Assembly (NCBI GenBank): GCA_002269645.1 | Contig: NIVC01002422.1 | Coordinates: 1-64,000 of the forward strand | Direction: 5' to 3' | DNA length: 64,000 nucleotides | From: Macrostomum lignano | Lineage: Eukaryota | Shown: piece after piece, positions 1 to 64,000 of the stretch | Layout: the number at the start of each line of letters is the position of its first letter | Position numbering within the stretch: the first letter of the stretch is position 1 | Position numbers and translations under genes: made by a program | Notes under the pieces: generated by a model | Databases searched by the model: none | Told to the model about the DNA's origin: nothing | The model's input: the letters and a program-made list of their open reading frames with translations, nothing else

Positions 1-3000
1 TCAGCTCGAACGAAGAGTCAGCTAGGCTCGCTAGGCTGCAGAAAGCGTTCTCAACATCTACTTGGGTCACAGTGTCTGCCATCAACACGTCATCTGCTCT
101 GTTGTTGTCAACGGAGGGCCAGTGGACAACGGCACCGCCAACTTGCGACGATATTGCTCCGCCCAAGTTTGGCTACTGCCCGGCGCTGCTGCAGCTCGAG
201 CTGGGACCCGCCGTGATTCCGCCCGAGTCCCTCACTAAGCCAAACGTTATGGATAATTCTGGCCAAATGCCAACTGTCGAGGTGCAGCCCAGCAGTTTAA
301 GTCGCTTCAATCCGCCTTACTAGCAGCGTTATGGTTAACTACACCGCCACTGACGCCGCCGGAAACAAAGGAAATTGCAGCATTCAGGTTCAACTCGTAG
401 ACAGAACGCCGCCGAAAGTCACCTGCCCACCAAGCGAGGTGTACCAGTACGTGAGCACAGTGACAGAAAACGTAACGGCAGAACTACCTAACATTACTTA
501 CAGCGACTTTAGCGGCATCGCGCTGGCCGAGTATCGTGGTTGAAGCCGAAAGATACAGTCAGGTTCGGTGCGAACTATTTGGTGCAGTTCGTAGTCATGG
601 ACAACGCCAAGAATAATGCAGCTGTCACTTTATCTTCTTGGTTCGCTGTAAGTGTCTACTAAAAATATGAATTTTCTCGCTATTGTCTGTATAAACTTAA
701 AGAAATTCTGACCGCAAACTAAAATGCTTTCAGCTCGCTTCTGTAACAGCCAGACGATACCAGTGCGAAACTCAACGACCTACAAGTCAGTGTGCTCCTC
801 GACTACGAATCGGACGGATTGTAATGTCAGCTGTCCGGCTGGCCAACTTTCTGCCCTGACTGGCACAGACAAGATCGGTGTTACCTGCACAGGCAACTCG
901 TCTTGGGAGTACATGAATAACAAAGTCTACTATGTGCCTGAGTGCTCACGTAAGTTCTCGCCATGACTCATGAGTTATTACAAATCCTATAGTTCTAACA
1001 CATGATAACAATGCTTTTTCTGCTAACGTTCAGCTGTCTTCGGCTACTTGGCTCTGGACTTCAACGCCACCTACCGACCTGCCTCAAGCAAGTGTGGCGA
1101 CGCAGAAAAAGAAAGCTTCAGTTTCGACCTATCGGTTCTGAAGGACATATCCTGCGGTTTTACGAACGTGATGACATTTGGACTAAAGATCGTCAACCTT
1201 AAGAAAGTAAGTCGGCATACGATAATGCGAAATGGCTGATATGCGATTATTTATTTTATTGTAAACCGTTTTTGTTATTCTTGCAAATGCAGAGAAACAC
1301 GTGTAGAAAATTGCATGCAATCGACGCTTTTTAGGAATCGATCGACTTCTCTCTGTTCCTGAAATTCAACTCTAGTTCCGTCGATTTTGGCTCAATGAGC
1401 AACTGCTTGTCATCTGCCGCCAGAAGAATTGGCGCCCTGAACCTGAAAATTAACAGCACAGTTGCTTCATGCAACACTACCAGCGGGCCTGCTTTGCAGC
1501 GCACTGCAATGCCGATGTACAGGTGTCCATCTGGAAGTGTCAAGGTCAACGTCAGCAGCACAGTCGAAATTTGCTGTAAGTGTGGTTTTAAAACCTACGA
1601 TATTCGGAATATGAATTAAAAAATATGAATGAATTCTTACGCATAATTCTCTACGCGCCCGCAGTGATGTGCCCGCCTGGAAGCGTTCAGAAAAACAATA
1701 GCTGCGTTATCTGCCCCAAAACTACTATCAGGACAAGTCCGGAAAGGCTTCGATGTGTGAGAAGTGTCCGAATGGCACTGGAACTTATAGAAACGGATCC
1801 ATCTCTGCCGCGATGTGCAGGCCTCTCTGCAAGCCTGGCTTCTACTCAGATTCGGGACTTGAGCCCTGCCAGCCGTGCATGCAAGGCTCTTACAGCAGCA
1901 GCAACGGTTCGACTGCTTGCATGGCCTGTCCGACTGACGGTGACACCACGCCCAGCGTCGGAACCTCGAACGTGAGCATGTGCGGAGCCCTCTGCCCAGC
2001 TGGCCAGTTCGGAAAGGCCAACGGTGTCAACGTGACGGACAATCTGTGCCAACCGTGTCCCCGTAACACCTGGCAGAACCTCACAGGTCAGGTGTCCTGC
2101 AACACGTGCCCAGAAAAACTTGCCACCGCGGCCATTGGAGCGACAACGAGGGCGCCTGCCAAACAATCAACCAATGCGATGGCTCCCCTTGCTTGAACGG
2201 CGGTCGCTGCATCAATAACTTCACATTCTACACTTGCAATTGCGCTGACACGGGCTATTACGGAATGCAATGCGAGAATAACTTCGACGACTGCAGCACC
2301 GATCCGTGCCAGAATGACGGCGAATGCAACGACCTGGTGGGAGGCTACTCCTGCAGTTGCAAGGAGGGCTACACTGGCGCCAATTGCGAACGGGAACGCG
2401 ACATTTGTGATGAGGAGAGTCCTTGCGTCAACGGAAAGTGCATCTCCGGCTTTAATTCTTATCGCTGTCACTGCGCTCATGGATACAGTGGTGTCAACTG
2501 CACCGAGTCGGATGACCCATGCACGAACACTTCCCTATGCAGCAATAACCTAAACCAGGGCAACTGCACGCAGGACAAAGCAGCTCCACGCGGTTACACG
2601 TGCGCCTGCAGTGGAGACTTTCTGTTGCCTGATTGCGCCATCAGAATGAGCCCTTGCGACCTTCGGCCTTGTGAAAATGGTGGCACATGCTCAGCTTCCG
2701 GCACCACCCGTAGCTGCACCTGCCCACCTGGTCTCACTGGCGACAGCTGCGAACTCGACATTGACGAATCTAAGGGACCTAACCCGTGCCAAAACGGCGG
2801 CACAGTGGTCAATATCTTCAACGGATACGAATGCCAGTGTAGAGCGCCATTCACAGGAATGAACTGCACAAACCAGACCAACAACTGTGACAGCAACCCG
2901 TGCCTGAACGGCGCGACCTGCGTCAACCTAGAAGGCGTCGACAATTTCACCTGTCGGTGCGTGCCAGGCTACAGCGGTTTCACCTGTGAAGTTCGCATGA

Positions 3001-6000
3001 ATCCGTGCGATGCAAACCCGTGCGTGGCAAGCAACACGAACGGACCCTGCGAGTGGACCAACGGCACCGAGTACGAGTGCAAGTGTCTGCCGGGTTGGTC
3101 GGGTACCAATTGCAGCGTTGCCAGCAATCCGTGTGTTGACTTCGAATGCAAGAACGGTGGAACTTGCCGATACAAATACGACGAGGGAGGTTCTGGCACC
3201 GCCTTCTGCGACTGCGCTACCGGCTTCAGCGGACCGCGTTGCGAAGAGAATATCGATGACTGCATGAGCAATCCTTGCGTCAACGGCTTCTGCGCGGACG
3301 GTGTTAATTCTTACACCTGCACTTGTAGCGAGGGATGGAATGGGACTAACTGCGACCAGTTGGGTGACGCTTGCGCAGCAATGAGCTCAAATGCCTGCGA
3401 GAACAACGGCACATGCGTGACAACATCCGATGGCAGCTACATGTGCGTGAATTGCAGCGCCGGCTGGACTGGTCAGAACTGCTCCGAGCTGGTGGACAAC
3501 TGCGCTAGCAAGCCTTGCCTAAACGGAGGTGTCTGCACAAACGAACTGAATGGTTTCAACTGCTCCTGCGTCGACGATTTCACCGGCGATACATGCGAAA
3601 TTGCTCCTAACTACTGTCTCAGCCTGAAATGCTTGAACGGCGGAACATGCATCAGCAGTGCTGAGTATCGCAATGCCTCTTGCAATTGCACAGGCACAGG
3701 TTTTAATGGCGTCAGGTGCGAAAGTAACATCAACGACTGTCCAGCCAACAGTTCCAGCAACGCCTGTCAGAACGGTGGCACGTGCGTTGATGGCATCAAT
3801 AGCTTTACTTGTTCTTGCACACCTGCATTCTATGGGGACCGTTGCGAGAAAGGTACGCACGAAATTTTATGCAGCATGCTGATTCAATATGATCTATTCG
3901 GACTTTTCCGGTATTTAACCCGTTTTTAAATAAAAAATTTGAAACAGGTGGTGGATCGGCAACTGAGAGCTTTGATATCAGCGCTGTGCCCACTGGCGTC
4001 TCTCGCCAAGCACTGAGTGTCAGCGTTGCAAACAACGGATCTTCAACAGCGTACGAAAGGCTTACTCTTACAGCCTACGTAAGACCAACTTCTCAGCTCT
4101 ACGCTGGAGAGATGCTACGTCTTGCCAGGTAAGCTGTGGCTAGTTCTTGTTTTTTATATATTACATGAACCTCAATAAGATTAAAGTAGTGAAACTACAT
4201 GTATCTTCCAACCAACCTGATAGGGGTTCGGCGACAATCTTCCAGTGGAACACAACTGGAGTATTATTCAACAATACGGACGTCGGCTCAGCCAGCGCCA
4301 GCCAGTCTGCCAGCGTGAACACTGGCTATTGGACCAGTCTGGTGCTGACGTTGAACAACTCACGGCTGGTCATTTACATCAACGGATCGGCGCTGCCAGT
4401 CGTTAACCTGCCCGCTGCTGCCGCCTCAATCAATCTTTCAGGCGCTGTTCTTCAACTAGGTGGCCAAGACGGTGGCTTCACAGGCGACTACTCGCAGGTA
4501 AATTTGTTCTCCAATACCTTCACGGCCGCAGAGGCGGTGATATTGGACCAGATCGCCAGGAACTGCACAGCTGCCAGGGTCCTCTCCGGTGATCTGATTA
4601 GCTACCGACATCTGGGAACAGGTGCCTTGGCTGACGGCTACGAGCGCCGCAATCCGTCGGTGTGCCAGACAAACACCTGCTCCGACAGCTTCACGGGCCC
4701 GTCTTGCTCGGAGCTGAGAGACACTGAGCCGCCAAGGATTCTGTACTGCCCGAACTACATCAGCGTAATCAGCACTGGAAACCGCATGACAACTGTAATC
4801 TTTAGAGAGCCCGAGTTTGCTGACAACAGCGGCTCCTTCGTAGTGACTAAGAGTATCGTCAGCGGTACTGTCCTAGCCTGGGGCGAGTACAAAGCCGTCT
4901 ACACAGCGACTGACCCGAGTGGAAACAACCGAATTTGCGAATTTAGTATCTACGTTTCGCGTGAGTGTGCACCGAAAAGACGTTTGGGTAATTGAATATG
5001 ATGATTGAATAATTTCTACTCAAAAAATCACTCCAACAGGCTACCGCTGCGAGGCTCTGGTGATGCCGAACGACAGGACATTCTCCATCTGCGCTTCCAC
5101 GCCGTACGGAAGCTACTGCAAGCTGCTTTGCCGTGGTATGTAGTCATCTATGAACTGTCTATTTTAAGTAATATACGATAAAAATAAAAGTGTAACCTCC
5201 TCTATTAAAAGTGCTTAACTCACCCCAACACAGACGAGGGCCGCACACGTTTGGCCCCAGTTGGTGGGCAGCCGCTGCCGCCATTCTACTACTGCGACCG
5301 CACAGGCAGCTGGTTCCCGCCGGTCGTGCAGCAGCCCTACACCTTGCCTGGCTGCGAGTTCCTCGGCGACGCGCCGACCAGCCGAGCTTCCGGCAACCTC
5401 TCGGCCGCCATCGACACCTGCGATGCTGCCAGTCGCAGTGCTCTCATACAGCGGATGATCAACTACTTCAATTCGTTGAATCTCTGCCAGACGTGCACGG
5501 AGAATGACTTCAGCGTCTCCTGCGTGGTCAGCGTTGGCCGCCGCCGCCGCCGACAGACTGGAAGCTCAGCCAGCGTGTCCTATTCAATCCCCAGCTCCGG
5601 CGGAATCACCACCCTCTGCTCCAACCTCAAGAGAGGCTCGGTCTCCTACGGCGGCACAACTATGACTGGCTCCTGTCCCACGATCACCAGCTCGTGCCCA
5701 GCAGGCCAGATCCTCTCGGGCACCTCGTGTGTACTGTGTCCAGCCGGCACATACGCTACCACTGTGTCGAACGAGTGCGTACCATGCCCTGTGGGCCAGT
5801 ACACGTCAGTGTCCGGCTCCTCAGCCTGCGCCAGTTGTCCATCCGGAAGAACAACGCCCGGAGTTGGTGCTTCGGATGGCACCATGTGTTATTTAATCTG
5901 CCCGGCCGGCCAGTTCATGAACGAAACTCTGGGCAGCTGCCAGAGCTGCCCAAACGGAACCTACTCCAACACTGCCGGCATGGCTCAGTGCTGGGCCTGC

Positions 6001-6852
6001 CCGCTGGGCACCGCCGCCTCCTCCGGGACCTCCAGCAGCTCTGGCTGCCGTGAATGCCCCGCCGGTCAACAGCTGGGCGCCGATGGCACCTGCAGGCCTT
6101 GCCCTGTCGGTTACTACAGAGAGAACAATCCCAACATCACCAGCTGCCAGGCCTGCCCGTCCGGATACACAACGCCTACGGAGGGCAGCGACTCTGTTGC
6201 CAAGTGCAGCGTGGTGCTCTGCTCGCCGGGCAGCTACCGAACCGGCTCCAACACCTGCTCGCAGTGCCCGCTAGGCACCTTCCAGCCGACCGCCGGCCAG
6301 ACCCGATGCCTGCACTGCGGCCGCGGCAACACCACAGTGTCCACTGGCGCAGTGGCGATCTCCCAGTGCGTACGGGGCACAGTTGATGAGTGCGCCTCGG
6401 TCGTCTGGACCTGGTTCTGCAGCCCGAACACAGTCTGCAAGGACACGGCTGACTTCTTTGAGTGTCCTTGTCGTAAGCCGAACTTCGAAGGCGAATATTT
6501 CAACTGCAAATGCGCGCCGAACTACAGCGGCTCAAACTGCGAGGTGTACACCGGCGGCAGTGGCCTATCGACCGGCGCCATCGTGGCGATTGCCGTCTCC
6601 TGCTCAGTCGTGGCCATCGCCGCCATCATCGCCGTCGCCGTTTACTGCGTGAAGAAGAACCAAGGCGCCAATCCGAGCGCCACCTACACGGTGTACAACA
6701 ACCCGTACGCGGCGGAGGTGATGTCCACCATCAGCAAGACCAACAGCGGCTACCAGGGTGACGTCACCGACCAGCCGGAGCTGCGCCACAGCATGGGCTC
6801 GTCTGCTAAGCGCAGCTACATGCACTCAGTGAGTGAAGCAGCACTTGATTAA
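1..6852 (+). CDS. Large type-I membrane EGF/HYR/sushi/GCC2-GCC3/pentraxin-LamG protein, uninflatable (Uif)/SVEP1-like; 5'-partial; five frameshifts in 320..2150
   Basis: Exons inferred from GT-AG sites with consistent phase: <1..647, 734..949, 1034..1206, 1335..1575, 1665..3852, 3948..4128, 4224..4960, 5040..5135, 5234..6852 (TAA). Domain order: sushi-like, HYR x2 (YTATDAAGNKGNCSIQV), sushi-like, CxxCP GCC2/GCC3 repeats, 14 tandem EGF repeats, LamG/pentraxin-like (LQLGGQDGGFTGDYSQVNLFS), EGF, HYR (YTATDPSGNNRICEF), sushi-like, RRRRR polybasic site, GCC2/GCC3 repeats, EGF, TM helix (AIVAIAVSCSVVAIAAIIAVAVYCV), then a cytoplasmic tail of ~65 aa. The order resembles Drosophila Uif; orthology not tested. 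Confidence 0.85.
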
Positions 6853-6887
6853 TTGCTAGTTTTCCGCATGTACAGTAGGTATGTGTA

Positions 6888-7987
6888 ATGCAAGTTACAT
6901 GTGATGATTATACAATAGCTACATGCAATGATCACACATTAGCTACATGCAATGATCACACATTAGCTACATGCAATGATCACACATTAGCTACATGCAA
7001 TGATCACACATTAGCTACATGCAATGATCACACATTAGCTACATGCAATGATCACACATTAGCTACATGCAATGATCACACATTAGCTACATGCAATGAT
7101 CACACATTAGCTACATGTAATGATCACACATTAGCTACATATAATGATCACACATTAGCTACATGCAATGATCACACATTAGCTACATGTAATGATCAAA
7201 CAAATTAGCTACATGTAATGATCACACATTAGCTACATGCAATGATCACACATTAGCTACATGTAATGATCACACATTAGCTACATGCAATGATCACACA
7301 TTAGCTACATGCAATGATCACACATTAGCTACATGTAATGATCACACATTAGCTACATGCAATGATCACACATTAGCTACATGTAATGATCACACATTAG
7401 CTACATATAATGATCACACATTAGCTACATGCAATGATCACACATTAGCTACATGTAATGATCAAACAAATTAGCTACATGCAATGATCACACATTAGCT
7501 TACATGCAATGATCACACATTAGCTACATGCAATGATCACACATTAGCTACATGCAATGATCACACATTAGCTACATGCAATGATCACACATTAGCTACA
7601 TGCAATGATCACACATTAGCTACATGTAATGATCACACATTAGCTACATGCAATGATCACACATTAGCTACATGTAATGATCACACATTAGCTACATGCA
7701 ATGATCACACATTAGCTACATGTAATGATCACACATTAGCTACATGCAATGATCACACATTAGCTACATGTAATGATCACACATTAGCTACATGTAATGA
7801 TCACACATTAGCTACATGCAATGATCACACATTAGCTACATGCAATGATCACACATTAGCTACATGTAATGATCACACATTAGCTACATGTAATGATCAC
7901 ACATTAGCTACATGCAATGATCACACATTAGCTACATGTAATGATCACACATTAGCTACATGCAATGATCACACATTAGCTACATGT
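6888..7987. repeat. 24-bp minisatellite (TAGCTACATGYAATGATCACACAT), ~45 copies
   Basis: Direct tandem units starting ~35 bp after the stop codon; produces the spurious CNDHTLAT ORF. Confidence 0.97.
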
Positions 7988-8000
7988 AAATGTAACTATA

Positions 8001-8366
8001 GGGGGCCGTAGCCCAGCGGTAGCGCAGCTGCTCTGGTGTGCCAGCGACCCAGGCTCGATTCCAAGTGCAGTCACATTAATTTGGGGCTGAATTGGAATCT
8101 CGGCTTGGCTCTGCTCGTGCAATTAACGGCCTTGAGAGCCAACCCCCCAAGGCGCAGTGAAGTGTACATGCCTAACGATAATATAAAGTTAGGGCCGTTG
8201 TACACTCCTGTGTGAGTGTGTGCCTGCGTACGTATCCGCGCGCTTGTATGCCTGCTCAGGGGAGTCGGCGGAATGGGCAGTAATGCCTCTCGCCGGTTGT
8301 GTGCCAATGTCGCTTAAAGTGCGCCAGGGTGCACACAACCCCCTGCCTCTAATAAAAAAAATAAAA
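8001..8366 (+). mobile_element. Full-length tRNA-derived SINE
   Basis: Pol III A box TAGCCCAGCGG and B box GGCTCGATTCC in the head; A-rich tail AATAAAAAAAATAAAAAA; 12-bp TSD AAATGTAACTAT at 7988..7999 and 8367..8378; homologous copies elsewhere in the window. Confidence 0.9.
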
Positions 8367-10159
8367 AAATGTAACTATGGATGAGACAGACGACGGATCA
8401 GCGCTGATAATTAAGCAGAAGTGGTCGTGGCTGGTACAGCAGGTAGATTATTCGTAGACTCCTTGAGTCACCCGATTAAACTCTCAAAGCGACTATCATA
8501 AGCGCGTAACGAAACAAGCCAAGTAATGTACAAGTTAGGCCATTTAACGCTTTTCATCATTAGTGCAATAATCCACCTAAATTTCAGGACTATCTGCAGT
8601 CGCAATTCTGAAGTGTTCATCTCAATCGGAGAAAGCATGGAACAGACCTGACTGTGAACTTTTAGCCAAAACTCGGACTATTTTACTCCACAACTGACAT
8701 CAGCTTTTACATTTCGATCCGGTAGAACCTCAAAGCTTTTTTTGAAAACAAATGCCATGCTCAGTACTTGCAGTAGAAATGAATAGATTTTTGCTTCCGT
8801 TTAAACACAACTTATCCTTATTGTATTGGCCAAATATTTATCCAGAACGGCTACTGAAACTTGTGAATGAATTTTTAGCTACAATGAGCAAAATTTGAAC
8901 AATTCAAACAAAATATTGATGAACGCATTGACGTCAAAAACCTATTATGGCTAAAATATTTTATAATAAATAAAATCTGAAAATACCTCAAAAGCTAAAA
9001 ATTCGACAACACTTCTTTATTAAATATACTGTAATCTAAAATACTGTAATTTTGGTTCAGTTACGTATATTTAAGCCTTAATCTAACCCACATGTACTCA
9101 GATCTTTTTTATCCCGAATCTCTTAGCTTTGAAATTATCCAAATTAATATTTGTTAAAACTAAGCCATTTTGTTTCAAATTTAAACAAAATTCTACTTTG
9201 ATCAATCGCTTGCAACAGGCAAATAAATAAAATTATTGTTTAACACCTTCAATTGTAGCTGATTTTACTACTTTTAAACATTTATTTTTTATGTATTTTA
9301 ATCATTAAAAAGTCCTGTGTTCAAATCCGGACAATAGGATAATATTGAATATTATCGATAACAGTAACAAAGTACTTAGGGAAACACGATACAACATTTT
9401 TATATAATTGTTCAAGCAATATCTAATATCAATACGTCGAAGAAAGAATAAATTATACATTACTTCTAATGATCTAAAGATAAAAAAATGAAAAAAATGA
9501 ATGAGTGAAGTTGGACAAAAAATGTACTTTTAGGCGCCGACGATTAAGGCAAGTTTAGATTGGATAAATAAATCATTTTAATTACTCAAAAAACTATAAT
9601 GCATAATTAAACTATAAAAAACACAGCAGACACTATTCGCTGGGCAATAATAATATAATAGTAATATAAGGCTCGTAGAATTAAAAATATTACGTTTCTG
9701 ACTATTGGAAATAAAGCGGAAAATAAGAGTAACGCGCACTAAGCACTACTTTTTGTAAGCAAGTAAGTAGTGCAGCAGCGAACTAGATAGTGAATAAACA
9801 TATCATCTAGTTTGTTCTGCTATCACGCGATTGAAAATTTAGCAGAGGCTGTCGAGAGTCGCTGTCTCCGTAGTGGCTTTCGTTTGTCTCCACCTGCAAG
9901 TGGGTACCCGGGGCGGAGTGGTGTTATTAAATGCTAGCTAAGCTAGCTTTATCAGGGCAGCGATACAGCATCTGCAGCATTGACAAAGTAAAACTGAGAC
10001 AGAAGTTGAGTTAAGTCACCAAATAAAGTGCGCATTTTGTCGGCCTAAACTAAAGACCATTAATTTATTATTATGCTGGATAGGATAGAATAATGTAGAG
10101 ATACCAAGCCACTGTATTATACGGATTTATGACAAGGCGGACAGGACAGACAGATACAA

Positions 10160-10194
10160 AAATATAAACAGACAGACAGACAGACAGACACTAT

Positions 10195-10280
<86 letters not shown>

Positions 10281-10339
10281 GAGACAGACAGACACACAGA
10301 CAGACAGACAGAAAGAAAGACAGACAGACACACACAGAC

Positions 10340-10378
<39 letters not shown>

Positions 10379-10380
10379 GG
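10160..10380. repeat. (GACA)n microsatellite
   Basis: Long imperfect GACA run downstream of the MTAP stop codon. Confidence 0.95.
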
Positions 10381-10604
10381 CAAATACATATGACAGGCAA
10401 CAATTGGCCTACTGTTAACACAGGCGTGTAAGTGCTGGTGAGAAGTAAGACACAACAGACGTTATGCAAAGAGCTGTAAAGTGCAAGTTAGTAAATGGCT
10501 AAGGAAGTAAACAACATTTCAGCATGCTAGAAAAGTGCTAAGAGTGCGCAAAGCACACACATGAGTGCACAGAGACTGACAGCGGCTCTGTCCGCCTCTC
10601 TGTC

Positions 10605-13600
10605 TCAGTCCATGCCAAGCGGCTTCACATCCTGCCTGCCGGCTTGCACCAGCGCCTTGCATTGGGAAGCGGGATTTATTGATGACATATTATTTTAAAA
10701 ATACGATTTCAGAATTATCAAATAATGATTAAAATTCACAATGTCTCCACTTCATAATTTACGATTGAAAATCCAGATTAAAGTCCCAATTGAAATCCCG
10801 ACTGAGAATCCCGATTGAGAATTCTGATTGAGAATCCCGATTGAGAATCCCGATCGAGAAGACACCAGTATAAATTCATGATTATATCAATCCAAAAACC
10901 TAGAGGCAAATCTCTGCCATTTTGCATAAAACTCCACTCAAGTATTTTAAAAAAAGAAACAATACATAAAATCTGACAGCAAAATTTTCCATTCTCACCT
11001 CTTTCTGACGCAGAATTTCAGTCCAATCTTTCTGGGCAAGTTTCGGAATGACCTCCCGTATGATCAGCTCGGCTTTGTGCGCGTTTTCTTTGAATGTCTT
11101 CAGCACCTTCTCCACCGACACCTGTAGAAAAGCAGCCCATCATTGAGAGCTTAATTATTACTATAAAACGCTGTGACTACATGACGCTCATTCAGAAAGC
11201 GCCGAGAGAAGATGACACGCCATTAGAAAGCGCCGAGAGAAGATGATGCGCCAGCAGAAAGCGCTAATAGAAGATGACGCGCCAGCAGAAAGCGCTGAGA
11301 GAAGATGACGCGCCAGCAGAAGGCGCCAAGAAAAGATGACGCGCCAGCAGAAAGCGCCAATAGAAGATGACGCGCCAGCAGAAAGCGCTAATAGAAGATG
11401 ACGCGCCAGCAGAAAGCGCCAATAGAAGATGACGCGCAGACACTCACATGCTCCTGATCCTCTCTCCAGCTGTCATAGTCGGTCACCATGGCGATAAGCG
11501 CGTAGCACAGACCGGCCTCCTTAGCTAGCACTACCTCAGGCACAGTGCTCATATTGATGACGTCACAGCCCCAGGCGTGCCACAATCGGCTCTCAGCCCT
11601 AGACGAGAACCTCGGACCCTCGATGGTGAGCACAGTGCCTTTTGGGTGAATGTGCATGCCAAGACCCTTGCAGACACTGTTGACAATGGCTCGGGTGTGC
11701 TCGCAGAACGGCTCAGCCATGGGGATGTGAAACACGCCGTCCGGATGGCCCGGCTGTCCATCGTAGAAAGTCTCAATCCGGTGCCTTGTTTGGTCGATGA
11801 ACTGGTCAACTAGCACAATGTCGCCAGGGTGCGTGTGCTCCTGAGGTCGATAATCATTGTGGTTAAAACTGAGAGTTTTTATTATAGGGCATGAGCAGCC
11901 ACACGCTCACACAGGGTGTACAGCGGCCCTGACTTAATTTATCGTCAGGCGTGTATACTTCACTGTGCCTTGGGGGAGGGGGCGCTCAAGGGCTTTAATC
12001 GCACGAGCAGAGCCAAGCTGAGATTCTAATTTAGCCTCAAATAAATTTTATGCTACAACACTATATCATTATTCATTTGATTTAAGAAGTCGAACACTTA
12101 ATATGACAAGGCGAACCATATTCAACCCGTGCTTCGACGATTGTCTATGGCCAAAACCGTACAAGGGGAGAACAATGAATTTCAGACACGGCCAACCATA
12201 TTCAACCCATGCTTCGACGATTGTCTATGGCCAAAACCGTACAAGGGGAGAACAATGAATTTCAGACACGGCCAACCATATTCAACCCATGCTTCGACGA
12301 TTGTCTATGGCCAAAACCGTGCAAGGGGAGAGCACTGAATTTCAGACACGGCCAACCATATTCAACCCGTGCTTCGACGATTGTCTATGGCCAAAACCGT
12401 ACAAGGGGAGAACAATGAATTTCAGACACGGCCAACCATATTCAACCCATGCTTCGACGATTGTCTATGGCCAAAACCGTGCAAGGGGAGAGCACTGAAT
12501 TTCAGACACGGCCAACCATATTCAACCCGTGCTTCGACGATTGTCTATGGCCAAAACCGTGCAAGGGAAGAGCACTGAATTTCAGACACGGCCAACCATA
12601 TTCAACCCGTGCTTCGACGATTGTCTATGGCCAAAACCGTGCAAGGGGCGTCGAGCAGTTGAGTTTAGACTTTAAACTCAGAACCATTAGATAAAAACAG
12701 TGTATTTTGTGATGCACACTGCCAACAAGTCTGCAACTGCAACTGTGACTAAACTGTCAGACCGCATGTGAGCTCAATCAGATGTTTTCACGGGCCAAGC
12801 GCCGCGGGCCAGGAAGCGCAGTGTGTGAGCAAATCAGCTGCTGCACTCTTGTCAACCGTGATGACAGCCACGCCTGACTCAGCGATTCTCTGCATTGTCA
12901 TGGAACGCCAATCCTGTAGATTGATTTTGTCTGGTGGCCTCTCCAGCTCTGGTGGGCATGACTTGTCTGAATTGAACTGCTCCGTGTCTTGAATTCAATG
13001 CTCTGCCTGTGCCACAGACCTTAGGCGGTGTTTTCACCATAGACGAAAGTAGAAGCATTGGTTGAATACGATTGGCGGTGTCCGCTTGGGGTTTTACATA
13101 CACACACACACCAGCTGTCATGTTTAATTAGTATGTTAATCGCATGACGCACGTGCTCACACAGTTTGTACAGCGCTACCTACCGTATGTAAGAGTTACT
13201 CTTAAAGCCATTCATTTACGCATTTAACTCTGCTAATGCTTGGTGTCGCCGCTAGAAAGCGGCAAGTGTCTTCTTCAAAATACTAGAGCAATAACAGTGA
13301 AAATATTTAGGCAAGCTTGGTGTAGCTGCGTTTTTTCTTAAGATTCTCGTTTACTGCACCACTTTTGACCATAGACAGCGAATGCGTGCGATACAAAACC
13401 AATTTAGGTGCAAGCAATTTGTTTTTAGGTTGTGCAAGCCTATGACAGTCTACTCAGTACTCAACTAACCTTATCTCTGAAACTTATAATCCAAATCTAA
13501 ACTTAAAGTTATTTTTAAAAAGACACTTTAGGCCGCTTTTCAACGATACCAAATTTGTGGGTCTGCGGTTTACTAAAGATGAGCTGCGATAGTACAGTTA

Positions 13601-16600
13601 CAAAAGGCAATAGATAGGAATCTCACTTGCAATCCGCCGCATGCAGACGTGGCCAGAACATGCGTGCAGCCCTCGGACTTCAAGGCCCAAATGTTAGCTC
13701 TGTAGTTCACGTTCGTAGGGTTGAACTGGTGTCGGCGGCCGTGCCTGAGGCGCGGAGTCGAGGGTGGATAAGACAGATTACGTAACACAATGAGAAACAC
13801 GCCTGACCCGCTTCAAGTTGACCAGGTGTGTGGCGAGGGGTCATAACTCTAAGGGTGGTAACTGACCTGAGGGCTGAACCAAGCAGTCGAATTAGCAGCA
13901 TAGCTAACCACAGCCAACTCTACCTAACTGCCTAGACGCACTCTCGCGCAACCACGACCCCTGGTTCGATTCCGCGAGCGGCCAAATTTATTTGGGGCTT
14001 GTGTGCTCTAAAAATGGCCGGACTTTGTCGTGCGACTAACACCTATGAGAGCCAACCCTCAAGGCGCAGAGAGTGTACATGCCTGACGATTAGAAAGTCA
14101 GGGCCGCTGAACACCCTGACTAATCGTATATGACTAAGCGTGCCCGTCGAAACATTCACCCGGAAACTTCACCCAGAAATTAGTGATATGACAAATCCCG
14201 GAACAAAGCTTAATCCGGATGGATTTCCCGGCACATTTCACCCAGATCAGAGTGCTTGTTCCCGGATAACTCCCGGATCTTTCCCGAATCAGGTGGGTCT
14301 TGAAATCGGAAAAGATGGGAATATATCCACTAACATGGCGATTTTTAGCGGAAGCCTCCGATGGAGACCCGCTGAATACAGACCCCAGCAGATGGTTTAT
14401 CCCATCAGGCAAACCCTCGCATCCGTTTGGTCAGCGGCGCGAATTTCTCTTGGAAACACTGCACTGTAGCCTTCGTAATGTGAGGCCGTGCCCACCCTAA
14501 AAAGGTTTGACTCCCGATGGTATGTAGTCTGTCGCGGTTACTTAGTGTAACAGATCACCCCTTTGTCTGGTGCAGCTGGGTGTCTAGATGGAGCTGTCGT
14601 ATGGTTCCAAAAGCTCCTACTGACCCAGTGTCTAAGACAGCCTTTTCTATTTTAAGACACGCTATTCTAGCTCTTGCTAGATTGGGTTGTCTAAAGCGTT
14701 TGCAGTGTTGCTGAATACTCGATTAATGGCTACAAGGGGTAATTAATCCTCGATTTCACTACGCAATTATTTCTCTCTTCCTAAACCTTGGTCCACTTGT
14801 TTGTTCAATTCCCATGAGTATTTTTATCTCCTTTAAATGTTACTTTACATATAACTTGTGACATTGATTGTAATAAATTCCGGTAATTAAACAACCATTA
14901 CTGTCTTACTGTTATTTTCAGTTACAATATCATTTTACCCCCTTAGCATGACAGGAGGAGGTGGCGGCCGAGGCGGAAGCGGAACGGGGTCAGTTCAAAG
15001 TAAGTCTGTATTAATACTAGTATTATACATATACGTATGTTTATAAATGGCATAAATATTTACAAAAACATTTCCGTATTGTAGAGAGGTGTTACGTCTG
15101 CAACAAATTAGGCCATCAGTCAAAAAATTGTTGGCACAAAAAGAAGGCAAAGACACCGACACAAAAACCGCCGCCGCAACAGGATTCGCCGCAGGAGCAG
15201 GAGAAGGAGAAGCAAGACTAACCCAAGTGTTAAAAAACAGGCGCTGCGCCAGCGTGCATATGATTTGTGCTGTTGGGACTTGTAATGACTCTAAGCAGCG
15301 CAATTTTCTTGTACAACGTAATCTAGGTACAAACTATCAAGCAACTAAAATCGCAAGTCTGGTTTTCAGTTTTCACTTGGTGATCTATCTGATTAAAGCG
15401 CACAAGGATAAATATAAATGTGATCAATCCTTCTAGACAGTTTTTGTATTTCTTATTCGGTAAAACAGGTCGTATCAATTAATGCATGCTGTGCAATGTT
15501 TGCCTTTTTGCGGACTGCTGAATATTTAAGGTGATTGAAGTGTGAAATCCTCGGATATTTTTTTCAATCAGTCCATGCATATACCTCTGACAGTAGTACC
15601 TAATTAATATGCAATTATTTCAGCAGCTAATTTTAGAGTGTGGAGAATGTAATGAGTTGCTTACATGTATTTTATTTTTACTTCCTACCTACTAATGCTA
15701 CCATCTCATATTCGGCATACAGCGCGCATCAGTATAGTAAATCTTTCAAGCTGACTCCATCAGAACGAAGTTAAATTCTGCTCCGGTAAAGAGACAGAGG
15801 GTATTGTATAGTAAGTTCTAATTGGTTACTTTAAAAAAGTTATGTAATTAATGTAATTATCTGCTGGAACTGGTAAAGAATAATTAATTGGTTTGCTATT
15901 GGTAAATTTGTCTTCTGAAAATTCCGATTCAGAGAACAGTTGTTTTTAGGTGGAAAAATGCTTTTGCCTTCCATTCTTCTGTTTTCTCCTTTGAATAACT
16001 TTGTGTGCAACTTGAAATGGCACATACTGATGAATAGGTAGCTCACCCACTGATGGACACGTAGCTGACCCACTGATGGACAGGTAGCACATATTAATTA
16101 ATTAACGACTGCTAAACGTTAGAATATTATATTTTGTATACAAAGCCCACTAAGCTTCTTAGTTAGTTCTTAAAATTTAAGCCAAAAAAGATAAGAACAC
16201 TAATAAACCATCGCTTTAATAGCACATACTGATGGAGGGACTGTAAATACTCTAGTGGTACTTGGTGGGATAGCCTGCACGGGACAGTCTCGTCGAGACT
16301 GAATTGTGCATCGCGTTTAATTTGGAAATTTAGCGTAAGGTATTTTATAGTATGTACAAATATTGATCATTGCGAAATATTTTAGCAGTATATGTATACC
16401 TGCAGTTAATTTCTGTTTCATAAATTTTTTATAAATTTATTTAAACAGTTATGTATAAACTTTGTTTAAATTAAATTAAAAATGTAGCCCATTAAGCTTC
16501 TTAGTTCTTAATTTAGGTCATAGCCATAAAAGTTACGAACATTAAAACCATCGTCCCACCTTTGAAGACGACAGCGTCTTCATTCACTAGTTTAAGGTTT

Positions 16601-19600
16601 AATTTTTAAGTTGAGTGTTATACGCTCGTACATGGTCATCTGGTCTCATTTATTTTGTTTTAAGTAGATAAAATAGCGCTTTCTTGCAACTACGGCAAAA
16701 GCGATGTAAGGCCCCAAAGCAATTATTTATTGTATATATGCGTTTCTTAGCATAAGCTGCACTATGAACCGCCCAAACTCTTGCGTCCTTGCGTATTTAA
16801 CATTTGGGTCATCCTTATGTACCCTGAATGAGGGGATCGACCGGCTGCACAGATTGGAGACCATCTTATGGTCAAGTACTGGGCCGTCTTTCACGCTACT
16901 CCGAATTCGGCTGCGGTTCCAAAAAGGAATTGGTGGACAAGTTTCCCACTGAAGCGGCTAAAGTCGACGTGGCCACAGACGGGCGCTATGTGTGGCTCCG
17001 CACACATGCGAAGCACCCAGCCGGACAAGCAGCGCTCGGCGCCTTCTGGCCGAAAGATGCCAGGCAGCAGCGTGCCGTCTATGAGCTTCTTACTCAGTGG
17101 AGTTGGTAGGACACTGTACCCATGGTCGCACTGTCAGGTTCCCGACCGGCACCGCAGCCTCCCGTTCTAGTGCCTGAGCGCCACATATATCAAAGACTGT
17201 CTAACAACCGCTCTACCGATCAAATCTGCATAGAACAACAGCGGCAGTCGGATGGCTTTGCCAGAGCGGTGCAATGCGGCTGCAGTTTTTCTGTCAGGCC
17301 CAATCACGACGTGGCCTCTACGGCTCCAAATAGACATCCTGGGTCTTCTAACCGCTGCGTTGCGCGACCCGGTGCATGTCGCTAAAGGCTTCCAATGTTC
17401 GACTAACTGCCTACTACACCTCGTGTGCAACAGCGCCCGGACTATGGGCCTCGGTTACGAGACATACCTCAGAGGTCTCGGTAAGCCACGCCTGGCCGGC
17501 ACAGAGGCTATTGTCGATCGGAGCGACGCATTGTGTTGGTCACTCATAAATAATCGAGCGTCCCGCTAAGAGTGTAGCGAAGGCAAAAATGTGTCATCAA
17601 ACTGTTTCTTGATGCACTCGTCGCAGAGGGCGGCTCAGGATTTTGTCCGGCGGACAACGTTGCCGTCACTATTACTGGTGTAGAGGTTTAATACTGTGCA
17701 ATCGGCGATGCGTTCGTGCTCGAGGATATGTGGCAGATTGCCTCCTCTAACCTGCGACCAATTTGCCTGCTGAGATAGCCTGTGCAGAACTTAGAAATAG
17801 AACCTCTGCACACCATGTCAGGCGTTCTCTTCGAGTCGGACATCCGTGGGTGTCGCTTCTCGTGTACGGCAGCTCCTTTGTGACCCCTTTGGCTGCGTAG
17901 TGAATTTTTTACTGCATTTAATTTCTTCTTTTCGTCAGTAAGTGGTGCAAGGTACACGTTCCCCTCCTTACAATGATGTTCGAATCCATTGATGTATTTT
18001 TACTGCTGTGTCGCCCTGTAAAATCAAATGCTTTTGGCGGGCAGGCCAATAACAATTGTATTAGAACATTTTTAATACAAAGTATACCAATGTTTTCTCT
18101 AATTTTCGATGAGTAACATTTTATCGGTAGCTGTCTTCAGTATTTTATTGATTTTTGTTCCCAACTGTTTGTTATAGTTATTGTTTTCATAGTATACTTA
18201 TGACTTAGAACTACGGCAGCATAGTTATATGTTAAGCCCAGCTGATTAATTAAGTTGCAGCATGTAATTAATGGCGGCCCACCGCTAGGTCGCGCCGCGA
18301 AAGCCACTCACTCTGCAGCTAGTTGTAACCTATACAAAACGGCCTACAATGGCATATTATTTTCACGCTCATTCCAGTCAACGCGTGTACCGCTACAATG
18401 TCCAATCAACATTGCTACAATGTTTGCAAAGTGAACGCTATTCTGCGAGAGAATAGTGACCTTCGGCGTTTGCAACGCCAACGCCAGTCGAACTTCTCAG
18501 ATGAACAATTAAAAGTTGCCTGGGTACTCTGGGTACTCTGAAGTTGTCAGGGATGGCTCCTTAAAGGATCAATTGAAGTAGACCACACGCTACCTGAAAG
18601 TGCTGCTAGTGGAAAATGCACGAATTCGTCGGGAAATCGGCGCGGCACTGCCGCTACACCAGATACCAGAAATTTTCGTCCAATGTGGCGACGCTCACTA
18701 CCGAAGCGTCAAGAATGAGGATCTCTGGGTGTCTTAAACGGCAGTACGTGCAGCTCGTTCGGCGCCCGTGGTGCAGAGTGGGTGACCCCGGCTTCCGGGT
18801 GCGGAAGAAGAAACCTTTAAGCCGCGCTATGCGAGCCGAAGGCTGGCTCTCTGAGGCGACCCTTACCCCGACGAAGCCTGAGCTACCCACGGGCTAGAAC
18901 TAACGCCAAAAAACGCGTGGGCGCGGACCAGGGACTTCTTAAGCTAGCACCGGGACACACAAGGTATGGCTGTGAGCCACGGTTTCCCTGCAAGATAAGG
19001 CCGGTTTTTTACAGGGGGCATGGAGGAAATGCACAGACTTGCTTTGTCCGCTTGCTTATATACTTCGAATAATAGAAGGAACTTCCTTGATCCGTTTTCA
19101 TTTTGCTTGTGGCCCTTACAGAAATAATATTTTTAGTGAACTTACATTTGCATTAAATAAGTATTAAATTTAAGCATGGTCAACAAGTGCTCTGCAGTCG
19201 GATGCAAAAGTGGATACACAAGTTCTGCACTGCTGAAACTGTTACATTCCATTCTTTTCCACTGAACGACCGAATATTGCTAGAAAAGTCGAAGAAATCG
19301 ATTCCCAATCAAAACTTGGAGCCAACGAAGTACATGCGAATTTGCTCATTGCATTTTTCGCAGCAAGATTTCATTGAAGCGTCTCGGGACTCCTTTGGCA
19401 TTTAGTGCAAGAGGGACAGCAGCACGCTTAAAAAGCGATATCTGAAACCCAATGCTATGCCTACGATTTTTCCCAATGCAGCAAGGTATCTGTCAACGCC
19501 TCGACAGCCAGCGCAAAGCACGTGTTCAGCGACATCCTCTGCTCGACTCGACTTGGACAACATGCGTCTTCAGAGTGAGATCAACGATTTTTTGTTGAAG

Positions 19601-22600
19601 ACTCAATTCTCGATCGCACACCCGTGGAGATTCAGGAGTTGCTCGATGCAGAGTAGAGCCCACCTGCTCGATTTCACCACAGCATCTGCGACGGCCAGTT
19701 GTGTATTTACATGCTGGATGTGAAGCCAGTCTGCCGGATCACCTGTTCCATCTGCATTGACTCCGATCATAAAGTCCCTTAGAAAGTCCCTTAAAGTCGA
19801 TCTTAAAATATCGGTATCAACGGTTCCCCGCTGTCGAAGGACAAGGTGACTGACTTTGCTCGTAACGAAGGCATGATTTCTACGAGTACTATTAGTGGGC
19901 TGCTGAATCTTATGGCAAAGGTAAAGAACTGGAAGGAAAACACTAATCTGTCTGAGTCGCCTGAGCAGGCTAACGGCTTCCTCGACTTGGCAGAGGATAG
20001 CCTAACAAATGTGCTCGAACGGAAAGAAGACAAATCTGTGGCAGCAGCTACAGCTCAGTAGGACTAAAAAGGCAGCAAGAGTCTACTCTCAAGAGCTAAT
20101 AGTTCTAAGCTATATGATTTACTCTATCAGCACCTCCGCTTACAATGCTCTGTGTGAGCAAGAAGTTATTCACCTCCCGTCAGTGAGAACGCTGAAAAAT
20201 ATCACCAGACGAGTCGGACGGGATGGATTGAGTCGCCACGGCTACCTGCGCCTTCGAGCAAGTAAGCTGCTGACTCAAACGGTGAAAGTGGTGCTGCTAA
20301 TGGTGGATGAGATTTACATAGCTAACCGAATCGAATACTGCGCCGGGCAATTACGCGGAGTCGACGAATGCGGAGCGATAGCTACCACGTACTGCTGCTT
20401 AATGATTAAGTCCATTGCTGGGAAGTACAAGGACATGGTAGCAATGCATGCTGTGGCCAACTTAACAGCCAATAAGCTTCACACTTGGTTTTAAGATGTG
20501 ATGGAACTGCTGCCAGCTTTGAATTTTACTGTGATTGCCGTCTCACTTGACAATGCTGCAGTCAATCGTAAATTCGCCACTGACTACATCTGCGACGGAG
20601 AGCTCAAGACCTCGGTCATCGACAAAACCACGGGTCAGCCGATGTTCGTTTTCTTCGATCCTGTGCTCAACCTCAAGAACATCTACAACAATTTCCAATG
20701 TCCAGCCTTTCCACCTGTTTTGCTGCGCACTTGTGAGGCACAGTTTCAGCACATCACTGATTTGTACAACATCGAAGCCTGCAAAACAGTGCGACTAGCC
20801 CACAAGTTGAGTTCAACTGTAATCAGCCCCCGAAGCATTGAAAAATCATCCGCGAAGTTGGCAGCGGCGATTTTTTTCGAGTCGACACGCGACGCGCTCA
20901 AGTACTACTCCGATCACGAAAGAAAGAACTGGACCGACACCGCAGAATTCATCGGCGCTGGGCTTAAGCTCTGGAAAATTCTTAATGTCAAGACGGCATC
21001 AAAAGGCCGGCGAAAGCGCGACATAAATCAGGATCATGTGCGGTCATCTCTCGACTGGAAGCTTCAGTATCTGGAGGAATTCAGCGAGTTTTTTCAGGTG
21101 AGGAAAATAGAACATACATGTACTTACAACCAAAATAGGCCAAGTAGAGTAGAGTAGAGTATATATAGTATAGTTTACTTAAAAACGTACGTGTTAGTAT
21201 AGCAAAAGTATATGGCAAGAAAAAAAGCCAGTTTAAAATCCTTTTTATCTCATACACATAATTTCAGTCTTGGAAAACTTCCGGCAGCCGCGGCTTGTCC
21301 AGGAAGACCTTTCTGGCTTGTCGCCAACCTGCCGAGCTATCGCTGCCTGCGCGAGGCAACTTCTGGACCGTGAAGACTTTTCCTACGTCCTACTCGGCGC
21401 CCTGCAGTCCGACAGCATCGAGAGCAGATTCGGTTGGCTTCGCCAGATGTCTGGAGCGAACTATTGCATTTCGGCCAGGCAGCTCTCCGAGAACAACCGG
21501 AATATCGCAGCTATCAGTTTGCTCAATTTCTCGCAGTTTTCGTTCCAAGATATTGACCGTGCAATCGCCGAGTCGACTTATTTTCCTGATGTTATGTCCA
21601 ACATGAAGAAACTGGCTCAGGAGATCGCAGCGAAAATGGAGATGACTTTTCAGCCCGGAGAATCCGACTGCACTGTCATCTACTACATGAGCGGCTGCAT
21701 CGCAAAGAAGCTTCTGCAGAACAGGCGTGGCTGCGAGTCCTGCCGGGAGCTTTTGCTTGAGTCAGATTTTCTGCCTCCTCTTAAAGCAGATGCTCCGGTC
21801 CAGTCCGCTGCCTCCAATTTTATTGATGAGATCAATCGCGGCGGGTTGTCCAAGCCGGCTGCAATTGTTTTCAATCTCGCAAGCCACTGTCGGAGAATTT
21901 TTGAGGAGATTCGACAGAGCGAAACACTGCGAAGCCAGCTGCTCTGCGCTTCGAGCCAGGTGCTGCTGTTCTCCAACCTCGTGGACGAGCTGATGGAGGA
22001 TGATATCTTCATGGAAAGCTTCTTTGGTCTCACTATCTGTTCTCAAGGCCACTGCATCAAGGGCGGCGTTGTCAGGTTCTTCTTTAACTTGATGATGAAG
22101 AACCTGTCGAAGGACTTGTCAGCAGCGAGCACCGCTGCCAGAAGAAGTAGGAAGCTAGCGAAGCTTTCCAGCCTGTGCACGGACAAGTAAGGCAATGATC
22201 ATATCATATTCATAGGAACTGCATTAATGGACATTTTCTTAATTACTATGCTGTCAAATGTAGCTCATAGGTTAAAAGCTACCTGGAATTACCTTATGCT
22301 TTTTGGCACTTATGCACATTTCTGAATTAAAATTTCAATTACCACAAAGTTGCTGGATAGATGATGTTTTACTGCTAAAATGAAAACTGCGTTGCGATTG
22401 AAATTGCTATAAAATGTACTGAAAATTGCTTACTTGCTCTGAATTAAACGCTTTTATCTACTAAATTTTACTAAATAAATCAATAAGAAATTATAAAATA
22501 TACGTGAATAAGCTTCTATTTATCCAAATAACCATTTTTGGAAAGCAAATGCAAGCATATTATAGAAAATCGCATAAAATATCCACTAGCGTGCGTATCA

Positions 22601-25600
22601 CTTTTGCAAAATACAGCCACGCACATTTGGCCAAAACCGGCCTCATCTTGCAGAGGGTAAAAAACCTTGCGTGTCCCGGTGCTAGCTTAAGACCCGTGTA
22701 GAAGTCAGAGCGAGTGACTCCTTGGAGGTAGCGAGTACTTAGCGGGAAAACCACCGAGTAAATCAACTTTTTTTACACGGTAGCGCGTTTTTGCCAATTT
22801 TGTGACTCGCTACCAAAAAACGCGCTGGCTCACGGTCAAATACGCGGTGGTTTTCACGGTGGGAGCTCTCTCGCTGCTTGACTCGGTGGCCAACTCGCTA
22901 GCCGCTTCACTCACTCGCTCATTCTCTCGCTAATTCTCTCGCTTGTTAACAACGTTGTCTCGCTCATTCTCTCGCTTGTTGTCTCGCTCATTCTCTGGCT
23001 CATTCTCTCGCTTGTTGTCGCGCTCATTCTCTCGCTTGTTGTCTCGCTAATTCTCTCGCTCATTCTCTCGCTCATTCTCTCGCTTGTTGTCTCGCTAATT
23101 CTCTCGCTCATTCTCTCGCTTGTTGTCTCGCTAATTCTCTCGCTCATTCTCTCGCTTGTTGTCTCGCTAATTCTCTCGCTCATTCTCTCGCTTATTGTCT
23201 TGCTTGTTGTCTCGCTAATTCTCTCGCTCATTCTCTCGCTCATTCTCTAGCTTGTTGTCTCGCCAATTCTGTCGCTTGTTGTCTCGCTAATTCTCTCGCT
23301 TATTGTCTTGCTTGTTGTCTCGCTAATTCTCTCGCTTGTTGTCTCGCTAATTCTCTCGCTCATTCTCTCGCTTGTTGTCTCGCTAATTCTCTCGCTCATT
23401 CTCTCGCTTATTGTCTTGCTTGTTGTCTCGCTAATTCTCTCGCTCATTCTCTCGCTCATTCTCTAGCTTGTTGTCTCGCCAATTCTGTCGCTTGTTGTCT
23501 CGCTAATTCTCTCGCTTATTGTCTTGCTTGTTGTCTCGCTAATTCTGTCAGTGTACAAAAAATAATATATTAATAATAATTATTATTATATCGAAATATA
23601 TATTTTAAAGTGCGCAAATATTAACGGTGTGTCCTTTCTTTATTTTTACAGTACTCATTTCTGTTTTTTGAAGTTACCTTAATTTAGCATTTAGCATTTA
23701 GATTAGTGCTTAATGTAAGTTCTGCAATTCTGAACTCCCTTCAATTAGGTTGAATTTTATATTTATGACCGGGTTCACTGATTAGTCTTGGAGCCCTACC
23801 TATTAGGCCTTAGCACCGTCGGTAAACTGGAAATGAATAGACCAAGAGACTCACTGACTATTCCAGAGTAAATGCCTAAGGATAAAGAATCAAGACGCCT
23901 GCGCCTGCTAAACCAGCGAGCCATGCGCTCCCTGGCTCAGCTCGCTGTAGCAGAGCAACAAGCGGAGCAGCAGCCAAGGGCCCGGCGGGTCAGAGGAACT
24001 CCCCAGCAGGCTGCAGTAGCTGAAGCTGCCCCTGCTCCCCAGCAGGCTGCAGTACTCGAAGCTGCCCCTGCCGACAATGACGTCTTCATGTACGTTTCAG
24101 ACGGCGACACTATCTACGAGGAAGAAGGCGACAAAACGCGCTCCTTTCCTGATGTCTTTCAAAACGCTGATGTTGACGCCGCTGCCATCGATGATCAGGA
24201 GGAGTATGTCCCATACCAGCCTGCTGACGCAGCGGGGGACAACTTCATGGACGGTGAGCTTGACGTCGCCGATCTGGAAGAAGCCATTTTCGGTCCGCGA
24301 CCGGCCACTGACGATGACGATAGGAGAGGAGGCTACGGAGTGGATGGAGTTCCTACCAGGTATGTGATTGAATTGTGTTTCGACTACTCACGACGTACTT
24401 TTTACTTTGTACATATGCATCATATGTACTATAACTATATATTAACTAGATTCTATTAACGTATATACTCCTCTATAAAGTTACTATGTACACACCACTT
24501 ACCTATCACAGGTTGCGTCCCGACACCGTCGCATATCCCGGCGCCAAATACACGCATAATGGCATTGCGGTCCTGGCCTCCATTTTGGTCGACCGATACA
24601 GTCTGCCTCAAACGTTTTTGAACGACCTGCTGATTTACACAGGCGAGATTCTGCCCGCGGGCAGCGTCTATCCAAAGACTGCCTTCGTCTGCCAGAACAT
24701 CTTCCGCGGAGCATCCGCTCAACGGCGGCAGTTCTGCCCCCGCTGTAGTGTCGAGGTGTCGAAGGCAGATGTCGAAGGTGAGGTAGCATGCAGAAACTGC
24801 GCACTATTGCTCTCAGCTGGCATTGTCAGCAACTTCTGGTGCTTCAACATAAGGCGACAAATTCAGCAGCTGGTTGAGCACTCCCATCTGCTAGATCATG
24901 TCACCTTTCCGGTGGACCAACCCGCAATGCCTGGTTGCCTACAGCTGGGATCAAGTGCGGAGTATATGCACTTTAAGCGCAGCATTCCGCTACATGATCG
25001 GCAGGATTTGTCATACACCGTTAATATCGACGGATTCCCCCTGTTCATCAATTCAAGGGGAGAAATGTGCCCAGTTTATCTCGTCATAAACGAAATAACG
25101 GAAGAAGCGCGGAAGCCGAAGCTAATAGTCATCTGCGGCCTCTGGGCAGCTTGCAAGAAGGTAAAGGCCGTTGCTTTCCTTCCGTGGCTTGTCGCGGAGC
25201 TGAACGATTTGCGCCGCGACGGCGTGAAGTACAGCACTGGAGGAGATCTTGCGGGTACGACGCCGGGTGTCCTGCGCCTACATCCGCTCCTTTTTGTAAT
25301 GGACGCACCTCAGCGAGCTGAAGTGATGTGCCTTAAACGTCATAACTCGGTGCACGGCTGTGACAATTGTTACAGCGTCGCTGTGTTCCGCCGAGGCGCG
25401 CCACGCTTTCTGTATGACGATGGCGGCGAGGGTATTGCTAAGGCCACGGAGGCGGGATGCACCCAGACCAGCGTGCGAAACTTAAGTGACACGCTGATGC
25501 TCGCCAATGCTGTTCCAAGAGGACGGGACAATTTGCTGGGAGTGATGGACGTATCCAAGCTCCTGCACTTAAACGGCTTCGACTACATGCACGGGTGTCC

Positions 25601-28600
25601 ACCCTGTTTGCTGCACCAGGGCTACCTGGGTGTGGTGAAGTGGAAGTGGACCCAGCTGTTCCACCCGATGAAGAAACCGGACCCAATGGCACGTAGCCCT
25701 GATCTGTCGGCAAAGGTCGCCGACATTGATGCAGCGGCGTCGCGAGTTCACGTTCCGCTTGACCACCAGCGTGCACCCCGCACCTTGCGTGAGGTCCTGA
25801 TGTTCCGTGGCCACGAGTTTCAGACCTGGCTACTTGTGTACGGTCCAATGACGTTGGAGAGTGTATTTACTGCGGCGAACGCACTAAATTACTATCATCA
25901 CCTCCTACTCCTAGCGGCGCCGCTCTTCTGGATGACATTCGAGGGTGCGCCGCTGACCGAGGTCCATGCAGCTGAGGTCTCTCTGCTCTATTACCATCGG
26001 CTTCTGGGCGCAATGTACTCCGACGCTGCGATGACGTACAACGCACATCAAGTGTGCAGGCACCTAGGTAATCAGAGAACTATATTGTCTATATGTAGAA
26101 CTATTCTCTACTAATACCTACTTCTAGATCATCCTTGATCGAAACGCAATATTGCAGTACTAATATGTATTCGTACGTATAGCTTTTGTCATGCTATCTC
26201 AGCCTAGGGACATCCAAACTCAGCCAGCCCCATTCCGCAATGCGTTTTTTGGCTCGAGCTAGTCGAGTTTTACCATAGACATGCTTCTTAAGGCCATGCT
26301 ATCTCAGCCTGGGACATGCAATCTCAGCCAATATAGATTTCAATTGCAAACAGATCTCAATGCTATCATTTCTGTAACGTGACATGAAATGGCAACAAAC
26401 AGCAATGAATGAACGCAGCAAGAAAAGTCAGTAAGAATCTGAAAAGTGGCTGAGATTGCATGTCCCAGGCTGAGATGGCATGGCTTTAAGAAGCATGTCT
26501 ATGGTAAAACTTGACTGGCTTACGTAAAAAATCGCACTGTTGAGATGGGCTGGCTGAGTTTGGATGTCTCTAGGCTGAGATAGCAGGACAAATACTATAC
26601 TAATTGGCTGAACTGTCGCCCATATTTGCTTTTTAACGCCCAAACTCCTTATTAGGAATGTACGCCGAGTTGTACGGGTCGCTGTGGAGGCTTTCTGCTG
26701 GGCTTTTCGAGTCAGCACACTGCGCCATGCGACGTCGCATTCACGGTACTCGCCGCGTGGACGTGGAACTGGCGGGGATTCTGCAACGCCAGTTTGAGCG
26801 CCGTGACATGCAGGCCCGTCTGAAAATCAGCAATCCATTTGACTTTGAGAGAGACACTGACGTTCGCACTGCAGACGGGTGTGTGCTCCGCGAGTCGCGG
26901 ACCACTATGGCCGACGCCGGGGCTCGGGCATTCGCCAGTGCCACCCTGAGCAGCGGTACGCGAATTGCTGTGTATCAGCCAGGTATGCGAAGGCAGAAAA
27001 TTGTTTCCTGCTTTGTTGCCTACAGCGTGGACCAGCACCGCCGTGACTTGTTTGAATTTGGTCGAGTGGAGGGAATTTATGCCCGTAAATGAGCACCACT
27101 GTACTGTTGCGCCGTCTACCGACAAGGTCCCTGCTGCAGAACGAGCACCACTTGCTGCATTTGTTGGGGATCGACTCCAACCATGGCTGCCGATTCTCGC
27201 ACGTGCGTCGAATCTACGTGGATCCGTTCGGACCACTGTCGCCATTTTATTTCGAGGTGCCTGCATCTAGCATTCTGGCCGCCTGCTGCGTGAACGACAC
27301 AAAAGTTGGCTTCCTACCTCATCGTCAATATTCATTTGCGGCTTGAATTGACATGAAGTTATGACTATAATATACGAGTATATTCGTGTTCCATTTTTTT
27401 TACCTGTTGTCGGTTGTTTCTGTAAACCCTAATTACTACGAGTAGTACTATAGTACTATACGTACTGTAAGTTACTGCACTGTACCTGCTAGATTGCTGA
27501 ACCGCTATAACAATGACATTGTCAGTAAATGTATACATATGTATATTCATGAATATATTAAAAAATTACATAAAGTAATGAAATTAGCTGCAGCGACCGT
27601 AAAGCGACTTCGGCTTGAACAGAAGTTATTTCATTCACCATTTTTATCAGTACAGCGACTACTCGTTTGATAGGTTATTGAAGACCCAAATCCTCCTATA
27701 TTAAATATAATTACCCTCAGTAGTTTAGCTGTCGAACAAGTAGAGTAGCTTCAGGGCCATCCGGGTAGATAAATCGACGGGTATCTTCTTAATTAAGTCA
27801 TCGTTTCAGAATTATTAATTATCCGTCCCATAACAATGTGAACTCTGTATATACTCGCCTGTACCCCGTAAGACACCCGTCTCTCATAAGCGAATACGTT
27901 GTGTGCACTGTATCTTAAGGAGGGAAAATATACTATGCAGATATCATGGACGTTTCAGCTTGTCTGAATGGAGCCCAAGACTTCCTGGCTGTCTAAAAGG
28001 TCTCCCGCGGGCGCTAAAGTGGCGCCACCGCAAACATCGGAGTCGCATAAAAATATAATAAATTTCTATAAACTCGACAAAATCGAAACTGACAACGGCC
28101 CAGCGCCAAAAAGAAGAAAAAATTGGCTTTCGAAAGACCCTGAGCCAATCGAGAATGAATGGCTCCGCGAAATGGTCGCAAAGCAGCGAGTTTCGCATCT
28201 GGCCGGCGCTGCAGATGTGTCTAGGGCCGGCGCTGCCGATGCTGACCAAGCAGCCAAGGCCGGCGCTGCCGATGCTAACCAAGCAGCCAACCTAGAATTA
28301 GAAGCCAGATGCCACGCCGCAGTGGCGCAAGCTGAATTGGCTATTCAGGTGCTGTTTTATAATTAATTACTCTTATAATGGATTACATGCACATCTGATG
28401 TGTAATTAATGCTTTTCTCAACCCTTTCATGCCGATGTAGGAATTAAATATGGCAGCGGGCCAGCAGCAGGAATTGCTGGCCGCGCAGCAGACTATTGCG
28501 TCGCTGGAGGCCAGCCTTCAAGCCCACCAACGACGAGCAGCTGCTGCACGGCGACACCTACGCGCGGCCACCCGTAGTGGTATGCCCATCCGGCCGCTAA

Positions 28601-31600
28601 GACGGGTGCTACGGGTGTTGGAAATGCCCGTACGAGACTAGGCGCCTAGCCGAAGACGCGATGGCTGCCATCGCCGGTCGCGAGGCCGCGGCGTCGAGCA
28701 CCGCTCAACCGGTGGTGATGCACCACCGCCCTGAGACGTGCCCCCGCTGCACCAGCCTCCTCTCTGAGGCGGCGCAATTGCGCAGCAGTGTTAACGATTA
28801 TGAGGCGCGCCTAGAACGACTATCAGCGGCTTCGATAACGGCGAGAAACGAAGAAATGGCACGCAGCGACGAAATTCAACTGCTGAAAGACGAGCTCGTT
28901 GCAGAGCGGCGCAACAGCGACCGTCTGAAAAAAGGAATAGCTTATTGCTCGAAACGGTACGTTCGAGCTACGAGCAGTTGCGCACCGTCAGCAGCTACCT
29001 GACTGAAATTGACAGGGAGGCAAAAAAGTCTGCCGTCAGCAGCAGCAAAATTTGCAGCCTCGTCAAGGACGTTGGCCTTTGGGCGACACAGCAGGTGTTA
29101 CCATCGCCATCAGGTGCCCCAGATGCTGTGGATGCTGCGGATGCTGCAGAGTCTGCGTCGCCACCCGGCTTAGACGCCGAGCTCGAACAACTTGAGTCTG
29201 GCCACAGAGTGACCTCGGCCCAGCTTAAAATGGCCCTCTCCGCCGCTATGACCGCGTCCGCCAACTCCTCTGCCGCCGTTGCAAGCAGCAGCAGCCTCTT
29301 GCCAAATTTGGGTGCTGTCGCGGCACGTACGTCGTCGTCTTCGCCGAGTGGTACCAGAAGCACAGATTTAAGGCAACTGGAGCTACCCTTCATCGAGGGG
29401 TACAGCGACATTGTGACGACGAAAGCAAACTGCGACAAGCTGGCGGATCTAGTTGATGCCTGCACGGCAATGCCGAAAGCGCAGAAGGAGAAAATGGCGC
29501 TGTATCGGGCAATTTTACGCGCCGTTTTTACAGCGCAGGAGCTGGCCACGTCGTCATGGTCGGGGAGAGCTGTCGAAAAGGGCGACAACCGACCAGAGGC
29601 CAACAAGCGCAAGAAAAGCGCCGTTCTGGCTTTTCTTAAAGACAACAACCTAATGGTCACTGACGAAAGTGACCTGGCGACCTGTTACCGTGCTGTCGCG
29701 CGTTTGGAGCGCAACAAGCTCGAAGACCAGTCGAAGTCAAACGGTAAGTCACGCGGAGGCCGATCAGTTACTGCGGCCGTTGTCCGCGGCGACGGCAACG
29801 AAGGAGAAGCCGAGGCCGGGCAGCGCTGCGGCCGTTGTCCGCGGCGACGGCAACGAAGGAGAAGCCGAGGCCGGGCAGCGCTGCGGCCGTTGTCCGCGGC
29901 GACGGCAACGCGGGCGAGACGCCGACGGCAGGCAGCGCTGCGACCATTGTCCGCGGCGACGGCAACGCGGGCGAGACGCCGACGGCAGGCAGCGCTGCGG
30001 CCGTTGTCCGCGGCGACGGCAACGCGGGCGAGACGCCGACGGCAGGCAGCGCTGCGACCATTGTCCGCGGCGACGGCAACGCGGGCGAGACGCCGACGGC
30101 AGGCAGCGCTGCGGCCGTTGTCCGCGGCGACGGCAACGCGGGCGAGACGCCGACGGCAGGCAGCGCTGCGGCCGTTGTCCGCGGCGACGGCAACGCGGGC
30201 GAGACGCCGACGGCAGGCAGCGCTGCGGCCGTTGTCCGCGGCGACGGCAACGCGGGCGAGACGCCGACGGCAGGCAGCGCTGCGGCCGTTTTCCGCGGCG
30301 ACGGCAACGTGGGCTAGACGGTCGGTGCCGGTACCAATTTTTCGGCTTCCGTTATATAGAGAAAGAGCAAGACAGCAATTATAACTCTCTGAAAACAAAA
30401 ACTTATAACTCTTTACTTTCTAGCTACTTTAGAAGAATGCATAACTGCGTAGTACTTTTTGGTTTCGGTAGTTTTCTATAGTTTTAGTTTTCGAGTAAAT
30501 CTAAAGTAGTTTTAGTTTTTTTGGCCAAAAAATTTTTGGCAACTGGTCAACTATGAAAAAACAGTAACTGCAAAAAACAACTGAACATGTTACAATCCTT
30601 CAATGTAGTCTCCCCCTCTCAAGGCACTTTTGGTGGTGCCGCCGAATCCATGCTTCGAATGCGCCATGGTACTCAGAAGCAGGTATGGCCTTCAGTTCTG
30701 AATTGATGCACTTGGCCAGGTCCTGGCATCGGTGAAAATTCCGTCCTGCCAGCCGTTCAGTCAGCTTGGCGAACACCCAGAAGTCGCAGGGAGCCAAGTC
30801 AGGACTGTAGGGTGGGTGACAGATGGTCTAGATGTTGTTGGCTGCCAGAAAGTTGGTCGTCAGGGCCGCTGTATGACTGGACGCATTGTCATGGTGCAGG
30901 CGAACTCGCCCAGCTTGAAGTCGTGAGCGCATGAAAACGTAGAATCGCCACTGGTCTGGTTGCACTGGCTCCATTTTTTGCAGAGTGTAAAACACCACCT
31001 TGCGTTGGCCACGCGCAAGTATATCACATTTGAGGGAAAAAAGTCATACTCTATGGTTAAAACCAATTTATGTCTGCGATCTCGTAAAAAAATTTCAACG
31101 CTTTGTGATATGTACTTTTGGAGATATTAGGTCAGTTGCCAAAACTTTTTGAATGCCCCTCGTAGTAAACGTTCTGGTGCTTTTCTTTTCTTTACTATTT
31201 TCTTTACTTTAGCATTTTTTTCGTACAAATCCTTACAATGCGCCGTATAAATGTCATCTTTATGAATTTACCGTACAAAGCCGTACAAGAAGGCGCCGTA
31301 TAATGTCATCTTCATGAACATAACTTCCAAATACTATTTCCAGCTTTAAGCCATAAATATACTGTACCGTTTTGAACCAATTTAATATATAATAATTTAA
31401 TATATATAATTTGTAATTATAATTGTAATTTGTAAGTATAATAAATATAATTTAATAAATAATTTGAACCAAGTAATTAATTGGTGTGCATACTTCATAT
31501 GAAAAATCGAGCGCCGTTTTGAGCGCGAAACTGCGGCATCCGGTGAGCTAAGCCACTGCATTTCTATTGTATAAGCGCGTCAAGTCTAGAGATGGGAAAT

Positions 31601-34600
31601 GAGCGAGTAACAGTAGCGAGAGAATGAGCGAGTAACAGTAGCGAGAGAATGAGCGAGTAACAGTAGCGAGAGAATGAGCGAGAGAATGAGCGAGTAACAG
31701 TAGCGAGAGAATGGGCGAGAGAATGAGCGAGTAACAGTAGCGAGAGAATGAGCGAGAGAATGAGCGAGTAACAGTAGCGAGAGAATGAGCGAGAGAATGA
31801 GCGAGATAATGAGCGAGTAACAGTAGCGAGAGAATGGGCGAGAGAATGAGCGAGTAACAGTAGCGAGAGAATGGGCGTGAGAATGAGCGAGATAATGAGC
31901 GAGTAACAGTAGCGAGAGAATGGGCGAGAGAATGAGCGAGTAACAGTAGCGAGAGAATGAGCGAGAGAATGAGCGAGTAACAGTAGCGAGAGAATGAGCG
32001 TGAGAATGAGCGAGATAATGAGCGAGTAACAGTAGCGAGAGAATGGGCGAGAGAATGAGCGAGTAACAGTAGCGAGAGAATGAGCGAGAGAATGAGCGAG
32101 TAACAGTAGCGAGAGAATGAGCGTGAGAATGAGCGAGAGAATGAGCGAGTAACAGTAGCGAGAGAATGAGCGTGAGAATGAGCGAGAGAATGAGCGAGAG
32201 AATGAGCGAGAGAATGAGCGAGAGAATGAGCGAGTAACAGTAGCGAGAGAATGAGCGAGAGAATGAGCGAGAGACAATAGCGGGAGAATGAGCGTGAGAA
32301 TTTTTACAAAAAAATGCTTTTAGCGAGTCAGCACCGTGCGAAAATGAGCGAGTGCAGGGACATAAACTCGGTGTATTTTGCACGGTCTTTGAATTTTTTT
32401 TGAGCGCGTTAACTCGCTCTAACTTTTACACGGGAGAAGTCCCTGGCCGGGCGAGGCATGTAATCCGTTGCTGCCGTTAGTGCCCAACAGCCAGGTGACT
32501 GCTGATAGGCCAACGCGAGAAATCACTCACTTTTCCGCGTACTAAACGCCACTGTATAGTGTGACTCGCTGTTTTACTATGTACTATTATGTATCTGCAC
32601 GGGCATGTATACGTGTCTATAATCCTAACAGACTGCATCTGCTAAGACACCAAAACATTTCAAAAGACGAGTGCTAGCATAATACACACAGGCTAACTGA
32701 GCGTGCCTCTAGCACATGTGGAGCACAGATGCAATTTGCTTTCAGTACATGCCTTCTTCACCAACTAACAACTATTCTCCATGTTTATACCTAAACCTAT
32801 TCTAATCATGTCAGTTGTGTAATTCAGACGGTAATCTCATTGAAATGACTATTAAATATTTTATCGTAAATGCATTGTGCATGTTTTGGTAATTAAAGCC
32901 GCACGCGTACGTGAGCACTAATTGTTAATTTTAACGTATAAGGGTAAATTGTATATAATTTACTTATAGGAGCACTTCGTGGGTTGCACATAGGTCGCTT
33001 ATTCGTTTAGTATCATACATGCGCAACAGTCGGCCGAGTCGGCCAATCCGGCCGACTGATTTGGCGGCCAACCAAGGAAGTCGCAAAAATGCCCACCCAA
33101 AAAAATACTAAAGTAGTAGTACTAAGTAGCTGACGAGGCATTTTGCCTTAATAAAACAGTCATAGTTACTCCTGCCGTTTACCCAAAGTTGCGTTAATTT
33201 TGCGTTTGGGTTTTTTTACATGTAAGTCGCATTTTTGGCCAAAAACTACGTCGCATTTTTGTTAAAACTAAGTCGCATGGCCGACCGAATTTTGAAGGTT
33301 GTGCATGTATGTTTAGTATACTAGTGTACCGGTATACTAGCACAATGAGTAGCTAGTGATGTACACTTTTTGAAATGTTTTGCGAAGTAAAACTGTTTAG
33401 CAGCATACATTCCGTTCTCTATTCAAATCTCTCGCAGATACGCAGCAAATACGCAGCTCCAACATCGCGCTTTGAACGACGAGACTGAACTGGCCGAGCT
33501 AGCACATCGAGAAAGAGGTGGCTATGACTTCACCGAAATAAAAAAAATACTTTCGGGCATGAAATATGTTCATTGTTCGGCGCCTCTGTCGATCCTGATG
33601 CCGTCGAAATCGACTGTGCAGAGGAGACTACCGGTGGAGATGAGCCGGCTGAACTACAAAGGAGCGGCATAAAAAAGCCCACGGCGTACTACATTCAATA
33701 ACCTCTAAGCTCTGGGCAGGCGGAAGAGCTGCAAAAGAGCATGGACGCTGTCCTCGAGTCTCAAGACACACTCTGCATGAGCTGGAATTCCGGCCCAGCA
33801 AACAAGCAACGATCGGGTGTTTCTCTAACCTACGGCATTTCTTGTGTACGTGGAGGAGCGTCTGGCCGTAGAAAAGGCACTAGAGAAGGCTCTAGCAAAG
33901 AAGCACAAACTTTCCACTTCGAATAACACCAAGGATAATAAAGCAGCGGAGGCGGCCAAAGCTTGCTTAATCCAAACTGTATTGCGCGCCGCATTTACGA
34001 CTGATGGATTTCGGACGTCCATCGCAAGCGGTCGCCGGAATTCCAACGAAACAGCCGGAGTAGTTCGCTCGGCTAACAACGTCAAACTGGGACTTATGCG
34101 GGTGTACTGTAATAGCAGTGGCATGTCCATAACGTTAGCCAAAGTTCATCATGCCTTTGGACGCTGTCGAGAGAACCTCATTTTTAATGCCTGGCCTGAT
34201 GAAGTCCGCGAGCGCAATGTGTCGCAAGTCAAGGTCAGAAGTTTGGCATTGCGCGAAAGTGGCAACGAACAGCCGCATCAAGCGGAAAATGCCAACCGAC
34301 GCGCTGGCATAGACGCTGCCAGATCTCCTCTCGGAGGGAGGTGCAAGAAGAGGCGCGTTGAAGAAATTGCCCCACCACCCAAAGCGATGGCGGTGACGCA
34401 TTATTCGACTCCGACGACAATCTCATCGAGGAAGAAGCTGTCGATGCGACGCCCACGTCAACAGCCGAACTAAATCCAACGGATTTATTAGATGCATCAA
34501 ACGGCCCTTGTGGACATCGATTAAGGAATGGGAATAATGATCTAATAACGAAATGAAACTGGTATACAGGGATAAAAAGTATACGGACAATCTGCTGGCT

Positions 34601-37600
34601 TCATTGATGCTCAATAGGTTGTAGATTGACGGAAGTCTGTACTCTGTGCCAAATATAAAAACTTTGGCTTCCGCCTTAAAGAAAGCTGGAATTCTAATCG
34701 CTGTTCGATCGCGAACAGCTTTTTGGATGGAACCCATCTCTGCAAAAGTATTACACAAAAATTTCTTTCCTTTTAACTGGAGACCTGGATCAAACACTAA
34801 TCCGTTCAATTCGCCGGGAAACTGACTCAGATAGACCGTCCGGAACACTTTGTCTTTTGCGGTTCAAAGTTCCGGAAATCTGTGTTCCCCGATCCGGCAT
34901 TTTCGCCTGGAACGTTTCTGCTGATCTGGGTCTCAGTTGCAGGAAAAAAAGTATGAATGCCCGGGTCATGAACAAAATCCGGATTTCGTTACTCTTTTGG
35001 GCTAATTCCCTGGATCAAACTACATTACAGAATTGGAAAAATTTCCGGGAAAAGCCCACAACTTTTCTGTGGGTGCCCACAACTCTCCTGCAGCTATATA
35101 ATACACAAAAAAGCTTTTAATTGGTTTCTATTAAAAAAGGATATCTCACCTAGCAAGCAGCACACAAGGCACAGAGGAAATCTGGCCGCAGACCAGCACA
35201 TCAGACGGCTCGCCATATGGTGTGTTGACCGACTTCTCAGAGCGATTTTCTAGAAGGTCAGGGTTGTCCAGGCCAGAGCCACCAATGATTCCAACCTGAA
35301 GGGGAAATACGAAAATGGGCCGTTACTTGAAAAAACCAAAATTGCCTTACAATTAATAAAAACCCTCTTCTATAGTTAAAATATTATTCTAATATAAGCT
35401 TTAATGCATTGCCTTCGATGATAGCTTGAAGAAGACCCAGGCCCTATTTATTATGTAAGAGCAAAGTTTTAGCCATTTTGTAATAGTACAAAGTATTTTG
35501 TAGGAAGTTTTTATCAAGCTAATAACTTGCATGTTATTGCTAGTCTAGTGTCTAGTATGTCTAGTGTCTAGTATGTCTAGTATGTCTAGAGTTTAGCCAT
35601 TCCTTGTCAATATTACCTAAAAACACTAAAATGCTCCTATTCACTCTATTTAGTATTATTTTCTTATCCACCATAGAACACATTGCACTGCAGAAGCTAG
35701 GCTTCACATTCTGCCAGATAGATTCTTTTAAGTATTCGACTGAGAGCCCAAACTCTATATGTGCCCATACATATAAGTGTGTGTATAATTTTTTATTCAT
35801 TTATATACCGGCGGTTTAGAAGTTACTATTAGGGCTAAATACTTTTGGAACACCGGATTATTAGAATATTATAAATCAGTTGAAGTTGTCCATTTAGACC
35901 TCGAGTAGGCTACATCTAGAGATACATAAAATAATCGCTTAAAATATAGTCAAAATGTTATGGCAAAATTTATAGCATAATATTTTTATAGGGCTTAGTA
36001 GGCATAATCAATGATAAATGACACTGAAAGTTTTTCATCTTCTTGATTTTATTGCAAAATGCAGAATCTGTTAGGTCAAAAATTATATAAAATAAAAAAC
36101 ACCACACTTAGAGACATGGCAGTTATATCTATAATGCTAAAAAACTTATAGAAATGGTGGCCATGTCTATATCTCTGAATACTAACAGTGCATAGGTCTA
36201 TAATCTTTGACATGGTGGCACTAGTAGTGCAGTTTTGTTTGAGAAATTATTTTTCTTTTGGATTTGTGCCAGTTCCAATGATTTATAATGCTGACAACAT
36301 TTCAAAGTCATAGTCACATTGGTTGGCAGTATTTTACAAAATTATTTTTCATTTGAATTTGCACCAGTGCTGAGGATTTGAATAGATGATTTGAGCAATA
36401 ATGCTGTGACAAAAAAGTCTACCCTGTGAGTTATCTATGGCCCAAAGGGGTGATATCTGATAATTGCTAAGTGTGAAAGAATAATTTTTACTAAATCTAT
36501 TTTTTCTAAAGCAAAAAGTATTTTTATAAACATACAAGCTATTGAAACCCATGGAATTTGAACCCGGGGAATTCTAATCCCCAGAACTATTTTGCATGCA
36601 TTCTAAAATCTGAAGTCATATTCACACAAAAACTTATTGATCGTTAGGATAGAGGGAAATATAAAATGGAGTTACATTTGTGTAAAATTAGGATTTAAGG
36701 CAACCATTGATATAGTTGGCTGGGGTGCTGTGCAGAATGTCAGCAAATGTCTGTCTGACTTTAAAAACTATATTGGCAAACTCTGGCTTCTGCCTCTCTC
36801 TCTAAGTCCCCTGGATCTTTGAAACTTCCATCTTCTCTTCTGTTTCCTCTCTTCTCTCTCTCTCCTCTCATCTCTTCTGTTCTTTCTTCTCTCCTCTCTA
36901 CTCTCTCCCTCTTCCCTCATCTCTCTTCTCTCTCATCTTTGCTCTATCAGCTCTCCTTTCTCTTATTTTATCTCTGCTCTCTTATCTCTTCTCACTTCTC
37001 TGTCCCCTTTTCTCTCTCTTCTCTTCCCTCCCCTCTCTGCTCTCTCAGCCCTCCTTTCTCCTCTTTATCTCTTCTCATTTCACTCTACTCTCTCTTCTTG
37101 TCTCTGTAATCACGTCTCCCTTATCTATTCTCTCCCCTCTGTTCTCTCTACTATTTCATCTGTCGTCTGTTCACTCTCGTCTCTGCTCTCTTATCTCCCC
37201 TCTCTCTTCTGTCATCTTTACTCTCTTATATGTTTTTAACTCTTCTCTGTACTCTTTTCTTCGTCTCTTTTGACTCCTCTCTTTCTTTCTCTTCTCTTCT
37301 CTACCTTCTTCTATACTCTTCCTGTCTTCTTTCCTCTCTTTGCTCTCCACTCCCTCTCTCCTCCTTCATCTCTCATCTCTCCTTTCATTGTTCTCATCTC
37401 TACAACCTTATCGCTTCTCTCTTCCCTTTACTCTCTCTTTATCTCTCTTTTCTCCTCTTTCCTCTCTCCTTCTTCTCACTCCTCACTCTCCCCTCTCTCA
37501 ACAACTCCCTCTTCTTTCTAATCTCTCATCCCCTGTTTTCTCTCTACTCTCTGTTTTTATTTCTCATCTCTCCTATCATCTCTCAACTCTCTCCTCTCTC

Positions 37601-40600
37601 GTCTTGATCCTATCTCCTATCTACTCTTTCTTGTTCTCATTTCTTCTCGCATATCTAATCTGTACTCTCTTTTTGTCATCTCTTCTCTCTTCTCTCTTTC
37701 TCTGCTCTCTAATCTCTCCTTTCTTCTCTCTCTTCTTTCTCTGCTCTATAATCTCCTCTTTCTTCCCTCTCATCTCCTCTCTGCTCTCTAATCTCTACAC
37801 TCTTCTCTACTTTCTCCTCTTTCTTTCCTCTCTCATCTCTCTTCTTTCTCCTTCTCATCTCTACCCTCTCGTCTCGCTTCTCTTTCCCCGATTTTTCTCT
37901 CCCTATTCTCTCACTTCTCCCTTCCCCTCTTCTTCCCCTCTCTTTCCTCACCCCTTGTCTCTCCTCTTCGTCTTATCTTCTATCTTTTCTCTCATCCCCT
38001 ATATCACCTCTCCTCTCTTTTTAATCGTCTATTCTTTCCCCTTTTCACTCTCATCTGCCCCTTAGCCATGATCTTGATTCTTTATCTGGCTTTGATCACG
38101 TAATATTTCTTGTCAATTTGCAGCCCTGAAAGGAATTTGTGTATCTTCAGCTTCACTGCAGTCTACATCAGTCTAACAACCAAGGAAATACGAATTTCTT
38201 GGAGGCCATTTAAATTTTAAATACCTTTAAGAGAAACTTAAAAATTTCCATGGTGTGACTAATTTAGTGGGGTTGTATTGCATTGCATTGCATTTTCATA
38301 AATCTTTCGCTTTTACAAACCAACCATGCTGGATTGCCTTGATTTGCTAATTGTCATCCACTGTTAAACTGCTGCAGAGTTTGCCTATACAGAGGGCAGT
38401 GGTTAGAATTTCTCACTTAACTGTCATGGCTTAACGTAGCCTCTCCTCCACTCTCGGGTGCAGAGAAGGCTGTTTGGGATCAACTTTGAGCCTTAAATTT
38501 TACACGATTGTGTCAAAATAGTTGAAGATTGTTTCTTTCAAATTTGAAAGGATTGGTAGAAGTGGAGCAGCACTATGGAGGATTTATTGAAAAAATCACG
38601 CATTTTGAGCAGTTTTTAGCACTTTTAGGTAGGAAAACTTAAATTTAAGAAATTTCAAGGTACACTTGTAGCCTAAGACATTCAACGTAGTGAGTTTAGG
38701 GTGGGTGCAAAATTTGATGTAATTTAGTTGAGCGGTTTGGGAGTCCATTGTGATCAAAATTGTATATAGACACACATACACAGACAGTTTTCATTTATAT
38801 ATATTTAGAGTAGAACTCCTCCTTTGGAGGAGAAAGGGAAAGAACTCCCATCACCGGAATTCCATTCCCTGAAATCCATCAGCTGAAATTCCATGATTTG
38901 AATCCCATTGTCAAAATCATCTCCAAATCATCTATAAAGCCTTTCAAATACCTGCACCCTGCGCTCTCATTTTTACCCTTTTCTTTCTTCTCACTAATTA
39001 CTCCTCTCTACTCTTACATCTCTCATCTCTCTTCTCTCTCCTCTCTCCTTCTCTTGCTTCTCTCCTCTCTACCCCCTTATTTATAACTTTTCCTAATTCC
39101 TTCGTCTTTCGTGTCTACTCTCTCCTGTCTCCTCTCTCCCAGCTCTTCTCTCTTATCTCTACCCTCTTCTCTCCTCTCTCATCTCTCATCTACTCTCTCA
39201 TCTCTCATCTACTCTCTTATCTCTCTCCTCTCTCCTCTATCTTCTTTTTCCCTCTTCTCTCTGCTTTCAATTTTCACATCTCCTATATCTATATGCTCTC
39301 ACACTCTCCTTTTGTATCTCATCTCACCTTTCCACCCTCTTTTCTACCATCTCCTGTCTCCTCTATTCTTTCTTATCTCTTCTCTTTTTTCTCTCCTTTC
39401 TCCTCCCATCTTGAATCTTCTCCCCTCTCTTCTCTCCTATTCTCTCCTCTAAACTCGAATCTCTTTCTCTCTTTTTCTCACTCATCTCTTTTCCCATTGC
39501 ATCTGTAATCCCTCCTCTTTCGTATCTACTCTCCTTTCTATCATCTCTCCTCTCGTCTCTGCTCACTTTTCTCTTTACTCTCTTATCTGACTGACTGAAG
39601 GTGCCGAATCCATTGAACTCCTCTCCATGAAACAAAAATCTAGCAAAATTCTCTCCATGAAACTGCAGTCCATCAAAATTCTTTTTGCAAAACAAATCAT
39701 TTCTGTGAAACTGAAAACCATCAAAATCCTCTCCATGAAACTGGACTTAATCAAAATTTTCTCCATCAAAAAGAACTAACTCAGGATTCAGTGGTTAAGG
39801 TTACCAGTTAAGGTTAGAGCTGCACAGAGCTGCCTGTTTAAAGGCACAGAAAGTTCAATAATAGAAAAATTGAACTAATTGAAGCAATATAATGCACAAT
39901 CAATTTCTCAGTAAGTCAGTATCAGTCTCAGTTAAAGTTAACAAAATGATTGCGCAATTTAAATTAACTATCCAATACACAGTGACCACCCCCTTCAATA
40001 CACAGCGGCAAGTAGAAGTTGAACCCCCCAACTTGATCTCTGACCTAATCGCAAAATTGATTTCTCAGTAAGTCAGTATCAGTCTCAGTTAAAGTTAACA
40101 AAATGATTGCGCAATTTAAATTAACTATCCAATACACAGTGACCACCCTTTCAATACACAGTGGCAAGCAGAAGTTGAACCCCCCAACTCGATCTCTGAC
40201 CTATTGCAAAAATAAGTATAATCTTTGCAAAAGTATGGAAATCGTTTTTTGAATGCTGTGCTTTTAGTTTTCATATTTAAAGCAAACAACTTATATCCCC
40301 AAACTTGGCGTTGCAAGATCTTCCCAGCAATATAAGTCTTTACTCTTAAAGTTTAAAACTCAAGGAACAGTTAGCATTTGAAATTTCCCAATTTCCTGAC
40401 TGCTTGGTACATTGAGACAGAGGTTTGCAAGTTTATTCATTAAATTTTACTGCCTAGCAAGACACAGGGGCTGTGTATTGAAAGGTGCCAATAATAAAAC
40501 CAATTGAATCTTGACAGTCATTTTTGCTTACACTATACAACAGCTATGTACACTACACTCAGCCCAAGCCCCCTGCCTGTTCGGGGGAATCATTAAATTT

Positions 40601-42957
40601 TATTGCACTCCCAACACACGGAGAGGTTCTATTTGCATTGAACGCAGAACATGCGCATCTCCCCCCAATACATAGCCATTTGCGGGCAGAGGTTGGGGTA
40701 GTTTTTTTACAAACTGACTGTAGCCCAGGCAGAGTGGCCAAAGAAGGTTTTTGAGGGTTTAAAAAACAGTTTTCTGCTTTTTAGGGATCTTGAAATTTGA
40801 AAATTAAAAATTAAAATAGTCTAAAGCCTGATCCGGAAAATTTGCAGTTTTTTCGTATGAGTTTTGATGCTGACTTGCCAGAATTGTAGGAGTTCACTTG
40901 CAACATACATATAGAAAGACAAACAACGCACCAGTTTTAGTATTAAGAGAATATATAGATTTTACCACTGTGACCAAAAATTGATCCATAACTATATATA
41001 TACTCAATTACAAACTCCTTTTTTGGTTTCAGTTACATTTATTGTTATAAAAAACCAACAAATGTATTATAGGTTACAATAGTTCCTTGCACTTCCAAGA
41101 ATAAGAAAATAAAATAAAAATTTTTAATTTACCTAAATTCAAAAAAGAAAATATTTTTGCAAACAAGACTCCACTAGTGTTAATATGGCTCTGGCTGCCA
41201 TGTCTATAAGGGGCCTAATATTAGAGCCATAGTCCAGATCATGCTGGGCGCATATCTAAACAAAAATTGATTAATTATAAATGCATGCCAAAATAAATGG
41301 AGTGCATGTCCATTCCTAAAACTATGCTGGAGTTGTAACAATAAATGACATTTTTTATATTGTAACAATAAATGACTTTTTGAATTGTATAATAGATCCT
41401 TTTTGGTAGATAATTTGGGTAATTTTTCTGCTTTATGGCAATACTATTTCTATTGAAAAATTTATACATGCTAAAATTTGTTTAAATGCTTTATTAAAAG
41501 CTTTAAAAACCCAAAAAGCTTGAAATTTATGCTTAAAAATGAACTTTTTCATACTTTTCAAATTCACAACAACTCTATTGCACGCACACTATTTTCTTAG
41601 GAGTGATGCATGCCAACTGTACACGCCTACTGTTGGCATGCAAGGCCATGCACGCCTAAATTTTCAACATATACTATATGATCTGGAGTGTGGTATTAGA
41701 GCTTGTAGACACAGCCGCTCTGTCAGTAATGTAGAATACATCTTACACTGGCTGGAGGCTGTGTCAATGAAGCCTGCACAGCGCCAGTGGCCATGTTGTT
41801 ATTATCAGTGTTGGGCAAGTTACTCAAAAAAGATTGCGTTACTATAACTTAAGTTACCAATTTTTAAAAAGTAACTTACGTTAGCCTAGTAACTTTAGAC
41901 AAAAACCTGGTAACTTTTAAGTTACTGTCTGTTACTCACTTCCCTTACCCATGTTATTAACAAAATTTTCTGCTTTTTTCACATTGAACATTTTTTCATA
42001 TCGTTGTTACCGAAATTTGCCATTGGGCATTGGGATTAACCGATTAACAGACAGAGACAGGAATTGGTGACACGATGTGAGGCAAGTAGAAGGACCAATG
42101 GGCAATGGCAATCAATAATTAAAATTGATTAAATGATAAATTAATAAATAATAAATGATAAATTAAACGAATATCAATAATTCAATTGAGTAAAATAAAT
42201 AGAACTGTATAAAATGGTATAGTGTACTGCAGTGCCAGTGGAGGGACTTGTGGAGGCTACAGATGAATTTCTTTCTTTGGTTGTTTGTTTGAATCAAACT
42301 TAAAAATTTTAAGTAACGAAAATGAGGGCAAAAATATTTTACTGAAATTAACAAAGTAAAACATGTTTCAAGTATTTCTTCATTAATTAAACGCAATACC
42401 ATATGATACTATTCACTTAATTTTGAATTAAGGAATGAAAAATGCAAAAACATGTGACAACCGGCGTAATAGCTAAGCATTTCAGTTTTAAATTTAAATA
42501 TTGTGATTGTTGCAAAGTAACTGTAACAGACTTCCGAAATTTGAGTAACTTACCGTTACTCCGTTACTAAAATAAAAAAGTAACTTGCGTAAGGAACGCT
42601 TTACGAAAAAGTAACTTGCGTTACCATTTGCAAGTTACTCGGTAACGGAAATGCCCAACACTGGTTGTTATTGAATGGGTTCACATTCACACTTAAAGAC
42701 ACAAAGGTTGGAGGGTGGCAGTGTCCCTAATATAGAATAGAATCCATTCGTCATTGGAGACGGTGGCTGTCTCCTTATTGGCAATATTGCCAAATTAGAG
42801 CCACGGTATATTGTGTGCTTAACGTTATAGACAAGGCGGACGTGCCTATAAGCTCCAACATTCTAGACAGCCGCCGTGTCAATGGGTACTTAAAAAACTG
42901 AATAAGGCAAATAATGTACTAAAACGGGAATTATTAACATACCTTTATTGAAGACAT
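10605..42957 (-). CDS. MTAP: S-methyl-5'-thioadenosine phosphorylase, 6 coding exons, 281 aa
   Basis: Exons (minus): 42943..42957 (MSSIK), 35150..35295 ([12 protein letters not shown]...TPYGEPSD...CVLLAR), 13627..13744 ([22 protein letters not shown]...TSACGGLQ), 11448..11840 (DQFIDQT...[12 protein letters not shown]...[17 protein letters not shown]...TDYDSW), 10999..11121 ([14 protein letters not shown]), 10605..10655 (last exon, least certain). All junctions GT-AG and phase-consistent; total 846 bp. Confidence 0.93.
10795..10860. repeat. 13-bp tandem repeat GAGAATCCCGATT, ~5 copies
   Basis: Direct units in MTAP intron 5. Confidence 0.85.
11190..11437. repeat. 31-bp minisatellite (GCCAGCAGAAAGCGCYAATAGAAGATGACGC), ~8 copies
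   Basis: Fills most of MTAP intron 4 up to ~10 bp from the splice donor. Confidence 0.92.
11900..12046 (-). mobile_element. Partial, diverged copy of the SINE at 8001
   Basis: Reverse complement matches the central region (GCTTGGCTCTGCTCGTGC...CCCCCAAGGCACAGTGAAGT...GGGCCGCTGTACAC). Confidence 0.8.
12105..12648. repeat. 80-bp tandem repeat, ~7 copies
   Basis: Near-identical units (ORFs recur at 12129, 12209, 12289, 12369, 12449); two alternating variants ACAAGGGGAGAACAAT / GCAAGGGGAGAGCACT. Confidence 0.97.
13950..14115 (+). mobile_element. SINE related to the 8001 family, with a different head
   Basis: B box GGTTCGATTCC followed by the shared core GAGAGCCAACCCTCAAGGCGCAG..GTGTACATGCCTGACGAT..AAAGTCAGGGCCG. 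Confidence 0.65.
14948..15221 (+). CDS. Spliced 62-aa micro-ORF: Gly/RGG-rich N-terminus, CCHC zinc knuckle, basic/acidic tail
   Basis: Exons 14948..14999 and 15085..15221 joined by an 85-bp GTAAGT...TTGTAG intron; product [62 protein letters not shown] with an exact C-X2-C-X4-H-X4-C. Confidence 0.7.
19176..22190 (+). pseudogene. Degenerate THAP-domain P-element-like transposase
   Basis: N-terminal THAP (CSAVGC...FHSFP...RICSLHF, conserved Trp changed to Ser). Later motifs [36 protein letters not shown] (DxxH degraded), [17 protein letters not shown]. One intron at 21098..21267; several stops and frameshifts. Confidence 0.88.
22905..23547. repeat. Left subterminal repeat array of the CACTA element (core ATTCTCTCGCT)
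   Basis: Dozens of ATTCTCTCGCT(C/A) units interspersed with TTGTTGTCTCGCT; inverted relative to the right array. Confidence 0.93.
23872..27346 (+). CDS. CMC/EnSpm (Tnp2-like) DDE transposase, 3 exons, one 1-bp frameshift near 27087
   Basis: Exons 23872..24359, 24512..26067, 26656..27346. Motifs: FCPRC...CRNC zinc region, NIDGFPLF (D1), [24 protein letters not shown] (D2), DYMHG...[32 protein letters not shown] (E), IHGT. A single missing A in CGTAAATGAG would join the last two ORFs. Confidence 0.9.
26177..26600. mobile_element. Fold-back MITE-like element in the transposase intron
   Basis: Inverted arms of ~150 bp (e.g. TGCTATCTCAGCCTGGGACATGCAATCTCAGCCA vs TGGCTGAGATTGCATGTCCCAGGCTGAGATGGCA) around a spacer of ~115 bp. 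Confidence 0.8.
27968..30384 (+). CDS. CACTA accessory (TnpA-position) gene: coiled coil, BEN-like domain, repeat-encoded tail; disrupted
   Basis: Exon 27968..28348, intron, exon from 28441. Coiled-coil segments; BEN-like [22 protein letters not shown]...[12 protein letters not shown]...AVARLERNK. Frameshifts near 28530 and 28960 and an in-frame stop near 28598. Confidence 0.6.
29771..30313. repeat. GC-rich 57-bp minisatellite, ~9.5 copies, within the accessory ORF
   Basis: Unit GCGGCCGTTGTCCGCGGCGACGGCAACGCGGGCGAGACGCCGACGGCAGGCAGCGCT; the first two units are 55-bp variants. Confidence 0.95.
30527..31162 (-). mobile_element. Internally deleted mariner element
   Basis: One intact TIR (TA)CGAGGGGCATTCAAAAAGTTTTGGCAACTGACC at 31162 and a truncated partner at ~30527. 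Minus strand retains the N-terminus [14 protein letters not shown] fused to [10 protein letters not shown]...[14 protein letters not shown] (mariner D,D34D region). Confidence 0.9.
31595..32300. repeat. Right subterminal repeat array of the CACTA element (core AGCGAGAGAATG)
   Basis: Tandem GAGAGAATGAGC / GAGTAACAGTAGC units; reverse complement of the left core. Confidence 0.93.
33014..33311. mobile_element. 298-bp MITE, hAT- or P-like
   Basis: TIR CATACATGCRCAAC; perfect 8-bp TSD TTTAGTAT at 33006..33013 and 33312..33319. Confidence 0.88.
33472..34473 (+). pseudogene. Frameshifted ORF with a BEN-like segment, probably the accessory gene of the outer element
   Basis: ORFs 33472..33672, 33741..33926 and 33844..34473 link by frameshifts; [25 protein letters not shown]...KLGLMRVYC...[10 protein letters not shown] parallels the BEN-like block at 29.5 kb. 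Confidence 0.45.
36800..38065. repeat. CT-rich polypyrimidine low-complexity tract
   Basis: About 1.25 kb almost devoid of G on the + strand, in MTAP intron 1. Confidence 0.92.
38960..39585. repeat. Second CT-rich polypyrimidine tract
   Basis: Same composition and orientation as 36800..38065. Confidence 0.9.
39904..40212. repeat. 157-bp tandem duplication
   Basis: TTTCTCAGTAAGTCAGTATCAG...GATCTCTGACCTA starts at 39904 and again at 40061. Confidence 0.92.
41806..42663. mobile_element. 858-bp non-autonomous hAT-like element
   Basis: TIR CAGTGTTGGGCA / TGCCCAACACTG; 8-bp flanks GTTATTAT / GTTGTTAT (1 mismatch); many subterminal GTAAC/GTTAC motifs at both ends. Confidence 0.85.
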
Positions 42958-44524
42958 TTTGTACTAACTAAAATTGCACTGATAGTAATAAGAGTGTAAG
43001 AAGGAAAAACTACGAAACCGTATTTGCGAAAAATTCAGCTGACGCAAAGGCAAACCAAACCAAAACCAAAACAGCGTAGAACGTTCTTGGAAAACCATCC
43101 TATTAAAGCATGTGCCCAATAAAACAAAAAACTCAGAGGTATCCATTTCAATGACAAAAAATAATATACTGCTTAGCTTTTATCCTGTTAGTAAGAACTG
43201 TTTAAATATATACATTTTTTTATTTTCCACCCTTGTTCATTTTTTTTAATTTTTCGTTTCTTATGCACTTAGTAATTGAGGTGCAGGGCGGAGGAGGTTG
43301 TTGTCTTGGAAATCGGTTGGGTTTTGAAATTTGCTGACACCAACTTGAGGTGGGGCGGGTACACGTTTGAATTGCCGCCGACGTTGAGCTCGCACGAATA
43401 AAGCCGGAAATCGCGCAGACGAATCACAACGAATTATTTCCTCCTGTTTTACTCCGACTGCCGGGTTCTCAAGTCCGGGGGGAGGGTAGTCGCAATCGTA
43501 GTCGAGCGGTCGTAAGCGGCACGGTCGTTCAGATTTAGGAATACCGGAGGTTCGGACTCCGTATATTTAATGCGTCGAACTGTTTGACTGATTACTGTCA
43601 GTAGGGTAGTTGCTGCCACCACCGTAATTGCGTATTACGGAACGTTGAGATCTCAGAGCTCGTTCGGAGATGAGATTAATGGGTTGTTTAACGCCCCACG
43701 GGCAAATTACTCAAGATAAACTACGAAGGCTTCAGTCAATTAACGAAACTTAAGGAGAACTACGTCGATCGTCTTTATTTCCTAAACGCACGAGATAATT
43801 AAAAGGTGGAATATTAAGTTAAACTAGTTAATGAGCCAAGCTGGCGAGGATTTCTATTAATGACGATTATGAAACGCGCTAGTGCCGGGAGTGCAGACGA
43901 TAAATTAAAACTGAACTAGGCAATCACCGGAAACAAAATCGCAAGAGCAGAAGGATGGAAAAGAAAATGAAAAGGGAAAGGAAAAAACAAAATCAGAAGG
44001 GAAAGGGGGAGGGAATGCATGATCGTCACATAAAACACTTATTTCAATAGTAACGTACATTGAGTGGGGCAGGGGATGGGACAACCGGGCAGGCGATGGG
44101 GCAACCGGTGGGGCAACAGGTGGGGCAAACAGTGGACGAAAACGACCAACGGGATCAGCACAGAAAAACAAAGGGCCAGGCGAAAAGGACAACAAGACCA
44201 ACGGGAGGGGCCAGAGGCGAAAAAAACAGGACCAACAGGAGGGGCAACGAGTGGGGACAACAGCTGGGGCAACGGGTGGCAGTGACGTAAATCAGTCCAT
44301 CGAATTAAAATAATTTCGCAATTGCCGTTCACTAAGTGGTAGTCCCGGCTACCACATAATGTTAAGCTGAGCTTAAATTTTCTACAAATTCTGCAAGTAC
44401 CCGTATACCAACCACCTAGTCCTAGTTAAACCTTTCAAATTTGGTGCCCCTTTGGATAAAGCATGCTTCCATGTCGCGCTTTCAGAAGCGTCTAGCTATT
44501 ATGTTATTGCGCTCTTTTTTTGTA

Positions 44525-44949
44525 GGCTATCCTTCAGTTTCGTTCGTTTAATTATTTTCGAAGAAATATATACGCTCAAAGAACGAGCCCTTCCTGATGG
44601 ACTCCTGAGCGCGGCAGTCCTTGTTGCAGGCCCAGGTCCAGCCATCAACGTAACAATCACCTTGACGACGTTGAAGCGCATTTGGGGTGTCTAAGGGCAG
44701 TTGTTGTTGTGGCACTGGTGCTCGTTGGGCAGCAGCTGGTACTTCGCCAGCCAGCGCATCACAGATTGCGTGTCAGCAGTCAGGATAGCGAGGTCACACA
44801 TCTTCATGAACAGAAGATTCATGACCTGACCTCAGCTGGTGGGACAATTGTTGTCAGAGCAGATGGGTGACCCGCCATGCTGAAAAAGGGGTAAAAAATA
44901 ATATAAGACTCTGAAAATAATTAAACAAAAACAAAACTGAAGGATAGCC
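44525..44949 (-). mobile_element. Merlin (IS1016-like) deletion derivative, 425 bp
   Basis: TIR of ~40 bp beginning GGCTATCCTTCAGTTT; perfect 8-bp TSD TTTTTGTA (44517..44524, 44950..44957). Minus strand retains the N-terminal zinc region WLAKYQLLPNEHQC..NC...DGWTWAC..DC...SIRKGSFFE with a stop and a frameshift. Confidence 0.88.
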
Positions 44950-45571
44950 TTTTTGTATCACATTTAATCGGAAGAAAATACATTCTTTTGTATTTAAACG
45001 GGCAATAAAGAAGTTGCAGTAATTAAGAATTCTGTATTTATTATAAAATTTTGCTAGAACTAGCTATGAGTAAGAAAACAAATATAGCTATTGATTCTAG
45101 CCTAGACTTAAAGCCTCTACGTCTACATCTGATTTAGCATTGTGGTTATCTGACAAAAGTCTTGTGGTGGTTTTTTAGAACCAAAATATAGTCATTACTA
45201 AATAGGCCTAGGTCTACTTTTTAAAAATTTTCACAAATAGGCATTGAATTTTTTCTACATAGGCGATAGGCCTAGCTTTGTCAGTATGTCAGCTCAGCAA
45301 TAACTAGGCCATCGCCTAATAAGGCTTAGGCCCTACAACTAAAAAATCATTTTTGACTTTGAATACATTTTTATTGGTAGCTAGGCTTAATTATGATAGG
45401 TAAAGGCCTAGGCCTATTTACTAAATTGTATAGCTATATGGCCATGGCAAAGGCAAGAGTAAACCTAGATAAATTTCTGCATGGCATACTTTGATTAAGC
45501 AGGTTGCTTCTGCTGGCATGCTTTGAAGATAAAGGGACTGGAAATGGAGACAGACATAAAGAGAGCTAAAG

Positions 45572-45607
<36 letters not shown>

Positions 45608-48600
45608 AGAATGGCAAGTTGCATCTGCAAGGCACACTTTATTAAGCAGGTAGCTTTGGCTGGCACTGAAATATTTTTATGTATTGTTGGTTATGTTTTC
45701 AACTTTTGTGCTTATGGTTAGCACAAATAATATAAAGGTAAAGTAATGACAAGTATTCCAAAGATCACAACAGTCTCAATGATGTTAGTAGGCCTAATCT
45801 ATTTCAATATTTACTCAGTGATAGTCAACTATCAAAGCACAGTGCAAATTTAAGTAGAAAGCTAAAATCCCAAGACCAAAAAGAGCGATCAAACCAATAC
45901 TAAGTAAATAATGCAAATACAAATTTTGTGTTTGGTTATAGCAAATCTATAAACTGCAATCTATTTAAAGTAAAAAAATATAAATTTGTAGTCAGGCCCT
46001 AGTTATAATCTTGATGAAAATATAGCTGATCTGAAAAGAGCAAAGCAAGGCTCTTGTATTATAAAAGTTGGGCTTTGCTTAAATTATCAAATATCAAGGC
46101 ACATCATGGGTAGAAATTGTGCCATAAAGGCATTTTTTGTTAAACAAATTTTGGTAATATTGAATTGGCAAGTGCTTATATATTTCTTTTGTATCAAACT
46201 TTTTGTTTTAGGTTAGTTCTCTAAATTGGGACCAAAGTCTAGTTCAGCAAATTTACTTACCTTTGTGTCTATATTTGTTTATATATACCTAAGTATAACT
46301 TAAAAAATGGACTTCTTCTATAATGCCATTTACCTAGTTTGTATCCCAAAATAAAGTTCTTGAAACAAATAATTGTATATTACCAACTTTCTTTAGTCAA
46401 AATGTCAGTTCTTCCAATAGCTTCAACATTGCAACTTCTATCTTATTCAATAGTTTGGACTTGGCTATGTTACGCATAAGCAGCTTAGTCTATTGCACTA
46501 GACTACATTGTATTTTGCTCACTTGATTTGTCAAAAGACTGACAAAACCATTATTTGTATCAGCCAAAGTAGCTAAATAGATATCTAGAACCTTTTTGTA
46601 TGTTGAAAATGATAGGAGAGCAACAAGCAATAATGAGTCTTTTAATAAGTTGCTACATTGAATCACACATTGAATTCGTTATTAAGTTCTATATGGAATA
46701 GGCCTAAGAACTCAAGTTTACTTTAGTGTAGAAAATATGGCATTAAATAGGTTTAAGAAATCAATTTAGGCTTACTGCAAGATATTACACATTGAACCTT
46801 GTATTGAATAGGCTTAAAAACTTAGTTGAGATTTGTATGAAGATCTCACATTGAATCCCACATTGAATCAGCCTAAAAACTCAAGTTAAGTTTAGTGCAT
46901 AAGCTTTTGTTTGAATATTATACAAGCTTATATGCACTCTTATGTTTTTTATTAGGTCATTTTCTAGGCTTATCTCAATTCTTAAGATGGCAGGTTGCCA
47001 AAAAAGCTGCTTTATTGCTCTCATTTACTAAATAGACAACTAGGGGTCTTAGATAGTTTAAAGGAGTTGCTGATTGCCAATTCACCTGGAAGTAACAATT
47101 AGCATAATTAAGGATATTATCTTTAGGCCATCTTGCATGATGCTTTCAAGCTTATCTATTTCTTGGAGCCTATAGATTATATTGTCTTTTATGTTATATT
47201 AGTTGATCTCCTCTATAGTTTCATTGAAACTAATGTTGTAGGTGATAGTCTACTTGCCCCTCTCAATTGACTAGCTTTGAGATTCATTCTTTGAGTGGTC
47301 AGCTTGACATTTAGGACTTTAAGTTGCTCCATAAAGTTAACTTTAGATCATACAAACATGCACTTTGTAATCTTGACATGTATAGATAAGCCTATTGTCA
47401 CTAAGGCCATTTGAAATGGTGGTAAAGACTGGCTTGGTCAAGTCAAAATAGGACTAGTGGCACTAGTGGTAACAACTTTTATATTGATACCTTTATATAT
47501 TTCATCATAGTAAAATAGCCATTTGTCATCCTTGGTCTCCTATTGTATTTTAGCCTATTGATAAGAAAGAAATACCTATTGGTAATGCCTCTTGATCTTC
47601 AAGATAGCTTTTTAGTTTGCCTTTTTATGACATTGAGTGGGTATCATAATTAGTGTTAATTTTAAGTATTGAATCTCTAGAATCTTGTCTTGCATTTAAT
47701 TTGAAAAAAAACTTAGAAAACTTGGTAAATTAGAGCCCAACCCATATTATTACCATTATTTAGAATATCCCATATGGTGGTATCCAATTAAAAATGATAT
47801 CCAATAAATAGTAATATCAATTATTAATTAATTAGATACTATTAATATCCAATTAATAGTATCCAATTAAATTCAAAACATAATTTCATTATTACCTTGC
47901 TTTGGTTATTTGTTTCTAATCTATTAAAAGTATCTCATTAGATAATTATTTGATGTTCTACCTTTCTTGCAAATCCAAAAGACTAGAACTGAATATACTA
48001 CTTAGTTGGTTGCTAGATAAAAAATATTATTGAAGATATAAGCCATTGAATTTCTTAGCACAATTTCTTTATCCATGCTAAGCAATTAATAGTTAATGAA
48101 TGCAAATAGTAAGGATTTCACTTCTTGACACCAATTTTTATTGCAAGTCTTGAGCTTTCAATGGTGAATAAGAAAAAATATATGACAAGTTTTTAATTTA
48201 TTTAGCTAAGTTAGTTATTGTTATTATTTATATACTTGCTAACAATGGAAAGGATGCAAAAATGCTAAGATACTAAGTATTTAAAAAGAGTATGAAAACA
48301 AAAATTAAATTTTCGGAAAAACCAGCTAGATTTAAACCTAAGATGCCAATAAAAAGATAGTTAAATTAATAGAAACTAAAGTACAATTTCTCAAAATTAA
48401 GTCAAATTGAAACAATAACTAAATAACTAGCAAATTACTCAATTACAAAATAATTTCTATATATACGAGCTAACTTCACATCAAAACTTAAAAATAAATA
48501 TTTTAACAATTTTGTTACAAATGGCTAAAGAAGAAAAAATGTTTCTAAAAATTAGTAGGCCTAATCATATTTTAAGAGATGAGACTAAGCCCCTTTGTGC

Positions 48601-50589
48601 TTTAGTATAATCATCTGAAATCTAGTTTTATCATATATAGGTAGCTTATATAATAATAGCATCATATAACAAAATGTGATTAAGCAAGTCTAGTAGCTCA
48701 TAACAGCCAGCTAGAATAGCTAAGTCAAGGAACATCTGAATAGTAGGAATGAATCCTGGTATTTCATTACCAAGTATATGAATATTATAATTTTGTTCCT
48801 AAAATTAAAATTTTAAGAAAATTTAAATTTTTGGGCCTAACTATTAGCCTAAACATATTTATAATATGTTTTTCCATGGCCTAATACTCTTGAAAAAGGC
48901 CTACTTTAAATTTTGAAGATTCTATTATATAGTAAGTTGCTATTTGGAGTCTTTGGACTAATATAAAGACAATATGCTTGCAAAAGAGCAAAAGGTAAAA
49001 GACCAATTGGAAGATTATTAAGCACTGAAACCTAGTCTTAATAGGCTTACTTGATAGGCTAGTTTACATATAAAAATATTATAGTATTATACCATATTAG
49101 CAAGGGTTGTACTGGTAATATAACTAATCAATTTCTAATATTCACTCAATATTTTGCTAAAATAGGAATTAAAAGAAATAAATATATGAAGCTATTCATA
49201 AATTGGAGACATGCTTATGGCCTTATAATAATCCAAAGTTAGTATGATCCAAATAAATTTAAAATTCATCTTTTGGCAATTTTTTGTATAATTCTTTTTA
49301 TAAATTTTAAAGTTAAATAGACTATGTAATACATGGTAATCTAACAATAGTCCAAGAGCTAAGAGGAAAATAGATGCAATACTAGGGATATTCCTTTATG
49401 TGTTGAATCTGTAATGTTCATTGCATAAGTGACTCTTGGTATATTCCTAGTTGTCTTGAATGGTGTTGGTATATACAATGTTGATATTTGGATTGATTAT
49501 TTGTCTCAATTAAGGATACCAATTCTGGCTTTAAAAACCCTATCAAGATAAAGAATTTTTGTCACTTTTCCTGGGATCTCTAAGGACATTGGAAGAAAAA
49601 TTAAAACAAAATATGCATTTAAAGCTATAGTTATAACAATTTGTTGAGACATAGCATTTTTGGTATTTTCATTTGCTTAATATTGTTTTTACTATTTTGC
49701 AACAAATAAAGCATATAAATTAGCATCTTTGCTGATATTCTATGTAATAAAAAGGCTGTCAACTGGTTGTAGATGTGGTATGCTAGTATGGTACAAGAAA
49801 AAATATACAATTTAAATTTTAAAACAACTAGAAAGCAAAACCTTAAATATTTTAGAAAACTATTGGTTGTAATACAAATTGCACTATATACAATGTAAAT
49901 TGTAAATCAAAATCAAAATAGGACCTAAAGCATAAACCTTAAGTTATAAGTAACAATGTATGATATATTTCTTGCTTACTTATTTGAATGAGTTCTTATA
50001 TGGGTTCTAACTTCTAACCTCTAATGAGATATTTTGAGCTAGAATTAAGGTCAATCTTAAGTTTCTAGTTTCAAGGCTACTATGATATAATACTATATAA
50101 TCAGCCACACTACTAGATTCTAAAATTGGTCTTAAAATTGTTGTCAGATTAAAAAAGACCAATTTAAAATGCTAAGCTTTTTACTAGAAGGTCTCACTAG
50201 ATATTAAATTATCAAATCATATGTAGCAACCAAATACAAGTTGCAACAATAAATATATTTTGGGCCTCTAAAGTGTGATTACAATAGTGCTAGTCAAAAG
50301 AATCTTGTTGCTTATTAACTTGGATTTTTTTTAAAACAGTCTTATTGCAAAGGCCTTTTCTGCCTCAACATTGCATCTCACTTGGACTTTGATTTAAAGC
50401 TGCAGGTTGCATTAAGATAGATGCTTTCCTTGATCCAGACAGTAGTACTAGCTTTTGTGCAATGTGTACAAAAATTTATGCATGCCAGGTCCAGGATGTT
50501 ACCTCAATATTCCATACTATATTATCACCTTGCTAACTCATTCAATACCACCTTGTTCAAATCCTGTATCTAGACAAACTTGATCTGCA

Positions 50590-50915
50590 GTTGTAGTTTG
50601 ATTCATAGGCACAGTTTGATCCATAGGCACAGCTTGATCTATACGCACAGCTTGATCCACAGGCACAGCTTGATCTACAGGCACAGCTTGATCTATAGGC
50701 ACAGCTTGATATATAGGCACAGCCTGATCTATAGACACAGCTTGATCTATACGCACAGCTTGATCCACAGACACAGCTTGATCTACAGGCACAGCCTGAT
50801 CTATAGGCACAGCTTGATATATAGGCACAGCCTGATCTATAGGCACAGCTTGATCTATAGGCACAGCTTGATCCACAGGTACAGCTTGATCTGTAGGCAC
50901 AGCTTGATCTATAGG
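50590..50915. repeat. 18-bp minisatellite (GGCACAGCTTGATCTATA), ~18 copies
   Basis: Ends ~65 bp upstream of the COX5A ATG. Confidence 0.95.
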
Positions 50916-50980
50916 CTATATGTATAATTTGCAACCACTATCAGTGCTTTTATTCACAATTTCATGCTCTAGCCTACACC

Positions 50981-51656
50981 ATGTTCCGCGCAATCGCTAG
51001 CTCAGCCAAGCTGCTCAGATTAGGCGTTTCAGTTGCCAGGCCATCGCTGCCGGCCGTCAGCGTTGTCAGCAGGCAGCTGAGCGACGCGCCAAAACTGTCC
51101 CCGGCTGAGTTTGACGCCAAATACTTGGCCTTGTTTAACAATCCCCAATCAGACGGCTGGGTAATTCGCAAAGCTATGCAGGATCTGTACTCTGAGGATC
51201 TGGTCCCCGAGCCTGAGCTTGTCACCGCCGCACTCAAAGCCTGCCGGCGTGTCAACGACTACGCCTTGGCTGTTCGCTTCCTTGAGGCTACTCGCGTGAG
51301 TCTAGCTGTTTTTTAGCGTCACACTGCTGAGCCTCTGACCCACAGATGTTGCAGACTGCTTACTCCGTGTTTAAAAATGATTCAAATTTGACAATTAATG
51401 GGTCTTGAAGTTCCAAGAATTCCGTTCCTAATATTGTGGCAAACAGTAAAAATAAGAATGCGAACAGTAGCATTTTTGATAAGCGACATCTTTCGCCTCG
51501 CGTCAGGCATCGTCAGGCTCATAAGGAATCGGAAACGAAGTATTTATTTATGTATTGATATGAATTTTGACGAAAAGGAGTCGATAAAAGTAGAAAAATG
51601 TACATTAACTTAACAGTCAATCGGCTATTGCACAGATTTGCGGAGCGCACAGGGCA

Positions 51657-51741
<85 letters not shown>

Positions 51742-53428
51742 CAAGGACACGGGTAGTAGCTCATGGAAGAGCCTCAAGGACACGGGTAGTGGAAGAGCCT
51801 CAAGGACACGGGTAGCAGCTCATGGAAGAGCCTCAAGGACACGGGTAGTAGCTCATGGAAGAGCCTCAAGCACACGGGTAGTAGCTCATGGAAGAGCCTC
51901 AAGGACACAGGTAGTAGCTCATGGAAGAGCCTCAAGGACACGGGTAGCACATCATGGAAGAGCCTCAAGGACACGGGTAGTAGCTCATGGAAGAGCCTCA
52001 AGGACACGGGTAGCACATCATGGAAGAGCCTCAAGGACACGGGTAGCACATCATGGAAGAGCCTCAAGGACACGGGTAGTAGCTCATGGAAGAGCCTCAA
52101 GCACACGGGTAGTAGCTCATGGAAGAGCCTCAAGGACACAGGTAGTAGCTCATGGAAGAGCCTCAAGGACACGGGTAGCACATCATGGAAGAGCCTCAAG
52201 GACACGGGTAGTAGCTCATGGAAGAGCCTCAAGGACACGGGTAGCACATCATGGAAGAGCCTCAAGGACACGGGTAGTAGCTCATGGAAGAGCCTCAAGG
52301 ACACGAGTAGTAGCTCATGGAAGAGCCTCAAGGACACGGGTAGTAGCTCATGGAAGAGCCTCAAGGACACGGGTAGCAGCTTATGGAAGAGCCTCAAAGA
52401 CACAGGTAGTAGCGCCTCATGACAAAGCCTCAAGGACACGGGTAGTAGCTCATGGAAGAGCCTCAAGGACACGGGTAGTAGCTCATGGAAGAGCCTCAAG
52501 GACACGGGTAGCAGCTCATGGAAGAGCCTCAAGGACACGGGTAGTAGCTCATGACAGAGCCTCAAGGACACGGGTAGCAGCTCATGGAAGAGCCTCAAGG
52601 ACACGGGTAGTAGCTCATGACAGAGCCTCAAGGACACGGGTAGTAGCTCATGACAGAGCCTCAAGGACACGGGTAGTAGCTCATGGAAGAGACTCAAAGA
52701 CACGGGTAGCAGCTCGCCTCGTGAACTTTTAGTTAATTCCGACTTTTACGCCTTCACAAATCAAAGTTTCCGTTAGTCTCACCCTATAGGTAATACTCTG
52801 GTGACCTGAGCATTGAAATAGATAAATGGTACCTGCCTGTCGAAAGCTGAAAACACGGCATTTTTTAACAAATTGGCCGATTTTCTCGTAGCGGAAAGTT
52901 ACCATGCCAGAATGCTTTCACTAAGAAACACATTGAACTTGTTACCGTGACAAAAGTCGCTTGACAGTCGTAGCAAGCACAATTCACTAGCGGCTCTGGG
53001 GCGAGGCGACTCTTTGACGACTTTTACCGTGACATCTCGTCGTTTTAGAGTTATCTAGAGTCACTTATTGTCCTGTTTTGCCTGTGTTGCCTGAAGCGAC
53101 TCTAAGAGGACGCACGTGACTCCATGATGCTTATTGACCTGCGTACAGTTTTAATCTGGAAAGCACTGGACAAGATTCGCATAAAAATTATTTTCGCTAC
53201 TCGTTAGTAAGCGACATCTGCATCGCTAGATACATGCTATCTAAGCCACCTGACCACCTCGCTTTCTACTTGCAGTTCAAGTGCGGCACCCAAGAGAAGG
53301 TGATCTGGCCCTGGATGATGCAGCAGATCAAACCAACCCTTGCTGAGCTGGGCATCAGCTCCATCGACGAGATGGGCTACGATAAGCCTGAGCTGTACGT
53401 GCACCCCGAGCAGGGCATGTTCGAATGA
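50981..53428 (+). CDS. COX5A: Cytochrome c oxidase subunit 5A, mitochondrial, 155 aa
   Basis: Exons 50981..51295 and 53276..53428. Basic presequence, then EFDAKYLALFNNP..DGW..RKAMQDLYSEDLVPEPELVTAALKACRRVNDYALAVRFLEA/FKCG...QQIKPTLAELGISSIDEMGYDKP. Confidence 0.96.
51660..52715. repeat. (GA)n microsatellite followed by a 33-bp minisatellite (~29 copies)
   Basis: GA run 51660..51738, then the unit AGAGCCTCAAGGACACGGGTAGTAGCTCATGGA, inside the COX5A intron. Confidence 0.96.
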
Positions 53429-54229
53429 GCGCAAATTTCAAGAGAAAAAAAGAACACACTTTGCCATTTTGCGCTTAGATTAACAACAACAAAAGCGTCT
53501 ACTTATGACTACCTAGCAACCAATTGTGTTACAATGTTGGTTTACCTGTATAAGTGGGCGAGGCATTAGATTTTAGCTATCTATAAAAAATTAACACATC
53601 CACTCTTGTTAGTAATATAGTTTCTGTAGTAATAGTCTAACTTCTTGCGCACTCTCCCACTTCAAAAACAGTCTTCTGTCAAAAATATACTGAAATATTT
53701 CAATGTCGAATTTCAACACCTGTCTGTTCCCTGTTAGTCAAACAAAATCAAATATATACACACACACAGCACCTGCGCGTCACCTGCTTATGTCAAATCG
53801 TTGATTGATGCCTAATTAAATAAAAGTCTGAAATAAATAGTAAAACGCTTTGCTTTTGCCGCAGAAGCAGCAACGCCCGCACACGCTGGCTTTTTCGATC
53901 TAAGAAAGACCTATTGCTCACAGAAATTTTGTTTGTATTACTGTTCTTTTTTGCATATTATAACAAAATCAAGTAGATTGAGTTTATATGCTTATATTTC
54001 TTTAGATTAACAAGAGTTTCAATGTAGCCTAATATTCAATGGAGAACATGATTAACCGAAGGGTACACAAATTTCCTGCATTTTTTCAGCTATTGTAATC
54101 TTATTTTGGCTAGAAGCCTTATATTAGTTAGAATTGAAGCATCAAAATTATTTCTGTACCACGTACTATGTACTCGTATTAAGTAATTGGCTAAAACGAT
54201 TTGCGCCAACCTCAACTCTTAATTTGATT

Positions 54230-54650
54230 AGCTTCATTCTGATTGGTTGAAACCAATATAGACACTGCAACCTCATTCCTAGTTGGATTAGCTTCATTCT
54301 AATTGGTTGAAACCAATAGACACCAACCTCACCTATTTAGAGGCATTAGATGCATTAGCTTACAGGCATTAGCTTTATTCTAATTGGTTGAAACAGATAG
54401 ACACCAACCTCACTCCTAAAAAATAGACTAGCTTTATTCTAATTGGTTGAAACAGATAGACACCAACCTCACTCCTAAAAAATAGACTAGCTTCATTCTA
54501 ATTGGTTGAAACGGATAGACAACAACGTCCCTCCTAAAATGGACTAGAATCATTCTGATTGGTTAAAACCAATCGACACCAACCTCACTCCTAAAATGGA
54601 CTAGATTCATTCTGATTGGTTAAAACCAATCGACATCAACCTCACTCCAA
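54230..54650. promoter_or_regulatory. ~58-bp tandem repeat (7 copies) carrying CCAAT boxes immediately upstream of SHMT
   Basis: Each unit contains ATTGGTT; four carry the near-palindrome ATTGGTTRAAACCAAT. The array ends ~45 bp before the ATG. Regulatory role is inferred. Confidence 0.5.
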
Positions 54651-54694
54651 GCTGGAAATCAACCAACGTCGCATTGATGTCGCGATAATCAACA

Positions 54695-57600
54695 ATGCTA
54701 ATGCGCCGCATTCTAATGCGTCCGGCTGCTCGTCGCCTAGCAACGGCCGCCTGGACCGGACAAGAGCCCCTAGCAACTAGCGATCCGCAGCTGTGGTCGC
54801 TTATTCAAGAAGAGAAACAACGCCAATTCAGAGGCTTGGAGCTCATCGCCTCGGAGAATTTCACTAGCCGGGCTGTGATGCAGTGCGCCGGCTCCTGTCT
54901 GACCAACAAATACGCTGAGGGATATCCGGGTGCCAGGTGCGACCCGCCTTCCGCTGCCTACCCTGCCACTTCCTCTGTTTATCTTGAACTCCCGCTGTCT
55001 ACCATTAACCTCCTACTATCTACTAATTAATGAAACCAACGTTAACTACCAATACACTCCCACGGTCTATCATTAAACTCCCCGCTATCATTAAATTCCC
55101 ACTTCTACCATTAAACCCACGTTAACTACCAATAAACCCCCTCTAGCTACCACTAAACTCCCATTAATACAAATAAACTCCCGCTATCTAACATTAAACC
55201 CACGTTAACTACCAATTAACCCACTATCTACCTTTAAACTCCCGCTATCTATCATTAAACCCACTGTCTACCATTAAACTCCTACTGTCTACCATTAAAC
55301 CCCCACTGTCTACCATTTAACTCCCACTGTCTATCATTAAACTCCCACTGTCTATCATTAAACTCCCACTGCCTACCATTAAACCCCCACTGTCTATCAT
55401 TAAACTCCCACTGTCTACCATTAAACTCCCAGTGGCTACGATTAAACTCCCACTGTCTACCAATCAACTCCCACTGGCTACCATTAAACTCCCACAGGCT
55501 ACCATTAAACTCCCACTGGCTACCATTAAACTCCCACTGTCTACCAATCAACTCCCACTGGCTACCATTAAACTCCCACAGGCTACCATTAAACTCCCAC
55601 TGGCTACCATTAAACTCCCACTGGCTACCATTAAACTCCCACTGGCTACCATTAAACTCCCACTGGATACGATTAAACTCCCACAGGCTACCATTAAACT
55701 CCCACTGGCTACCATTAAACTCCCACTGGCTACCATTAAACTCCCACTGGATACGATTAAACTCCCACAGGCTACCATTCAACTCCCACTGGCTACCATT
55801 AAACTCCCACTGGATACGATTAAACTCCCACAGGCTACCATTCAACTCCCACTGTATACCGTTAAACTCCCAATGTCTACGATTAAACTCCCAATGTCTA
55901 CGATTAAACTCCCACTGTCTACGATTAAACTCCCACTGTTTACCTTTAAACTCAACTAGCTACCATTAAACTCCCCGCTATCTTCAATAGAACCAGCTAA
56001 GATCCCGATTCCATCAGCAGTCCTCCCTTTCCTCGCCGCAGGTACTACGGCGGCAACGAGGTGGTGGACCGAATCGAGCTTCTGGCCCAGTCCCGCCTGC
56101 TGGACTGCTTCGGCCTCGACCCCCAGCGCTGGGGCGTCAACGTGCAGCCGTACTCGGGCAGTCCGGCTAACTTCGCCGCCTACACCGGCCTCCTCAAGCC
56201 TCACGACAGATTCATGGGCCTTGACCTGCCCGACGGCGGCCACCTCACCCACGGCTTTGCCAGCCCGCAGAAGCGGGTGTCGGCCACTTCTGTGTACTTT
56301 GAATCGCTTGGATACAAGGTTAGTAATAACAATTAAGGTTGGGCAGGAGGGCTATGGGCCACATCACCCCACAACCAGCGCTGACGGCAATCAAATTGAC
56401 GCTGACGGCCGCTGACGGTTGGCCATCAAAGATGTTCATCGGCCTTCTAACCGTCGCCCCCCTCAGGTGGACCAGCGCACCGGACTGCTAGACTACGAGC
56501 AGCTGGAGTCGACCGCTCGCCTGTTTCGCCCTCGCCTAATTGTAGCCGGCGTCACCGCCTATCCGCGCCTATTGGACTACGCGCGTTTTCGGCGCCTCTG
56601 CGACGAACTCGGCGCCGTCCTGATGGCCGACATGGCCCACATCAGCGGTCTGGTGGCCGCCGGCGTTATTCCTTCGCCATTCGAATTTGCCGACGTTGTC
56701 ACCAGCACCACGCACAAGTCTTTGCGCGGCCCTCGCGCCGGCGTCATTTTCTATCGCCGCGGCGAACGGCCTCCGGCGTCGGCTAAAGAGGCGCCCAGAC
56801 AGTACGACTTTGAGGAGCGAATCAACTTCGCCGTGTTCCCCGGCCTGCAGGGCGGCCCGCACGAAGCTGCTATTGCCGGCATCGCCGCCATGGCGCTGCA
56901 GGCTCGCTCGCCAGAGTTCAAAGCTTACGCCAAGCAGGTTCGGCTTGACCTTGGTTGACCCCTTGGTCCTTGGTGCTGGATGTCCTTGCATCCCTTCATT
57001 CAGACTGTTTATTTTATTTTATTAGAGGCAGGGGGGTTGTGTGCACCCTGGCGCACTTTAAGCGACATAGGCACACAACCGGCGAGAGGCATTACTGCCC
57101 ATTCCGCCGACTCCCCTGAGCAGGCATACAAGCGCGCGGATACGTACGCAGGCACACACTCACACAGGAGTGTACAGCGGCACTAACTTAATAATATCGT
57201 TTGGCATGTGCACTTCACTGCGCCTTGGGGGGTTGGCTCTCAAGGCCGTTAATTGCACGAGCAGAGCCTGTACCCTGCATCCCTTCATTCAGACTGTACC
57301 CTGCATCCCTGCATTCAGACTGTGCCCTGCATCCCTTCATTCAGACTGTACCCTGCATCCCTTCATTCAGACTGTACCCTGCATCCCTTCATTCAGACTG
57401 TACCCTGCATCCCTTCATTCAGACTGTACCCTGCATCCCTTCATTCAGACTGTACCCTGCATCCCTTTATTCAGACTGTACCCTGCATCCCTGCATTCAG
57501 ACTGTACCCTGCATCCCTTCATTCAGACTGTACCCAAGTACCTTGCATCCCTTCATTCAAACTGTACCTGCGTCAAAACAAATATGAATTGGTTTTTTAA

Positions 57601-57995
57601 ATATGAAAGCCTAACAATCGGGGGGAGGGAATCAAGCATCAATATGCCTAGGCTCCTTTTCTTCCCCAAACCCCAGGTCCTGGCCAATGCGCAAGCGATG
57701 AGCCGAGCGCTGATCGCCAAGGGCTACAGCGTAGTCACCGGCGGCACCGACTGCCACCTGTTACTCGTCGATCTCCGACCGAAAGGCGTAGACGGCGCCA
57801 GGGCTGAGCGGGTTGCTGAACTGGCCGCTATCACCTTTAATAAAAACACTGTGCCCGGCGATAAGAGCGCCCTGGTGCCGGGCGGGATTCGGCTGGGTAG
57901 GCGGCGTTTGGTTGCTTGGCTTAGTGACAGATAGATAGATAGATAGATAGGTAGATAGATAGATAGGTAGGTAGATAGATAGATAGATAGATAGG

Positions 57996-58026
<31 letters not shown>

Positions 58027-58494
58027 GTAGATAGATAGATAGATAGGTAGGTAGATAGATTAGACGGACAGACAGACAGACAGAAAGACAGACAGACAGA
58101 CAGACAGACAACAAGCGAGCAGCTACGGCAGAGGTGTAACGCACAGTGTACTTCGCACACCAAATCATTGCAGGCACGCCGGCACTGACAACGAGAAGTC
58201 TTGTTGAGAAAGACTTCGAAGCCGTTGTAGACTTTATCGACAAAGCTGTGGACATTGCTATTCACGCCAAATCTAAAACAAGTAAGTAAATTTGTGCATG
58301 CTGCTAGAAGTATCTCAACTTTGTCTCGGGGGGCTCTGATGTAAAAATGATCTCATTTGTCTTCAGAGACGCTAAAAGACTTCAAAAAATTTGTGCTCGA
58401 AGACGCCGAGACAGCGAGACGCATCGGAGAGCTCAAACAGGAAGTTGAGTCGTTTGCCAGCCGCTTTCCCATGCCCGGGTGGGAAGATTACTGA
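54695..58494 (+). CDS. SHMT2: Serine hydroxymethyltransferase, mitochondrial type, 481 aa
   Basis: Exons 54695..54936, 56042..56318, 56467..56937, 57677..57896, 58174..58281, 58367..58494 (1446 bp, phases consistent). Motifs [52 protein letters not shown]-lysine [29 protein letters not shown]; Arg-rich acid-free presequence. Confidence 0.96.
55000..55980. repeat. 21-bp minisatellite (CTACCATTAAACTCCCACTGG), ~45 copies with degenerate edges
   Basis: Fills SHMT intron 1. Confidence 0.95.
56980..57565. repeat. 26-bp minisatellite (TGTACCCTGCATCCCTTCATTCAGAC), interrupted by a SINE
   Basis: One unit left of the SINE and ~11 to the right, in SHMT intron 3. Confidence 0.93.
57009..57268 (-). mobile_element. 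5'-truncated copy of the SINE at 8001
   Basis: Near-identical reverse complement of 8108..8366 with a (TTTTA)n tail; lacks the tRNA head. Confidence 0.92.
57927..58110. repeat. (GATA)n/(GACA)n compound microsatellite
   Basis: SHMT intron 4. Confidence 0.95.
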
Positions 58495-58944
58495 AGAGTA
58501 ACTTGATTCCTATAGCTGGGACTGTTTGTACAGCTCGCCAAACAAGTCAGTGACCTCGGTTCACACTTAAAGGGCCATAATCGTGTCATTCTGCCTGCCA
58601 CTAAGTCCACTTTTAGATCTTAGAAAGATATTTTAGCGAAGAATTATCATAAAATATTTTCTGATTGCTGTCTTTACATTATTTGCTTGTTAATTGATTT
58701 TTTTCTGCGATGATCAACATTATATCCTTATGAAGCGTGTTCTGATTTCCTAGCAGGTTGCCAAATCTATATTTTTTCAATAAGACATCGTTTATGAGGC
58801 AAATATTACAGCCACATTAAATAAATGCTTATATAAACTTTAAAAATGAATTTCTTGCTTCAGTTTATTATAGAGATGCAATATCTGCCTACTGTATTCA
58901 TAAGTAGTTGATAGAGAACAGTAGTCAGGGTGACGATAGACTTT

Positions 58945-59246
58945 TAATTAAGTTAATATGGAGGCTGTGTGCACCCTGGCGCACTTCAAGCGAAATTGTC
59001 ACACAACCGGCGAGAGGCATAACTGCCCATTCCGCCGACTCCCCTGAACAGGCTCACAAGCGCGCGGATACGTACGCAGTCATACGCACAGGCACACACA
59101 GGAGTGTACAGCGGTCCTAACTTCACTGTGCCTTGGGGGTTGGGCCTCAAGGGCGTTAATTGCACAAGCAGAGCCAAGCCGAGATTGCAATTTAGCCCCC
59201 AAATTAATTTGACTGCACTGGGAATCGAGCCTGGGCCACGGCCCCC
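58945..59246 (-). mobile_element. SINE copy with two internal deletions
   Basis: Collinear with 8001..8350, but the head is reduced to GGGGGCCGTGGCCCAGGCTCGATTCCC and the core lacks the segment between two ACTT motifs. Confidence 0.9.
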
Positions 59247-59949
59247 TTCCCTGAGTCAATATGGACTCAGCTGACAGATTGACTTTTGGATGCCTCGATA
59301 AATTCTTTGTGTGGTATTTTAAGTAGTTAGTTTGGATTTTTTAGGTAAATTATCTCGAATTAAATTCTCCCCAAAAAATTGACTAGTTGCTTTACTATTT
59401 TCTTCTATTTGCTTTTCTTTTTTGGTGCGAATTTAAATTCCTTTCTTAAAACCCGACTGAAGATTTCTCATGTTGACATCGAACTAGCTGGAAAATATCT
59501 AATTCTAAATCCCATGAAAAAATTGTTTTCAAAGAAAGTTGAAGCGAGGACTGAGCCGGCTTGAAAAAACACCTGGCATTATGCAGTACGAGGTCAGACG
59601 ACAGAGTTTCTCCTAACTCAGTTGCCCAAGGCAACCTAAGCTGCTGCACGTGAGCGATCAGTTTTTGCTCATTAGTGTTCGAGTCTTCGGTACCGAATTT
59701 CGATATCAAGTACCAGGTAATATCGCTAGAACAACCCATCTTTGAGCGCTCCACAAATTGGTGCTTTTTTTACAAACGTAACGGTTCTTTGTATCGACCC
59801 GTGATAAATGCAGTATTTTCCTACTTCTAAATGAAGCAACTCTTGACAAACAATGTGCACTAATGGCTAAAAATGCTTTTTTCGTTGAATAGCTTAAGCT
59901 ACGCATTCATAGAATTCAGTGATAAACTTTGATTACTGCGCTTTGAGTG

Positions 59950-60560
59950 ATAAATCTTCACTAGCATCTCATAGTCTGATCTCATAGCCTCTACTGGCAT
60001 CTCACAGTCTGATCTCATAGCCCCTACTGGCACCTTACAGTCTGATCTCATAGCCTCTACTGGCATCTCACAGTCTGATCTCATAGTCTCTACTGGCACC
60101 TTACAGTCTGATCTCATAGTCTCTACTGGCATCTCACAGTCTGATCTCATAGTCTCTACTGGTATCTCACAGTCTGATCTCATAGTCTCTACTGGTATCT
60201 CACAGTCTGATCTCATAGTCTCTACTGGTATCTCAGTCTCGTGTCATGACAGTTTCTACTGGCATCTCACAGATTCTACTGGAATCTCACAGATTCTACT
60301 GGAGTCTCACAGATTCTACTGGAATCTCACAGATTCTACTGGAATCTCACAGATTCTACTGGAGTCTCACAGATTCTACTGGCATCTCACAGATTCTACT
60401 GGAATCTCACAGATTCTACTGGAGTCTCACAGATTCTACTGGAATCTCACAGATTCTACTGGAATCTCACAGATTCTACCGGAATCTCACAGATTCTACT
60501 GGAGTCTCACAGATTCTACTGGAATCTCACAGATTCTACTGGAATCTCACAGATTCTACT
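59950..60560. repeat. Adjacent related minisatellites: 33-bp (59950..60235) and 20-bp (60250..60560)
   Basis: Units TCTGATCTCATAGTCTCTACTGGCATCTCACAG and CTACTGGAATCTCACAGATT share CTACTGG-ATCTCACAG. Confidence 0.94.
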
Positions 60561-61006
60561 GGAATTCCCAATTTCGATTCTATTATAACAAACGTAGTTC
60601 TTCCTTGACGCCGAGAGCGGAGAGGCAACTGTGGCCGCAGACTTCAACCATACGAGTTTCGCAGGTTTGACCTGAAAACTGGCGTGCGAGCCGAGCTGGA
60701 AAAATGGAAGTTCAGTTGAGTTGCTCAGCGGGCCAACTAAGTAGAATAATTGCTGTCTGCCCAGTGCCAGTTAGCGAATGAATAATGAGTCCGGCTAAGA
60801 CCGTTACCGAATTTCTCAGGTTGAGCAATTTCGCCGTTTTCCATTTCCTTGGTCACGACTTTTCTATCAGCGACTGTGCAATGCCAGAAATTGCCTGTCC
60901 TTATTCAGCTGACGGGTGTCTTGCTCTGCTTTGCCATCCAGACTTCCGCGTTCTCGATGCGTTCCGCTCGCTTCATTGGTTTTGTGCACCAGAGTGCGAT
61001 GCTGTT

Positions 61007-61380
61007 CAGGGGCGTCGCCACCGGAGGGACAGGGGGGACATGTCCCCCCCCCCAGTAAAAGCTACTGGGGGACATGTTCCCCCTCCCCCAGTAAAAGCTA
61101 CTGGGGGGACATGCCGATGCTTTGTCCCCCCAATCGAGTGCCTCTGGCGCTAAAATGAGTGCCCCTGGCGCTAAAATGAGTGCCTGCGGCGCTAAAACGA
61201 GTGCCTGCGGGGCCAAAATGAGTGCCTGCGGCGCTAAAATGAGTGCCTGCGGCGCTAAAATGAGTGCCTGCGGCGCCAAAATGAGTGCCTGCGGCGCTAA
61301 AATGAGTGCCTGCGTCGCCAAAATGAGTGCCTGCGGCGCTAAAATGAGTGCCTGCGGCGCTAAAATGAGTGCCTCTGACA
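61007..61380 (+). mobile_element. Possible hAT-like element end (CAGGGGCGTCGCC) with a palindromic block and a 21-bp tandem array
   Basis: The terminus resembles CAGGGGCG-type MITE ends; unit GCGGCGCTAAAATGAGTGCCT occurs ~11 times; second end and TSD not found. Confidence 0.4.
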
Positions 61381-62149
61381 AAAATGAACGCTGACAACAC
61401 CGATTCTGAAAATGATGTACAAGTAGGAATTTAGTCATGTACATGTACATGTAGAATTCTATTAACTCTATTCTGTAATGTTACAGGATGAGTGAGTAAT
61501 TCGATTTTGTTATATTTCAGAATGATTCAGTAGTCCTATTAAAGTATAACCTTGCTAATTAACTAAACAGAATTCAGTTGATAATACTAGTAATTTAATA
61601 TTTAGCAGTCAAGTGCTGCTTCTGATGATTGACAGGTCGTTGGTGCTTGACTCCACAGGCTTTCTTTTAAACTAACCAATGGTTTGTAGCTGATGTAATT
61701 GGTCTTTGATAGGCAACAAGACATGACTATCCAGGCACTCGATTGAAGACATCTGCTTGTGGAGAACAAGCCTCCTGATTCTATTGTACTTTTAGGTTTG
61801 GATTGCTTTTGGCTTCGTCCGTGTTTAAATACAGTTTGATCAGAGGTTGCCTTCCTAGTGCCTCACAGCCACAGGTGGCTGGCAGGCAGGGGAACACGCA
61901 TCTTCTAGGATAAATTCCCCCACCCCCAACTCCGCAGATGCGTCGTAGATGATAACACTGACTAATTCCTTCATTCAACTGTAGGGGGTAGGGGCGGTCG
62001 CTTCTTTTGGGAAAACTTTATTTCGACAAAGAGAGTATGCCGAGGAAAACTTACTTTTTGGCACAGCTTCCCTTATTTTTCATTGGATTAGAAACTAAAA
62101 CCAAATGCATTATTGGCATGGTGAATTGAATCTGGAATTGTGGCATCCT

Positions 62150-62510
62150 TGCTGAGGAATTTTGGCATTCTTGATGGAGAATTGCGGCATCCTTGATGGG
62201 GAATCGCGGCATCCTTGATGGGGAATCGCGGCATCCTTGGTGGGGAATTCCGGCATTCTTGATGGGGAATTAAGGCTTCCTTGATGGGGAATTGGGGCTT
62301 CCTTGATGGGGAATTGGGGCTTCCTTGATGGGGAATTGGGGCTTCCTTGATGGGGAATTGGGGCTTCCTTGATGGGGAATTGGAGCTTCCTTGATGGGGA
62401 ATTGGGACTTCCTTGATGGGGAATTGAGGCTTCCTTGATAGGGAATTGTGGTTTCCTTGATGGGGAATTGGGGCTTCCTTGATGGGGAATTGTGGCATTC
62501 TTGATGAGGA
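62150..62510. repeat. 22-bp minisatellite (CCTTGATGGGGAATTGGGGCTT), ~16 copies
   Basis: Direct units with degenerate edges. Confidence 0.93.
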
Positions 62511-62710
62511 GTTGTGACTTCCAGTCTCATATTTCATCCAGTATCAAAAGGGCAGAATCCCAAATGAAGTTCAGTACAGCACCGCGCTATTCAGCCACAC
62601 ATGCCAATCAAAACCAAGTTTGAACAGTTTACTGAACTGTTCATCAAACTCACAATTTATTGTTTAAATTCTGCATTGCAAAAAAACAAACCGATTCATG
62701 GGGCAGCGAC

Positions 62711-62743
<33 letters not shown>

Positions 62744-63819
62744 AACAAACGGTAGGTTATATTTTTTTACAAAATAAAACTAAGACAAACGGCAAAGCGA
62801 GAAAACAAATGGATACTGAAATTTTACTGGGCATTACACGGGATAAAAATTTAATCAGCGCAGTCTCAACATTTCGGTGTACATCCGATTATGTACACTT
62901 TGCAGTTGCTAGCGAAAAGAGATTGAAAGGTTTCATTTCTGGGGGTTTTATGTGCGAACACGGCTGCTGCGAGAGCGGACTTTGGGGTGCTTTTTTGACG
63001 CCTAGATGCCATTTTTGATGTCTAGATGCCATTTTTGATGTCTAGATGCCATTTTTGGCGCCTACAAGCGTAAGTGCTACGGTTAATGTTATTGGCTTCT
63101 TATTCAGTTACTCGCCAATAACATTATAGCAATCTGTTCCTCATGTCTCCCAAAACACACAGTGCCGCAGGCAAGTGCAGTCTACTTTCGAGTACTATAT
63201 GCCGTTGCTACGGCTAGGTGAGACCAAAATAACCATCTGTGTGAGCAGTTTTACATAGTTGTTCTTGTCAAAACAAACGGAATAAAAGTTTTGGAGAAGT
63301 GTTGACTTGAAGAAAAAAACTTGAAGCTTCGGGGGTTAGAATTTCCAGAAATACAGGTTGGGCCATAGACAAGAGGCAAGCAAGTCTAGAAGCAAGTTAC
63401 AGAAAACGAGTTGATTAACATCAGGGCCATCTGCAGTGCCCCAGCTTGGACTCAGCCGCAGGGACATCAGGACGGTAACCATGACCCTCTCGGGTCACGG
63501 ATGCTTCGTTTTAGCATCGTCACCTCCAGGGAAAAATCCACAGTAAGGAATTTCCATTCTCCATTCAATATCAGAGCTACAAAGTCTGACAGCCAAGGCC
63601 TGCTACTGTGGCTGTGGCCATAGACTACGAGTATGACTTCCATGTCAGGCACTTCCATGGCACTCTTATCTATCGCTGTTTTTGCATGTACTCCATACGG
63701 CCCATTGTCCTGTTGAAATAAAGACTTTGTTGCCAGGGTTAAGAAAGAAAACACTGACTAAACTGAAACCCCTAGAGCCCTGCTCCCAGTTAAAGAAGTT
63801 AGTCCCCAAGAAGAGTCAG

Positions 63820-63999
63820 TCACCCCAGCAAGAAGGTCGCAACCGCGGCGGCAATGGCGGCCGCAGCCACCGACTTCGGCGAGGCTCGCCGGCCATTCGC
63901 TTTGCTGGATCTGTCTCTGGATTGTCCCTTCGTCTGCTGCTGCTGCTGCTGCTGCCAGCCGCTGCTGCCACCTTCATCAGCAACGTACTCGGTTTTAGC
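63820..63999 (-). CDS. Probable 3'-terminal coding segment of a gene entering from the right; poly-Gln and a hydrophobic C-terminus
   Basis: Open frame from the window edge: AKTEYVADEGGSSGWQQQQQQQTKGQSRDRSSKANGRRASPKSVAAAAIAAAVATFLLG-stop; GC-rich like the other exons. No homology recognised. Confidence 0.4.
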   Translation of the reverse strand, partial: AKTEYVADEGGSSGWQQQQQQQTKGQSRDRSSKANGRRASPKSVAAAAIAAAVATFLLG

Positions 64000-64000
64000 A

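Follow-up and report, generated by a model that had tools for sequence, protein, structure and literature searches.

Nested DNA transposons, probably inserted one within another, in an enlarged intron of the MTAP gene of Macrostomum lignano

The window analysed here is a stretch of 64,000 nucleotides from Macrostomum lignano scaffold NIVC01002422.1, and it carries the MTAP gene on its minus strand. One intron of this gene spans 13745..35149 (minus strand; 21,405 bp) and separates the residues ...VLLAR from HGRRH..., with the splice sites GT at 35149-35148 and AG at 13746-13745. The annotated protein P0271 (PAA58015.1) is continuous over the exon junction, and the intron is presumably still spliced in the window's own copy. 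A query with the MTAP sequence matches M. lignano PAA47974.1 at 100% identity. Stacked transposons make up 20.9 kb of its 21.4 kb, and subtraction of the outermost layer, which we call the shell, leaves a computed 474 bp; both sizes agree with an earlier reading of the sequence only, which gave 21.4 kb and ~470 bp. The features of the locus, in order along the window, are as follows.

13627..13744, minus strand: MTAP exon that follows the enlarged intron, starting at 13744
13745..35149, minus strand: inflated MTAP intron (GT..AG)
13952..14142, plus strand: 5' portion and body of a SINE-like repeat that has other copies in the window
14143..18928, no strand: left arm of the shell, with terminus CCCGTCGAAACATTC and CC(C)GGA motifs clustered at 14159-14290
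18929..22692, plus strand: main body of a P-like element, with a 28-bp TIR and THAP, RNase H and GBD remnants
22693..32434, plus strand: CACTA-superfamily-like element, 9,742 bp, with TIR CCCGTGTAGAAGTCAGAGCGAGT and the TSD AGA at 22690-22692 and 32435-32437
24450-26111, 26664-27077 and 27092-27343, plus strand: coding blocks of the CACTA-like transposase
26180..26597, no strand: fold-back MITE, 418 bp, with the TSD TA at 26178-26179 and 26598-26599
30526..31162, minus strand: mariner remnant, internally deleted, with coding sequence for the C-terminal portion of a DDD transposase
32438..32445, plus strand: end of the P-like right TIR (last 8 nt, AGTCCCTG), severed by the CACTA-like insertion
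32446..35073, no strand: right arm of the shell, with terminus (reverse complement) CCCACAGAAAAGTTG and a TCCGG(G) cluster at 34814-35050 in inverted orientation
33014..33311, no strand: MITE, 298 bp, in the shell's right arm, with a 14-nt TIR CATACATGCGCAAC and the 8-bp TSD TTTAGTAT at 33006-33013 and 33312-33319
35074..35115, plus strand: A-rich 3' tail belonging to the SINE-like repeat, matching the consensus GGGTGCACACAACCCCCTGCCTCTAATAAAA from 35071 onward
35150..35301, minus strand: MTAP exon that precedes the enlarged intron, ending at 35150

Assembly GCA_002269645.1 contains three near-identical copies of MTAP on three scaffolds, here termed g1, g2 and g3. The sequence of g2 is identical to the window, and g1 (NIVC01002013.1) and g3 (NIVC01004275.1) were used as empty-site controls. 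The g1 copy holds the whole nest with the fold-back MITE alone missing, while g3 holds the shell and the P element, but neither the CACTA-like element (22693..32434) nor the 298-bp MITE (33014..33311), and its intron is ~10 kb shorter. The use of paralogous MTAP copies as empty sites had been proposed as a check, and g3 and g1 supplied them.

The CACTA-like element is sharply delimited. Its TIRs match at 21/23 positions, and the g3 copy reads GCTTAAGACGTCCCTGG, with a single AGA, where the window has GCTTAAGA, the 9,742-bp element and AGAAGTCCCTGG. Together with the AGA TSD, this empty site makes the originally proposed limits exact. A 12-bp unit is repeated in long subterminal arrays, inverted relative to each other, at 22914-23546 and 31598-32301, and a 57-bp array lies at 29771-30320. 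The transposase has 2,299 homologues, the best of which is from M. lignano at 45% identity. No direct Pfam match was found for it; phmmer connects the ORF to distant homologues (E about 1e-23 to 1e-29, 25% identity), and these in turn match Pfam Transposase_21 (two above the cut-off) and DUF4218, so that the link to Tnp2 is transitive.

In its 3-bp TSD, its long inverted 12-bp arrays, a large transposase with distant Transposase_21 (Tnp2) and DUF4218 relatives, a second large ORF and a total length of ~10 kb, the element resembles the CACTA/En-Spm group (CMC: CACTA-Mirage-Chapaev). It differs from that group in its transposase, which matches no Pfam family directly, and in its ends, CCCGTGTAGAAG and CCCGTGTAAAAG, which read CCCGTG and rule out CACTA or CACTG termini. 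The name CACTA given by the sequence-only reading is therefore apt for the transposase homology, the TSD and the subterminal repeats, but not for the termini, and a putative placement in the CACTA/Tnp2 group would rely solely on those three features.

Similar ends recur elsewhere in the genome. A related M. lignano family is represented by two copies that are 99.6% identical, with ends CCCGCTGGAAAA and the 3-bp TSDs AAG and GTC, and a third M. lignano family has CCCGATTGAAAATC at both ends (the end of the relatives is also given as CCCGATTGAAAA); the pattern CCCG-N3-GAAAA is thus common to the three families. We tentatively suggest that the inner element and its relatives may form a flatworm clade, so far undescribed, of CACTA/Mirage/Chapaev-type transposons in which CCCG-N3-GAAAA takes the place of CACTA at the termini, and which, like the TA fold-back MITE, may have been mobile after the recent duplication of the M. 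lignano genome, the fold-back within a haplotype that is ~100% identical. If so, this flatworm model, in which heterologous transposon vectors have had poor success, would contain an endogenous and possibly still active cut-and-paste system.

The host of the CACTA-like element belongs to the P element/THAP9 superfamily, with which it shares an N-terminal THAP domain, an RNase H-like catalytic domain with a GTP-binding insertion domain, an 8-bp TSD and a TIR of ~30 bp (28 bp here; the TIR of the Drosophila P element is 31 bp). The domains follow one another on the plus strand: THAP at 19229-19375 (32.2 bits; Pfam cut-off 23.9), TNP-like_RNaseH_N at 20273-20581 (31.9; 24.6) and TNP-like_GBD at 20672-21001 (33.5; 24.8). 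The genes of both the P-like and the CACTA-like element thus run opposite to MTAP, as had been stated. The left TIR, CAGGGACTTCTTAAGCTAGCACCGGGAC, lies at 18929-18956, and the right TIR is split by the CACTA-like element into two pieces (22673-22692 and 32438-32445) that match the left one at 28/28 positions once the insert and one AGA are deleted, which confirms the limits 18929..32445 exactly. In contrast to known members of the superfamily, the element is decayed (an in-frame TAA at 20492-20494 and a change of frame before 21237) and its right TIR is divided by another transposon. The left TSD, GCGCGGAC, is present at 18921-18928; the right one has been lost in the window through a 27-nt replacement, but the pair is kept in g3 at 7/8 of 8 bp (GCGCGGAC and GCGCAGAC). 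Because these TSD flanks match, the two arms of the shell were contiguous when the P element inserted.

Three smaller elements lie within these layers. The fold-back MITE is situated in the gap between two coding blocks of the CACTA-like transposase, and has arms of about 151-154 nt that are 87% complementary. The g1 copy has the empty site cgtacgTActaatt with a single TA, and shows that the element is real but that the limits first given for it (26177..26600) were 3 nt too wide on each side. Its TA duplication, small size (418 bp), long inverted arms and non-coding sequence are those of Stowaway-like or Tc1-mariner-mobilised MITEs and fold-backs, except that here the arms constitute the greater part of it; the mariner remnant, 4 kb away, has a different TIR. 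For the 298-bp MITE, the 8-bp TSD is perfect in the window and g3 holds one TTTAGTAT at the site, so that this element, its 14-nt TIR included, is exactly as had been described. The third is a mariner (Tc1/mariner superfamily) by its DDD transposase, the adjacent TA and the TIR at its full end, with matches to DDE_3 (E = 2.9e-5) and to the SETMAR/Mos1 catalytic domains (E = 1.6e-10). Of the span 30527..31162 assigned to it previously, the right end holds (at 31162 a full TIR is followed by TA), but the left end is truncated: the outer ~12 nt of the left TIR are missing, no TA is visible on that side, and the left limit (~30526) is therefore simply the end of similarity. Neither g1 nor g3 provides an empty site for the mariner.

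The shell is flanked on both sides by parts of a SINE-like repeat, which is about 320 bp long, contains a box resembling GGTTCGATTCC, has a tail rich in A, and is present in five copies in the window (the others at 8048-8365, 57008-57268, 58960-59235 and 11895-12046); neither ARAGORN nor Rfam models found a tRNA-like head in it. The flanks are collinear parts of one such repeat, lacking ~96 bp of the consensus between them at the shell junction, and the score obtained with two full-length copies was reached in 0/2000 shuffles. The shell block thus interrupts a single SINE-like copy. It had been recognised that a SINE forms part of the residual intron, and it does (at least half of the ~470 bp outside the shell), but the shell sits within this repeat, which adds one level to the nest.

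The shell itself is probably an old non-autonomous DNA transposon. Clusters of CCGGA and TCCGG motifs occur at its two ends in inverted orientation (P = 4e-8 and 1e-6) and are the only such clusters in ~230 kb of M. lignano DNA; as judged from these motifs, the ends are real and would be placed to within a few bases. The termini, CCCGTCGAAAC and CCCACAGAAAAG, fit the pattern CCCG-N2-3-GAAAA and pair at 9/14 bases. The 3-bp TSD is not clean (GTG against TGC, with TG alone in common). Searches of both strands gave no protein-family match, apart from a weak zf-CCHC match at 15087-15131, and found neither a transposase remnant nor homologues of the shell's ORFs; a second copy is absent from about 230 kb of M. 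lignano DNA, the MTAP copies offer no empty site, and the shell resembles the CACTA-like elements neither at the protein nor at the DNA level.

The shell may instead be something other than one CCC..GGG transposon, namely a different class II element (e.g. hAT- or P-like) with the 8-bp TSD G[C/G]GTGCCC and ends GTCGAAAC.../...TTTTCTGT, or old intronic or SINE-associated DNA composed of several decayed repeats. In favour of such readings are a 7/8 direct repeat, GCGTGCCC (14138-14145) and GGGTGCCC (35071-35078), and GGGTGC at the right end, which also fits the SINE tail consensus; the left CCC aligns with SINE GTGCCT, the shell is without coding remnant or relative, and the zf-CCHC match hints at foreign debris. 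On both readings the nest demonstrated would comprise three transposon levels (P, CACTA-like and fold-back) in unclassified DNA. We regard both as unlikely, since the 8-bp model would leave the outermost three bases of both ends unpaired, the spacing CCC-N3-GAAA at the two ends is that of three CACTA-like families of the same genome, the inverted subterminal clusters are otherwise absent from the ~230 kb, and the P TSD indicates a contiguous shell interior. What we infer is one transposon that runs from 14143 to 35073, and the CCC..GGG shell proposed at these positions is sustained as to its ends, within a few bases, but not as to a unique reading of its termini (8-bp repeat or SINE tail). Accordingly, the four-level nest proposed to inflate the intron accounts for its length, with the outermost level only probable.

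We consider it very likely that a short intron was enlarged by successive cut-and-paste insertions, each inside the previous element. A SINE-like repeat would have entered the originally short intron, and a ~7.1-kb non-autonomous DNA transposon (the shell), probably of the CCCG-ended CACTA-like group common in the M. lignano genome, would have inserted into this repeat. The P-superfamily element then entered the shell (8-bp TSD). After the separation of g3 from g1 and g2, the 9.7-kb CACTA-like element inserted into the right P TIR (3-bp TSD) and the 298-bp MITE into the shell (8-bp TSD), followed very recently, and in the window's copy only, by the TA-flanked fold-back MITE in the CACTA-like element. 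The last three of these steps are shown by the TSDs and empty sites, and the empty sites in the sister MTAP copies bear out the nesting order P, CACTA-like, fold-back that had been read from the window. The mariner may have reached the CACTA-like element either before or after the latter arrived in MTAP.

This chronology would lose its dates if g3 had lost the CACTA-like element, and g1 the fold-back, by excision. The g3 copy is one base (C for A) off the reconstituted P TIR, right beside the AGA target, and this difference could be an excision footprint; in addition, g1/g2 and g3 have different sequence over the 27 nt that adjoin the P end on its outer side, and the CACTA-like transposase retains long reading frames. 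Yet extra or missing bases are the usual trace of cut-and-paste excision, and both empty sites have the exact pre-insertion length with a single target copy. One SNP is ordinary at a g2-g3 divergence of 3-4% in the nest stretch, the P TSD retained in g3 gives that copy an ancestral look, and over the kilobases that surround the fold-back site g1 shows ~100% identity to the window. Excision is thus improbable, more so than the alternative readings of the shell. An assembly artefact, with repeats misjoined when PacBio reads of a polyploid genome were assembled, is hardly credible: a published study places 36% of the Mlig_3_7 length in scaffolds that are chimeras of subgenomes (PMC10733133), and the window, near-identical to g1 before and to g3 beyond a switch near 34-35.5 kb, could itself be chimeric, but the switch lies outside the nest, each junction has the expected TSD/TIR logic, and all junctions recur in the independently assembled g1 scaffold (those of the shell and P element also in g3).

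With successive insertion as the preferred explanation, the MTAP locus would preserve, in compact and internally dated form, the activity of DNA transposons relative to the recent genome triplication: the shell and P element would predate the split of the three MTAP copies, the CACTA-like element and one MITE would postdate the g3 split, and the fold-back would be younger than nearly all SNPs between the window and g1. The sequence-only reading also took the rank of decay to match the order of insertion. This is soft evidence (P TIRs 28/28, CACTA-like TIRs 21/23), and presence or absence among the paralogs is the better clock. Its further point, that a housekeeping enzyme must be spliced across the nest, is weakened by the three near-identical MTAP copies, one with the shorter intron.

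Nested transposable elements are well known, and the MTAP intron, in a genome rich in repeats, is a clear example but an ordinary one; it reveals no new kind of biological system. As in the layered retrotransposon nests of maize intergenic regions, younger elements lie within older ones and the geometry gives the order of insertion. Here, however, every layer above the SINE consists of class II (cut-and-paste) elements, and the layers occupy an intron of a conserved metabolic gene, and the three subgenome copies give direct empty sites. The three M. lignano subgenomes differ by ~2% in SNPs and by >30% when indels are counted (PMC10733133), and the MTAP nest is a concrete example of such indel divergence. 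The locus also shows that a genome with an average intron of 1.1-1.4 kb (PMC5730564) can hold TE-filled introns of 11-21 kb in a conserved metabolic gene, and these introns break some gene predictions (UniRef A0A1I8GP06).

Four exons of MTAP were located on the minus strand of the window by tblastn (~35301-35150, 13744-13627, 11843-11439 and 11121-10957), using a human MTAP sequence, which served solely for this purpose. The minus-strand splice sites AG/gtgaga (35150/35149) and ctcag/GCAC (13745/13744) define the large intron as exactly 13745..35149, or 21,405 bp, in agreement with the sequence-only reading. A partial M. lignano MTAP found by protein search is 100% identical to the joined exons, and its 90% cluster contains three GenBank proteins (BOX15_Mlig016180 g1, g2 and g3), encoded on three scaffolds of GCA_002269645.1. 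The g2 locus (L002, NIVC01002422.1 bases 1-45256) and window 1-45256 agree at 100% identity, which places the window at the beginning of this scaffold; g3 and g1 are at loci L001 and L003, respectively. In the Mlig_3_7 assembly, most loci are present as three paralogous subgenome copies, which diverge by ~2% at the level of SNPs and by 32-36% once indel length is included (PMC10733133). In each of the three MTAP copies, the annotated protein runs uninterrupted over the big-intron junction, and the annotation derives from a genome-guided transcriptome (PMC5730564). This lends indirect support to splicing over 21,405 bp, although the near-identical mRNAs of the three copies could cross-map. In the UniRef model A0A1I8GP06 (232 aa), the first 21 residues derive from intron sequence, at the 3' end of the large intron (window 13745-13812, minus strand); this earlier gene prediction did not bridge the intron, and the N-terminal exons were lost.

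Alignment of the window with the g3 and g1 copies gives clean presence/absence calls for the nested elements. The g3 alignment skips from window 22693 to 32472, with the g3 site reading gtcccggtgctagcttaagaCGTCCCTGG, where the window has ...gcttaaga/CCCGTG...9,742 bp...CACGGG/agaagtccctgg. Likewise, g3 carries one GTTTAGTAT at the MITE site, in place of the 298 bp that are flanked on both sides by TTTAGTAT in the window. The g1 copy has the CACTA-like element, the mariner remnant and the 298-bp MITE, but its alignment skips from 26179 to 26598, with cgtacgTActaatt at the fold-back site. The empty sites in g3 and g1 fix the limits of three elements:

Nested elements delimited by empty sites in paralogous MTAP copies
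22693..32434: CACTA-like element; TSD AGA; empty site in g3
26180..26597: fold-back element; TSD TA; empty site in g1
33014..33311: MITE, 298 bp; TSD TTTAGTAT; empty site in g3

The paralogous copies, which had been proposed as a source of empty sites, thus provide them for the CACTA-like element and the MITE (g3) and for the fold-back (g1). The single target copy in g3 bears out the limits read for the MITE. The fold-back is a genuine insertion, but the limits first drawn for it overshoot by 3 nt at either end, since its flanks by chance lengthen the palindrome. A fold-back ending at 26166 with a TACTAAT TSD is ruled out by the g1 empty site. Self-comparison of the window revealed no second copy of the shell, P-like, CACTA-like, mariner, fold-back or MITE sequences.

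The CACTA-like element has TIRs CCCGTGTAGAAGTCAGAGCGAGT and CCCGTGTAAAAGTTAGAGCGAGT (21/23) and arrays of the 12-bp unit CTCGCTNATTCT at 22914-23546 and, inverted, at 31598-32301. Its 554-codon frame (24450-26111) has no Pfam match, and a word-indexed protein search with this ORF gave no homologue, the index having missed relatives that HMMER later found. Scanning 1.8 billion representatives in full with HMMER yielded 2,299 relatives, of which the closest are M. lignano proteins (40-45% identity). More distant relatives, ~25% identical over 430-490 residues (E = 1e-23 to 1e-29), contain Pfam Transposase_21 (Tnp2) and DUF4218, which are the CACTA/En-Spm transposase families. Homology to P0001 extends into 26664-27077 and 27092-27343; since coding homology resumes at 26664, the fold-back lies within a 597-nt gap between coding blocks, which is 177 nt without it. 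At the corresponding position, one related family has 9 nt and another 109 nt between the coding blocks, and the gap may be an intron. In the second large ORF (window 29771-30320), 9.7 tandem copies of a 57-bp unit (96% identical) encode a repeated arginine/alanine-rich peptide, and their number differs between the window and g1.

Three other M. lignano loci with related elements were compared:

CCCG-ended CACTA-like elements of M. lignano
L004, 9054-22915
L005, 7391-16488
L006, 7390-16481

The L005 and L006 elements are two copies of the Mlig001703 family, 99.6% identical, whose similarity stops exactly at CCCGCTGGAAAATGG.../...CCGTTTTCCAGCGGG, and they are flanked by AAG/AAG and GTC/GTC. This identity, together with the 3-bp TSDs, suggests recent transposition. 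L006 also has a second, partial copy (21855-27637, matching L005 10699-16488). A third related family has CCCGATTGAAAATC at both ends and subterminal GTCGGCACTGCCC arrays. From these three loci, the M. lignano genome has a Tnp2-related group with 3-bp TSDs, subterminal arrays and CCCG-N3-GAAAA termini. The earlier identification of a CACTA element at 22693..32434 therefore holds for its limits (by the AGA TSD) and, by mechanism and transposase, for its superfamily, but its termini are CCCGTG..CACGGG.

The CACTA-like element interrupts a P-like element. The left end of the latter is CAGGGACTTCTTAAGCTAGCACCGGGAC (18929-18956), and its right TIR is split between 22673-22692 and 32438-32445. When the CACTA-like element and one AGA are deleted, the TIRs match at 28 of 28 positions, which confirms both ends of the element as first read (18929..32445). 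Three plus-strand Pfam domains score above their gathering thresholds: THAP (19229-19375), the N-terminal TNP-like RNase H (20273-20581) and the TNP-like GTP-binding insertion domain (20672-21001). Decay of the coding region is evident from a TAA in frame at 20492-20494 and from a change of frame ahead of 21237. In the window, the P-like element has no TSD (GCGCGGAC versus GCCGGGCG), while its right flank in g3, GCGCAGAC, is identical to the left flank at 7/8 positions. Where g3 has the 10 nt GCGCAGACGT, the window (32446-32472) and g1 have the 27 nt GCCGGGCGAGGCATGTAATCCGTTGCT, which abut the right end of the P-like element, 11 nt from the CACTA-like insertion point. This replacement erased the TSD in the window and g1; no template for it was found in the window. 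The TSD shows that the two flanks of the P-like element formed continuous sequence at the time of its insertion.

Within the CACTA-like element, the mariner coding remnant (minus strand of 30603-31126) matches DDE_3 (E = 2.9e-5) and the catalytic domains of SETMAR and Mos1 (E = 1.6e-10). Its identity and its 31162 end, where the full TIR CGAGGGGCATTCAAAAAGTTTTGGCAACTGACC is followed by TA, are as first proposed; the left end is where similarity begins, at CAAAAAATTTTTGGCAACTGG (~30526), the outer ~12 nt of the TIR being missing. The remnant is present in g1 and the window, and is absent from g3 solely through the absence of its host, so that its nesting is positional, and it may have arrived inside the CACTA-like element.

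The outermost shell is flanked by a SINE-like repeat ~320 bp long, which has an A-rich tail, contains a GGTTCGATTCC-like box and also occurs as short variants without the central ~100 bp. No tRNA-like head was found with ARAGORN or Rfam.

Copies of the SINE-like repeat
window 8048-8365
window 11895-12046
window 13952-14142
window 57008-57268
window 58960-59235
L004 8498-8645

The left flank of the shell continues this repeat, which has four more copies in the window, and the right flank from 35071 matches its A-rich tail (0/2000 shuffles reach the score, for two full-length copies). The 20.9-kb block therefore splits one repeat copy, of which ~96 bp of consensus are absent at the junction. CCGGA occurs five times in 14143-14300 (expected 0.09, P = 4e-8) and TCCGG five times in 34800-35073 (expected 0.18, P = 1e-6), an inverted pair of clusters that are the sole such clusters in the ~230 kb of M. 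lignano sequence examined. In addition, CCCGTCGAAACATT and CCCACAGAAAAGTT at the shell ends conform to the CCCG-N2-3-GAAAA pattern seen in the three CACTA-like families.

Apart from a weak CCHC zinc-knuckle match (15087-15131, plus strand, Pfam E = 0.01), which may be retroelement gag debris or chance, Pfam scans of both strands of the shell, covering every ORF of 45 aa or more, revealed no coding remnant. The shell is present in all three MTAP paralogs, which therefore offer no empty site for it. Comparisons with 161 CACTA-like transposases (tblastn) and with three CACTA-like elements (tblastx/blastn) gave no credible match, and six concatenated ORFs, some crossing both termini, had no homologue in a word-indexed protein search, which thus led to no further shell copies. 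One shell ORF resembles ORF2 of the CACTA-like element over 30 aa, but at E = 0.001 in a single comparison the resemblance is not strong enough to build on, and a suspected BEN-like domain was not supported by Pfam.

The shell flanks have only TG in common, but a 7/8 direct repeat, GCGTGCCC (14138-14145) and GGGTGCCC (35071-35078), could be an 8-bp TSD, in which case CCC and GGG would belong to the target and the shell would end at GTCGAAAC. GGGTGC is also the SINE tail consensus. The pre-insertion sequence ...GAGTGCGTGCCCACAACTC... is identical under every reading, so the SINE alignment does not help in choosing the ends. We favor 14143 and 35073 because the 8-bp TSD would leave the first three bases of the shell ends unpaired and depend on a chance GGG..CCC target, whereas the CCC located three bases ahead of GAAA at both ends is predicted by the local CACTA-like family pattern. 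The CCC..GGG shell of the sequence-only reading thus gains the inverted clusters, the split SINE and the end pattern, but has no coding remnant, no clean TSD and no second copy in the ~230 kb examined; it is probably a single old transposon whose ends lie within a few bases of these positions.

By geometry, the insertion order is SINE-like repeat, shell, P-like element, CACTA-like element and then fold-back and mariner, with the 298-bp MITE in the shell. The shell and P-like element are in all three MTAP copies, the CACTA-like element and MITE only in g1 and the window, and the fold-back in the window alone. Compared in 500-bp steps, g1 and the window show ~100% identity over 12.5-34 kb except in tandem arrays and the fold-back, while g3 is 92-98% identical to the window over shared parts; the fold-back is therefore younger than essentially all window-g1 point differences. 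The four-level nest originally described is real and largely correct, with one level more if the SINE-like host is counted. The proposed decay rank is only roughly true, since the P-like TIRs are better kept than the CACTA-like ones, yet the P-like frame is lost.

The empty sites could alternatively have arisen by excision, for which a single C-for-A difference in g3 beside the AGA target might be a footprint. We consider this unlikely, as both sites are exactly of pre-insertion length, an SNP is unremarkable at the local 3-4% divergence, and g3 keeps the P-like TSD and looks ancestral. Misassembly of the nest is highly improbable: chimeric scaffolds are frequent in Mlig_3_7 (PMC10733133) and the window changes from g1-like to g3-like near 34-35.5 kb, but TIR/TSD logic is coherent at every nest junction, and these junctions recur in a second scaffold and the outer ones in a third.

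Over window 1-45256, identity among the three copies is ~100% at 1-11.5 kb; the window then agrees with g1 at 11.5-34 kb (g3 at 92-98%) and with g3 at 35.5-45 kb (g1 at 78-97%, with no g1 match past 41 kb). Given this mosaic, either the subgenome copies have undergone recombination or gene conversion, or the scaffold is chimeric. The ~100% identical stretch on all three scaffolds includes a gene adjoining MTAP (L003 37964-46776, ~window 1-8800), with a 3,018-aa annotated product containing HYR, Ephrin_rec_like, EGF and Laminin_G_3 domains.

The general interest of the nest is modest, because nested class II insertions in introns are expected in a repeat-rich, recently polyploid genome; locally, it is useful in dating activity of the CCCG-ended CACTA-like family and the TA fold-back MITE to after genome duplication. 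Minisatellites are dense over the window (6896-7986, 12105-12648, 36800-39600, 51735-52715, 54987-55975 and others), with units such as 24 bp x45, 80 bp x6.8 (in the next MTAP intron), 33 bp x30 and 21 bp x47, in agreement with the reported 15% of simple and tandem repeats in this genome; at 36.8-39.6 kb, degenerate repeats over 3 kb coincide with strong strand skew. Finally, MTAP exons 13627-13744 and 11439-11843 carry copy-specific amino-acid differences, with NICALK in g3 versus NIWALK in the window and g1, and HIPTAEPFCDHT in g1 where the window and g3 have another 12-residue stretch, which could serve as tags for copy-specific expression.
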